A stretch of 64,000 bases of DNA from NCBI RefSeq assembly GCF_963676685.1, contig NC_092346.1:106268001-106332000 (forward strand). The letters are read 5' to 3'. Position numbers and translations under genes: made by a program. Under the pieces are notes generated by a model. It did not search any database. It was not told where the DNA came from and saw only the letters and a program-made list of their open reading frames with translations. How positions within the stretch are numbered: the stretch's first letter is position 1; each line of letters begins with the position of its first letter. The stretch is from Mytilus edulis (lineage: Eukaryota). This document shows positions 1 to 64,000 of the stretch, one piece after another.

Positions 1-130
1 ACTTTAAACGAATGGATAGGAACTGGCGTATTCCTGTCTTGTTACAAAATTTTTCTGATGTAGAAAATTGTGGATTGACCCTGGTGTAATAGCTAGCTTA
101 AGTTCTCAATTTGTATGACAGTTGCTTAAA

Positions 131-578
131 GGTTGCATTTCTGTAAATATTGACAATGCAATTTCCCATAGGAACTCCTTTTACGGCTAAAACTGTACCA
201 CTTTTACTATGAAGTTTTGAAAAAAATCTTATCCTAGAATTGAAAGTTCATATGCACCACAATTTTTTTCAAAGGTCAAAATATAGGGCTGTGCGGCATA
301 TTTTCAACGTTTATATGCCCTGAACTTCTCAAAGTTTAAACTTACACTAATTTTCTTAACTACCCCTACCTCGAATGAAAGGTTACCACAGATTTCAATG
401 TAAACAATATGCACGTGTTTATTTACTGGTAACATTCCCAAGTTCTGTCTCTGCGATATGGAACACAGAGAGCATAACTGGGAACCAGTATGTAAACAAA
501 ATTAATTTTCTATGAATATTCTATTACTCCCCAAAAAAGGCGTGTTTTGAGAAACAGCTGTATTTACAAAGTGCAACC
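131..578. mobile_element. 448-bp MITE-like element, copy 1
   Basis: Imperfect TIRs ggttgcatttctgtaaata / tatttacaaagtgcaacc; near-identical to 1814-2261. Confidence 0.75.
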
Positions 579-1813
579 TATACAGACATTTATTCAAATA
601 GAAAACTTTCTAAAATCAGTTTTTCTCACATTAATACTCATTTATCAGAATTAAAGTCTCAAAGAAATCATTGTGTATACTCTAAGTTTTTCTTTACTAT
701 ACATTTTATACCCCCTCCCCTGTTTCAATTTTTTAAAGAATTTGAAAACAAGACTTTAATTATTGCCAGCTTACCCTATTTGCATATTTTCTGATAAAAA
801 ATGCCTAGAACCTGTTAAAAACTGTTTTGATAACATATTGAAAGCATATCAGAATATCAGAAATGTAATGTTTAGCAATCAATCATTACAACATTCAAGA
901 TTATATAAAGTATCCAATCCAACCTCCATCTCCAGTCCACATCTTACTGTATGCCTATTTGTCAATTAAAGAACACATTTTCTGCCTCAAATGTTCAATT
1001 TAGAATTCTTGTCACAACAGTATCATCTGTAACCATATATCTGACACAATTTAGCTACTATATATAATAGAAGTCTTCAAACAAAGCCATATTTGCAATA
1101 GTTGTATGTATGCAGATACCAGTCTGAGATATAAATTCACTTAAAATGTTGTAAAGATGACTGCTAACATCTGATTTTTGCATAACTTCCAAGCATAGTT
1201 ATTGTTTTCTATATCAAGAACTTTAAAATCATAAAATCATAGCATTTACAAGTTAAATTATTTGTTTTATGACACAGGGGGTAGGCAATTTTCTAGGTTT
1301 TTGCCCCTGGGGCCTCAAATTTCCTAAATCATTCTGCTGTTTCTAGCAATTTGGAATATTTAGTACATATTCAGGATAGAACACACTATTGTAAGTTTTC
1401 TTGAGATATTTTTGTTTTTCTAGCTTGTATTTATTATGCCGTGGTGACAAAAATGCAGATTTAGGTGTTGCGGCTTACTTTTGGGTTATCGAAAGGACAC
1501 AAATACCCCATAAATAATATTCAGGAAGGATCTATGAGTTTCAATGACTGCGAAGAGTAAATATATGCACTTCTTAACAATTTAATTTACAAATATGCAA
1601 ATATTATGATTTAATTTTGTATCCAGGACTTTAAGTAAACTATGCATACTGTAAACTGTGAATTTATGCTGAGTCATCATATTTAAGGCCCAGGATTCTA
1701 TCAATCTTCATTAAATATTTATAAAACTTCTTATTTGAGTTAATTTCTTTAAAATCTGTGAAATAAAGCAAATTTGGTTTAATTCTGAATGTTCCCCTTT
1801 TTCACCCTATATA

Positions 1814-2261
1814 GGTTGCATTTCTGTAAATATTGACAATGCAATTTCCCATAGGAACTCCTTTTAAGGCTAAAACTGTACCACTTTTACTATGAAGTTT
1901 TGAAAAAAATCTTATCCTAGAATTGAAAGTTCATATGCACCACAATTTTTTTCAAAGGTCAAAATATAGGGCTGTGCGGCATATTTTCAACGTTTATATG
2001 CCCTGAACTTCTCAAAGTTTAAACTTACACTAATTTTCTTAACTACCCCTACCTCGAATGAAAGGTTACCACAGATTTCAATGTAAACAATATGCACGTG
2101 TTTATTTACTGGTAACATTCCCAAGTTCTGTCTCTGCGATATGGAACACAGAGAGCATAACTGGGAACCAGTATGTAAACAAAATTAATTTTCTATGAAT
2201 ATTCTATTACTCCCCAAAAAAGGCGTGTTTTGAGAAACAGCTGTATTTACAAAGTGCAACC
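1814..2261. mobile_element. 448-bp MITE-like element, copy 2 (direct orientation)
   Basis: Same TIRs; tata on both flanks; one visible mismatch to copy 1. Confidence 0.75.
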
Positions 2262-3099
2262 TATAAACGCCATTATATTGAAAACAATGTCTACACAAAA
2301 TAAACAGAAAATATAGGTAAAAATGTCAAATACAGTGCCACGTCAAATGGATATTACCAAACATAGACTAAACAGTATAAGTAATAATTTACAAAGACAA
2401 ATATGTGATCAGCCACGACATATCCAGGCTTATGGAGGTAAAACGTCATTGTGAGAAAAACGCCGTTAACTATATGTGACTAGCCACTTCCAGGCTTAGG
2501 AGGGTACATTGTCTAAAATTTGCTTTATCTAGAATATTCCGAAACAAAACTCTCTGTCATGTTATTATAGACATATTTGTTGTAATAGCAATGAAACGAG
2601 TCATTTCGAATATCGGTATGAAAATGAGACTGTTCTATGACGGCTTTTATTTATTGAAGGCACTAATTTATAAAATACAAAATTATTGTATTTATTGGCT
2701 CTTAGTAATGTTCAATAGCGTATTTGAATAAAATTTCAAAGACTTAAATTTACTACAATACAAACAATTCTTAGCTCTATTTTAGAACATGTAATTTAAA
2801 CTTGTTGAAATGAAGTTAGTTTAAAATTTGTCAAAGTAAGCTTTAAGAATTCCCTTTTTTTTTTAAATTCGTCTTTTAATTTAGATTTATCATGCATGTC
2901 TCTAAACATAGTATGCGACGCGTAAGTTTATAAGTAGGTGTTCTCATATATGCATTTGATACGGTGCATTTATTAAGGATATATTTCAGACTCCATTTAT
3001 GAAAGAAAATTTATAAAGCAGAGCATTTTTTTTTGTAGCTCTATTTTAGAACATGTAATTAAGACTTATTGAAATGAAGTTAGTTTAAAATTTATCAAA

Positions 3100-3387
3100 T
3101 AAACTCATCAAATATACCAGGACTAAATTTTGTATATACGCCAGACGCGCGTTTCGTCTACAAAAGACTCATCAGTGACGCTCGAATCCAAAAAAGTTAA
3201 AAAGGCCAAATAAAGTATGAAGTTGAAGAGCATTGAGAACCAAAATTCCTAAAAGTTTTTCCAAATTCAGCTAAGGTAATATATGCCTGAGGTAGACAAG
3301 CCTTAGTATTTAAAAAATTCAATATTTTGTTAACAGTTAATTTATAATGTAACCATATCAAATATAATTCATGTCAGCACAAAAAGT
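3100..3387 (-). mobile_element. Retrozyme-like insertion carrying a hammerhead ribozyme
   Basis: Interrupts the second copy of a local duplication (2772-3035 vs 3036-3570), which reveals the empty site. Confidence 0.75.
3138..3181 (-). ncRNA. Minimal type I hammerhead ribozyme
   Basis: gcguca-CUGAUGA-guc uuuugua gac-GAA-acgcgcgu-C^uggcgu: intact core, stems I and II, palindromic stem III, GUC cleavage site between 3144 and 3143. Confidence 0.85.
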
Positions 3388-4159
3388 AAAGTAAGCTTTA
3401 AGAATTCCTTTTTTTTTAATTTAGATTTATTATGCATGTCTCTATACTTAGTATGCGACGCGTAACAGTTTATAAGTAAGTGTTCTCTTATATGCATTAT
3501 ATACGGTGCATTTGTTAGATATATTTCAGATTTCATTTATGAAAGGAAATCTATAGAGCAGAAATTAGATTTTTTTTGTATCAATTTAAAATGTAAGATG
3601 CAAATATTTTTCACTTCAAACGATAAAGTAAAACTTCTTCAAAACTTATAAATGATGTATAGTTCGGCGTCAGCAAAAAAGAAGCCAAGGAAAGTGTTTA
3701 TTTCTTCTTCACATATACGTATTTCATTGCATCTCGATATTTATCATGTTTATAATGTTCTAGCAATGACGTTCTACCTCCATAAGCCTGCAAATGTCAT
3801 GGCGGGTCACATATAAGAACACTACAACACATAATTTAGATGATTAACAACGTCAGTACCCAGAATCTACATTTGAAGACCGTCATGCGTAATATGTGAG
3901 GTTTATACGAAATATTTATCAACAAGGTCTTGGTATCTTTTCTCGTTTTTCATTGATTCTGATACCCAGTAAAAGTATTCTATCCGAACTGATATTGTTG
4001 TGATTGACCATGCTTGCAAAATATAACTGTTTAGAAATTATGAGACTTTTTTTGGAGTTTAGTTATGCTCCTTCTTTTACCTTTGTAAAAATACATGACT
4101 TTGCTTCAATCTTTTATATACTATTATCGTAAACAAATTATAATAATTTAAATAACTAC

Positions 4160-4287
4160 CTAATGTTGAATTCATCATCCGATTTATCATTGTGGTGTTA
4201 AATTCTGGACATTTCCACTTCTCAAAGTCTGTCAGAGCCAACATAGGAACTATGTAAGCAAAAGCTGGACACTGGACTATTGGTAGT
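4160..4287 (-). CDS. SLC23 exon (LPIVQCPAFAYIVPMLAL...KWKCP...)
   Basis: RLPIVQ-x-x-x-FA motif and W-x-CP; ttttag acceptor. The donor G|gtagtt at 4159 is uncertain; an alternative AG|gtaaaa lies near 4080. The gene continues off the left edge. Confidence 0.85.
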
Positions 4288-5361
4288 CTAAAATACACAT
4301 GCCTTATTAATTATTATTACTGGACACTGGACTATTGGTAGTCTGAAATGCACATGTCTTATTAATGAGTATTACTGGACACTGGACTATTGGTAGTCTG
4401 AAATACACATGCCTTATTAATTAGTATTACTGGACACTGGACTATTGGTAGTCTGGAATAAACATGTCTTATTAATTAGTATTACTGGACACTGGACTAT
4501 TGGTAGTCTGAAATACACATGCCTTATTAATTATTATTACTGGACACTGGACTATTGGTAGTCTGAAATACACATGCCTTATTAATTATTATTACTGGAC
4601 ACTGGACTATTGGTAGTCTGAAATAAACATGTCTTATTAATTAGTATTACTGGACACTGGACTATTGGTAGTCTGAAATACACATGCCTTATTAATTATT
4701 ATTACTGGACACTGGACTATTGGTAGTCTGAAATACACACGCCTTATTAATTATTATTACTGCACACTGGACTATTGGTAGTCTGAAATACACATGCCTT
4801 ATTAATTATTATTACTGGACACTGGACTATTGGTAGTCTGAAATACACATGCCTTATTAATTATTATTACTGGACACTGGACTATTGGTAGTCTGAAATA
4901 AACATGTCTTATTAATTAGTATTACTGGACACTGGACTATTGGAAGTCTGAAATACACATGCCTTATTAAATTATTATTACTGGACACTGGACTATTACT
5001 AGTCTGAAATACACATGCCTTATTAATTACTGGACACTGGACTATTGGTAGTCTGAAATACACATGCCTTATTAATTATTATTACTGGACACTGGACTAT
5101 TGGTAGTCTGAAATACACATGCCTTATTAATTATTATTACTGGACACTGGACTGTTGGTAGTCTGAAATACACATGCTTTATTAATTATTATTACTGGAC
5201 ACTGGACTATTGGTAGTCAGAAATACACATGCCTTATTAATTATTATTACTGGACACTGGACTATTGGTAGTCTGAAATGCACATGCCTTATTAATTATT
5301 ATTACTGGACACTGGACTATTGGTAGTCTGAAATACACATGCCTTATTAATTATTATTACT
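4266..5361 (-). repeat. 55-bp minisatellite, about 20 copies: 3' splice site + first 22 nt of SLC23 exon
   Basis: Minus-strand unit gtaataataattaataaggcatgtgtatttcag|ACTACCAATAGTCCAGTGTCCA. Confidence 0.95.
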
Positions 5362-6179
5362 GTATACTCTATATTAGTCTGATGTTATACAAAAATAAAG
5401 CATGGGAAAGGGACAGTGTTTGTATTTATCATGCAACAGACAGGGAACAATACCATTATTCAATTGTTGGCAGTTATATCACTCCAATTGACTTAATTTA
5501 TTAACAGGCCTTGGTCATTTTACACATCACAAAGCCAACCTGATATAAAGAAGATAGATAGCAATTCACGTCTCATGATAAATGATCTTAGTGTCAAATA
5601 ATTATGGTTTTAACTTATAGTATATTTAATTATCAATAATTTTGTGTATTTTCAGATTATCCATATATGAGCTGTGTAGGCAAAAAGTTTCAAATTTTGC
5701 ATTGCCTTTTTTCCAAGTAATCATTGTTACCGGAAACAACTCGTGTATCTAGTTTTCAACATTTCAAGTCATATAGGTCTAGAAAGGTGGCACCAGGTAA
5801 TTATTAAACTATGCCGTTATCGATAATTTATTTTTCATCTTATCAAGGCCTTTTTCTATAAGCTAAACATAAAAACACCGTAATTCCAAAACAATGAAAT
5901 TCTGAAAATGATTTGATTGCCACGAGTCATACCCGTTTAACAGTTGTAGTGACTAACTTCTCGAACTAGGGCTTTTTATGACTAGTTAACATGGTATCAT
6001 GTTTTATGTACGTCAATGTATTTTCCTTGTCTCTTGTAATGTACATTATTACCAACATGGCGTTGTCTGTTTATTTTCGATTTTTTGACTGTCCCTCGGG
6101 TATCGTTCGTCCCTCTTTTATAGAGTAGTTGATAAATCATGTTACAAATGAGGATAACAATTGATCTTTATATATAAAA

Positions 6180-6355
6180 AAGAAGATGTGGTTTGATTGC
6201 CAATGGGACAACTATCCAAAAGAGACCAAAATGACACAGACATTAACAATTATAGGTCACCGTACGGCCTTCAACAATGAGCAAAGCCCATACCGCATAG
6301 TCAACTATAAAAGGCCCCGATATGACAATGTAAAACAACTCAAACGAGAAAACTA
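6180..6355 (+). mobile_element. Abundant SINE-like repeat (other copies near 17500-17705, 26155-26290, 29600-29805 and 48380-48690)
   Basis: Shared aagatgtggt...gccaatgagacaactctc and aggtcaccgtacggccttcaac motifs in both orientations. Confidence 0.6.
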
Positions 6356-6991
6356 ATGTCTTAATGAATGAAAACGAATAATCATTCATAAAATGTACAA
6401 ACTTATCTTTGTTTATCGGAGTGGATAAGCATCCTAACAGTATTCAACAACATAGAGACATTCGCTTGTATTGGGTGGGAAAGAGAAAAGTTGCAGACTA
6501 GGTTTTTTTTTATTAATGTTTCATATAATGTCTACACAGTCTTTCAACTTCAATCTTTTTAAAATAATACAACCTAACAAGTATGATAAAAGTAATAGTA
6601 GTAAATAGTCATACATTGATTTAACTGAAACAAATCCGGGTCACAAACCAACCGAGGGAAACACATCAAGTGTAAGAGGAAAACAACGGAACTAAAGTAA
6701 CACTAAACTGCAACAAAAACAAACTCCAATAAACATAGAAACGGACTATTTGATAGCAACTGTTATATTTCTGAATTGGTACAGGACATTGAAAGAAAAT
6801 GGTTGGTAGAACCTGGTTTTATGGCTAGCCACCCCTCCCGTCGATATGGCAATGTCAAAAATACCGCTAAAATGACAACTTCAGTAAGCCAACTGTTTGT
6901 TTCATTCCTGTAACTTATGAAAGAAATTACATTTGAACTACAGAGAATATAATGGTAATTGGTTATTGTGTGGTGGATTATAATTGTTTAC

Positions 6992-7149
6992 CTGACTCCT
7001 ATAAATGTCTGTATAACGGTACATATCCCACAGGCAAACAGCATGTTACCCAGAATCATTGATGTCACCTCTACGTCACCTTTGGCACAAATTATAGTTG
7101 CCACAAGAACAGGGGTGGCAAGGTTAGAACTCAATAACATCAGGTAATG
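6992..7149 (-). CDS. SLC23 exon (HYLMLLSSNLATPVLVATIICA...CGICTVIQTFIGV-R)
   Basis: Completes QHYL; the G-I-x-T-x-I-Q-T-x-x-G-x-R-L-P motif spans the next junction; 158 nt, phase 2. Confidence 0.9.
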
Positions 7150-7658
7150 CTACAAACAGTTTAATATTTAATAATCAAATGGTTCATGAAGTAACGCCGG
7201 ACCAACGGACAATTTCTATAATGAATAGAATAACAATTAGGAAAACAAATCCGTAGATAAAAAAAACGTACAGTAGTATATGCTGTTCGAAATTCATAAA
7301 TCGATTGAAAAAAAACAAATCCGGGTTACAAACTAAAACTGTGGGAAACACATCAAATATAAGAGGAGAACTACGACACAACAGAAACATAACTTTAAAA
7401 TGTTACACACACAGAAACGAACTATAATATAACAATGGCCATTTTCCTGACTTGGTACAGGACATTTAAAACAAAATGGTTGGTTGAACCTGGTTTTGTG
7501 ACATGCCAAACCTCCCCCGCTTGTATGGCAATGTAAAATGTAACATTAAAATGACAACATTACATGACAGGACTACAATACAAATAAATGGAACAACATA
7601 TAGGACAGAGAAACACACGAATAATAGCTAACAAAAGGTATCAGGTTTAAAATTTAAT

Positions 7659-7702
7659 ACGTCAGACACGCGTTTCGTCCACACAAGACCAACCAGTGAC
7701 GC
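7659..7702 (-). ncRNA. Degenerate hammerhead copy (core mutated to CUGGUUG)
   Basis: Homologous to 3138-3181; lies inside a repeat at about 7240-7705. Confidence 0.6.
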
Positions 7703-7869
7703 TCAATGAAAAAGTATATAAAACCAATTTCATTTTGTATCATGTAGTTGTGTGGAAAAAGAGTTCTTCTTATTTTATTTTAATCATTTGTTGTAGATTC
7801 TTTTCATATCAATCAAGAACCTTAAGGTAAATGAATTAATGACACAGAATGCTATAATTACAGTAACAA

Positions 7870-8862
7870 ATCCACGTTGGAGAGTCCACATTACCTGTCA
7901 GGTTGGGGTACTACAGTTTACATTACCTATACAGCTTGAAGTACTGACGTGATTCACAGTTGAGAGTCCACATTACCTGTAAAGCTAGTATTACTGTAGT
8001 AATCCGTGGTAGGCATACCACGTCACCTGTAAAGCTAGTAGTACTGTAGTAATCCGTGGTAGGCAGACCATATTACATGTAAAGCTTGTATTACTGTAGT
8101 AATTCGTGGAAGGCAGACCAAATTACCTGTAAAGCTAGTAGTACTGTAGTAATCCGTGGTAGGCAGACCATATTACATATAAAGCTTGAAGTAATGTAGT
8201 AATTCGCGATGGGGTGTCCATATTACATGTAAAGCTTGAAGTACTGAAGTGATCCGCGGTGGTGTGTCCATATTACATGCAAAGCTTGAAGTACTGAAGT
8301 GATCCGTGGTGGGGTGTTCATATTACATGTATAGCATGAGGTACTGTAGTAATCCACGGTGGGGTGTTCATATTACATGTAAAGCTTGAAATACTGTAAT
8401 AATCCCCGGTGGGGGTCCATATTATATGTAAAGTTTGAATTACTGTAGTGATCCGCGATGGGGTGTCCATATTACCTGTAAAGCTTGAAGTACTGTAGGA
8501 ATCCACGATGGGGTGTCCATATTACATGTGAAGCTTGAAGTACTGTAGTGAACCACGATGGGGAGTCTGCATTACCCGTAAAGCTAGAAGTACTGTAGCG
8601 ATTCACAGTAGATAGTCTGCATTACCTGTAGAACTGGTAGTACTGTAGTTATATACGATAGAGATTCCACATTACCAATAGAACTAGTAGTATGGTAGCT
8701 ATCCACAGAATGGAGTCAACATTACCTATAAAACTGGTAGTATGGTAGTTATCCATGGTAGGGAGAACACATAACCTTGAGAACTAGTAGTATTTTAGAT
8801 TTACACGATAAGGAGTCAACATTACCTGTACAGCTAGTAGTATAGTAGTTATCCACGGTGGG
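7870..8862 (-). repeat. Diverged ~50-bp minisatellite, about 20 copies: SLC23 exon end + donor
   Basis: Units resemble CCCACCGTGGATAACTACTATACTACTAGCTGTACAG|gtaatgttgac. Confidence 0.88.
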
Positions 8863-8912
8863 TTATCATCAACCTTATACTGTAAACCACGCAGTACTCC
8901 AGATGTTTTCAT
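8826..8912 (-). CDS. SLC23 family nucleobase/ascorbate transporter, probable first coding exon (MKTSGVLRGLQYKVDDNPPWITTILLAVQ)
   Basis: Y-x-V-D-D-x-P-P-W motif, and the Q of the NAT-family QH motif; tttag acceptor; CAG|gtaatg donor. Confidence 0.85.
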
Positions 8913-9331
8913 CTAAAAAAAAACAAATGTTGAAAAGCCAAAAAATATGTTAAAACGCTAATGTAGTACCCTACTAGCGGTGTTGGCTGTCAAATTCATG
9001 TTCACCGATTTCACTCAAACTCTCATATTTGATTTTTTTTTTCTCTGATGTGTCGTAGTTCTCATATATTTGATACGTTTCTATCAGTTTTAGATTGTAA
9101 CCCGGATTTGTTTTCTCTCTATCGATTTATGAATTTTGAACAGCGGTATACTACTGTTGCCTTTATATATCATAGTAAAAAGTATATCCGATTAATTAAA
9201 AGTATAAAATAAACAATTTACAAAGCATTGGCACTATTAAATGTAGCATAATTTCGTGTGATTTTTTTTTTTTTTTTTGTCTAGATGCCATTCAACCAAA
9301 TTATGTTACCCCATATTGTGCAGCAGAAGTT

Positions 9332-12300
9332 TTTTTTTTTTTTTTTTTTAAATTGATACTTGTTTATTCCAAATATTTCCTGTTTACAATTTCCTCAGTT
9401 GCCCAGGATGCAAACTGTGGATTCCCGTTTACATTTAAGCCAACTGTCCGGGAAGCAGGAGGTTGAAAAATGTGCACTATATTATCCGAAAAAAATAGTA
9501 TACATGTAATAATACTTATATTCTTTTATATGACAATGAGTGAAAAAGGAATATCTTTATAGAATGTACTACTAGTGGTAAATAATATAACATTATAAAA
9601 ACATAAACGAGTGCACCTATAAACCAGATTCACATAATATTTTAACATAATCGAGTGCATCTTTAAACCATGGATTACCGTAATCAATATAAATTAAAGA
9701 GATATAAAAAAAACAGACAACATGACTGCTATCTCCTGCAAGGTATGTACTTATAGTATGAAATTAATTAATGTGTTTATTTTCTCTTTGTCTAATGTAT
9801 TAATTGATAAGTAACAGGGTACAGATTTCAGATGTGTTACCATGTATGATTTCCAAAGATTTAAAATATATGTCGAGGACATTTTTATCCCATCATATTT
9901 AATTTTGTTTCTTATTTTCCACACGGACCATTTTGTCAAAATAAAAAATAGATTTACAAGTAAATTTTGGTTCGAGTGACCACTGCTATCTCCCAAAAGC
10001 ATAAACTGTTTTAAATTATCATCATCTAATTGAATATTCCATAATGTAAAAATATCTTTGATTTTACTAATGATTAATTTTGTTGTATTGCAATCGAAAA
10101 ATAAATGTTGCAGATTTTCAGTATTATTTACAGTTTGGCAAATATGACATTTTCCGTTTGACAATTGCATTTTTTTAAGTCTACTTTCCGTATATATGAT
10201 ATTGTGAATGCATTTCCATTGAAATTCTTTTATTTTATTGGTGATTTTAACTTTTTTCAAATTGCCCCATACTATTTTCCAATTAATTTCGTGGCCATAA
10301 AATTCTTGCCATTTAAGTTGACATTTTGGATATATATTCTTATTAATCATGTCTCGAATATATTTTAGTTTTAATTCTTTTGGTTTGATTGTTTTCCCAG
10401 ATCTGTCTAATATAACCATTTCATTAGAAAGTTTCATTTCTATGTTTGGTTTCTTATTAATTTCATTATCAATTTCTAATATTTGTAAGAAGTCAATTGG
10501 TATTGCACTTTTAATTCTTGAAAATTCCGATATGCAGTTTCTTTTATCTACAAGTTTTTCAAATATAGAACAACAACTGTTAAATTTGTTGGTTTCTACA
10601 TTCCATATGTCTTTGATATATTTCATGTTACTATTTAGAAAGGAAGAAAAAAACAATGGATTATTTTGAAATGAAATTTTTGAATTACCAAATAGTCTCA
10701 TATTAAGTACCTCGTTCTTAGTTTTGGGATTATCTCCAATTTTTAGAAAATTAGACCATGTAAAAATCATTTTCTGATAAAATAAAGGAATATTTTTAAT
10801 ATTTAGTCCTTTAATATTTGAACATTTACATAAAAAATACTGATCATTATACTTGTTGTCAAAGTGTCGAAGCCAATACTTGCCAATCGCATTCCAGCTT
10901 TCTAATGGTTCATGGAGAATGCGATAAAGAGACTTTATTTGTTTACTTCTAATGAATAAGTCTATACTAATCATGCCCATTCCGCCCTTTGTTATATCAA
11001 GACAACAAACCTGTCTTTCTATTTGGTTAACTTTCCCATCCCATATAAAATTCCAAATAATATTGTTTATTTCTTTTGAATATTTTTCAAGAATTCCCCG
11101 CATTTCAATTTCATAACTACACATGGGCAATATGAAATTTTTTACAATTAAGGTTTTACCACTAAATGAAAGTTTCCTGCTTTTCCAAACGTGGACACAG
11201 TTTTTAATCTTTTCTATTATACTTTGCCATATAGCATCATTATCAATTTCATATCCGTGATTTACTCCGAGGGTTTTTACACTACCTGTGATCCATTTAA
11301 TTTTATTAAATTTTAGTTTTTTCCTTTTAAGAGATCCTATAAGTAAACCTTTGGTTTTATCAAAATTAATTTTAGATCCCGAAGCTTTTTCGTATAGCGT
11401 TAGGACATCAAAAGATTTTTCTACTGATTTCTCATTTTTGTTAAAAAGCTGAGTGTCATCAGCAAACATGCATAATTTAGTTTCTATACTTTTACCCCCC
11501 TCACCAGGTATTTGAATCCCTTCAATTTCCTTGTTACCTCGTATTGCACATGCCATTGGTTCCGCTTGCAAAATATATATAAGGGGTGCTATTGGACAGC
11601 CCTGTCTGGCCGAACGTGTTATCGAAAAATATTTTGAAACATGTCCATTTGTTTTTATACAAGTAATAGCATCATAGAGTAACATTTTTATCCATTGTCT
11701 AAATTTCCCCCCAAAATTAAACTTTTCTAATACAAAATCCACCCATTCCCATTCAACTCTATCAAAAGCTTTTTGTTGATCAAGAAATATTATTATTCCA
11801 TCTTCATCTTCGTTGTCAATATAGTCTATTATATCTTGAATTAATCTGTTAGCATCACTAATGTTTCTTCCTTTTACAAACCCTTTTTGATCTGAATGTA
11901 TTATTTTTGGTAAGACTTTTTTCAGTCTCATTGCAAGAAGTTTTGCTATGATTTTGTAATCGGTGTTAAGTAATGTAAGAGGTCTCCAATTTTTAATATT
12001 TTCCCTTTCACCACCCTTATGTAATAACGTAAGAACCCCTTTATGTTGTGATTTACTTAAGACATTTTTATCAAATATTTCTTGAAGGAGTGTGAAAAAA
12101 TCATTTTTTATTATATCCCAATACAGTATGTAAAATTCAGATATAATGCCATCCTCACCTGGTGATTTGTTAGTCTTGAGATCTTTGAGCACTTTTTCTA
12201 ATTCTTCCATATTTATATTACTATCAAGCATCTCCTTATCGTCCGAACTTACCTTATTTTCAATAAATTGGCAAAGCTTTTCACCGCTATTTTTGTCCCA

Positions 12301-14257
12301 CCCTTCAGCCGTAAAAAGTGTGGAATAGAAATTTACTTGTTCTTTTAATATCGAATCAATATCATATTTATACTCACCCGTTTTTGTTTTTATACGATTC
12401 CATAACTTGTTTTGGCCATTTTTCTTTTCTAAACTAAAAAAATATTTCGTTGATTTTTCACCTTCTTCTGACCATTTAATTTTTGCCCTAATTTTCGCAG
12501 ATTCTGTAAAATTTGTATAAATATCCTTAATTTCGCTTTCAATTTCGGTTATTCTAGAATTGGTGATACTTGTTTTTTCCTCTACTAATTTTAATCCTTC
12601 GAGTTGTTTTTCAAGTTTTTTAATGTGATTGTTATTATATACTCGATTTAGTGTTTTACTTACATCAATTGTTAGAAATTTTATTTTACTTTTGGTAATA
12701 TCCCACCATTCTTGTATATCATTATATTTGTCTTTACTATTTTTCCATCCTTCCCAAAAGATTTTAAAAGCATTTGAAAACTGCTCAGATTTAATTGTAT
12801 TTAAGTTCATAATCCACATACCCGGCCCTCTTTCTATATCATCTAACTTAATTTTTGATGTAACTATTTCGTGATCACTAAATGGGAAATGAGATATACG
12901 AGTGTTAAATATTTTACTATTCAAAGATTTGCTGCAGAAAATAAAATCTATACGAGACTTAGAGTTTCCTCTCTGAAACGTATAACGTTTTGTATCTGGA
13001 AATCGAGATCTCCATATATCATCTAATTCATATCTCAATAAAAGATTTTTTAATTCAATTGTACCGACGTCATTATTTTGATGTGATGGCATTCTGTCTA
13101 TTTTTTTGTCTAAAGTACAATTAAAGTCTCCTAATAATACGGTGTAGTGTTCAACGCTATCATCGTCATACACTTTATTTAAGTTGCGCAAATTTTCGTA
13201 AAAAGTCTTTCTATCGGAACCGTTGTTCGGTGTATATACATTAATAATATGATATACAGCATTATCTTTTTTTATGTCACACATTTGACATCTTCCGTTT
13301 TCATCGTGATTTATAAAAGTTACATTTTCGGAAAAAATCTTTTGCAAAAGGAATCCCACTCCCCTTGAATCAGAAGTTCCGCAATTCCAAACTGATTCCC
13401 CTCCCCCAAATTTTTTCCAGTCATTACCCCAGTTATCAATATCAGATTTTGAACAATGTGTTTCTTGAAGACAAATAATATCGAACTTTTTTAAAACTAA
13501 CCAATTAAAAATCATATCTCGTTTTTTATTGTTTCGTAAACCATTTACGTTTATAGAAGCAATTGACAAAGACATATTAAGATCGAATAGTTTTTTGTTT
13601 CTTTCTTTCGTCATTTAAATGTTTCACTTGAATGCTTTGAACCTGATTATATCTATTTGGAACAATAAACTTAACGGATCGGTTATGTGTATACCTTTGT
13701 GTAAACAAATCAGGTAAAACTTTAATCATAAAGCGTCGTTTAAAAACCGTATAAGGTGTAATAAACAGATACTCATTCATGTTCTCATCATATAACAATA
13801 CTAAGCGTCGTTTAAAAACCGTAAAAGGTATAATAAACAGATACTTATTCATCTTCTCAATATTTAACAATACAGTTTGGTATAGCTTAGCAATGTTTGC
13901 ACTTTTTGCAATATATACATATAGGCATATAAACGAATTATTTTTAAATAACATATACATACGAAAAATATGTTTAAAAAAGTGGACATAATATTTACAG
14001 TGATACATTTGTGTTTTTTGTTTGTTTTTGTTTGTTTTTTTTTTTTTAAATATTTGTTTTTTAACATTAAAATCAGATTAAGTAGTCAGAGTGTTTATTC
14101 ACATGGGTTTAATCATGATCTATTCCTGTCTCTTTTCTTGATACTTTGGATGTCCGGTCTGCAGATGTTGGAGTAGTTTTGTCACTTCTGTTGCGTTTTC
14201 GATCAATCGGAGTGTTTGATACGACGACGTTTGTGTTTGGGCTATTTAGAAACAGAA
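9332..14257 (-). mobile_element. L1/Tx1-clade non-LTR retrotransposon, 5'-truncated within ORF1, ORF2 intact
   Basis: TSD tgcagcagaagtt at 9319-9331 and 14258-14270; poly(A) tail (T run to about 9349) after AATAAA; ORF1 C-terminal remnant at 14109-14257. Confidence 0.93.
9751..13614 (-). CDS. LINE ORF2: APE endonuclease + reverse transcriptase + C-terminal CCHC zinc knuckle
   Basis: SINVNG, CLQETH, LGDFN, SRIDF and SDH (APE); KSPGEDG, NWRPLTLLN, KAFDRV, RQGCP and FADD (RT); CHIC...HLFFDC. Likely start is MSLSIASINVNG at about 13578. Confidence 0.95.
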   Translation of the reverse strand: MTKERNKKLFDLNMSLSIASINVNGLRNNKKRDMIFNWLVLKKFDIICLQETHCSKSDIDNWGNDWKKFGGGESVWNCGTSDSRGVGFLLQKIFSENVTFINHDENGRCQMCDIKKDNAVYHIINVYTPNNGSDRKTFYENLRNLNKVYDDDSVEHYTVLLGDFNCTLDKKIDRMPSHQNNDVGTIELKNLLLRYELDDIWRSRFPDTKRYTFQRGNSKSRIDFIFCSKSLNSKIFNTRISHFPFSDHEIVTSKIKLDDIERGPGMWIMNLNTIKSEQFSNAFKIFWEGWKNSKDKYNDIQEWWDITKSKIKFLTIDVSKTLNRVYNNNHIKKLEKQLEGLKLVEEKTSITNSRITEIESEIKDIYTNFTESAKIRAKIKWSEEGEKSTKYFFSLEKKNGQNKLWNRIKTKTGEYKYDIDSILKEQVNFYSTLFTAEGWDKNSGEKLCQFIENKVSSDDKEMLDSNINMEELEKVLKDLKTNKSPGEDGIISEFYILYWDIIKNDFFTLLQEIFDKNVLSKSQHKGVLTLLHKGGERENIKNWRPLTLLNTDYKIIAKLLAMRLKKVLPKIIHSDQKGFVKGRNISDANRLIQDIIDYIDNEDEDGIIIFLDQQKAFDRVEWEWVDFVLEKFNFGGKFRQWIKMLLYDAITCIKTNGHVSKYFSITRSARQGCPIAPLIYILQAEPMACAIRGNKEIEGIQIPGEGGKSIETKLCMFADDTQLFNKNEKSVEKSFDVLTLYEKASGSKINFDKTKGLLIGSLKRKKLKFNKIKWITGSVKTLGVNHGYEIDNDAIWQSIIEKIKNCVHVWKSRKLSFSGKTLIVKNFILPMCSYEIEMRGILEKYSKEINNIIWNFIWDGKVNQIERQVCCLDITKGGMGMISIDLFIRSKQIKSLYRILHEPLESWNAIGKYWLRHFDNKYNDQYFLCKCSNIKGLNIKNIPLFYQKMIFTWSNFLKIGDNPKTKNEVLNMRLFGNSKISFQNNPLFFSSFLNSNMKYIKDIWNVETNKFNSCCSIFEKLVDKRNCISEFSRIKSAIPIDFLQILEIDNEINKKPNIEMKLSNEMVILDRSGKTIKPKELKLKYIRDMINKNIYPKCQLKWQEFYGHEINWKIVWGNLKKVKITNKIKEFQWKCIHNIIYTESRLKKMQLSNGKCHICQTVNNTENLQHLFFDCNTTKLIISKIKDIFTLWNIQLDDDNLKQFMLLGDSSGHSNQNLLVNLFFILTKWSVWKIRNKIKYDGIKMSSTYILNLWKSYMVTHLKSVPCYLSINTLDKEKINTLINFIL

Positions 14258-14385
14258 TGCAGCAGAAGTTAAATATTAGAATTTTAACATAAAAATAAAA
14301 TTCGGATATGTGTATGTTAAAATGTGAAACTACAAAAACTAAGTAACACCAACCATGAAGCAAATGCAAAATAGTATAGTTAATC

Positions 14386-15565
14386 AACTTTTGTTATATA
14401 CCAGATATGTTACCTATACCGCTGTTATATACCAGATATGTTACCTATACCGCTGTTATATACCAGATATGTTACCTATACCGTTGAATACTGAAATCTA
14501 CGAATATTTAACTTTTGTTATATACCAGATATGTTACCTATACCGTTGAATACTGAAATCTCCGAATATTTAACTTTTGTTATATACCAGATATGTTACC
14601 TATACCGTTGAATACTGAAATCTCCGAATATTTAACTTTTGTTATATACCAGATATGTTACCTATACCGTTGAATACTGAAATCTCCGAATATTTAACTT
14701 TTGTTATATACCAGATATGTTACCTATACCGTTGAATACTGAAATCTCCGAATATTTAACTTTTGTTATATACCAGATATGTTACTTATACCGTTGAATA
14801 CTGAAATCTCCGAATATTCAACTTTTGTTATATACCAGATATGTTACCTATACCGTTGAATACTGAAATCTCCGAATATTTAACTTTTGTTATATACCAG
14901 ATATGTTACCTATACCGCTGAATACTGAAATCTCCGAATATTTAACTTTTGTTATATACCAGATATGTTACCTATACCGTTCAATACTGAAACCTCCGAA
15001 TATTTAACTTTTGTTATATACCAGATATGTTACCTATACCGCTGAATACTGAAATCTCCGAATATTTAACTTTTGTTATATACCAGATATGTTACCTATA
15101 CCGTTCAATACTGAAACCTCCGAATATTTAACTTTTGTTATATACCAGATATGTTACCTATACCGCTGAATACTGAAACCTCCGAATATTTAACTTTTGT
15201 TATATACCAGATATGTTACCTATACCGCTGAATACTGAAATCTCCGAATATTTAACTTTTGTTATATACCAGATATGTTACCTATACCGTGGAATACTGA
15301 AACCTCCGAATATTTAACTTTTGTTATATACCAGATATGTTACCTATACCGCTGAATACTGAAACCTCCGAATATTTAACTTTTGTTATATACCAGATAT
15401 GTTACCTATACCGCTGAATACTGAAACCTCCGAATATTTAACTTTTGTTATATACCAGATATGTTACCTATACCGTGGAATACTGAAACCTCCGAATATT
15501 TAACTTTTGTTATATACCAGATATGTTACCTATACCGTTCAATACTGAAACCTCCGAATATTTAA
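14386..15565 (-). repeat. 62-bp minisatellite, about 18 copies plus two 32-bp sub-units, containing a donor-like site
   Basis: Unit aaatattcggagRtttcagtattcaacggtatag|gtaacatatctggtatataacaaaagtt. Confidence 0.93.
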
Positions 15566-15772
15566 TGGATAACACACCGACATTTACAGAAATATTCTCT
15601 TTCACAAGTATATTACACAACTTTTTGACCTTTGCAAACAATCCATTTGTTGAATTGCTTGTTTTATATATTTGATCACCAAAACATTTATATTTCTTAA
15701 TCATTGATATTTGTCTTTCGTCCTGCTATGTTGCTTTTCTTCCATTCAAATTGTTAAGTTGAAGATTTTTAC
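15530..15772 (-). other. Tentative 5'UTR exon of the SLC23 gene
   Basis: tttaag acceptor-like site and ATAG|gtaaca donor; its 3' end seeds the 62-bp array. Confidence 0.4.
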
Positions 15773-16586
15773 CTTAAATTGAAATGAGTGACAACGAACT
15801 GTTATAAACAAAACATACGATAATAATCAAAAACAGCTATCATATGTTTATAACAGCCCTCTAAGCAACACTTTGGAGAACTTATTTGAAATTATAATCT
15901 GCTAACTGCCAAGGGAGGCTTAGAGTTATATCCTTGACAAACATAGCACAATTCATAGTTTAATGTTACACTATAACCTCGGATTTAAATTTGATTTAAT
16001 TTAATTTAGTGTCATCGGGGATGTATCTTATGACAATTAAGATAAAGGTCATTTCACTAAATTAAGCCATATATATACACGTAAGAATGACATTGATATT
16101 TATTTTTCTCATACACACATTTTAAAGTGAAAATTTACGTTTACAATTTATTATTCTATTTTAAATTTGTGTAAGAAAAACTCTTACAACGATTGGTGAA
16201 TATCTATTGAAATATATAACATGTATAAAGAAGCAACAACATACGTCCTATTGTTACAAAAAGCATATAGATGCAATCAAAAGACAACTTTTTGTCAAAT
16301 TAAACGGTAAATACCATGATCCTTTAAGAACTTTATATCATGATATCGTTAAGTAAGCGATAAGACGTGCATGAAGCATCTTCTTGATCTTACACAAATG
16401 TTAACATTCGTGTTCAAGTTTTAAGATATCACGTTTGAAAGGTAAATATACTTAAAAACATAAGTCATGTTTATGATTTCGATCATGGGATAAAATAAAA
16501 TCTAGCATCAAAACTAATATTTAAACATTATACATTTTTCCTTTCGACGTCGTTTATTTTGACAAGTAAAATTAAATAAAAGTTAC

Positions 16587-16720
16587 CTTGTTATCTGTTT
16601 TGTCCGACAGCGGTTCAAATGAAGTTGAATACACTATACGAACAACGTGTCTCGTTACAAACTCGGTAAAAAGATCTAATTGTATTCGTTGATGTAGACG
16701 ATCGCTGTTTCTATTATTAG
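16587..16720 (-). other. Tentative first (non-coding) exon of the SLC23 gene
   Basis: CAAG|gtaact donor in a CpG-richer unique segment; 5' limit unknown. Confidence 0.25.
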
Positions 16721-17809
16721 AAAATAAGCAGCTATCAAGTAATTGCATGTGTCCATTGGAGCATTAAAAACTGAAAACTCCTGACAAGTAAGAAAAAATA
16801 AGTCGTAATTTTCATTTTCTTTTCAAGAAGATAAACAAGAATTGTTTCGAGAGAAAAGAAATAAATAAACGAGAATATACATTTTATCGACATTCCTTAA
16901 ATAAAGACAACAGTAGTATACTGCTGTTCAAAAGTCATAAATCGATTGAGTGAAAACAAATCCGGGTTACAAACTAAAACTGAGGGAAACACATCAAATT
17001 TAACAACGAAACAACTGAAACACTAAAGTGCAAGAAAAAACCAAACGACAATGCAACACAAACAGAAACGAATTATAAGATAACAATTGCAAAACGCACC
17101 AGCTACATACAATTCCAAATATCTTATCTTAAAGCCAACAACTGATTATATATATTCAATAGGGACTTGTTGAAAGTTATATAAAAAAGGTTGGCTTTAA
17201 TAACCGACAAATACATATATATATATAAACAATAAAATACATAGTACTGTTATTAAAGTATTAAGGGCATTATACATACAACTTCATGCACAGTTAATCC
17301 AGAGTGAACAAAGTTAAAACGTACTGTAATATACCTTCATGAGTATTAAGCTAAATAAAGACAACAGTAGTATACATGTAGCGGTGTTGAAAAGTCAGGA
17401 ATCGATTGAGAGAAAACAAATCCGGGTTGCAAACCAAAATCAAAGGAAACACATCAACTCTTAAGACGAAAACAAATATCAACTTGAACACCAAAGTGAT
17501 TTGGTTCATAAGTCGGTTTTTTATATAGATTAGACCGTTGGTTTTCCTGTTTGAATGATTTCCACTAGTCATTTTGGGGGCTCTTAATAGCTTGTTGTTC
17601 GATGTGAGCAAAGGCTACGTGTTGAAGACCGCACAACATGGTTTACTTTTACAAATTGTGACTTGAACGGAGAGTTGTCTCATTAGTACTCATAACACAT
17701 CTTCGTATATCTTTAAGTATTCACGTATAACAACTCGGATATTGCCAGGTACAGACCGGTTCGCATTGGTATTAATTGAAACAGAGAAAACATAATTGCT
17801 TAAACTTTC

Positions 17810-18310
17810 ATTTGCCAACAAAGGTATCGGTGTCATCAACCTCGGCAATATCCTTCGTCATCAATTAGTTTCCGAATATACATTCCTTCTTTAAAGATCA
17901 AATGACCTATGATGTATACCCATGCTAAACAAATTGTGAATTTTTTCAATATTAACAACTGCGCGTGTTGCAGGATAACTAAATGGTTCTCTGAATACAC
18001 AAATTACATTGATCTTTAAGGCTCAAATGCTGTCGATCACATGTCCTACATCTTGACAAATATGTTGTTATTCCCGATGATAAAGCGGGAAACGACATCG
18101 GTAGTGTGTGTAAATATCACTACAGTAACTACTCGATAAAGATATGATATTCAAATTAACATATTCCACCATATCTCCTATCAAAGAGGAAATCATCCTG
18201 ATTAATCTTAGGTCAGATATATGTTAAATTTGAATTTGAACTTTAGATGAAAAAATGGATCTTCCTTCATTTTATTGGATACCTAAAATACGCAAGCGTC
18301 ATTATAAACA
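17810..18310 (+). mobile_element. Degenerate Penelope-like RT fragments
   Basis: Remnant peptides KYVVIPDDKAGNDI and LPSFYWIPKIRK...YKQRYI. Confidence 0.6.
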
Positions 18311-19644
18311 ACGTTATATTGATGTGTGTTCCGAGAGCTCAAGAAATACTATGATTCAATGAAAAAGTTATCCGAAATTGAGGTTTTCAAAAATCTAGAT
18401 ATCTTAATTGTGATTTGTAAAGCTTGGGTACGTGTCTTTCAAAAACAATCGGTAACCAAATGTGCTTCTCTAGACTTAATCTCTTTGTTCATTATAGACC
18501 GACTTCACATATGAACTTTTTATGACGATAGAAAAGAAGCTAGCATAATCCTTCATTTCCATGTTTCACTATCATTCACCACTTTTTGTACAAATTTCAG
18601 AATATCTCTATAGTTACTATGACCTTGACCACTGAAATGCTGAACTCAATATCAAAAGGGATCTTCCTCTCATTAAATGTGCTTGTATTTCTATGTTGAG
18701 TTTCAATCCAATGTAAAGTATTTGATAATTTTAAAATAAGGGACAGACATATAAGGTTGCAGTTTGATTCTGAATTAACCGGACATAGAATATAGGTAGA
18801 TGTCTAATTGCTACCTCAGTATTGCAATTTTCATTGTTATTAAAGTAAAGTAAAGTAAAGTAATCTTTATTTAAAGTCGGGTTGCATATAAATACATAAT
18901 AACAAAGAACATGAGCTCTTAAGAGCTCTTTAACCGACTGATATTAATAAACAAAACATACATGTAATAACATCAGATACACATACAACACAAACATACA
19001 GACATCACACATATATATATTAATACATAGATAGCACATGCAGAATAAAAGCTAAGCAAGATAGATTAAAACAAATGTCTAATATCAGCACATATACAGT
19101 AGCACATAGTATTTATATAAGAGTAGCACATGCAAACTTAAACACTTTAAGCACAAACAAAAGACTGAAATATTAAATGTAATATCAGTATTTAGTACAA
19201 ATATAATATTAAATCAATCCTAATTGTCTCTTATTTTTGACAGATAGTTTTATTCATTCAAATGTGATGTAATTTTTCATTTTTGATGTTCTGTTTTGTT
19301 CATTTTTTTGTCATTTGTTACAATTTCAAATATGACGTCACTTGGCGTTGAGGTTTTGACTTATTCAGATGTGTCTATTTTTTGTGTTGCATTTTGTCGG
19401 GTTGTGTAAAGTATTTCGGTTGTTTCTTGTAATTAGTTAATACTTCAGTTTAATCATGTAAATCTTTTCTATAGTCATTTTATAAAATTTACTGTTTGCA
19501 AAAGTATAAATTATTCTAAATAATAGGGATGTTCTGGTACCTAACAGAAAACCCTGGCCGTTTTTGGCACAACTTTTTTGAACTTTTGGTCCTCGATGCT
19601 GTTCAACTTTGTACTTGTTTCGTCTTTCAAACTTTTGTATCTGG

Positions 19645-19690
19645 GCGTCACCAGTAAGTCTTGTGTGGACAAAATGCACTACTGGCGAAT
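19645..19690 (+). ncRNA. Highly degenerate hammerhead copy in a related repeat (about 19440-19910)
   Basis: gcgtcaccagtaagtcttgtgtggacaaaatgcactactggcg aligns to the consensus; core destroyed. Confidence 0.45.
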
Positions 19691-20689
19691 TAAATTTTAA
19701 ACCTGTTGCCTTTGTTAGCTATTATTCGCGTGTTTCTTTGTCAATTGTGTTATCCTATTTATTTGTATTGTAGTCCTGTAATGTTGTGTTGTCATTTTAA
19801 TGTTATACTTCACGTGGCCATAAAAGAGGGAGGTTTAGCATGCCACAAAACCAGGTTCAACCCACTATTTTTTTTCTTTCAAAAATGTCCTGTACCAAGT
19901 CAGGTCATTGTTATATTATAGTTCGTTTCTATGTGTGTTACATTTTAACGTTGTGTTTCTTTTGTGTCGTTTGTTTCCTCTTATATTTGAGTGTGAATTC
20001 ACATTATTATAAGAGGTGTAATGGTACTTTTCTATCCCAAATTCATGTATTTAGTTTTGATGTTATATTTGTTATTTGCATCGGATTTCGTCTTATGCTT
20101 AGTTTGTTTCTGTGTGTGTTACATTTTAATGTTGTGTCGTCATTTTCTTGTATTTAATGCGTTTCCCTGGTTTATTTTGCTCAGTCTTCCGTTTTCTATG
20201 TTGATTTTAAATACTATTGTTTCTCATTTGGACTTAAAGTTTTTTCCCATTGTATTGTGAGTTATTTTTTTGACTACCTAGTTTGAATGTCACATAGGAA
20301 TCTTTTGCCTCTCACTTTTGTGAACTAAAATTTCATTATAAGTTAGTCTTAATGACAGACCTTTTGATTGTTTCTGTTAAATTCATTCACATTGACACCT
20401 TAAAAAGCTTGGTACATATTGTTAAAGGCTGTATGTGCCACTTTAAATGTCTTTTGATTGTTGTTGTTGGGTTTGTTTTCTTATTGATATACATCCCAAA
20501 TCTCCTTTTATTCATAGACAGACAGACAGAGTGCTATCTTTAAACTGGAAAACCAGGAAATATTTTTGCACAGGGTTATGAAATAAATATACACTAATTC
20601 GACAAGTATGAATACCAATAAAATATCCTAAGTAAGAGAGGCTAATGGTTAGTTACTTTTCATCAGAATGGCTGGCGTGAAAGGTAAAA

Positions 20690-20790
20690 ACGACTACAAC
20701 AAGACATGTATGGTCAGTATGTTTATTATCATCAGAATGGCTGGCGTGAAAGACTACAACAAGACATGTATGGTCAGTATGTTTATTATC
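20690..20790 (-). terminator. Putative IPO5 poly(A) site, present twice in tandem
   Basis: Minus strand AATAAA-catactgaccataCA-tgtcttgttgtagt at 20787-20782 and 20727-20722, at the end of a TE-poor, UTR-like 3.3 kb stretch. Confidence 0.5.
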
Positions 20791-23700
20791 ATCAGAAATG
20801 GTGTGAAAGACACTGTAATAATCTAATGTAACAAGTGAAGAAATTTAACTTCATTAATGTAACAACTTAATTTGTGCATACATTAAATGGTTACAAATAG
20901 TGTTCTGATAGGTTAACTTGTCTAATTAACCATCAGTAATACTTTAACAATTCATGCCCTCATCGACATATAAGTTGACTTAAACGTCAATTGTACATAA
21001 TGTGTACAGGTTATTTATAATAACCAAACATTTCATTTAACAATAAATGTTAAAACATAACAAGTGCATTAAATGCATTTACATGCTACAAAAAGATTAA
21101 ACAAATATTCTGACTAAAATATGTCAATCTTTGGACAGAGGTTATAACCTCCTTGTCTAGGTTTTGATTAATCAACAACCAATTCAACTAATGGTTTCAC
21201 TAGTTGTTTATCATTGCACATTATTGTATAAAATGTTTCATAAAACTGTAACAATAAGTAAATGTTTTACAACATAATAACACACAGGATAAAGGTTTAC
21301 AAAACTATTATCCAAAAATATTTATTGTTCACAACAAAAAACCTTTGCTTTTTTTATGAATTCAAAAATACTTATGACTCCATGCTAAAACTATTTTAGG
21401 TAGCATAGTATTCAAAAGTAGACAGAAAATTATCATTACAAATATATGCATAAAACCCAATTCTTCAAAAATCATTTAAGTTTATTCAATTTGGTTTAGC
21501 AATAGCACCTCTTATAATCTCTATATCCATTTTTCTGTGGATCAAAAATTTAATCTGACTACTAGTCTTATTAAAAAGGAATCATAAATCCTTTATACTC
21601 ACAAAAATATGTGTATTATGCTCAATCCTACAAACAAACAACACAAAATGAGGTAGGAATTACTGTGGTGGTTTTCCATAAATAGGAGTAAATATAACCA
21701 CATACGATATAATCACTGTTGAGAACAAGTTCCTCAGCAGGTAAATTATAACATTGGCTTAAGACTTTTGTCTAAAATTAAAACCAATTATTGACTTCAA
21801 CATAAGAAGTACAATTATCTGAGTCTATAGAACTCAGATCTAATAAATGACCATTCTCTATATTGACAATGGCACATCTACATGTAATACATACTTAGTA
21901 TGTTACATTTATTACAATGTACAGACACACTATAGATAGGGAATGACGACCAAAAATCATTGGAACTTACAACATGAATAAGTTTTTACAAAATGGTTAA
22001 GTTATTTCACAAAGATTGAAGTCAAGTTAAGGAGACAAGTTTTGCTTTCTAAACAACTTTGTCAGATTATTCAATAAAATTCAATTATTGCCACATCATT
22101 ATTGAAGACCATTTAAATATGAGTAGTGCCATCTTATCCTGCCTAAAGCAAAAATCAAGTATTGTTACCCTGCCTATAGCAAACATCAAAAGATGTTACC
22201 CTGCCTAAAGCAAACATCAATCAATGTTAACTTACACACAAATATTTCTGATGTAGCTAATTCACTGTTGTTAGAAATTCAAAGTAAACAACAACAACCC
22301 ATTATAAGCTATTTACATTATTAAACATATTGGTTTTGTTATTTTTCTGCTAATTGGACCTTGCACATCCAAGAGCTTAAATCAAAATTATATTCTGTCT
22401 ACACACTAAGCATGCATGAAAAATAACTGGAATAAACAAAGACAGATAGGTGTTACAAATTCTACAGTAAGCAATTCAAAACCATGATCTAAAGGTTAAC
22501 ATTTAAGATCAAAGGAAAGTTAGCCATGAAAAACCATGATCTACAGACTGACAACAAGAAAGATTCAAGGGAAGTAAGCCATGAAAAACCCTGATTTACA
22601 AGCTGACAACAAAGACAAAGTTCTTACCATACAACTATCTACCATGTAGGCTTTACAAAAATCATTGAAGAGGAGATTAAATGACTAATTTTGGTTTCTA
22701 ATTTAAGTTCTGAAGACATTAAAAGTAACTTTGCTACCATGAAATAAGTACTCATATCTTATGCAGACAAAATTCCCAACTCTGGAATATCAGTATATAT
22801 CAACAAATGTAAATTCTCAAGATTTTATTTGTATTGTAGTATTGAAGCTATGTTTATCTTTGTATTTTCGAAATGAAAAGTAAAATACTGCTAATACTTG
22901 CTTTCCTTATAAATTCTGACAAACATATAGAATTTAGCATGTTTGGTCAGAATAAATATTATTACATTTGTCTGAAAAGCATAGAAAGTTTTCTACCTTG
23001 TTATTTACCCTTCAATAAACCGTTACCATCACTACCAAACAAAAACAATAAGGAAAAGTCATAAAATCAAATGATCTAAATGCACAAAATACTGATTAAG
23101 CTTTAGCAAAACATATATGCTATAATCTGCTCAAAAAGGAGAATGTATGACTGACCATCAGATTGGCCATAATATTTCCATCATTTGCTGAACTTATGTT
23201 AAATATATATACTTAAATAAAACATGACAATTTTGATTTCCTTTTCACAAGTTATACGACATCATTACCACAGTAACGGTACATTAGGTTGTTATAATTT
23301 TCTTATAAAGCATAAACAACTTAAATGATTATTTGAAACAAAAGCTTTTCAGTGAAAAACCAAGAAAGCATTCATAGTTATAAATATTTTCATTCATCTG
23401 AAATATATATGAACATAGCCATAGTATTTCACTTTAAAGAAAATTGTAGGTTACTAAACATGTTATAACTTGTACGTATTGGTGTAACCCATCATCTGTA
23501 TTTTTTTTAATAATATTCTCTTAATAATACAATATGACTTTAAAAAGGTAGTTAAATAAAAGTGAATACAATTTCCGATATATGCCATTAGGATAAATAT
23601 CTACATTATAAAACATTTATAGTATGTACATAATTAAAACTGATAACAGATCTTTTAATTTACATATTATCATTTTTTTCTATCAAACAGAAAACGGAAC

Positions 23701-24048
23701 TGCTTATCAAAAATAAATCTGACATCAAATATCATCAAAAAAATGAAAATTTATCAAATTCTAGACTGTTGAGACTTATTCAAACATTCTTCTATGTATT
23801 ACAAAGGTTTTCATTCTCAGAATCTAAAAAATCAAATGTACCAATAAACACAAATTTTGTGTTGTCATGGATAATTGTGAAATCTAAAACAAAATATTAA
23901 GCCTCAATTGTAAGGTATCTCCTTGACTGTGTTTTATGATTATGTTGTTTTATGGTGGTATTATGTCCACGACTGTTGTTCTATAATGTTATATCTGGAC
24001 TGTTGGTGACTGTTGTTCTATAATGTTATATCTGGACTGTTGGTAGTA

Positions 24049-24132
24049 TTAGCTACTGAGAGCTTGATGTAATGTTTGTTGCTGTTCTGCAGACAAAAGG
24101 GGGATACAGGCCTGGAATACTGCTGGATTTTG
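24049..24132 (-). CDS. IPO5: IPO5 exon 26, terminal coding part ([27 protein letters not shown])
   Basis: tttgcag acceptor, phase 0, TAA stop. Confidence 0.9.
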   Translation of the reverse strand, partial: QNPAVFQACIPLLSAEQQQTLHQALSS

Positions 24133-27100
24133 CTGCAAAATAATGTTGTGCCATTAATGAAAGAACAATTATTTTACTGTAACACAAATATTTGTTGTAG
24201 TATTGTTAATTCAATTTATTGGGAGGTTTTTATTTAAGCGAATAGTGCGACAGGTTGAGTATTGTAATGATTAGAACTAGCATTGTGATATCTTATGTAT
24301 ATATCTGTAAACAGCGTTTATTTAAATCACAATAATTAATCTTTAATTTTTGTTCATTCTTCATAATTGGAAATAATAAATGCACACATTAAATTCTGAA
24401 TTAGCAGTATATATTTTTTCGGCTATTTGTATTTATCGGTTAACAAAACTCACCTCTACTTGTCTGACTATATTAAACATTCTTGTGTAAACATTGGACT
24501 CACCTCTACTTGTCTGACTATATTGAGCATTCTTGTGTAATAACATTGGACTCACCTCTACTTGTCTGACTATATTAAGCATTCTTGTGTAAACATTGGA
24601 CTCATCTCTACTTGTCTGACTATATTAAGCATTCTTGTGTAAACATTGTACTCACCTCTACTTGTCTGACTATATTAAGCATCCTTGTGTAAACATTGGA
24701 CTCACCTCTACTTGTCTGACTATATTAAGCATTCTTGTGTAAACATTGGACTCACCTCTACTTGTCAGACTATATTAAGCATCCTTGTGTAAACATTGGA
24801 CTCATCTCTACTTGTCTGACTATATTAAGCATTCTTGTGTAAACATTGGACTCACCTCTACTTGTCTGACTATATTAAGCATTCTTGTGTAAACATTTGA
24901 CTCATCTCTACTTGTCTGACTATATTAAGCATCCTTGTGTAAACATTGGACTCACCTCTACTTGTCTGACTATATTAAGCATTCTTGTGTAAACATTGGA
25001 CTCACCTCTACTTGTCTGACTATATTAAGCATTCTTGTGTAAACATTGGACTCACCTCTACTTGTCTGACTATATTAAGCATTCTTGTGTAAACATTTGA
25101 CTCATCTCTACTTGTCTGACTATATTAAGCATCCTTGTGTAAACATTGGACTCACCTCTACTTGTCTGACTATATTAAGCATTCTTGTGTAAACATTGGA
25201 CTCATCTCTACTTGTCTGACTATATTAAGCATTCTTGTGTAAACATTGGACTCACCTCTACTTGTCTGACTATATTAAGCATTCTTGTGTAAACATTGTA
25301 CTCACCTCTACTTGTCTGACTATATTAAGCATTTTTGTGTAAACATTGGACTCATCTCTACTTGTCTGACTATATTGAGCATTCTTGTGTAAACATTGTA
25401 CTCACCTCTACTTGTCTGACTATATTAAGCATCCTTGTGTAAACATTGTACTCACCTCTACTTGTCTGACTATATTGAGCATTCTTGTGTAAACGTTTGA
25501 CTCACCTCTACTTGTCTGACTATATTAAGCATTCTTGTGTAAACATTGGACTCACCTCTACTTGTCTGACTATATTAAGCATTATTGTGTAAACATTTGA
25601 CTCACCTCTACTTGTCTAACTATATTGAGCATTCTTGTGTAAACATTGGACTCACCTCTACTTGTCTGACTATATTGAGCATTATTGTGTAAACATTTGA
25701 CTCACCTCTACTTGTCTAACTATATTGAGCATTCTTGTGTAAACGTTTGACTCACCTCTACTTGTCTGACTATATTAAGCATTCTTGTGTAAACGTTTGA
25801 CTCACCTCTACTTGCCTGACTATATTAAGCATTCTTGTGTAAACATTGGACTCACCTCTACTTGTCTGACTATATTAAGCATTCTTGTGTAAACATTGTA
25901 CTCACCTCTACTTGTCTGACTATATTAAGCATTCTTGTGTAAACATTTGACTCACCTCTACTTGTCTGACTATATTAAGCATTCTTGTGTAAACATTTGA
26001 CTCTGATGACACTGCCTCCTTTGTAAATGCTTCAGCCACAATACATACAATCTGTGGCAGGTTTACGTGGTTCTCTCCCAGTATCAATGGATGATTACTA
26101 AAATTATCATATAACAGTAATTCATGAAGTTTAAAAAGTTTTTCTATATAGGTATAGGAAGATGTGGTAGGAGTGCCAATGAGACAACTCTGCATCTAAA
26201 TAACAATTTATAAAGTAAACCATTATAGGTCAAGGAACAGCCTTCAACACAGAGCCTTGGCTCACACCCAACAACAAGCTATAAAGAGCCCAATTCTTAG
26301 CTGATCTCTTTCAATTGATGTTTCCTATTTTACCAGAAATGTGTACTGTAACTTACAACAGACTCTGATGAATGGCACCTTAATATATTTATCAGATTAT
26401 ACAGAGATTTCAAACCACATAAAAAGAAAATGTCTGACCTATCATAAAATAGCATCCAATATTTATATTCTGTATTATGAATCTAACATTTCTATCCAAT
26501 CTTAAATTTGATCATTTCTATCCAATATTATAAATCTTATATTTGATCATTTCTATTCTATACTTTATAACTATTCAACTTACATTTCAATAAGGTCACA
26601 GAGATAGTTGTATACTGGTTCTGCTTCATCTTCATCTTCCCAGACAGGTAACCAGGAGAGCCACATGGGTAAAACATCATTAACATTAATCTGACTATTG
26701 TTATGTTGACAAATCTTAGCTATGGCCGAGATAGCATTTTCTGTTGGGTTGGCATTCTCAGGGGACCGTGATTCAGGGTCCTGAATCATCTTTACCAACA
26801 GTGGCAAGGCCTCTACAAATACAATTACCTATGTAACTTGACTCAGGTTTATGAGGCAAAAACAATTATACATATAAGGTTAAGGTTACATCATTAAAAC
26901 AATTATACATATAAGGTTACATCATTAAAACAATTATACATATCAGGGGAAAAAATTAACGGTCGCCCAGTCGCCAATGGCGACCAGAAATTGACCTGGG
27001 CGATCTTTTTATTCAGTTGTGGTAGCCCAGGTGGCGAATGAAAAAAAAGTACTCTAGTGACGAGTAAAATCTACTCGTTGACAAATCAAAGTCGACACTC

Positions 27101-30100
27101 TCACTGGTACCCCTTGATCACAAACTGAACCGTAGATACGTCATCAAAATTTTATCGGGAACCAGTTGTTCAAATTCGGAAATCGTGCCGATATCGGTTT
27201 GCGTTTACAGTTTACATATCCGGATCCATATTTGAAGTAAACAAAAATGTGGAAACATATTCCTGGGGTTAAAGAACCCGAAGTCGCGAAAAGAAAATTG
27301 GACAAGGATTATCAAAAGGAATATGATTCTAAGAAAAGGGCTATTCAAATTTTCAAGAGATTAAAAATTATGTCTGTTCTGTTGTAATGTTTGATGTAGC
27401 TAATTCAAGTTAATAAAATCATACTGACATTGAATTCTTTACTTGTCTTAACAAGATATTTGTACACTTGGCATGAAGATTTACATTTGTAAATGATTTT
27501 TTTTTTATCAAATTTGATTGAAGTCAACTACAAAAACAAGAACAAAATTACATTTTCCCATGCATCCAAATCATCTCCAGGTATGCTCAGAATGCAGGAT
27601 TTTGAGTCTTAGAATTCAAAATTTTCTTGGGGGGGCATGCACCCAAACCCCCCTAGGTGGGCTTCACCGGTGATAGTGGGCTATTAACTTTTTGTCTGGG
27701 CTAATAGATTTTCAAGTCTAGTAGCCCAGCTGGCTACTAATCTAAAAAGTTAATTTTGACCCCTGCATATAAGGTTAAGGTTACATCATTAATTTGGGTA
27801 GGTAGGTTGATGTTTCCATTTAAATTCATTTACTCATTTTATTTTTGTAAAATAATTTGTGTTTGAGTTCTCCATTGGCCAAGTTTTCTAGTATATTTAA
27901 TTATTTCCTTTGGAGATTGGTTGGGGAAAAATGGTGACGAAGTGATTATTTCACCACACAAGTCACAAGTTTCTTAAAACAGCAGTCATATTCAAGAGTT
28001 CAGTTAATTTTTCAATTTACAATTGTGGTGACTTCAGACTGAAGTTGATTCCAATTAATACTTACACCTATGAGTGTAATTGTTTGAAAATCATGACAGT
28101 TGACAAACATACCCACTCTTACTTGCTTAAGAACGAATTCTAGTAAATGAATGAAAAAAAAGTGTGAGAATCAACTTTGATATATCAATACACATCTTGA
28201 CCAAATAACTTTTAAAAATTACAATTTTATTCAATGACACACCAGCATAAGATGCTAATAAAATACTTTCAAAATTCTTATCAACTAAGCAGATTGATGT
28301 ATGTTACATTTTCACAATAATTCATATATAGTAAAAGATTACAAATTTTGATTAACAATTGTATACCTAATGTAAAAGGGTTGTTTGACCTATCTTTTTT
28401 TCATTTAAGGACAAACAAAAGTCAAACTTCCTGACAGTTGATGATTAGAATGGTGCATTAAGTTCCTGCAAGTCATAGAAACACAAAATTAATTTCATGA
28501 CAGGACTTCAACTTACAACTTAGAAACCTCAAAAAAAAAAACAGATTGATCGCATAGATCCAGCATGGCTCAACCAAAAACAGTTTTTGGCAAGTGAAAT
28601 TGTGAAAGGCTAAAACCCTAATTTCAATCAGGTACATCGAAAAAATATTGCCAGCTTGTATAACTTTTAAACACTAGAAATGTTATAGTGCCATAATGAA
28701 TCCCTGTATTTTACCTGCACATGTTGCAGCATACACTTCTCCTCCAAACTTGGCCATTACACCAATACCATAAGCTGAAGCCTGTCTCAGTTCTGGCTGT
28801 TTGTCACTTAGAAAACTCATCATCTGGGCAAGGAAGTACTGGGTGTATTTTACAGAGTGCTGGCAAAACATAAGGAATTAATATAATCAAGTTTTACTAG
28901 ATTTAAAGATGAGGCCAAATAAAAATATATGTGTGGTTGCAGTAACCCTACCGTCCCTACTTTTTGGCTTAAAAATAGCCTACCCTAAAGATTTTATTGT
29001 CATTTTTTCACTAAGCACTATTAAAGTCAGAATGTTGCTCTCATAGACTCAAATGTAAAAAAAAACATAAAATAAAAAAAAATCCCTACCTACCTAACCT
29101 AACTTTTTTTCAGATGTAATTGGAACCACACATACTTTTTTATTTGGCCTGAGTGAAATTGAAAAAGTAAAGATATCAAAAAATGGTTAGAATATAAAAA
29201 AAACATTGCTTCTTGTATTTATATTTATAATGAGTATATCTTATCAAGATAGAATATATCAAACCCTTAGACTAGTGCAGACCCCCTTTCAAGAGGTAAA
29301 CTCTTCATTTGAAATCAGACCCCTTATTGTCAGTAACGATACATATATAGACCCTCAAATCTGCACATATGGTCATTTTAGGCATGAAAAATGTTTAAAT
29401 GAGTGTTTTTCAGTGTGTATTCATGCACAATTACTACTGAGACTGCAGTGTTTGGGGAAAAAGTGGTCTTTTTGAGAATAATTTCAAGCCATTTTTTTTT
29501 CAAATTGGGATTTTTTTCCAGGGGAAAATGCCTTTATTCTCCAGTAATTTAAGGCAAACAATATCTCTGACTAGTCAACAAAGCAAGGAACTTTAGGAAC
29601 CTGGTGATCAGGGGTTCATCTGTAGATGTGGTTCATAAGAGTTATTCGTTTTTTTATGTAGTTTAGGCTGTTGGTTTTTCTGTCACTAGTCATTTTAGAC
29701 CCTTTATAGATTGCTGTTCTGTGTGAGCCAAGGCTCTGTACTTTCACCTATAATGGTTTTATTTACAAATTGGTGGTCTCTCTGGCACTCATACCACATC
29801 TTCTATCTATAAAATGCTGATAAATGATGGCAGTTTAATGTCCGCTGGTGAATAAAATGCATACTCAGCACAAAAACATATTGATACCATATTAATTTGA
29901 ATCTACTTTGTAATAAACTGACTTGACAACCATACCACAATTTCTTTTTTATAACCTTCCTCTATAAAGGCAAGCAAGCTACAAAGAGACCTCCAAGACA
30001 GTGCTTCAGGCTTGCACAAAAAATATTCAACCATAAAAATGGTCTGTATTTTCAGTATCTACTTGGACTAGATGCTATTTCATGGAATGAAAAAGAAGCC

Positions 30101-33100
30101 TGTATTACTTAATATATATTTTTTTTGAAAGTGGCATCTTTTACAGAAATAAAACATTAAATTGATCTTAAAACAAATATAACTTACTGGTCCACAATGT
30201 TCTATAACATCATCCCATATACACAGTCCCCACTGTTTATCTGACCACACTTGATCTGGGCCCTAAAATAAAAATAAATATCTCATCATTTAATTAACAC
30301 AGCCCCTTTTGTTTATCTTACAAAAGCTGATCTGTCCAAGACACTGAAATACAATAATTATCTTTCTTAAGATTCATTTATAGCAATTGGATTGGCTTAT
30401 ATAGTCCTTATAAATTTCAGAACAAATTTTCCTAAAGTCAATTCAAATTATCTCCCTTTTCCATTTACAATATAAAATACAGAAGAATTTTTTTAATCAA
30501 TTCTTTTTTCTTGTGAATGTTTTCTGTAATAAAACTAACAAATGGAAGAATTATTGGTGCTGTGAACCAAAAAACAAAATCAGGATAAATTTGTTACACA
30601 GTGTGCAATTGTCCTACTTAAAAAGGGGGAATAACTCTAGAAAGGTAAATGACCCACTGCCCAAATTCTGTATGTTCTGGTTCTTAGCATTGTGTATAAG
30701 GTTCATAAAGTTTGCAAGAGGAAAACTTGTGTGTTGAATTAAAAATGGGACTTACAGTCAAGGGTAACACTAATGCCCCTTCACCTAGCAGCAGGGGCAT
30801 AAAAAGACTAAACCAAATGTGCTTCATCTGAAGTATGTATTCGATTTTAACAAAAGAAATCTGTGTATTACTGAAAAATATTACACCAGGGTTATCTATA
30901 TCACATACCAGTCAAAACATTTACTAATTTTTATCATTGGTAAAAGAACATCATTCATAAATATAAATCAATTTGCAGACATCTTATATGTTCAGGTATT
31001 TCACATCCAATCTTTTATGGTAATATTTTTCACAAAGCACAAAAATGTCAGCATTCACCCCAAAAGCTAACTAAACCTTTAAACAGACTTATTAAGAAGG
31101 GGTATAGTTACTATATTGTTGTCAGGTCATTGAAAATGGGATATTTTGGTACTAATATTGATTTACTCATATATAGGGTCTTTGAACCAGAAAAAAAAAA
31201 TGTCTATTCTAAATACATTTGTTGGCTTGATATAGGTTTAATATGTTTTCATATATTTTATGATTGATTGATTGTTGGTTGCTTACAGCCAGTGGCAAAT
31301 ATTTCATGCATGTTCAGGACGATATATTTTATGATGGTAATATACTAAAGATGGGTATGATACTAAACCCATAACAGGAGGGTTTGTGCTTGATTTGCAT
31401 ATGATGACAACATAATCTTTTAATCAGTTTAATTGAGGTCTGGATCTAGCAGGTAAGAAGCTGTTTAGGGGATAGCTGAAACACGCCTGTAGGTGTGGGA
31501 TTTTCTGGCTGTGTTGAAGACCCTTCAGTTGTTATCAATCTATTGTTGGGTTGTTGTCTCTTTTGACACACTTCCCATTTCCATTCTCAATTTCATCATG
31601 TCATATTACCAGAAATTAACAATGATTGAAATCTAACATTTCTAATAGACACTTACAATTAACTTAACAAAGAATGGTAGCAGTTGTTCAAACAGGGGCA
31701 GGAATTCTTCATGATGAGTACCAAATATAGAATGTAATATGTCTGATACTTTACTCAGTATGTAGGTGTCTGCATCATCCTGGAAAAATAAAGTACAGAT
31801 AAACAATTCTACATTTAAAGAATTCAAAGGTTAACATATCTCTGCATCAAAAGTAAAATACAACTAAGTGCTAGTACAAAATAATTCTTCTTCAGATATA
31901 AATAATATCTATAACAACGGAGAACCCATTAAGCTTAATGAAACAGAGGAAATTTTACTAATTCTTATAAGACTAAATATCTTGCATTCTTATGATTTGT
32001 CACCTTGTTGTCTTTTCAACATAATTTAATATACTGTAGTATACACACAATGGTCTCATTAAACATTATTAATATTAAGTGAAAAATCTACGGAAAAGTT
32101 ACATGCAACATCCACATAAAGTCAACTTTTATAAAGAAAGCTACAGGCATCTTTTATGATTACAAATTGTATTAAAACATGGATTTGTAAAATTATCGAA
32201 AAATAAAACATCATTCATTCATTTTTAATGGTGTGAATGAAGTTCAGCATTCTCATTACAGTATAAGGTTGATTCAAACCCGTACTTTTTAATGATCCAG
32301 TATGGACTAAAAATGTCATTTTAAAACTATATACAAATTAAGGATACATCTACAAAATAATCACATATTGGAAACTTTAATCGGTTTCTTAAATAAACAA
32401 AGGTGAAAAAAAATGTCAAAATAAGTACAATTTGGGTACCCATACATCATACAAAACTCACAAACTTTATTAATCAAAGAGCTGAAAGCTCTGAGGAAAA
32501 ATTACGCCACTGCCTCTAATATTGGGATATTTTTTATGCAAGTCTTGATTTTCACATACCGTAATAAGTTGAACATTGCAACATGTCTCGTAAGCATATA
32601 GTTGATATTCGTATATGAGTGTGTGAAGTGAAGATGACAACTGACTGGTTTTTTTTAATACAAATGAATAGGTCAAGAGTCAAGACTACCTAAATGATCT
32701 ACAGTATCCAATGACTACTGGCATGTTTTTTTTTTGTACAAATAAATAGGTCAAGACTACCTGAATGATCTACAGTATCCAATGACTACTGTCTGTTTTT
32801 TTTTGTACAGATAAATAGGTCAAGAATACTGGAATGATATACAATATCCAATGATTACTAGAGGGACGAAAGATACCAAAGGGACAGTCAAATCTCAAAC
32901 AAACTGACAACGCCATGGCTAAGAATGAAAAAGACAAAAAACAACAGCACACACGACACAACATAGAAAACTAAAGAATAAACAACACGAACCCCACCAA
33001 AAAACTAGGGGTGATCTCAGGTGCTCCGGAAGGGTAAGCAGATCCTGCTCCACATGCGGCACCCGTCGTGTTGCTTATGTGATAACAAATCCGGTAAATA

Positions 33101-36100
33101 GTCTAATTCGGTAGGTCACATTCAGAAAAGGGAAGGGGATTGTAGTTACGACGTAAGGAACATATCCGATATCATTTGTGATACGGTTATTCCATAACGG
33201 TCAACCAACTCGTGATGGCGTCCGTAAAATTTACGAAGGGATGATTTCAACTTCACCATTTGGAACTCTTGGTTTAATAGCTTCTTTGTGAGCAGCAACC
33301 CTCTATCAAGAAAATCATGATAGGAAATGCAAGCACGGGAATATCGTATCAATTGGGAGATATATACCCCGTATGCAGGTGCTGCTGGAATGTTGCTACT
33401 TAGAATTGGAAAGTTCACAATTGGAAAGCTGAAATCATCTCTTTTGTCGTAAAGTTTTGTTTTCAACCGACCCTCATTGTCAATTTCTAGATGTAAGTCA
33501 AGATATGAGGCCGACTTAACTGTATCTGTAGTATCCTTTATCTCTAGCTCGATTGGATAGATGCGTTCCACATAGTCACCAAATTTTGAATTATTTAGTG
33601 AAAGAACATCATCTATATAGCGAAAAGTAGAGTTAAAGGATAGTGCTAACTTCTTATCTTTCTTCCTAAGAAGTTCCTGCTTCATTTTTTATTTAGCTGT
33701 TCTTTTGTACTAATAAATAAGTCAAGAATACTGGAATGATATACAATATCCAATGATTACTAGCTGTTTTGCTTCATTTTTTATTTAGCTGTTCTTTTGT
33801 ACTAATAAATAAGTCAAGAATACTGGAATGATATACAATATCCAATGCTTACTAGCTGTTCTTTTGTACTAATAAATAGGTCAAGAATACTGGAATGATA
33901 TACAATATCCAATGATTACTAGCTGTTCTTTTGTACTAATAAATAGGTCAAGACTATTTATATGATCTACAATATCCAATGACTACTGGCTGTTCTTTTG
34001 TATGTACTAAATAAAGACTATACCTGAATGATCTAAAGTATTCTAATTAATGCGTTTTTTTTTTCTTGCAATTACATTTTTCTAATTCAAGAATACAGAC
34101 TACTAGTATCCTTTCAAACCAAATGATTATGAAGAGCCTGTTGTAATAAGCTTTTATACCCCACTAGTCCTATAAACATATGACTTCGCATTCTTATTCA
34201 ATTTTTAACGTTTTTATACTGACATTTTCATTTTTTTTTTAATTTTTGAATGCGAAGTGTGACACATTGATAGTAAAAAAATAAATTATCAGTAAATAGA
34301 AATAGTAAATAATGCTCCTGAGGTCATATGTTATAGGACTAATTACCCACATACTCATTAAATAAGTTACTAGTGACATACACAAATGTAGTTATTTCTG
34401 TTACTTGAAGCAAATGCTATTTCTTTAGATTTACACAATATTGTTATACTTGTTTTATTTCACATTGAAGATTAGACAAATAGGGATACTCCTTTGATTT
34501 TTTTTATTTCATGTCAGTCAGGTCCCTTTATATGAAACTTGAAACCACATCTCTGCCATATTGATATTTTATAACAACTCTGCCCATGACCCATATAATT
34601 TGATATTCATTCTTTAACCATATATTATAGTAAGCTAGTTTTCTTTTATTTTACACTAATCCACAATCTTTCATGTTAAATTTTGTCTCCATTTAAGTTT
34701 ATGCCATTGAACCATCATGGTATTAAACACAATCCCAAGTAATTATGCTGTTATAGTGGGTCACCATATATTCAACACGGGTGGCATTCCAGTTATTGAA
34801 ATTTGTGTCAGATTGGATAATGAACTAGACCTTTAGGAATTGATCTCATAATTTAATATGGAGCCATCGTATGCGACCCCTACCCGGTAACAAAAATAAA
34901 CATGTCAAGCGGCAATATTTATCACCAGAGATTACAAGTCAAAAGAGGATGGATAAGTCTCCAAAATGTTGCCAAACTGGAACTACAACTTGAAGATCTC
35001 CAGACAAGGACGAACAAAACGTTCAAGCAAAAGTTAGTATTTATGTACAAAGAAGTTGAGGGGCTGATTCACGCTATTGAACCAGACGAATTCCCCTTAA
35101 AAGCATGTCCGAAGAGAACCATAACTGCCGAGATATTCAAAGAATACCACGAAACAATTATTGTGGAAAAGCAAGTAAAGAATAACTCTTACTGTGAGTG
35201 TATTGACATTCCGCCAAGTAAAACACCGTACAATATTCAAACTCACTTTAGGGCCTTAATAATATGGTACAAGTCAAATCGGCACCTGGTTAAATCGACA
35301 TCTAGTCAAATCGGCACTTCTTTAAAGTCAATTAGGCATTCAATAATAAATATAAATAATTCAACCTTTAAAAATGTGAATAAACATGATAAAATGAGGT
35401 TAATATTTCTGGCCAACCCCTTCCTTATCTACCTTTTCTTGGATAAATACACAGGCACTTGTTTTCTATCCATGGGAAGATCTACTATCCCTATTTATAT
35501 GGATAGCCACCTTCCTATGGATAGAAACAAGTGCCTGTGGGTAAATACTGTAAAATTTCTGGACAACACATTGCTTATTTTTACTGTTTTTGCTTAAAAT
35601 ACTGTTAAAATATATATTAAACAAATCTAACATGGATGCCGAATTGACTATATCAAGTGCCGATTTAACCAGGTGCCAATTTCATTTGACTAGATGCCGA
35701 TTTGACTATACCGGGTGCCGAATTGACCAGGTGCCGATTTAACCAACTGAAGTGCCGATTTGACTAGAATTCCGTAAGACAGTGATCGCGCCGATCAGGA
35801 CGAACGATCCGACCCCACCAATAAAACCGTTGTATTAAAGCCAGCATCGATATCGACAATTTATGCACATGTCAATGCACATGTCATACAGATACAGTCT
35901 GTTACAGACTCTACTGTTGTAACTTTGTAAACAAAAATTGAGTCGATGTCCGGTACTTCGATCTGTCTTATAACCAATAGAAAGTGGACCAACACGGACA
36001 CATTATATTTTCTTATAAAAAAGGCAGTGGTTTGTATGAAGAAAAGACTTTCAAGTTTTCCCCCGATTAATTTTAGATTTTTAATGTTTTAATAATGTTT

Positions 36101-39100
36101 TAGTTTTACTTCACATAATCAATAAGGTTATAAAAATAGATTTATGAGTATCTTTACAACATTGGTTGTTACACTTCGATCTTTTTGGTAATAAGAAGGA
36201 CCGGAGGTATGTAAACTGGTTCCCGGTTGATTACTACACAAAAATCATAATAAAAGCAAATTCCAGTTTAAATGTAAAACAGTAAATACGAAACCAAGAG
36301 CGGTAGACGGAGAAATGTAATGGAAAGTAAATACGAACCAAGCCGGTAGTCAGAGAAATGTAATGGAAGTTCAGTTCACTAGTATAGAAACATGCCGCTG
36401 AAAGCGTCATTTTTCAATAAAACTGCATGCTGAGGCATAAATTAAAATATTGAGCCTTTGATCTCCTTGACTGAACCATGAAAAAATGTTTTCACTTGTA
36501 ATATTTCATACATATTTAAAATGAGACTTTTGAATTTTGAAGCAAATGAGCATGCAAGAACTGTCTTGTACAAAATAAAGACTGTCTAAATTAAAATCGA
36601 CAACATTTGACAAATTTAGGTGGAAATGCATAGAACCAATTTCATTGAGTATGTAAATAAAGGTAATATCTTTGGTTAGCTTGCTTGTTTGCTAGCTGAA
36701 CCGTGAAGTCATTGTTAGGTAAGGTATCCTACCCTCCTTTCAAACCCTAGTCCTACAGACAGATAGATTGCTTGTCTGCTGGACTAGTCTACTCTTAAAG
36801 GAGGGTAGTTTACCTAACCTAACAATGACTTCACGGTTCAGCTAGCAAGCAAGCTAGTCTAACAATGACTTCACGGTTCAGCTAGAAAGCAAGCTAACCA
36901 AAGATATATGACCTTTAGCTTCATACTCGGCTGTAAATGTAGACAGATTATTGTCATATTTCTTTGCTGTGTTTACATACAAAAATACAAATAATTCTGA
37001 TTGTGAAATTAGACTTGACACCTGACAGTGATCAGGGATAGAACACTGATCTAAAGATTGACACCTGACAGTGATCAGGGATAGAACACTGATCTAAGAG
37101 TTGACACCTGACAGTGATCAGGGATAGAACACTGATCTAAGACTTGACACCTGACAGTGATCAGGGATAGAACACTGATCTAAGACTTGACACGTCACAC
37201 TGATCAGGGATAGAACACTGATCTAAGACTTGACACGTCACAGTGATCAGGGATAGAACACTGATCCTTACTCTGAACGTTGATGATAGTTACCTCCTCT
37301 AATAAGTCTTCCTCTAAATCCTCATCATAATCCTCATCTTTCCTCTTTTCTGAAAACATAAATCACTGGATTAAAGATGGATTATTATCATCAACACCTC
37401 TTTCTATTGACATTTATATTTGTAGAATTTATTTACTAAGCAATTTTTCTGTATGATTCTTAACCAATCACTGAAATAAACTATTGATCAACATCAACTA
37501 CGCCTATTTCGAACTCTCTCAACCAGTAATGGTTTCAAAGATAAATATAACAAGGCTCACCATGTCTTTCTTCCTGCTTTTTGAAATGAGTCTGCAGTTG
37601 TTTTTCCAGCAAAGACATAACTAAGTTCATATTCTCTTGGGATAAACACCCTTTTCCCAACTTTTCTATGCACTGAAACACAAGAATTTACTATTAGTAA
37701 ACATCCAAGTGTTGAGTATAAATGAAACCAAAGCATGAATCTACACGTGTTTTCTACACTACCTATGATGTGTACAAGAATATATTTGTTTATAAAATGA
37801 AAATACTTTATTCGACTTGAAACTGCAATTCACTATTTGTAAAAGTAAAACAAGAATGTGTCCAAAGTACACGGATGCCCCACTCGCACTATCATTTTCC
37901 ATGTTCAATGGACCATGACATTGGATAAAAAATATAATTAGGCATTAAAATTAGAAAGATAATATCATAGGGAACATGTGTACTAAGTTACAAGTTGATT
38001 GGACTTCAACTTCATCAAAAACTACCTTGACCAAAAACTTTAACCTGAAACATGCACTTTCATTTTCTATGTTCAGTGGACCGTGAAATTGGGGTCAAAA
38101 GTTTAATTTGGCTTTAAAATTAGAAAGATCATATCATAAGGAACATGTGTACTAAGTATCAAGTTGATTGGACTTCAACTTCATCAAAAACTACCTTGAC
38201 CAAAAACTTTAACCTGAAACATGCACTTTCATTTTCTATGTTCAGTGGACCGTGAAATTGGGGTCAAAAGTTTAATTTGGCTTTAAAATTAGAAAGATCA
38301 TATCATAAGGAACATGTGTACTAAGTTTCAAGTTGATTGGACTTCAACTTCATCAAAAACTACCTTGACCAAAAACTTTAACCTGAAACATGCACTTTCA
38401 TTTTCTATGTTCAGTGGACCGTGAAATTGGGGTCAAAAATTTAATTTGGCTTTAAAATTAGAAAGATCATATCATAAGGAACATGTGTACTAAGTTTCAA
38501 GTTGATTGGACTTCAACTTCATCAAAAACTACCTTGACCAAAAACTTTAACCTGAAGCGGGACAGACGGACGAACGAACAGACGGACGAACGAACAGACA
38601 GACGAACGGACGCACAGACCAGACTATCGTAGGTGGGGCATAAAAACAAGAATGTGTCCAAAGTACAAGGATGCCCCACTCGCATTATCATTTTCAATGT
38701 TCAATGGACTGTGAAATTGGGTAAAAAATCTAATTTGGCCTTAAAAGTAAAAAGATCAACTAATAAGGAACATGTGTACTAAGTTTCAAGTTGATTGGAC
38801 TTTAACTTCATCAAAAACTACCTTGACCTAAAACTTTAACCTGAAACTCACACTTTTAATTTTTATGTTCAGTGGACCATGAAAATAGGGTCAAAAGTCT
38901 AATTTGGTTTAAAAATATGAAAGATCATATCATAAGAAACATTTGTACTAAGTTTCAAGTTGATTGGACTTCAGCTTCATCAAAAACTACCTTGACCAAA
39001 AACTTTAACCTGAAACTGCCACTTTTAATTTTTATGTTCAGTGGACCATGAAAATGGTGTCAGAAGTCTAATTTTGTTTTAAAATAAGAAAGATCATATC

Positions 39101-42100
39101 ATAAGGAACATGTGTACTAAGTTTCAAGTTAATTGGACTTCAGCTTCATCAAAAACTACCTTGACCAAAAACTTTAACCTGAAGTGGGACGAACGGACGG
39201 ACACACAGAGGAACGGAGGCACAGACCAGAAAACATAATGCCCCTCTACTATTGTCGGTGGGGCATAAAAAGAATGTCAGATGTTGTTTCCATTATTATT
39301 ACAGAAGCAAAATTTAATACTTCTTGATTGTTGTTGGTCATCTCAATGAGATTGATTTTCTCGCTTGAGCTGGTATAGAGAAAAGCAATTGAGTTGAGAT
39401 GACCAATGATAATCTGTTTATCGCTATTCTACCTATGAAGACGTTAATTTCATTGACAATGACATGTGCGCTCTTAGTTTCTAGCTATAATTTTTCATAA
39501 CTCTCTAGAGTACTGAGAAGTTCCGATTATCAGGTTTTCTACATATAGCCGCTTCACATAATGTGAAAATTTTTAGCTCTTTCGCTGCACTCATTGTGGC
39601 TCACAGCTGATATTTATGATATCTTTTTGAAGAAAACCGGATTATCTGTTTATCTTTCTATTACTGGTCTTTTCCCTCTTCCTAAGACAGTTTTATACTT
39701 GGCAGAAGCAAGCTTGATTACGTCTCCTCTCGCATTGTGACGTCGCTGATAACTTCTCCTCTCACATTGTGACGTTGCTGATAATGCCTGGTCTCGTTTT
39801 GAGGCCTTGATACAAGAATTGCAGAGCGACAGAGCAGGGTGATATAGGTATAGGGAAGGACAATAAGTAATTTTAGTAACAACTTAGCAGAGTGATATAG
39901 GCAGTGGGATGACCAATAAAAGAAATTATCAGTCAGCAAGATCAAAGGAAAATTTTTGTAAAAATAGCATTACAATTTATTGTCTGGCAAATTCTTACCT
40001 TGGATAAAGCATACAAGTGTTCTGGTAGAACTGACTGTTCAGGTTCTATCTCTATTGCCTTTAACAGACTTGGACAGATATAATTCCACATCTCTGCTAC
40101 ATACTGATCTCCACGAATCTTAGCACAGTCTATTAAGAACGGTAGACTTTCTGAGGCTGCTATTCTAATGTCTTTTTCAAGGTTAAAGAAAATTTTAATG
40201 TCACATTACAGTTGAAACACTGATATATATATACATAATATTAACTTCAAAACAGATAAGTAAAAAAAGAACATTTTAACTATTGATGCAAGAAATAAGA
40301 AATGAAACAGACTTATGAGATGATTTAACATGCCAGTATAAGTATATTGTGTATGATGTCTAACCATGTAACTGGCCAAACAACATTGGTCAACCACAAT
40401 GGCCATATGTTAAAACCATGGAACCCTTATATAATCAGAGAAATGGTCAGATACTATCTAGCAACATAAATGATTTCATCATTAATCAAAATGTAAGGTA
40501 TACATCACTCCATTCCCTTTATTCACTACATCAAGACAAATTCCTTCATTCACTACTTCAAGACAATCTCTTATCTATTTCCTAAATTTACTTACAACTG
40601 TAAGGGATGATACTGGACAAACAACATTGGTCAACACGGGAACACCTATCATGTATGATTTCTGACCATGATACTGGTCATCACTGTATAAAGGATACCA
40701 TCTTCGAAGTAGAACTTTAACAAAGGGACCATTGTCCTGACCACTTCCTCTGCGTACTCAGCAAAACCTTCCTTTAGTTCTCTTGCGTAACACACTAACA
40801 TCTGACATGCTGTTGTTTTCTCTTCTAAACCAGCTGTTCTAATACCAAAACTTTGCTGTAAAACAATGGAACAATATTTAAGAACCTGACAACTGCCTAA
40901 CACACTTAACATTATAAAAATCGGAAGATGTGGTATGATTGCACTAACACAGCTCTCAACTAGAGATTTAATGACAGAAGTTAACATAGGTCAGAATAAC
41001 CTTCATTTGATTTTATTTCATGATAATTGATTAATATGTGTATATTATTTGCAGTGTTTTCACTACAGTGAGAAAGTCATTAGATGGATTGTGCAAAAAG
41101 TTTTACCATAAAACACATGCAGTAGAAAATCCTGTAAAATTTTCAGAGATGTACAGCAATTGAATTATTCTTAACCAGGAAGAAAAATAGAGCAAAATTT
41201 CTATACTTTTCCTTAATCATTTTTATTTAATGTATACACAATGTTTATATCAGTATGTTGCTGATGAAATAAATACTGTACCTGTTCCCCTACATTGACA
41301 AACTCCCAGTCTGTATCACCTTGCATGTCTTACCTGTTCCCCTACATTGACAAACTCCCAGTCTGTATCACCTTGCATGTCTTACCTGTTCCCCTACATT
41401 GACAAACTCCCAGTCTGTATCACCTTGCATGTCTTACCTGTTCCCCTACATTGACAAACTCCCAGTCTGTATCACCTTGCATGTCTCTTATTTCATCACC
41501 TGAAAAAAACAAGTAATAGTTCTTCATCAGAACACTGTGTCTGCTGCTGTAAGTGTACACATTTAATGAAAACCACCAAAAAACGATGTCCAATTCTCAA
41601 ATATTCCATGTAATTTTACGAAAAGGTATAAATGTCTGAAAAACTAAGACTGTTTCTTAATTATGTTAATTTTAACAACAGGAAGAATTAATAATACTAC
41701 AATTTAATAAGTCCATTTATTAGAAAAATGGGGAAGCTCATCACTAACATTTAACTTAATAAAGGAACATAACTCAAGAATGGTAAAAGTGACACAATCC
41801 TAATTCGAACTTGATCTGTGTAGTGTGGTATTAAGCATTATGTTTCATAAAATTTGGTTGAGGCAAAAGTAAAGAGAAGAGAATCTATTTTTGGATGTAC
41901 ATATAGAAAAGGGTAACACTAAATGCTTCCTCAAGTTATTGATGTCTGAAAATCGCTGTTTCCGTTCTCCAATTTTTTTTTTAAAGATAAGTGATATAAC
42001 TTCATTATTGAGATATTTTTTGTTGCACAAAAGTAAAAATACTAGTCTGTGACTACCTAACAACAGGCAATCCCAGATATAGTTCCTTTAAACAAAGTGT

Positions 42101-45100
42101 TGAGCTAATTATCTATACTTACTGTCAAGCAGTGCAACCTCTGGCTTGAGGGAAGCTGCTTTTAAAACAGGTGGCATTACTAATGGCAAGTATTGCTGGA
42201 ATTCTTTACCTAGAATCTTACACATTCTAGCCCAGGCTGATATCATGTAGGATATCTGAAATGAGAGAGTGATTCTTAACTAGTTAGTCATTTAACTTAA
42301 TCTTTTGACCATCAACTCAAATTTACTTCCATTGGAAGTCTACTTCTATTACAAGTCAACAAATAAAGGTATAATGGTGAAGATAAAGGTCAGATACTAT
42401 CTAGCAAAGGCCATTTTCATCATATATCAAAGTTTGCATTTATCCATCATTCCAATGTCTTCACCTTACCAATACCTGCCATTCATGCAGGCAAACTATA
42501 TCAACTTCATCAAGAGTACAATGCATTGAAAAACATATGTACCTGTTGAGTTAATGAGATATTATATTGCTCCCAAGTTTAGGACTTTCTGGAGAATTGG
42601 GTGATCAGTACTCAGACTATATAGATAGCAAGGAAATTAACAGCTGGCATCTGTCTCAAAATTGTTAAAAGATCCATCTTCAAATAGAAAAATCATACAT
42701 CATTTGATTCTTTGTTTATTTACTCCAAGAATGTGTAACTCTTCTTCAAAGTGACCCCAAAATCAATAGGCACATTCTGCTCCTTATAAGTGACCAAAGT
42801 CAGCTAAGGTGGCAGTCTTATATAAACTATTTTATGATTCATGGATCAGTGGTGATCTGGAAACCAAGGTGACTAATGGGTCAGTGGTTTCTGGTTATTC
42901 ATATATGACATGTGATGGCAACACACCACAATGGCCAAATGTTAAAACCATGGAAACCTTAAATAATCAAAGAAATGGTCAGATACTATCTAGCAACATA
43001 AATAATCAGAAAAATGGTCAGATACTATCTAGCAACATAAATAATCAGAGAAATGGTCAGATACTATATAGCAACATAGATAATCAGAGAAATGGTCAGA
43101 TACTATCTAGCAACATAAATAATCAGAGAAATGGTCAGATACTATATAGCAACATAAATAATCAGAGAAATGGTAAGATACTATCTAGCAACATAGATAA
43201 TCAGAGAAATGGTCAGATACTATCTAGCAACATAAATAATCAGAGAAATGGTAAGATACTATCTAGCAACATAAATCATCAGAGAAATGGTCAGATACTA
43301 TCTAGCAACATAAATCATCAGAGAAATGGTCAGATACTATCTAGCAACATAAATCATCAGAGAAATGTGCAGATACTATCTAGCAACATAAATCATCAGA
43401 GAAATGGTCAGATACTATCTAGCAACATAGATCATCAGAGAAATGGTCAGATACTATCTAGCAACATAAATCATCAGAGAAATGGTCAGATACTATCTAG
43501 CAACATAGATCATCAGAGAAATGGTCAGATACTATCTAGCAACATAGATCATCAGAGAAATGGTCAGATACTATCTAGCAACATAAATAATCAGAGAAAT
43601 GGTCAGATACTATCTAGCAACATAAATAATCAGAGAAATGGTCAGATACTATCTAGCAACATAAATGATTTCATTATTTATCAAAATGTTAGGTATACAT
43701 CACTCCATTCCCTGCCACTAACTACATCCAGACAATCTCTTATCTATTTCCTAAATGTAAATTAACATGTAACTGACAGAAGGTTTAATTTACTGCTGTA
43801 CTCATATTTATACATTTTCACCTACTATGTTTTGTTATCACACTGTTGTCAATATCATGGAATTTTATATGACTGTCATACAAGTGTGAGGTTAAGTTAG
43901 CTTTAAAACCAGTTTTATTCGAAGAATTTTCAAGGAAATGTCTGTACCAAGTCTGGATATGACCATTGTTTTCCATGTGGATGTCTGTATCAAGTCTGGA
44001 TATGACCATTGTTTTCCATGTGGATGTCTGTACCAAGTCTGGATATGACCATTGTTTTCCATGTGGATGTCTGTATCAAGTCTGGATATGACCATTGTTT
44101 TCCATGTGGATGTCTGTACTAAGTCTGGATATGACCATTGTTTTCCATGTGGATGTCTGTACCAAGTCTGGATATGACCATTGTTTTCCATGTGGATGTC
44201 TGTACCAAGTCTGGATATGACCATTGTTTTCCATGTGGATGTCTGTACCAAGTCTGGATATGACCATTGTTTTCCATGTGGATGTCTGTACCAAGTCTGG
44301 ATATGACCATTGTTTTCCATGTGATTGAAGTGTATGAGCTTTTGATTTTGCTATTTGATAAGAGACTTTCCAATTTCCCTCCGAGTTGGGTATTTTGCTA
44401 TTTGATAAGAGACTTTCCAATTTCCCTCCGAGTTGGGTATTTTGCTATTTGATAAGAGACTTTCCAATTTCCCCTGAGTTGGGTATTTTGCTATTTGATA
44501 ATTAAGGGACTTTCCAATTTCCCCCGAGTTGGGTATTTTGCTAAGTGATAAAGGACTTTCCAATTTCCCTCCGAGTTGGGTATTTTGCTATTTGATAAGA
44601 GACTTTCCAATTTCCCTCCGGGTTGGGTATTTTGCTATTTGATAAGGGACTTTCCAATTTCCCTCCGAGTTGGGTATTTTGCTATTTGATAAGAGACTTT
44701 CCAATTTCCCCTGAGTTGGGTATTTTGCTATTTGATAATTAAGAGACTTTCCAATTTCCCTCCGGGTTGGGTACTTTGCTATTTGATAAGGGACTTTCCA
44801 ATTTCCCTCCGAGTTGGGTATTTTGCTATGTGATAAAGGACTTTCCAGTTTCCCCCGAGTTGGGTATTTTTATTATTTTACTTTTTGAATACCTGTGGAT
44901 CATCGTCCTCCATTTCACTCAGATCTGTTTGTGTCTTCAATAACATCTGCATCACGTCACTACAGTCCTGTAAAAACTGGAAAACAGAAATATAAATGTG
45001 AACATGATTACATACTATAATTACATCACTAGTCCTGGAAAATAAATGTAAACATGATTAAGTCCTACACTAAGTCCAGTTAAAAACAGAGGTAAAGATA

Positions 45101-48100
45101 TAAGGGTGTAGACAAAGGTCAGATACTATCTAGCAAAGGTCATTTTCATCATATATCAAAGTTTGCAGTTATCCATCATTCCAATGTCTTCACCTTGTCA
45201 ACATTCATAACTTGCCAGGGGATGCCTTGAATTAGAGGAGTAATGCCTTGAATGAGACGAGTAAAACAGACCAAAACACAAAATCTTGACCTTACCCCTG
45301 AACCATGAAATAAGGTCAAGGTTAGATATGACACCTGCCAGTTCAACATATACACCTTACAATCATGCCATACACCAAATAAAGTAAACATATTGCTTAC
45401 AATAACTGAGACATAAATTGACCATGGAAATATAACCTTGTTCACTGATCCATGAAATGAGGTCAAGGTCAAGTGAAAACTGTCGGATGGGCATGAGGAG
45501 CTTTCAAGACAAGCACATAATAAAACATGATTAAAACCAATAATTAAATCACTGTAGTCCAGTCAAAAACAGAAATAATGATATAATGGTGTAGACAAAG
45601 GTCAGATACTATCTAGCAAAGGTCATTTTCATCAGATATCAAAGTTTGCAGTTATCCATCATTTCAATGTCTTCACCTTGTCATCATTCATAACTTGCCA
45701 GACAGGGATAGAACTTAAGACTTTGGCAATGGTAACCCACAGCTTAAATTTTGTAGCCCATATATATAGTCCTATACAAGAAAACCAATAATTTAAGTAG
45801 CCCACACCAAATTTTAGGGGCCATTGGCCTGTGGGCGCTAATTTCATACCCTGCCAGGGGATGCCTTGTATGAGACAAGTAAAACAGACCAAAACACAAA
45901 ATTTTTACCTTACCCCTGAACCATGAAATAAGGTCAAGGTTAGATATGACACCTGCTAGTTGGACATATACACCTTACAATCATGCCATACACCAATTAT
46001 AGTATACATATTGCTTACAATAACTGAGATATGGACTTGACCATGGAAATATAACCTTGTTCAACGAGGTCAAGGTCAAGTGAAAGCGGTCCGACAGGCA
46101 CGAGGAGCTTGCTAAATAAGCAAATAATAAAACAGTTGTCCTACTACTCATAATAATAGAGAAATTAAGATTTCTCAATCGTCTACATTCTGAAACATTA
46201 AGCTTTTAATAAGTTTGTTATTGCTGCCGCTGCCTGATCACTACCCCTATGTCAACCTTTCTGTGACAGAAGTCACAGGATTGAAAAAAATATATTACAT
46301 ACTATAATCACATCAGTGTAGGCCATACAAAATAGAAATAAAGGTAAAATGGTAAAGACAAAGGTCAGATACTATCTAGCAAAGGTCATTTTCATCCGAT
46401 ATCAAAGTTTGCAGTTATCCATCATTCCAGTGTCTTTACCTAAACATATTTCATAACTTCACAGGGAATGCCTTGTACATGACAAACTTTCTTGTAGAAA
46501 AATCATGCAAAGTTACTTGTCTTAACTCCAAAAGATTATAAATTAGAGAACAAAAAGTATTTGTGACTAACCCACAAAAGTAGATTACTATATATAGACC
46601 TTATGCAGATATATCAGCTGAGCCCTAAAAACTATGCCCTTTTCTGAAGGTTTTTCTGGGTTGTTCCTGACAGACCTACCATGTCATGTAACATGTAACT
46701 GCATGTTATGTCATTGAACATACCTTTTCTTTGCCTACAGCTAATCCTATAAGACTAATACATTCTATGGTTTTCCCTCGTAAAAGTCTCATTTCTTTAG
46801 TTACAGCATTCTGCATGATATATTTGAGACATGGCATGAATCTGTCGTAATACTGTGTAAATTTCTCCTCAACCGTATCAGCTACTGATGCTAGGGCTGT
46901 TACCACTTGTTCCAACACTAACTTGACACCCCTCTCTAATAACTATGGAAGAAACATTAACAAACATAATGATGAAAAAATATAAATACATCTACGCAAC
47001 AGATAACAAAATGAATGAAATCAATGTGTTCTTTTGTGATGTTCAGGTTTTTTTTGTTTTTTTTCAAAAATCCACAGCAAAAAGCTTTAAGGTTGAAAAT
47101 TTGCCAGCTATTTTCTGTCTCTCAGTTTTTTGTTTTTAAAGTTTTTGTGTTTTTTGCTAAAGATATAATTTCACATATAACTTTTTTTTTTTAATTACAT
47201 GGTGTTCTCAATTTTCATCATTTGGTGGATGTTTAAAACAACTTCAAAGGTTTTTTTTATCAATAAATTATGTCTTCATCATTTCAAGCTCAAGAATTTT
47301 TAAAAGTCATGATGATTTGTGAATATTGGAAAATACAAGTAAAGACAAAGGTCAGATACTATCTAGCAAAGGTCATTTTCATGATATATCAAAGGACAAT
47401 ATACATGTTGTTTACTGTTATTACTGAATTACTAACCAGAAAAACATAATGCCCCTCTAATATGTATTTAAAGGTCAGACATCAAATAGCAATAGTCAAG
47501 ACAAAGGTCATTTTCATCTGATATCAAAGGAAAATAGTTATTTATCATTCCAATTTCTTTACTGCTATGTGAAATTACTCTTTTTAACAATTCCAATACT
47601 AGGGGTAAATTGTTTGTATAAGACAATGACATGTGACACAGTGTGCTCTTATTTCACAGGATAATTTTGTTAAATTTGACCCCAGGCATACAAATAATTG
47701 TCATTCTTACCTCTTTAAATTTACTACTAAGAACTTGTTCCATTTTATCTAAAATGACATCTAAATATTGAGAGAGTACAATTTTTGGACATTCCTCAGC
47801 AAAATTGACCAGTGCTGCTGCCCCATGTGACTGTACTCTGGGATTAGCATTGTCATCCATAATCTGTAATAATTCTGGAACAACCTGTAATATAGGAAAA
47901 CTCAGCTAAATTCTAGTTCAAACTCATTTTAAAGGAAGGCCACTACTTGTAATAATTCTAGTCCTAAAATATGTGTTGGGTTTGTGGAAATTCTGCTATA
48001 ATTTGGAATGCACATGTTTTAAATAATTCTGATACATTGAAAAATATCTGGATATAAATTTACAATTCTGTTACAACTTGAAAAACTTACTGTGGATTCA

Positions 48101-51100
48101 TCTATTTTAATGGGTACTAATGTTCCTTGATTTTTAATTTTGTAGTTTTGTCGAAAAAATGCATACAATCCTTTAAAAAAATTGTTAATTGTTGAACATT
48201 TAATTCTGTGATTAATCTGTATCCACAATATCCCCGAAAATTTGTATCCAAGGAATAATAATGTATCCACAGTATATAAAATCGAAAATCAAGCCTTTTT
48301 ATTTTATGGAATTCTTTCATTCCTTCTATGACTCATATTTATGTTGTGATGTTACACTATTAGGGTAAAGGTTTGGTACCATTAAAATGTTTAAACCTGC
48401 TGCAATTGTTTGTACCTGTCCTAAGTCAGGAATCTGATGTTCAGTAGTTGTCATTTGTTGATGTGGTTCTCAACTGTTTCTTGTTTCTCTTTTTTTATAT
48501 AGATTAGACTGTTGGTTTTCCCATTTGAAAGGTTTTACACAAGTTAATTTTTAGGGCCCTTTATAGCTTGCTGTTCGGTGTGAGCCAAGAATCTTTGTTG
48601 AAGACCGTACTTTGACCTATAAGGGTTTACTTTTATTGAGTGTGACTTAGATGGAGAGTTGTCTCATTTGCACTAATTCCACATCTTCTCAGATATCTAT
48701 TAGAAACAAGTTTTAAATGTCTTCATACAAGGTTAAAACAAATATAATTGTAGGGTCTGGAATGAATATCTTACCCTGTTATGATATTTCTTTTGAAATA
48801 AGGGACCAAAATCTCTACACAGCTGACCAATAGCATTACATCCAGCATATCTAACTCTTGGGTGCTGCAAGAAAAAACAACAATTAACTTTTCAATTGAC
48901 AGAACTTAATTGCATTGTAGCTTTTTTTTTATCATTGTTAGTTAACTCATGGAAGTAATATTTAGAAGGAATAACAACGACTAATTAGCATGTATTTATA
49001 GCATGCTGAGCTCTGTACTAAAGTCATACGATTTCATCCAATTATAGTCTCAGCGGTAAGACGCCTTTGGTTACTATCTGCGTTACCGCGGTTGTAAAAG
49101 GCATCTGGAATTTCTTATCAGTCACATGGTTTTATCGAGTCCGGTAATTATAACGCACCTGTGGGAAATCCCTTGTTTATTAATAACAAGGTAGCGCTGT
49201 ATCACATAGAATATCTACCTTTAGAAAGAAATCGAATGGTGAAAAAAACTTGAAAAAATGGACGAGAATTGTTCAAACTACAGCAGTTTAACATGGAAAA
49301 TTGTATTTAATTTAGCATATTTTTGCTTTTTACCGTTTGTTTTAAACTGTTCTAAAAGTATTTTCCGGTTAAAAGCGGATCCCGAGTTAAACAGTTAAAT
49401 ACCGATGAATCGATCAGGTTTCACATGATGTTTAACAAAATAATGTAGGCAAATGTAGGCATAGATTTTTTTACTGTTGAAATGTGCAAAGTTTATCGAG
49501 ATTGAATGAAATAATATTTACTTTCAAGTATTCTAAATTTATGTATATGTCATAAATGTCATTGATTGCATTATTGAAACTGGACAACTAAAACGGGGAT
49601 AATATTTTCGTAAATATATATTTAAAAAGTGTTAATTGTGGAATGCTTGTACTAATATAATAAGCTATACAGCAAAAAATATAACAAACCGACGAAATGG
49701 GCTTGCATCTATCTGTCTTACGGTAAATTCATTTTTACACAAATTAGTTTATGTATCAAGAACTTAAATTGAAGGATAGAACCGTTTAGAATTGTTAATA
49801 ATTTAATTGACTATAAATACACGAGAGATTTAGATTTTTAGTATTTAATAAAGGGTGTCCAAACATATTTTTTGTACAGTCATCTTCTTAACTTTATACG
49901 GAAATGGTTTTTTAATTGTCTGTAAATTTTAAAATTGAAATGACACAACTTTGTTCTCCAATTTCGTATGTGATAGCTGTCGGTTTTAACTATTAAGTTC
50001 AAACTAACCAAAAATAGGGAAAAATTGGACTAAAATAAAAATTGAACGAATGACTCTTTTCAGCAGCGTACATCAACGGAATGTAACGAATGGACTATTC
50101 GGGTTACTTCGCATGTATATTCGACAAAAACTTGTCTGTTCGTAGTTCTCCGTGAACACGAAAATGACCGATAAGTGTCAGTGATTTGATCGATCACATG
50201 CGGAGAATAAACTTCCATGCCAGATATTGAACCAATTAACGAGTTATTGAAAGATGGGCGGTAACGCAGATGAAACCTTTGAAGTGACGACGATGTTATT
50301 CCTTCCAATATTACTTCCATGGTTAACTCCACAAAAAATAGAAAATTTCAGCATATTCAGACTGTTAGAGGAAAACTTTTTCACAGACAAGATTTTTACA
50401 ATTATACAAAATATGACAAATTACCTTTGTTCTAAATTTTAGTTATTAACTTTTTTTTCCAAAGAAAATTGCTTATAAAAACAGAATCCCTTTACTTGAA
50501 ATGTATGAGTGTAATAAAAGTTTGTTTCACACATATAACTTACTGGATCTTTAAGGAATGGTAAAACAGCATCCAGTATATTATTAAGCATTCCTTCCAT
50601 CTGCTGGTGACAACCTTCAGCACAGGCAGAAATAGCCATCAATGCAGCATGTCTATATCTCCAGTCACCTGTCAAAATAAAGTAAATCTATCAGTCTCCG
50701 ATCACATGTCAAAATTAACATAAAACCTATGGAATTCCAGTCACATATTAAAATTAACATAAAACCTGTGGGATTCCTGTCAAAAATCTGTGGTATGTTT
50801 GCTAGGATATGTGGTAATTTACCATTCTGTAAAATCTGTGGTATGTTTGCTAGAATATGTGGTAACTTACCATTCTGTAAAATCTGTGGTATGTTTGCTA
50901 GGATATTTGGTAACTTACTATTCTGTAACATCTGTGGTATGTTTGCTAGGATATTTGGCAGCCTAGCTTTCACATTGTAAACTTACCATTCTGTAACATC
51001 TGTGGTATGTTTGCTAGGATATGTGGAAGCATCGTTTTGCCACCTAAGGCACAAGCCAGTCTATCTAGGGCACTTTCAGCTGCTATACTATTGCTATAAA

Positions 51101-54100
51101 CAGAAAAACATCTTATTAGAGAAAGGAGACAAACAATTACCACAAAGTTATAGCACTTATTTATTCAAACTTACAGCTTATTAAGAACAAATACCATTTT
51201 TACAACATCTTGACCTCTCTGTATGCAATCCACTTCCGCATAGTCACACAATATTTCAAATTGAACAAAAAAGTTCAATGTTTTAAATACTTCAATGGCT
51301 ATTTTTTTTCAATGAAACGCATGTTCATTTATCCTTTAAAAAATCATTCCTGTTATTCAAGTCTTCAAAAATGAACTGCTAATGAATTCACCTACAGCAT
51401 TTTCGTAAGCTGTTATCTTAGCCATGACATCTCCCATTAGAAACTCTATAATTACATATCTAGTGTCCTCTAACCTTCCAGTGTCAGTCTTACCCACTTA
51501 CCTTTCAGTATCTTCTTCTTCTGGTTCATCTTGAATGGACCAATCTTCTTCCTCTTCTAGATCTACCATCAATGCTAGAACTTGTGGTACTGTAATATAG
51601 TATTATAGTAAGTTGTGGGGATAAACAAAACACAATTCTCAATAGCTTACATTTGACACAATACTACAGTGAATAGAACAAGACTCCCACATAGATGTGC
51701 ATACAGAGGTTATACTTTAATAAAATTTATATTTCATATTGAAGATAAATTTTTTAACTTCTGATGACTGGTATATGAACTTTAAAACTTTAAATGTCCA
51801 CATTACCACCAGAACTTTCCTAGCAGAAGCAAAAAACATACATTTGAAAAAATCTTAAGTCTTTCACTGCATACATTAAAACAAAAACAACAAAATTTGT
51901 AATAACACTTGGTTGATATTCTTCACAAAAACTTTAATGTTTATTTTAAAGTGGGCCAAATTATATGGCTATTTCTACCTACCAGAAAGCACTATTGTAT
52001 TTATGTGTCATATTTGTTGAATCTAGACATATATTTTTTTTACAACTGCCAGATTTTGTTTTAAGTTTAAAATTAAGTGCTTTTTTGTTTGTTTGTAAAG
52101 AAAAATTAAGTGCTTTTTTGTTTGTTTGTAAAGAAAAAAGTATAATTACAATGATGGGCACAATTCCAATTGACAATCTATAAATTAAGTTCTTTTTTTC
52201 TAATGTCCTGATTTTGGACCATCATTTACCTAGCAGAGGCATGTACTTCCCAAACTTTCTAACCATGGCAGGAGCTGTTTCAGATAACGTTACAATAGCC
52301 TCCATTCCTAACTGTCTCATACTGTCAGACAAATTGGCATCAGAAATAACCTGTGTAAAATTATCAATATACTGATTTAAAATTATAATTTCTCTAAAAT
52401 AATCTAATTAAACTGTCCCAGATTAGTGGTATGGCTGTGCACCAACTGTCATGTTTAATCCAGCCATATTCTGTCTCGAGACTGTTACTTAGTGTCCGGT
52501 TACTTAGTGTCAGTGGTTATAGTTTTGAGACGGTTACTTAGTGTCAGTGGTTATAGTTTTGAGACGGTTACTTAGTGTCAGTGGTTATAGTTTTGAGACG
52601 GTTACTTAGTGTCAGTGGTTATAGTTTTGAGACGGTTACTTAGTGTCAGTGGTTATAGTTTTGAGACGGTTACTTAGTGTCAGTAGTTATAGTTTTGAGA
52701 CGGTTACTTAGTGTCAGTGGTTATAGTTTTGAGACGGTTACTTAGTGTCAGTGGTTATAGTTTTGAGACGGTTACTTAGTGTCAGTGGTTATAGTTTTGA
52801 GACGGTTACTTAGTGTCAGTGGTTATAGTTTTGAGACGGTTACTTAGTGTCAGTGGTTATAGTTTAGAGACTGTTACTTAGTGTCAGTGGTTATAGTTTT
52901 GAGACGGTTACTTAGTGTCAGTGGTTATAGTTTTGAGACAGTTACTTAGTGTCAGTGGTTATAGTTTTGAGACGGTTACTTAGTGTCAGTGGTTATAGTT
53001 TTGAGACAGTTACTTAGTGTCAGTGGTTATAGTTTTGAGACGGTTACTTAGTGTCAGTGGTTATAGTTTTGAGACGGTTACTTAGTGTCAGTGGTTATAG
53101 TTTTGAGACGGTTACTTAGTGTCAGTGGTTATAGTTTTGAGACTGTTACTTAGTGTCAGTGGTTATAGTTTTTTGCACACAGTATATATCATATTTGTTT
53201 TTAGTTAATTGTTTTGAACATAAATTAGGCCATCAGTGTTTTTGTTTGAAGTATGTTACATTTGCAATTTGAAGCCTTTATAGCTTGCTGCTGGTTTAGA
53301 GTTTTGCTCATTTTTGAAAGCTGCACAGTTTTTACATCTTTGTCATTTGGTATCTTGACAATCCTACAAAAATCTGTTTATTTCTATATAGATATTAATT
53401 TGAACATGTTAGTTGGATATTCTACTAATATCAGTCTAGTACATGTACCTCCTAATATTCAGATACAGTAAAATACATGACTAAATGTCTTAAAGTATAG
53501 ACAATAACATCTAGGAAGGCATGATTTCATATCAGCTGGTTAAGAACTTTTGTGCATCATATTTTAATGTTTTTCTTCCTTTGGTGTTGATTGTAGAGAG
53601 TTTCTAATACATCTATAAATAATACTTCTTGCTTGTTCTATTGTACCCTGTTTTTGTTCATGACCATATTGACTAGAGAGGTCTTCAGTTTTTGATTTGT
53701 GTAATAAGTTGCTGTCTAATTGACATAAATGCAGTCTTCAAAACAACAGTATAGGTCATTGTTTGTATTTTAGTAATTCATGAAAATTAAAGGTCACTAT
53801 TAAGATATATTTAATTACCTTCAGACAAAATGGTATAATATTATCCATTTGAGGTCTGAGGAATTTTGGAACATTCTCTGCCAATTCTATCAAACATTTC
53901 ATCAAACTGTCATCATCAGCTGCCAAACTTTCATTCATACCCTGAAATTATCATTAATTCATGGAAATGTTGACCCTTGTACAAACACCATTACAATTGT
54001 CTCAGTTGTGAAGGGGATCACTGCAGGGCAATTGGATTTTTGATATCTGATCCACAACTTCAAATGAAAGTCTGTTTCTAGGTTTTGTTAAGTCCTGCAC

Positions 54101-57100
54101 ATCAAAAAAAAAATATTTTCTACCACAACACATAGCAGTCTCAGGATAAACATATTTTTTTGGGGAATAGATATCAATTAGTACATCGAACATGTCGAAG
54201 GGGATATGTCAAATGGAATTATGTGAGCTTAAATGTGAGGAGAAGTATGTTCAGATTTATAAAAGGGTAGCCAATATTTCAGTACTCAAATTGTACTCAA
54301 GTACTCAGCCTTCCGAGCAAGTACTTGAGTACTCCTTGCAATCCCTACTTTAAAGTGATGGAAAAGATGATTATTTGTATCGTTAGCTACAAGGAAGGCC
54401 ATGGTTATCAACTGACCTGTATCATTGGAGGCAATAGATCTTTAAAGTGATGTAACAAATGATTATTTTTATCATTGGCTACAAGGAAGGCTGTTGAGGC
54501 TTTGATGGCTTCAAACCAAACTTGTGGGTTATCCCTGTCAGCTAAACATCTTGTTAACATCTGTTTAATAACATCCATATAGTGGCTCTGCTGTTTACCA
54601 AATATTCCAGGAACATTTCTGTAATATATATATTACATTTAATGGAAATAAACATCTTCTATATAAATGTTCTCTATATAACTAAAAGCTTGCTACATTA
54701 CAATTTGTCATTTAAACATTTAACAGGGAAGGTAAATGTATGAAAATGAATTGCAACATGCTTGTTTGAAAATAGCAACCACCTTTTTTTTTAACTTTTG
54801 TTATATCAGTTGATCATATTTTAAAGTGGATTATAAATGATTTTATACACGTTTTTACTTTTGTGATATTTCAAAAAACTTCATACAAATAACAATTGCA
54901 GATATGTCAATGCCATCTTGTAAACTGTTTGAATTTGAAGCACTAATTCATCGACATAAATATTACAATTCATCTATTTATTGCGTATTTGAACTTCAGA
55001 ATATTTGTAATGAATCTGTTTTCCATACAAGATTCACCAACAGTCATTTGCATTAAAACAACTTCCTAATGTATTACTTCCTGTTGTTCTCAATCAAACA
55101 CACCCATGGAAACAATGAAGAATCAAACATCATTTGCTAAATCATTTATTCTGCAAAAATATTTGTATTATCCTGTTACCATCAACATGATCAACCAGCA
55201 CTGGAGTTAAATTGGCTCAGGATAAGAAATAACTTTTCAATGGACACATTTTACCAAGTTTCAAGTCAATGGATTTTTCCAGAGAGTCCCTGCATGTTAA
55301 GCACTAGACGAAAACTTTTCTCAAGTTTTAAGGGCAAAAAGGAGGTTGACTTCTATGCATGGCTGTAATAAACATATATTTAGACAGATTTTTGTTGTTG
55401 TTTTTCACTTACTTGAAAATATGAAGAGCACTTTCCCTTAAACCTGAATCTGGAGAACTTGCACTTTCAAACATAAACTTCAGGACTTCTGGCCAGTTCA
55501 TGTTTTCTTCATCATCTACAAGAGAGATAGAGAGATAAAATGATTAAATTACTAATGATTCCATTGTGTTTGTATTGCTCCCATTCATTTGATGCACAAG
55601 CCTGACTGATGATAGGACTAACAAATTAAATAAGTAGTATATTGTGTTTAATGATGAAAAATCACAACTGATGTGAACTTGTCATAAATAATTAGGGTAG
55701 AGAAACATGTCATGAATAATTGACGGAGAGAAATCTACATTTAACAGCAGTTGATGCCATAATGTATACATGTTTAAAGACTGATTTTTGAATTATAATC
55801 GACACTTTATTTTCCATTCTAGTTATAATGAAAGCATGATAGAAATTGAAGTAATTAATATGAGCTGCGTCAGATAGAAATTTATATTATGCACACATAT
55901 AGATGATAGATGATAGAGACTTTGATTGATATAATTTTTAGAATGGTAAAAATGACTCCACCAAAATTCATACTTGATCTGTGTTTTGTGGTAATAAGCA
56001 TTGTGTATGAGTTCCATAATATTTGGTTGAAGCAAACTAAAGTTAGAGAACGGAAACGAAAAATTAAGAATTTTTTCAATTTGTTAAGGGGCCAGGCATA
56101 ACTCTAGAACGGTTATAGTGGTCGACGCCACCAAAATTCAAACTTGATCTGTGTTTAATGGTAATAAGCATTGTGTATAAGTTTCATAGCATTTGGTTGA
56201 GGCAAACTAAAGTCAGAGAACCTAAACAAACAATGGGACATATATATAGACAGACAAGAGTAAAAAATAATGCCCTCTCCCCTATGGCGGGGGCATAAAA
56301 ATGCACAAACAAAGTTAACTTAACTAAGCCTGCCAGTTGCTCTTTAAATAGAACATGATTGAAAGGGACGAAAGATGATAAATGCATCATTCAATAATAT
56401 AACAAGAGGCTGTCACAACGACAGCAAACCGGATTTATTAACATTTATTTGTGTCCTGGCAATATCACAAGAACCATAACTGATGAATGCTGAAAGTGAA
56501 ATCGTCAATATCAAATTTGACCTCCATTTTGTAGTCAGTATCAACATATTAAAATTTGAAAAGCTTAGATTGAATGGTTCATTAGTAAATGCAACAACGT
56601 GAATGGAAACACCATTTTACGATCTTTCAAGAACCATAACTCCTGAACGGTGAAAGTCAAAATTGTCATTATTGAACTTGACCTCTATTTTGTCATCAGT
56701 AACAACATATAAAAATTTCAAAAGCTTTGGTTGAATGGTTTATGAGAAAATGCACGGATACGACTGGAAACACCATTTTTCAATCTTTCAAGAACCATAA
56801 CTCCTGAACGGTAAAAGTCAAAATCGTCATTATTGAACTTGACCTCCATTTTGTCATCAGTAACAATATCTTAAAATTTTAAAAGCTTTGGTTGAACAGT
56901 TCATGCGTAAATGCACGGACACGACTGGAAACTCCATTTTTCAAACTTTCAAGAACCATAACTCCTGAACCGTAAAAGTCAAAATCGTCATTATTGAACT
57001 TGACCTCCATTTTGTCATCGGTAACAACATATTAAAATTTGGGAAGCTTTGGAAGAACAGTTCATGCGTAAATGCACGGACTTGACTGGAAACTCCATTT

Positions 57101-60100
57101 TTCAATCTTTCAAGAACCATAACTCCTGAACGGTAAAAGTCAAAATCGCCATTATTGAACTTGACCTTCATTTAGTTGTCAGTAACAACATATTAAAATT
57201 TTAAAAGCTTTGGTTGAATGGTTCATGAGTTAATGCACGGACAACATTTGATTGCCGCCCGCCCAATCATATTTCTAGCCAATTCTGCTGTTGCATCACA
57301 CACCTTTCGTCTAACAGGGGGTTAAACTTACCGATCATATTTCTCTCCAATTTTGCTGTTGCATCACACACCTTTCGTCTGACAGGGGGAGATAACCTTT
57401 ACAGTAGAAACTTACCAATCATATTTCTCGCCAATTCTGCTGTTGCATCACACACCTTTCGTCTGACAGGGGGAGATAACCTTTACAGTAGAAACTTACC
57501 AATCATATTTCTCGCCAATTCTGCTGTTGCATCACACACCTTCCGTCTGACAGGGGGAGTTAACTCTTCTGTTATAGCAGACATTAATTTTTCTTTCACA
57601 GCTGCTTGAAGTTCTGGTGACAGTTTTGGCCATACTTCTTCAAATTCATTTGTAAATAATCTTCTTAATAAAACAGATGACAGTGTTCTTATCTGTAAAA
57701 GAAATTATAATTATATACTCAAACAAGAATGTGTCCACGGATGCCCCACTCGCACTATCATTTTCTATGTTCAGTGGATCGTGAAATTGGGGTCAAAATT
57801 ATAATTTGGAATTATAATTAGAAAGATCACATCATAGGGAACATGTGTACTAAGTTTCAAGTTGATGTAACTTTAACTTCATCAAAAACTACCTTGACCA
57901 AAAACTTTAACCTGGACTTCGCACTATCATTTTCTATGTTCAGTTGACCATGAAATTGGGGTCAAAACTATAATTTGGCATTAAAATTAGAAAGATCATA
58001 TCATGGGGAACATGTGTACTAAGTTTCAAGTTGATTGGACTTCAACTTCTTCAAAAACTACCTTGACCAAAAACTTTAACCTGCAGCCAACGGACGGACG
58101 GACGCACAGACGGACGCACAGACGAACAGAGGCACAGACCAGAAAACATAATGCCCCTCTACTATCGTAGGTGGGGCATAAAAAAGCAAAGTCAATTTTA
58201 TTTTTCTCACATGCTTGTTTATCATGCATGTCAGTCTGTCTATTAAGGAAAACCTTGTAAATATCTCTTATAAAATGAAAATTTATGTAAGGAGATGTTG
58301 TGTTAACATGTCAATTAGTTTCCTGAACTAACAATTTTGAACAACAGCACAACCCCTTATCACCAAAAGATATGTACTCGCCTCCATCGATATATTCCTA
58401 CATACTGGACTAACATTGGTAATTAGGTAGAGCCAGCTGGTAGCTTGTCTTATGTACTCACCTCTATAGATATGTTACTATTGGACATAGACTGGACTAA
58501 CATTGGTAATTTTGTAGGGCCCGGTATCTTTTCATATAATCCCTACAAAACAATAAAACAAATTTAAATATAAAGTGTTGTAAAATAATTAATCTACACT
58601 GTTGAACATTGAGGTGCTATATGTCTTGTTTCCGATTTTTTTCTTCTAGCAACTTGTATAGAAGTTTCTACAAATGAAATATCATAATGGACCTGTTATA
58701 TCAGACCCTATATCCAGGGTTCGACACTAACGCTAGCCCGCTAGCCAGAGACTAGTAACTTTAGTGTCGGGCAAGTAAATGTCCATGGCGCGGTAGCCCG
58801 AGGGGCTAGTAAATTTATTTGTCATTGAACATCAATCTGTTGTACTTTCGGCAAAGTACAGTCCAAACGCCGGTCATATCTGACAACTTCTTCGAATATT
58901 GTCTACACTGGTTCCACGACCTCTTTATTTACATACAGATACAGATACTGGAGGGTAAAATTTCTACCATAAACCAGTCGCTATATACAGTCAACTCGGC
59001 CTAAGATTACTCAGCCCATAAAGTAAGAATGCACCACGTTTCAAGATAACCCGTTTTGAAATAAACATTAATTATACTGCATATACATTTTGGTTTTATT
59101 ATATTTTATTATTAATCACATCAGAGATCCTGATAAATAGTGTGCGTAGTTTAGCCTTATCTATTACATAGTCGTCGCGTAAATAGTTTAATTTGGAAAT
59201 GTCCTTTTAGTAACGATAATCATCATGGATCTTTAGTTAAAAACAGGCTCTTGCAGAAAAAGGAAAAGCGATACTGAAGGTAAAGAAGGAATAATTCTAG
59301 TAAACTAGTTTTTTTGGGGGAACAGAGTCTGAGTATTGCATATAACTTCATGAGAACAATCCAAAAACGATAAGTAGACTGACAAATCAAGTACTGGTCT
59401 TCGGAAGGGGGCAGTCCTGTCTGCGTATTCATTTCTCCATTTCACAAACTTTTGACAAATCAAGTACTGGGCAACGCAAGGGGGCAGTCCTATCTGCGTA
59501 TTCATTTCATGAACTTTAATCTTTCTCTATACAGATAAATAAAATATAAATAATATGAAACATGAATGCATAGATTAGTTTTTATCCAGGCCTAAAATAA
59601 AATTTCATTTGTTTGGCATTGCCGCCCGACCCACTGAAAAACTTGCCGCCCAAATAATTTTATTTGCGTTTCAGAAATTTATTTTTTTTTATTTAAAAAA
59701 AAATCGAAATTGTGCCGGAATTTGATCGTATCCGCCGAGTTTGTTCCTGGCTTTACTTATTTCAAATCACGATCTTAAAAGCGCTTGCCTTACACAGTAT
59801 TGGGAGCAAACATTTAAATGACATGGCATAGAAAAAGTTTGCCAAAAGTAATGTCAAGGAGGCCGCAGGGGAAAGCATCAATGCATTGGTTAAGGGAGAT
59901 GGATTTTGTCAAAAATCAAATGTTCAGCTATTCTTTGAAAGAAACGTTCTGAGAGACCTTGTAGAGGACTCAAGTTTTATCTTTTGTAAAGGCTACAAGC
60001 AGAAATAGATGATTTCTGCTTGACTTTGTTGCTTCATGAGATAGAAGTTTTTCACCGGGACATCACAGAACAAATATGCGTGGCTCTTACATTTGTTGAA

Positions 60101-63100
60101 CTTATTAAATATTTGAAATGTATCATTGACAAATTTTCCCTTGAACCAGAGAACAAAGTATCTACTATAGCCAGAACCACAATGATGCATTCAAGATAAT
60201 TATGGCTGTAAGCACTAAAGCCCATAGACCAAAACGGTCCCAGATTTACAGGTTTATAGTAGTTTTGTACCAGTAGATGCTAGCCTGGTACAAAACATAC
60301 ATATTTTAAAGACTAGCATCTTGTGTCAATTGAAGTACTTCCCCCTTTTCTTGCCTTTCTTCTTAACATGAATAAAATAATTCTTAAAACATAAAAGATA
60401 CTGACAGAAACATATTTATAAATGTATCTAGTGTACTAGTGATGAATAAAATCCCTTCCTTTTCCACAATTCAAAGGGCTCATTAATTTATCTGTATTCA
60501 TGTAATGCATGTCCAGATTTCTGTTAATCAAACAAGCATTACAACCCATAATTTATTTATCTGCAAAAATTGTCTGTCCTGCTGCATATTTCCATTTTGA
60601 ATTTATCATAGGTTTTAAACCTATAGCCCTGAAAAACCTTGCACTAATGGATAAAATTAGTATAAACACCATGTCTATTTGTGCCAACCTTCCAAATTTT
60701 TAATATTTTGCTATCCTTATTTGGTACAGATCCTATATCCTCAAAACTTATCAGGGGCAGTATAGGCGTGTTTCTATGGTAGTTCGTCACACCTTTCATG
60801 TATGATTACTAGCCTCTAGGTATTGGTTTGAGCCCTAGTTAGGCAGTTGCAAAATTAAGGTTTGATTTTCATGTCATATGTTATAAGGTTAGTCAGTTTC
60901 TTCCCGCAGGTTGCCGCCGTTTTCCTTCAAGTACTACGGTTTAATAGTATGCCAACAAAACTGACTGCCATGAAATTACATACGGTGTAGAAAGTGATGT
61001 TTATAAAACCAAAGCAAACAATAAAAGTTTTAAATCTTTGTCCATTTGTACAAGGAGCCGTAGTGGTTGAGCCATTTAACTTATGGTAATTTTACCAAAC
61101 TGTGACCACAAGATGTGACATCAGGCCTCTGTTCAATTGGCAGTCCCACAATAAAAGTTCAATTTTCACGTCATACATTGTACATTTTATATGGTTAATT
61201 TGACAGTTTCCTGCCTCAGTTCTGTGTTTTTTTCTGGGTCCTTTGGTTAACTCTGCCAACAAAACTGACTGTCTTACATGAAATTATCCATATGATGTAG
61301 AATGTGACATTGACGATTGACCCCGTTCAAAGAAACCACCAGCATGTACACACAACAATGCTGCAATGCTTTAGACAACATTGGTCTAGAGACTTCATGA
61401 TTTACATGTATAAAGCTTTTAAATGTAAAAAAAAAAAAAAATCCCTACCTACCTACCCACCTGCTGATAGTGTGGGTCGGCAATGCCAAACAAACAATTT
61501 TTTAAGGGTGGCCCCATGTTTCTTTAACCTTAAAAATTGAAAGAATATCCCATATTCCAATTTGATATTATTGAGGAATGGTAGAACCTTTAACACAGGA
61601 TTTTGTCTTTACTTATTCGGGACTACGGAATTTTGTTTCTTTATATTCACGGTTTCGGAATCGGACACCCCCAACCCCCAACCCCTAAATTTATAGATTC
61701 TTGAACTAAAATACCACCAACTATTTCCAGAAATAATTTGAAATTACAGAACTACATGTAAACGTGAAAAAACGTCAATTCCCCTGTACCCATATCATAT
61801 ATATTTACTCTATAGATAGAATCATATACATGTATGTTATCTCATTCTATCCCTAGTTTGTCTACTCTTTGTCAGCATAAAAGCGAGTTTAATATTTTGT
61901 AGTATGATGGTGCTTTATACAGGAAAGCTTAATTCCCTTTTGCAAACAAAAGCTGCTACCGAATTGCTGATGGAGAAGGAATTGGAAGAAGACATTGATC
62001 ATTGTGTTGATGATAATGTGCTACCTTTAGAAACACAGACTGCCCTGAAACGACTAAAAACTTGGAAAAGAGCATGCATGAGTGGCGAGAGATTGTGTGG
62101 TCTTGCCATGCTCCATGTTCATCGCGATAAGGATATCAGCAGACCAAATTATGATTCTGAAACGATTTGACTGAACCGGCCATAGAAAAATTTGGCAAAC
62201 TCTACTGAATGGTTTGTTCTATGTTCTGGCAGCAGACTCAAATCAGTGATATTTGGATGATCATCTTACATAGAAATTTAAATAAAGTTGTTAAAAATTT
62301 GGTGTTAGTAAAAGTCTTAAAATATGAAAAATTTATATAAAAAGTGTCCAAATTCAAAACATTATCAAACTCTCTAAAAATGCCTAGAATGCAAGATTTT
62401 GCATCATTCATTTCATACCCTCCAAAAAAAAAATTCGCCTCGCTTCGCTTGGCTCAATTATTTTGCCTCACTAAAATAAGATTTAGTTACGGCCTTGTGT
62501 TCACCAGTTGTGTTTTCACATATATGTAGGCATGTTGTAGAATCCGGGTCCGTTCGCCCTGATTCATGTTCGCCCTGATACCTGTTCGCCCAGGGTCCAC
62601 TCGCCCTGATTTTAATTTTTTTCTAATTCTTGTCTAGCCGCATTATTTTAAGTATTTAAACAAAATATGTTAAAGTTGGTTTTTTTTTAAATTGACAGAC
62701 TATTTATATTGCCGCAATCAATTTATCATTTTCCCTTTGATTTGCAGAGTAGAATACTGGAATACAATGTATTTATCTTTATTGATATTTGTATTCAGTC
62801 AATCATGAATGTATGGCAGTATGACTAGTCTTAGACTAGAGTATAAATAAATGAACTTGTAAATTTTATCCGTTTCATAATTTAGAGTTGTACATCATTG
62901 TTTTTATTAATTTCAAGCTGAATATTTTATCAAAACAAAACGTTTGTTTTTATTATTAATCCACCAAAAGTAAAGTATCACAATAATTAGTCATTCGAAT
63001 TATTTTGTCATTGAACAATTAATTATCCTAAACAAGCCATAAACTTTTAAATATTTCAATATTTCAATAAATTTCAAGAATATACATGATATATACCATA

Positions 63101-63803
63101 GAAATATCTGAATAAGTTACTTCAACTTCAATGCCTTCAATATTAATATTTTTATAGTAGGGTGAACAGACTATGGGCGAACGAACTCAGAGCGAACGGA
63201 CCTAGGGCGAACATGTTATTAGGGCGAACGGTCCCGATACCCATGTTGTACACCATTGTAAAGATAAAATCAATTTAGATTTATGATATAACAAGTTTAA
63301 GTGGGATTGACAGCCTAGAAAGCGGCATATAACGGAATTTCGTCACCACCTGACATTTTTCTAAAATGCAAGTTAAGTACCTTGTGTTATATTAAGGTAT
63401 ACAAGAATATTTTTTCTGAGACAAGTGCCTGTGCTTTGAGGCCCATAATTGGAAATAAATTATCTTCTTCTTCGTGTAACACTACTGTTACAATACCAAA
63501 TGATGAGATAATGTACCCATGACGTTTGTGACTTGTCCTCGCATCATTTTGTCTTATAAGTTATACTTTAAAATAATTTAGCGCCAAATATTAATCATTA
63601 AGGTAAATCTGTGTACCACGTGTGGATGTGGGTATATCGTATCTAAACGATTAATGTGGTATATAATAAATAAGACATCAAGAATAAGGTAGAAACAAAG
63701 CACTTTGAAATATCTGATCTACCTCATTTTGCGTTCTTGAATCGTTATCATCACTCATTAATCCCTGCAAAAGGGCTTCGAAACGTGCTTGTTCGTCAGC
63801 CAT
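24049..63803 (-). CDS. IPO5: Importin-5 / karyopherin beta-3, complete 26-exon gene (1093 aa)
   Basis: Manual splicing of 26 GT-AG exons gives 3282 nt in a continuous frame from [12 protein letters not shown] to HQALSS*. Recognisable IPO5 motifs include [72 protein letters not shown] and [14 protein letters not shown]. Confidence 0.95.
24449..26003 (-). repeat. 50-bp minisatellite, about 31 copies: last 45 nt of IPO5 exon 25 + gtgag donor
   Basis: Unit tccaatgtttacacaagaatgcttaatatagtcagacaagtagag|gtgag. Confidence 0.97.
25956..26097 (-). CDS. IPO5: IPO5 exon 25 ([17 protein letters not shown]...NIVRQVE)
   Basis: ttttag acceptor; first GAG|gtgagt donor of the array; 142 nt. Confidence 0.92.
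26584..26812 (-). CDS. IPO5: IPO5 exon 24 ([10 protein letters not shown]...[11 protein letters not shown]...YLCDLIE)
   Basis: ttgtag acceptor; gtaagt donor; 229 nt. Confidence 0.94.
26944..27765 (+). mobile_element. Non-autonomous TIR transposon (hAT-like CAGGG ends)
   Basis: TIR caggggaaaaaattaac / gttaattttgacccctg; 5-bp TSD catat; sits inside a short tandem repeat. Confidence 0.8.
28715..28859 (-). CDS. IPO5: IPO5 exon 23 (HSVKYTQYF...[18 protein letters not shown]...TCA)
   Basis: tgccag acceptor; G|gtaaaa donor; 145 nt. Confidence 0.93.
28912..29150. mobile_element. MITE
   Basis: TIR aggccaaataaaaatatatgtgtggtt / aaccacacatacttttttatttggcct. Confidence 0.75.
30188..30262 (-). CDS. IPO5: IPO5 exon 22 ([25 protein letters not shown])
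   Basis: ttttag acceptor; gtaagt donor; 75 nt. Confidence 0.93.
31657..31779 (-). CDS. IPO5: IPO5 exon 21 ([19 protein letters not shown]...FFVKLI)
   Basis: ttccag acceptor; gtaagt donor; 123 nt. Confidence 0.93.
32655..34045. repeat. ~66-70 bp diverged tandem repeat interrupted by the Penelope-like element
   Basis: Unit aataaataggtcaagaatactggaatgatatacaatatccaatgattactagctgttcttttgtact on both sides of the insertion. Confidence 0.8.
32861..33685 (-). mobile_element. 5'-truncated Penelope-like retroelement (RT C-terminus + 3' region)
   Basis: ORF 33146..33685 with [17 protein letters not shown] and [10 protein letters not shown] motifs. Confidence 0.85.
34902..35250 (+). mobile_element. 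Degenerate LINE ORF2 C-terminal fragment
   Basis: LQTR...KLVFMYK..GLI.AI and IPPSKT resemble 3' ends of mollusc LINE ORF2 (from memory, not searched). Confidence 0.45.
35265..35772. mobile_element. Foldback MITE with subterminal (g)tcaaatcggcac repeats and an internal ~100-bp hairpin
   Basis: Left aatcggcac repeats are inverted relative to right gtgccgatt repeats; cacaggcacttg...caagtgcctgtg hairpin at about 35449-35539. Confidence 0.65.
36660..36915. mobile_element. Foldback/palindromic MITE
   Basis: tatctttggttagcttgc...gctgaaccgtgaagtcattgttag inverted at the right end, with one arm segment duplicated. Confidence 0.7.
37011..37267. repeat. 43-bp minisatellite, 6 copies, about 25 nt inside IPO5 intron 20
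   Basis: Unit gacttgacacctgacagtgatcagggatagaacactgatctaa. Confidence 0.92.
37294..37349 (-). CDS. IPO5: IPO5 exon 20 ([18 protein letters not shown])
   Basis: tttcag acceptor; GAG|gtaact donor; 56 nt. Confidence 0.92.
37561..37672 (-). CDS. IPO5: IPO5 exon 19 ([12 protein letters not shown]...KKQEERH)
   Basis: tttcag acceptor; gtgagc donor; 112 nt. Confidence 0.92.
37849..39270 (+). mobile_element. Two tandem Helentron/HINE-like (Pearl-type) elements with 169-bp satellite cores
   Basis: Each starts aacaagaatgtgtcc, carries ~169-bp repeats and a (ggac/gaac)n microsatellite, and ends in an atgcccc...ggggcat hairpin (partly deleted in the first) plus an A run. Confidence 0.8.
39999..40171 (-). 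CDS. IPO5: IPO5 exon 18 ([20 protein letters not shown]...HLYALSK)
   Basis: U12-type acceptor; AAG|gtaaga donor; 173 nt. Confidence 0.92.
40172..40698 (-). other. U12-type (minor spliceosome) GT-AG intron 17 of IPO5
   Basis: 5' splice site GTATCCTTT; branch-point-like TTCTTTAAC about 10 nt upstream of AG (ttctttaaccttgaaaaag); no polypyrimidine tract; splicing keeps the frame [14 protein letters not shown]. Confidence 0.88.
40699..40855 (-). CDS. IPO5: IPO5 exon 17 ([13 protein letters not shown]...LLKFYFED)
   Basis: ttacag acceptor; donor G|gtatccttt (U12 type); 157 nt. Confidence 0.94.
41280..41486 (-). repeat. 52-bp repeat x4: IPO5 exon 16 end + donor
   Basis: Identical units with donors at 41436, 41384, 41332 and 41280. 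Confidence 0.95.
41438..41499 (-). CDS. IPO5: IPO5 exon 16 ([20 protein letters not shown])
   Basis: tttcag acceptor; CAG|gtaaga donor; 62 nt. Confidence 0.92.
42123..42255 (-). CDS. IPO5: IPO5 exon 15 ([24 protein letters not shown]...VALLD)
   Basis: tttcag acceptor; gtaagt donor; 133 nt. Confidence 0.95.
42961..43668. repeat. 39-bp minisatellite, about 18 copies, expanded inside a dispersed element
   Basis: Unit aataatcagagaaatggtcagatactatctagcaacata; monomeric form with the same flanks at about 40395-40590. Confidence 0.93.
43939..44322. repeat. 43-bp minisatellite, about 9 copies, inside a SINE-like element
   Basis: Unit tgtctgtaccaagtctggatatgaccattgttttccatgtgga. Confidence 0.93.
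44346..44870. repeat. ~47-bp minisatellite, about 11 copies, probably inside the same SINE-like element
   Basis: Unit ttttgctatttgataagagactttccaatttccctccgagttgggta. Confidence 0.93.
44893..44976 (-). CDS. IPO5: IPO5 exon 14 ([28 protein letters not shown])
   Basis: ttccag acceptor; CAG|gtattc donor; 84 nt. Confidence 0.93.
45703..45853. mobile_element. 151-bp MITE with CAGGG...CCCTG ends
   Basis: Flanks ccaga/ccagg; empty site visible in the paralogous copy at about 45210-45230. Confidence 0.75.
46724..46942 (-). CDS. IPO5: IPO5 exon 13 ([15 protein letters not shown]...GLAVGKEK)
   Basis: ccatag acceptor; AAG|gtatgt donor; 219 nt. Confidence 0.95.
47711..47884 (-). CDS. IPO5: IPO5 exon 12 ([28 protein letters not shown]...SKFKE)
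   Basis: ttacag acceptor; GAG|gtaaga donor; 174 nt. Confidence 0.94.
48775..48864 (-). CDS. IPO5: IPO5 exon 11 ([30 protein letters not shown])
   Basis: ttgcag acceptor; gtaaga donor; 90 nt. Confidence 0.94.
48946..50322. mobile_element. Non-autonomous TIR element with TTAA flanks (piggyBac/Kolobok-like)
   Basis: ttaa|ctcatggaagtaatatttagaaggaataaca ... tgttattccttccaatattacttccatgg|ttaa. Confidence 0.75.
50544..50668 (-). CDS. IPO5: IPO5 exon 10 ([23 protein letters not shown]...FLKDP)
   Basis: ttgacag acceptor; gtaagt donor; 125 nt. Confidence 0.94.
50783..51025 (-). repeat. 48-bp repeat: IPO5 exon 9 end + donor (about 4 intronic copies)
   Basis: ORF track shows [16 protein letters not shown] repeats matching the exon end. 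Confidence 0.9.
50987..51093 (-). CDS. IPO5: IPO5 exon 9 ([35 protein letters not shown])
   Basis: ttatag acceptor; G|gtaagt donor; 107 nt. Confidence 0.93.
51502..51589 (-). CDS. IPO5: IPO5 exon 8 ([28 protein letters not shown]; acidic loop)
   Basis: ttacag acceptor; AG|gtaagt donor; 88 nt. Confidence 0.93.
52230..52350 (-). CDS. IPO5: IPO5 exon 7 ([32 protein letters not shown])
   Basis: cacag acceptor; gtaaat donor; 121 nt. Confidence 0.93.
52478..53171. repeat. 34-bp minisatellite, about 20 copies
   Basis: Unit gagacggttacttagtgtcagtggttatagtttt; not exon-derived. Confidence 0.95.
53819..53941 (-). CDS. IPO5: IPO5 exon 6 ([22 protein letters not shown]...PFCLK)
   Basis: Overlaps ORF 53756..53938; tttcag acceptor; AAG|gtaatt donor; 123 nt. 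Confidence 0.93.
54417..54618 (-). CDS. IPO5: IPO5 exon 5 ([13 protein letters not shown]...DLLPPMIQ)
   Basis: ttacag acceptor; CAG|gtcagt donor; 202 nt. Confidence 0.92.
55413..55515 (-). CDS. IPO5: IPO5 exon 4 ([15 protein letters not shown]...ESALHIF)
   Basis: ttgtag acceptor; gtaagt donor; 103 nt. Confidence 0.93.
56401..57262 (+). mobile_element. Element carrying 161-bp satellite monomers (HINE-like), right end truncated
   Basis: aagaaccataactcctgaacgg recurs at 56629, 56790, 56951 and 57112. Confidence 0.75.
57263..57563 (-). repeat. ~84-bp repeat: IPO5 exon 3 end + donor (3 intronic copies)
   Basis: cttaccaatcatatttctcgccaattctgctgttgcatcacacacc repeated. Confidence 0.92.
57500..57692 (-). 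CDS. IPO5: IPO5 exon 3 ([12 protein letters not shown]...[16 protein letters not shown])
   Basis: ttacag acceptor; G|gtaagt donor; 193 nt. Confidence 0.93.
57721..58185 (+). mobile_element. HINE-like element of the 169-bp satellite family
   Basis: Same architecture as 37849-39270. Confidence 0.8.
58462..58542 (-). CDS. IPO5: IPO5 exon 2 ([27 protein letters not shown])
   Basis: ttttgtag acceptor; GAG|gtgagt donor; 81 nt. Confidence 0.88.
61980..62200 (+). mobile_element. hAT transposase C-terminal dimerisation-domain remnant
   Basis: [29 protein letters not shown]. Confidence 0.7.
62540..63241. mobile_element. Mutator-like MITE
   Basis: 9-bp TSD catgttgta (62531-62539 / 63242-63250); inverted gttcgccc / gggcgaac subterminal repeats. 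Confidence 0.8.
63723..63803 (-). CDS. IPO5: IPO5 exon 1 ([27 protein letters not shown])
   Basis: aaacATGGCT start; GAG|gtagat donor; 81 nt, phase 0. Confidence 0.88.
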
Positions 63804-64000
63804 GTTTGGTGTCAGATAGTAAACTTCACCTTTAACCTTCACATCCCGCCATAATTACCTCCCTTGGCAAAAGGAGCCGTTATTTTATCGAATGGCCTTA
63901 TCATATTTATTCAAACAGTAACTATCTGCCATTTGAGGCCAATTCCGACGAAATGAATTGTTAACAGTGGCGAAAAAAAGATCAGCCCTTTGCTCCTTTT

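Follow-up and report, generated by a model that had tools for sequence, protein, structure and literature searches.

Two adjacent minus-strand genes in the window, the 64,000-nucleotide (nt) stretch of DNA analyzed here, carry nine or ten tandem arrays whose repeat units copy one of the gene's own splice junctions. We consider it probable, at roughly 0.6, that these junction arrays are minisatellites of the "mirage" type that arose in situ in a repeat-prone genome and were kept where an intact exon and the outermost splice site remained. The phenomenon itself is not new, having already been described under that name in amphioxus and in human genes. The present cases extend a known oddity to a new phylum and do not represent a new kind of element.

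Junction arrays in SLC23 and IPO5

The two host genes encode an ascorbate/nucleobase transporter (SLC23, 5′ part only) and importin-5/karyopherin beta-3 (IPO5). The IPO5 model was obtained by tblastn with the full-length relatives P0032 and P0020, the latter a karyopherin beta 3 from carp, and by exon-by-exon splice-site mapping. This mapping did not find the small exon for residues 811 to 826 expected between positions 37561 and 31779, and the exon 25 open reading frame returned no matches as a homologue-search query. Translations of the SLC23 exons align to the solved SVCT1 chains 8jew/7ytw at residues 58 to 110 and 107 to 139. Exon ends were fixed through protein alignment, one exon at a time, and the junction arrays begin inside exons delimited in this way (Table 1).

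Table 1. Host genes, junction arrays, and other tandem repeats discussed in the text
Feature	Position	Strand	Description
SLC23 gene, 5′ part	4160..8912	-	Coding exons 8912-8826, ~7146-6995, 4288-4160
SLC23 acceptor-junction array	4265..5368	-	55 bp x 20 (TRF 20.1), copies 89-98% identical
SLC23 first-coding-exon donor array	7882..8862, reaching 7870	-	50 bp x about 15-19, copies 73-88% identical (old)
Array first annotated as a UTR donor	14386..15565	.	62 bp x 19
Repeat with AATAAA on the gene strand in its unit	20692..20811	-	60 bp x 2.1
3′UTR duplication	23971..24044	-	37 bp x 2, perfect, begins 6 nt past stop codon
IPO5 gene	24050..63806	-	~25 mapped coding exons
IPO5 exon 25 donor array	24448..26000	-	50 bp x 31, copies 95-100% identical
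IPO5 exon 16 donor array	41279..41486	-	52 bp x 4.0, 100% identical (very recent)
IPO5 exon 10 acceptor array	50661..50782	-	39 bp, 2 clear copies + diverged authentic copy
IPO5 exon 9 donor array	50773..51038	-	Authentic copy + 4 copies, 90-97% identical
IPO5 exon 7 acceptor, possible duplication	52345..52386	-	21-22 bp, weak: two copies, 80%
IPO5 exon 5 copy	54348..54491	-	52-nt exon-internal source 54440-54491, copy 54348-54399, 87-88%
IPO5 exon 3 donor array	57263..57578	-	84 bp, authentic copy + 3 copies (93-97%)
IPO5 exon 2 donor duplication	58371..58530	-	Single extra decayed copy, 88%, with indels, donor GT>GC

A first-pass annotation of the window had proposed about 11 independent duplications of RNA-processing boundaries. 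Nine or ten junction arrays in the two genes can be upheld, while three of the claimed boundaries lack support. Donor-type copies number seven (the first coding exon of SLC23 and IPO5 exons 2, 3, 5, 9, 16, and 25), and acceptor-type copies number two or three (the SLC23 exon at 4288, IPO5 exon 10, and, weakly, IPO5 exon 7). Both direct reading and alignment recovered the junction-spanning copies previously noted at the SLC23 donor and at the donors of IPO5 exons 2, 3, 9, 16, and 25.

Among the donor arrays, the exon 25 unit consists of 45 terminal exon nt and 5 to 6 intron nt, and its copies fill about 82% of intron 25; the exact donor context is retained in 24 of 30 decoys, with GT changed to AT in 6 of 30. 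The exon 16 unit joins 49 terminal exon nt to 3 to 4 intron nt. Here the GTAAGA donor is created by the joint between copies itself, GTACAG being kept in the last copy, and the consensus donor is intact in all three decoys. The exon 9 array was built from a first-round unit of about 68 bp and then from a 48-bp unit (40 exon and 8 intron letters), whereas the exon 3 unit comprises about 76 exon and 8 intron nt, with the last copy interrupted at the start of a 161-bp satellite. Exon 2 has a unit of about 85 bp (about 70 exon nt and 11 to 15 intron nt). In SLC23, where the exon ends at 8826, the unit contains 36 terminal exon nt and 14 intron nt, and the copies have drifted to CATGTAAT. The exon 5 segment had been described as lying just past its own donor, and alignment places the start of the copy 17 to 18 nt beyond that donor; since the intervening 40 nt were left unduplicated, it qualifies not as a plain tandem duplication but as a templated insertion.

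The SLC23 acceptor array, with a 275-bp higher-order period, is made of the final 31 to 32 nt of the intron and the initial 23 to 24 nt of the exon. It is the last copy alone that runs on into the exon, leaving about 19 decoy acceptors upstream of it. The array therefore stands as first described, but the acceptor itself had been misplaced at 4266: alignment to SVCT1 identifies the productive site as the TAG at 4289 to 4291 rather than the CAG at 4265, and because the exon thus begins at 4288, the unit contains 23 to 24 exon letters. Two further cases had been overlooked, at the IPO5 exon 10 acceptor and, weakly, at the exon 7 acceptor. The exon 10 unit comprises 31 nt of intron tail and 8 nt of exon head, its decoys lack AG, and its copy-to-authentic alignment score was matched by 1 of 2,000 shuffles. 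This array adjoins the exon 9 donor array, so that intron 9 (318 nt) consists almost entirely of junction copies. The exon 7 duplication gives two in-frame AG sites 21 nt apart.

As for the boundaries that fell away, the array at 14386 had been read tentatively as a UTR donor, but an adjoining exon is not established for it, and we left it out of the count for that reason; its best donor-like score, 5.1, is below those of 20 of 22 real donors. The duplication after the IPO5 stop codon lies within the 3′UTR and overlaps no processing boundary. The repeat at 20692 is likely the one previously taken to mark a putative poly(A) site, a boundary that, judged from sequence, likewise appears unsupported.

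Shared anatomy and ages of the arrays

The arrays share the anatomy of mirages. Units of 39 to 92 bp, within the approximate 10- to 160-bp range of such elements, are arranged head to tail in 2 to 31 copies; one terminal monomer spans the authentic exon-intron boundary and belongs to the working exon; and the splice-site sequence is repeated within the intron. Donor copies extend downstream and acceptor copies upstream and one intact exon remains, as the first-pass annotation had observed; in each surviving exon-overlapping event, the splice site of that exon is the outermost one. The units continue the source exon exactly and in register with it, and array lengths come in whole units (31.06 for exon 25, i.e., 1,553 nt/50, or 31.1 by TRF; 4.0 for exon 16; about 20 for the SLC23 acceptor). 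Unit sequences of different arrays are unrelated. Each of the three arrays searched against the 1.37-Gb genome (IPO5 exon 25, SLC23 acceptor, and SLC23 donor) matches only its own locus, and these same three show offsets of 200 to 275 bp, as multi-unit exchange predicts. Identity between copies runs from 100% down to about 75%, a range of ages also recognized earlier, which points to many separate events.

The host introns are pre-existing ones that have expanded rather than recent gains, since exon 3 ends at the identical residue in 11 relatives; the other host introns occupy ordinary positions within conserved alignments. A first metagenome scan returned nothing; orthologous exon 3 introns in four other animals, recovered by a second scan, are short (~160 to 1,200 nt) and contain no such array. 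Reading past any of the seven donors meets an in-frame stop codon 6 to 39 nt beyond the exon end, ahead of the first decoy, so any use of a decoy would be a nonsense event.

The units are also biased in phase. Intron letters make up only 3 to 17 of 48 to 92 in all seven donor cases (P of about 1e-4 if the position of the junction within the unit were random), and in every unit, at 7 donors and 3 acceptors alike, fewer letters lie past the junction (3 to 24 nt) than before it. Base composition was rejected as a cause of exon-rich units, given that non-junction units have background G+C (0.329 versus 0.32).

Frequency of junction arrays and competing origins

Under uniform seeding, 0.8 to 1.7 junction matches are expected in the window and 6 to 8 are seen (P of 0.008 to 3e-6, for a window chosen post hoc). 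The earlier claim that there are more junction arrays than chance would place thus holds under this model, at about 3.5- to 9-fold, with a size that hangs on the denominator and on the post hoc choice of window. The accompanying argument, which relied on the tiny fraction of sequence that junctions occupy, exaggerates the excess, since the arrays themselves and transposons account for much of the present intron length. Tandem arrays cover 19.4% of the window, compared with 6.8% of a random 200-kb sample (C1, 30.0 to 30.2 Mb). That sample yielded no junction array and three donor-like arrays away from open reading frames, a comparison of low power given the uncertain exon content of the sample. 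We also counted genome-wide matches to three spaced donor octamers and to reversed octamers, counts that a few long arrays dominate. AGGTAAGT had 644 matches against 857 for the reversed octamer (14 versus 6 as distinct arrays on contig 1), and AGGTGAGT had 529 against 111; a consistent donor excess was not seen in these genome-wide counts.

Purely intronic arrays in the window have the same build as the junction arrays and derive from unique DNA and from transposon fragments, including the interior of a dispersed 290-bp element. The first-pass annotation had offered genome-wide microduplication filtered by selection as one of two explanations, and this branch fits best, given the 19% array cover, the similar intronic arrays, and the intact exons. 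We envisage that a segment of about 40 to 90 bp straddling a splice junction was duplicated in place, likely through replication slippage, template switching, or break-repair synthesis, and that slippage or unequal exchange may then have raised the copy number of several arrays. Such duplication would also generate the many purely intronic arrays of a repeat-prone genome, and duplications touching an exon would survive only when they run through the splice site. In that case, the reading frame would stay whole and the authentic site would stay outermost, as the first donor or the last acceptor, with surplus sites presumably sitting in the intron as silent decoys. Two observations count against this explanation: the ~3.5- to 9-fold junction excess over uniform seeding, and the phase bias of the donor units, which a simple selective filter does not predict.

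Both observations favor the strongest competitor, a transcription- or splicing-associated mutational bias, which we regard as possible but distinctly less probable. Here a break or stalled fork a few letters past the splice site, for instance at a paused polymerase, a bound U1 particle, or the edge of an R-loop, would set the 3′ boundary of the unit, and re-copying of 40 to 90 nt upstream would yield the duplication. The short downstream part of all 10 donor and acceptor units is consistent with such a process, as is the insertion of the exon 5 copy at +17/18. However, few cases are available, their pattern came to notice post hoc, and the directions of transcription and of the chromosome are confounded because both genes lie on one strand. 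Furthermore, the unit in human F7 has the opposite composition, with 4 exon and 33 intron letters (PMC1557585), the intronic arrays show no clustering at junctions (one end within 25 nt versus ~1.3 expected, by a hand estimate on collapsed intron length), and the genome-wide counts gave no consistent donor excess. A bolder form of this idea, that splice junctions are hot spots of tandem duplication in which a coupled break or fork stall 3 to 24 nt downstream fixes the unit edge and drives major directional intron growth, seems to us a little more doubtful still. Cases in point would be the growth of intron 9 from about 45 to 50 nt to 318 nt and the 82% of intron 25 occupied by junction copies. 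For the boundary-targeting branch of the first-pass annotation, the unit-phase bias thus hints at a junction-linked process, whereas its rolling-circle variant is rejected below.

Selection for the decoys themselves, as extra U1 or acceptor-factor sites guarding against premature polyadenylation, as a means of tuning splicing, or as steps in recursive intron removal, is improbable. The intact consensus in 24 of 30 decoys of intron 25 and 3 of 3 of intron 16 would agree with it, but old arrays lose their sites (drift at the SLC23 donor, GT to GC in exon 2, and loss of AG in exon 10), units of different arrays share no sequence kinship, a stop codon follows any decoy use, and the orthologous exon 3 region lacks arrays in the four other species.

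It is more improbable again that the arrays are an artefact of assembly, or that ordinary intronic repeats happen to overlap junctions by chance. Repeats are dense here, and one or two overlaps are expected, but the P value of the excess in the window is at most 0.008. The ordered variants and higher-order periods seen among the copies argue against an artefact, as do the chromosome-sized contigs and an independent assembly (P0153) with an identical exon 3 end and first intron letters; the old, decayed copies in exons 2 and 5 and SLC23 cannot stem from assembler stutter.

An RNA-mediated origin, whether through small RNA circles copied by rolling-circle reverse transcription or through partial transcripts that resident retroelements inserted, is scarcely credible: an intact LINE open reading frame and a near-threshold hammerhead ribozyme in the window make reverse transcriptase available, but the units contain unspliced exon and intron sequence, each of the nine or ten arrays lies exactly at its own source, in register and with matching orientation, poly(A) tails and target duplications are absent, the three arrays searched occur at no other genomic site, and no Rfam ribozyme family matches any unit. 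As for a retrozyme or rolling-circle product, the single hammerhead (3138 to 3181) lies outside all arrays, and the units neither contain a ribozyme nor are dispersed.

Relation to known junction-spanning minisatellites

Mirage minisatellites were described in the amphioxus genes for Adh3, the globins BflGb6 and BflGb9, troponin C, and PGBD5, where units of tens to about 160 bp, 81 to 100% identical, lie across 5′ or 3′ boundaries; regular splicing is reported to be undisturbed, and how such repeats originate is described by the authors as unclear (PMC3087553, PMC3902484). The arrays reported here similarly span boundaries of both types and repeat the AG/GT signals within the intron. They differ in belonging to another phylum (a mollusc-like genome), in reaching 31 copies, in occurring nine or ten times in two adjacent genes, and in having donor units composed almost entirely of exon sequence. 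Length polymorphism and normal splicing were demonstrated in amphioxus, whereas the present arrays are known from assembly sequence.

Intronic minisatellites whose first monomer crosses an exon-intron boundary are also known from human F7 (IVS7, 37 bp), IFI6/6-16, CBS (IVS13), LMNB2, and PDGF (PMC3087553, PMC1557585). In F7, only the most upstream of the identical donors is used (PMC1557585), which explains how such arrays can be tolerated. The resemblance lies in an authentic donor followed by identical pseudo-donors in the intron, but the human cases are isolated, at one per gene, whereas those in this window are dense, and the mostly intronic F7 unit is the reverse of the units found here.

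A third comparison is with the Rogers model of intron gain through tandem duplication of an AGGT-bearing exon segment (PMC3265369, PMC4974935). In both situations tandem duplication brings in extra splice signals and the duplicated DNA becomes intronic, but here existing introns at conserved positions were enlarged and no new intron was formed. Intron 9, expanded from a core of about 45 to 50 nt to 318 nt, illustrates the possible extent of such enlargement. Intron gain under this model was rejected, as the exon 3/intron 3 position is common to 11 relatives rather than missing from them.

If the pattern extends genome-wide, it would provide natural experiments by the hundreds on how splice sites are chosen, each used site having up to 30 to 40 identical decoys behind it, and a measurable path for the growth of short introns. 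It would also offer a means to test the germ-line fragility of splice junctions, a question left open by the amphioxus literature. On a practical level, junction arrays will cause errors in gene prediction and read mapping at the ends of exons.

Junction arrays in two minus-strand genes

In the window (C3:106,268,001-106,332,000 of a 1.37-Gb assembly; 32% G+C, no N), translation of the exon at 46709-46942 (minus strand) matched full-length importins in a library of 1.84 billion proteins, among them P0020, a karyopherin (importin) beta 3 from carp. The IPO5-like gene was mapped by tblastn with P0020 and P0032, another full-length importin relative, with splice sites placed exon by exon; the model was searched one exon at a time, not as a joined protein. 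Translations of the SLC23 exons align with residues 58-110 and 107-139 of solved SVCT1. Arrays were read on the minus strand and are listed in window coordinates.

Genes and tandem duplications in the window
Feature	Position	Strand	Description
IPO5-like gene	63806 to stop at 24050	minus	~25 coding exons
SLC23 gene	8912-8826, about 7146-6995, 4288-4160	minus	three coding exons
IPO5 exon 2 donor	donor after 58462	minus	single decayed copy, 88%, GT to GC
IPO5 exon 3 donor	donor after 57500	minus	84-bp unit, three further copies, 93-97%
IPO5 exon 5 copy	17-18 nt past donor	minus	52-nt exon-internal piece, 87-88%
IPO5 exon 9 donor	donor after 50987	minus	4 further copies
IPO5 exon 16 donor	donor after 41438	minus	52-bp unit x 4.0, zero differences
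IPO5 exon 25 donor	donor after 25956, down to 24448	minus	last 45 exon + 5-6 intron letters, x31
First SLC23 coding exon donor	donor after 8826, down to ~7880	minus	last 36 exon + 14 intron letters, x about 15-19, 73-88%
SLC23 acceptor	upstream of exon at 4288	minus	55-bp unit x 20
IPO5 exon 10 acceptor	upstream of exon 10	minus	39-bp unit (31 intron + 8 exon letters) x3
Possible IPO5 exon 7 acceptor	across exon 7 acceptor	minus	21-22-bp unit; weak
37-bp perfect duplication	23971-24044	minus	3'UTR, 6 nt past stop; no boundary overlap
60-bp repeat	20692-20811	minus	holds AATAAA, basis of putative poly(A) site

The first-pass annotation had reported duplicated donors at IPO5 exons 2, 3, 9, 16, and 25, an exon 5 segment just past its donor, and an SLC23 donor array reaching 7870. 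All were recovered, each IPO5 donor with one or more extra copies beyond the authentic site and the SLC23 array as a 50-letter unit. Copies in the exon 25 array are 95-100% identical and fill ~82% of intron 25. Six of its 30 decoy donors (24448-26000) share a GT>AT change at spaced positions, which fits a single mutation spread through multi-unit exchange. At exon 16, the GTAAGA donor is created by the inter-copy joint itself, while the last copy keeps GTACAG. The exon 9 unit was ~68 bp in the first round and 48 bp thereafter, and the last exon 3 copy is truncated by the start of a 161-bp satellite. The event at exon 5 skipped the 40 nt between source and copy, which makes it a templated insertion and not a simple tandem duplication.

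The SLC23 acceptor array stands in unit and copy number, but its used acceptor is not the one first proposed: in the SVCT1 alignment, coding sequence of the exon at 4288 already begins at '(R)LPIVQ', placing the acceptor at the TAG at 4289-4291 and 23-24 exon letters within the unit. Two arrays had escaped the annotation, at the exon 10 acceptor and, weakly, the exon 7 acceptor. The alignment of exon 10 copy to authentic acceptor was matched by 1 of 2000 shuffles. Since this array directly adjoins the exon 9 donor copies, intron 9 (50669-50986, 318 nt) has a unique core of just ~45-50 nt, being ~4 donor-junction and ~3 acceptor-junction copies and almost nothing else. Three other proposed processing boundaries were not supported. 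No adjoining exon could be demonstrated for the supposed UTR donor array (14386-15565, 62 bp x 19), whose best donor-like motif is weak (score 5.1), the post-stop duplication lies inside the 3'UTR, and the putative poly(A) site is an AATAAA within the 60-bp repeat.

Excess over chance and position of the junction

Arrays cover 19.4% of the window versus 6.8% of a random 200-kb sample, in which no junction arrays were seen. With every array counted once and collapsed to one unit, the chance that a junction falls within a founding unit is 0.016-0.032. For the 54 junctions, uniform seeding would thus yield 0.85-1.7 hits; the observed number was 8, or 6 by strict counting (P = 0.008 to 3e-6, the denominator hinging on transposon-insertion age), in a window chosen for being striking. 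The claimed excess was thereby borne out relative to uniform seeding; restricting the test to IPO5 gives P values of 0.15 to 1.4e-4, according to whether transposon-borne arrays are included. A strong donor motif occurs in 5 of 25 units (0.7 expected); donor-motif counts across the whole genome were noisy.

Each of the seven donor units is almost wholly exon, with 3-17 intron letters of 48-92, an outcome with a chance of ~1e-4 if the junction were free to fall anywhere in the unit. Likewise, the exon portion is the smaller one in 3/3 acceptor cases, and along the transcript all units end 3-24 nt beyond the junction. Unit G+C did not explain this bias, and we see no selective reason for it. The human F7 unit has the reverse arrangement. 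Because both genes lie on one strand, transcription and chromosome direction are inseparable here.

Origin, growth, and consequences of the arrays

We favor, at a probability of roughly 0.6, duplication in situ with unequal exchange and a filter. A junction-spanning segment would be duplicated in place and then expanded by unequal exchange, and the survivors would be those events leaving one whole exon with the outermost splice site. Each of the three arrays tested (exon 25, SLC23 acceptor, SLC23 donor) lacked a match elsewhere in the genome, and their self-matches at offsets of 200-275 bp indicate growth by multi-unit blocks. Array lengths are integer multiples of the unit (TRF copy numbers and arithmetic from coordinates), and purely intronic arrays are built in the same way. 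Identities from 100% down to ~75% show recurrent, independent duplications, as the range of ages had suggested.

A junction-coupled break or stalled fork would account for the phase bias that the filter leaves unexplained, and is a possible though less likely origin. A selected function is unlikely given the loss of splice sites in old arrays. The earlier suggestion of rolling-circle reverse transcription is rejected, since the arrays are in register with their source, their units are unspliced, and the three tested are unique to their locus.

In 7/7 donor cases an in-frame stop lies 6-39 nt beyond the exon end, ahead of the first decoy, so decoy use would give a truncated product. Decoys may be kept silent by choice of the first donor; in F7, the first donor is chosen among repeated donors (PMC1557585). 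Exon 3 ends at the identical residue in 11 relatives, and orthologous regions in four other animals have short introns and no arrays, which argues that the arrays enlarged old introns. Boundary-spanning repeats are of a known kind: amphioxus "mirages" occur in Adh3, globin, troponin C, and PGBD5 genes, by a mechanism their authors termed unclear (PMC3087553, PMC3902484), and human examples include F7, IFI6, CBS, LMNB2, and PDGF (PMC1557585). Their density here is unusual, and no mollusc report was found in the literature searched.

Other repeats in the window

A dispersed ~290-bp element (43785-44417; 75-82% identical to dozens of loci) has been amplified locally in its middle, the 43-bp x 9 array at 43938-44323 arising within this single copy; a 47-bp x 11 array begins within its 3' end. 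Arrays of a 169-bp satellite (37886-38624, 38697-39183, 57750-58139) end in an (ACGG/ACAG)n microsatellite; the family also occurs in the random 200-kb sample (contig 1) and is thus dispersed, probably transposon-borne. A ~4-kb dispersed element (32468-36427) matches at least 7 loci at 92-96% identity. Nested within it is a high-copy element of 830 bp (32860-33680), which matches >30 loci at 97-98% identity and carries an RT-like ORF fragment. Two IPO5 introns share ~112 bp at 91% identity (40428-40539, 43623-43735), beside a 39-bp x 18 array. An intact LINE ORF of 1287 aa (9754-13614, minus) sits between the two genes or within an SLC23 5' intron; its domains are endonuclease, reverse transcriptase, and zf-RVT. 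A full-length type I hammerhead ribozyme match (3138-3181, minus; 32.5 bits against a gathering score of 34, E 2e-5) lies in an SLC23 intron, outside every array. Two identical 65-codon open frames (307-501 and 1990-2184, minus), 1683 bp apart, mark a long direct repeat at the window start.

Follow-up and report, generated by a model that had tools for sequence, protein, structure and literature searches.

The last coding intron (the 25th) of the importin-5 gene (IPO5) of Mytilus edulis consists for the most part of tandem copies of the end of the preceding exon together with its 5' splice site. The gene lies in a stretch of 64,000 nt (contig NC_092346.1 of assembly GCF_963676685.1, positions 106,268,001 to 106,332,000 of the forward strand), the whole of which is referred to here as the window and is numbered from its first letter. 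Considering the observed unit structure, a 4-nt microhomology, a stop codon in the second unit, the near-absence of RNA on units 2 and 3 and the presence of like arrays elsewhere, we regard it as highly probable that a minisatellite was seeded at the exon 25 end and its donor, likely via a microhomology duplication, was likely expanded by repeat turnover, and is likely tolerated through first-donor choice. The IPO5 array is most likely neutral, and the locus is a large further case of an already described class of repeat which occurs often in this genome. As a single locus it is unremarkable; of more use is the frequency of such arrays, which were found at approximately 6% of sampled donors and 4% of sampled acceptors.

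Structure of the array in IPO5 intron 25

The identity of the gene, as given by the first-pass annotation, was confirmed by a Pfam result, by one exon matching Mytilus IPO5 at 99%, and by a 1093-aa model product with 0 differences from a named M. edulis importin-5 (P0081), this 26-exon model having been built using the matched Mytilus IPO5 protein, with four acceptors moved by 3 nt. Features of IPO5 and of the neighbouring gene are collected in Table 1.

Table 1. Positions of gene features and boundary arrays in the window
Feature	Position	Strand	Remark
SLC23-like acceptor array (acceptor plus exon start), 55 bp x 20, 94%	4265..5362	-	Exon resumes past last copy
SLC23-like donor array (exon end plus donor), 50 bp x ~18, 80%, older, decayed	7922..8854	-	Exon boundary judged by eye
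IPO5 (importin-5) coding span, 26 coding exons, 1093 aa	24049..63803	-	
Terminal exon 26, coding part	24049..24132	-	QNPAVF...ALSS, then stop
Non-repeated rest of intron 25, 315 nt	24133..24447	-	Acceptor ttgcag at end
50-bp minisatellite, 31 donor-bearing units	24448..26003	-	
Units bearing AT in place of GT (six)	25355, 25205, 25105, 24905, 24805, 24605	-	Position of changed base
In-frame TAG in unit 2	25920..25922	-	Ends 14 nt short of second donor
Authentic 5' splice site GTGAGT, phase 0	25950..25955	-	
Coding exon 25	25956..26097	-	Repeat master copy: final 44-48 nt
IPO5 exon 16 donor array, 52 bp x 4	41279..41486	-	
IPO5 exon 9 donor array, 4 copies	50783..51022	-	68 bp to second copy, 48 bp thereafter
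IPO5 exon 3 donor array, 84 bp x 3	57263..57564	-	

The array was called by TRF at 24448-26003 with a period of 50, 31.1 copies, 95% matches and a score of 2800, at which a chance origin of the 50-bp periodicity is excluded. On the minus strand, 31 donors of the form (G/A)TGAGT run from 25955 down to 24453 in 50 bp steps, with a single step of 52, and the array takes up 1508 nt (83%) of the 1823-nt intron (25955-24133). These figures, 30 of the 31 units being extra copies, bear out the earlier description of about 30 copies of a 50-bp unit in roughly 80% of intron 25. That description had also defined the unit as 45 nt of coding sequence plus gtgag, which is one of several equivalent registers (from 48+2 to 44+6 nt of exon and intron), because the breakpoint shares the four nucleotides GAGT, a microhomology which was confirmed, as was the continuation of the intron, GTGAGTTTTGTTAA standing directly after the most distal copy.

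The 31 donors comprise 25 GTGAGT and six ATGAGT, so that the GT is intact in 24 of the 30 extra, intronic copies and the donor G is gone in the other six. The first-pass annotation had singled out the same six units, with positions that are 4 nt off. All of units 2-12 carry GTGAGT, and none of the changed copies is near the exon, where loss of a donor would matter most. The array therefore has the make-up of a boundary minisatellite, i.e. a head-to-tail unit of 10-160 bp, a first monomer lying over the exon-intron boundary, extra copies that are intronic, and a repeated splicing signal that many copies, though not every one, have kept intact. Intron birth was rejected as an interpretation, since the copies add length to an intron that was already there, without any new acceptor.

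The 29 units in register differ by a mean of 2.3 nt in pairwise comparison with no gradient with distance, and shared variants are interspersed across the units, which is the pattern expected from repeat turnover. Seeding would have required a single 50-bp tandem duplication at GAGT, after which slippage or unequal exchange may have multiplied and shuffled the units. Paired single-strand breaks are not claimed as the source of the duplication; a literature search on this mechanism gave nothing relevant. The copy number of 31 comes from this one assembly. That the array is an assembly error, or owes much of its length to one, is highly improbable, considering that the units show patterned variants and that a gene model from the assembly of a different species, M. 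galloprovincialis (P0002), ends by running into a slightly different unit 2. The array is thus not peculiar to the M. edulis assembly.

Another repeat lies in IPO5 intron 24 (26148-26295), where a short interspersed repeat was covered at several hundred-fold RNA depth by reads that continue unlike the window, and it is therefore transcribed from many other loci.

Use of the first donor in IPO5 mRNA

Four raw RNA runs from two studies (4 of 24 listed) were aligned to positions 25846-28900, a stretch which ends before exon 26, so that the joint of exons 25 and 26 lies outside the coverage. The splice joint 26097-26584 was present in four of four runs. Depth on the exon end (25948-26049) was 6.4, 8.2, 12.3 and 9.0, adding up to approximately 36, against 0, 0, 0.29 and 0 on units 2 and 3 (25846-25947). 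This bounds the leak to downstream donors at roughly 8-13% (0-1 of ~36) in animals that have fixed differences from the window, e.g. at 26067, and whose array alleles may not match those of the window. Among the Mytilus cluster members that hold the end of exon 25, most of which are gene models, 14 of 15 continue VE/QNPAVF and the remaining one, P0002, reads through. It is therefore supported that the authentic, most upstream donor dominates IPO5 mRNA, with the proviso that a leak under roughly 8-13% would escape notice.

Read-through from exon 25 reaches a stop 11 codons into unit 2, as the first-pass annotation had noted, and each of the 30 downstream donors would add an identical 11-residue tail while the last 27 residues of IPO5 are lost. 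Under the mammalian 50-55 nt rule for transcript decay, products of donor 2 should escape decay, since the stop in unit 2 lies only 14 nt before that donor; products of donors 3 onward could be hidden by decay. Either exon definition or a 5'-to-3' choice of donor, as for human F7, may keep the mRNA normal, and the array would be tolerated because the spliceosome uses the first donor and thereby removes all copies with the intron.

The proximal-donor choice proposed earlier was described as strict. First-donor use itself is supported by a depth of ~36 versus 0.29 and by the F7 precedent; strictness does not follow, as a leak below 8-13% is invisible and as CBS and 6-16 do leak. A few percent of IPO5 transcripts might splice from the second or third donor or keep the intron, with copy number tuning the amount of truncated importin-5 or of decay substrates. 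Such regulation would agree with the retention of GTGAGT throughout units 2-12, with the ending of P0002 in unit-2 read-through, with the one read on units 2-3, and with the use of the two nearest pseudo-sites in human CBS and 6-16, as given in the excerpted text of PMC1557585. We consider it improbable, since at most that one read stands against a summed depth of ~36, and it comes from run X23, which has reads matching two places in the stretch; P0002 may be a prediction artefact, and none of the 17 proteins inspected contains a reiterated exon-end peptide. Among the points that count against neutral tolerance are the low RNA depth, P0002, which might reflect a real isoform, and a 2.75x donor excess in the genome sample (see below) over a neutral 1.6x.

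Another IPO5 gene model, P0072 of M. coruscus, ends by reading through the exon 20 donor, which is another gene-prediction failure in the repeat-rich introns of IPO5.

Boundary arrays in the window and in a genome sample

Tandem-repeated junctions in IPO5 comprise 4 of 25 donors (exons 3, 9, 16 and 25) and 1 of 25 acceptors, against an intron background of 3.8%; when the focal exon 25 is set aside, 3 of 24 donors are duplicated (p 0.06). The 48 bp steps between the later copies of the exon 9 array preserve the reading frame. Other arrays in IPO5 introns, with units of 39, 43, 47, 34, 161 and 169 bp, repeat no junction in any case. Related tandem units of 161-169 bp occur in two IPO5 introns (37886-39183 and 56468-58083) and are likely a dispersed satellite or a transposon-borne repeat. 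The neighbouring gene is SLC23-like according to PDB sequence matches, Pfam searches on single exons having given no identity, and holds a young acceptor array and an old donor array together (Table 1). Between the SLC23-like exons and IPO5 sits an apparently intact non-LTR retrotransposon (9754-13614, minus strand), with a 1287-aa open frame encoding endonuclease, reverse transcriptase and zf-RVT. Array density was 0.48 per kb in the window versus 0.16 in 40 evenly spaced stretches, a comparison confounded by gene content and by chromosome position, the window lying 0.7 Mb from the end of C3.

The genome sample consisted of 267 exon matches from the myosin, kinesin and kinase families, for which a matrix trained on IPO5 supplied the predicted splice sites. 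One match lacking flank and two that fall on an unplaced duplicate contig were left out, as were kinase matches that were long or redundant; the top 30 kinase loci (L169-L198), mostly intronless domains, were excluded and 52 short kinase matches substituted. Within L181-L195, near-identical intronless kinase domains are arranged head-to-tail, with 10 copies ~1.87 kb apart at G000:C1:44213028-44230434 and 4 copies ~1.77 kb apart at C3:19693088-19698990.

In this sample, the donor was part of the master unit of a tandem duplication at 13 of 216 sites (6.0%, interval 3.6-10.0) and the acceptor at 9 of 235 (3.8%, 2.0-7.1). With GC-matched intron expectations of 4.7 and 4.2, respectively, this represents an enrichment of 2.75x for donors (p 0.001) and 2.2x for acceptors (p 0.025), while 12 of 702 antisense pseudo-donors were duplicated. 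The rate differs between families (kinesin 9/106, myosin 2/66, kinase 2/44), and kinesins therefore supply much of the donor signal. Among strict cases outside the window, 22 of 22 had their copies on the intron side, wrong-side cases amounting to 1 in 451 sites. An annotation-free search for donor motifs near array ends returned 2 of 58 usable arrays in 40 evenly spaced 10-kb stretches, numbers that are too small. One myosin paralog carries 17 copies of a 60-bp unit of exon end plus GTAAGT (L031:141-1123) and its neighbour 2 (L032:992-1111), which implies fast copy-number change.

The over-representation at exon edges probably results mainly from survival, boundary arrays being recognisable for longer because selection removes duplications that fall within exons and maintains the exonic master copy. 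A neutral simulation in which protection was applied to the exonic master copy only gave an enrichment of 1.3-1.9x, and most of the donor excess therefore requires no function. The donor count exceeds a neutral 1.6x (p 0.03-0.04) and does not exceed 2x (p 0.16-0.18).

A mutational bias at donors is allowed by the sample data. Mussel exon ends could be a hotspot for short tandem duplications ending just past the donor, an origin which is compatible with neutrality and which we hold to be possible but doubtful. It is suggested by the excess over the 1.6x model and by a first-unit rate of 5.5-5.9% for 20-mers whose start lies within 40 nt upstream of a donor, compared with ~1% at 20-120 nt into the intron. 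It is further suggested by the exon-rich lean of the donor units, 12 of 16 being under half intron (median 25%), although this lean weakens to p 0.08-0.10 once detection bias is modelled, acceptor units lack it (5/9), and the splice sites are matrix-predicted and not annotated. The fuller proposition, that a hotspot at mussel exon 3' ends makes exon-rich tandem duplications reaching a few bases past the donor at ~6% of all donors, is slightly more doubtful still and is put forward tentatively. If true, a breakpoint bias at donors would tie the start sites of duplications to splicing signals or to exon chromatin, and an exon 3'-end hotspot would provide thousands of natural F7-like loci for studying spliceosome choice among identical donors, as well as test material for the origin of new introns or exon extensions.

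A function was also envisaged for the copied donors by the first-pass annotation, namely as a landing strip for U1 snRNP ahead of the terminal exon and long UTR. According to the concept of U1 landing or telescripting, the copies would load U1 and guard the last intron from early polyadenylation, or help to define the terminal exon. Some binding of U1 to the 24 extra consensus-like GAG/GTGAGT sites is plausible, and in 11 pooled arrays (110 copies, which are non-independent) mismatches were slightly rarer in the GT (3.6%) than in the exon part (5.7%), with 4.2% at +3 to +5. This pooled test is nevertheless without clear constraint on the copied donors, and in IPO5 the donor G, which six of the 30 copies no longer have, shares first rank in variability among the 30 nt tested. 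Moreover, like arrays occur at three internal exons (3, 9 and 16), as well as at an acceptor and ~6% of unrelated donors, and nothing therefore ties the array to the terminal exon or the long UTR. A U1 landing strip, for which we found no supporting evidence, is accordingly very unlikely, and neutral survival is retained as the preferred account.

Comparison with known boundary minisatellites

Minisatellites whose first monomer lies over a donor have been described in F7, CBS, 6-16, LMNB2 and PDGF, according to the excerpted text of Borensztajn et al. (2006, PMC1557585). In the 37-bp VNTR of human F7 IVS7 the pseudo-sites are functional, yet the most upstream donor wins, as established there by mutagenesis. 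The F7 and IPO5 arrays share a boundary-spanning first monomer and identical donors repeated in the intron; in the parts of the F7 report drawn on here, the unit has 4 nt of exon and 33 nt of intron in 5-9 copies, whereas that of IPO5 has 44-48 and 2-6 nt in 31 copies, and unlike F7 the IPO5 array fills 83% of the last intron and has six dead donors. The human CBS 31-bp VNTR, c.1444_1467+7(16_21), by its name comprises 24 nt of exon and 7 nt of intron in 16-21 copies, and resembles IPO5 in its exon-rich unit and in the scattered substitutions among units, as far as the portion of PMC2630376 consulted describes them. In CBS, two pseudo-sites are spliced in addition to the true donor (PMC1557585, in excerpt), whereas none is evident in IPO5 at low RNA depth. 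The boundary minisatellites of human 6-16, LMNB2 and PDGF contain 10-25 repeated donors; LMNB2 and PDGF use the authentic donor only, and 6-16 uses its two nearest pseudo-sites constitutively (same excerpt of PMC1557585). With respect to VNTRs that regulate splicing (of the CBS and ABCA7 type, from partial accounts), downstream use at IPO5 amounts to 0-1 reads on units 2-3, at low depth and in ungenotyped RNA.

In amphioxus (lancelet), the Adh3 and globin genes contain donor or acceptor boundaries copied in tandem; these "mirages" leave splicing undisturbed (Ebner et al. 2010, PMC3087553, in its excerpted text). They resemble the IPO5 array in belonging to a marine invertebrate and in that many but not all copies retain the signal; their length is unstable, and they were suggested to be general in the lancelet lineage (PMC3087553). 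In the portion of that text available they are described locus by locus with no genome-wide rate, whereas the present data concern a mollusc and a sample in which ~6% of donors and ~4% of acceptors are affected. A literature search, thin on subscription journals, found no genome-wide rate of such arrays in bivalves.

Arrays of this kind mislead gene prediction, as in P0002, and lengthen introns, and they provide numerous natural settings in which first-donor choice can be tested outside mammals. Good loci for this are three kinesin exons (L141, L116 and L249), whose donor arrays have 21-23 extra copies, all of the detected GTs being intact.
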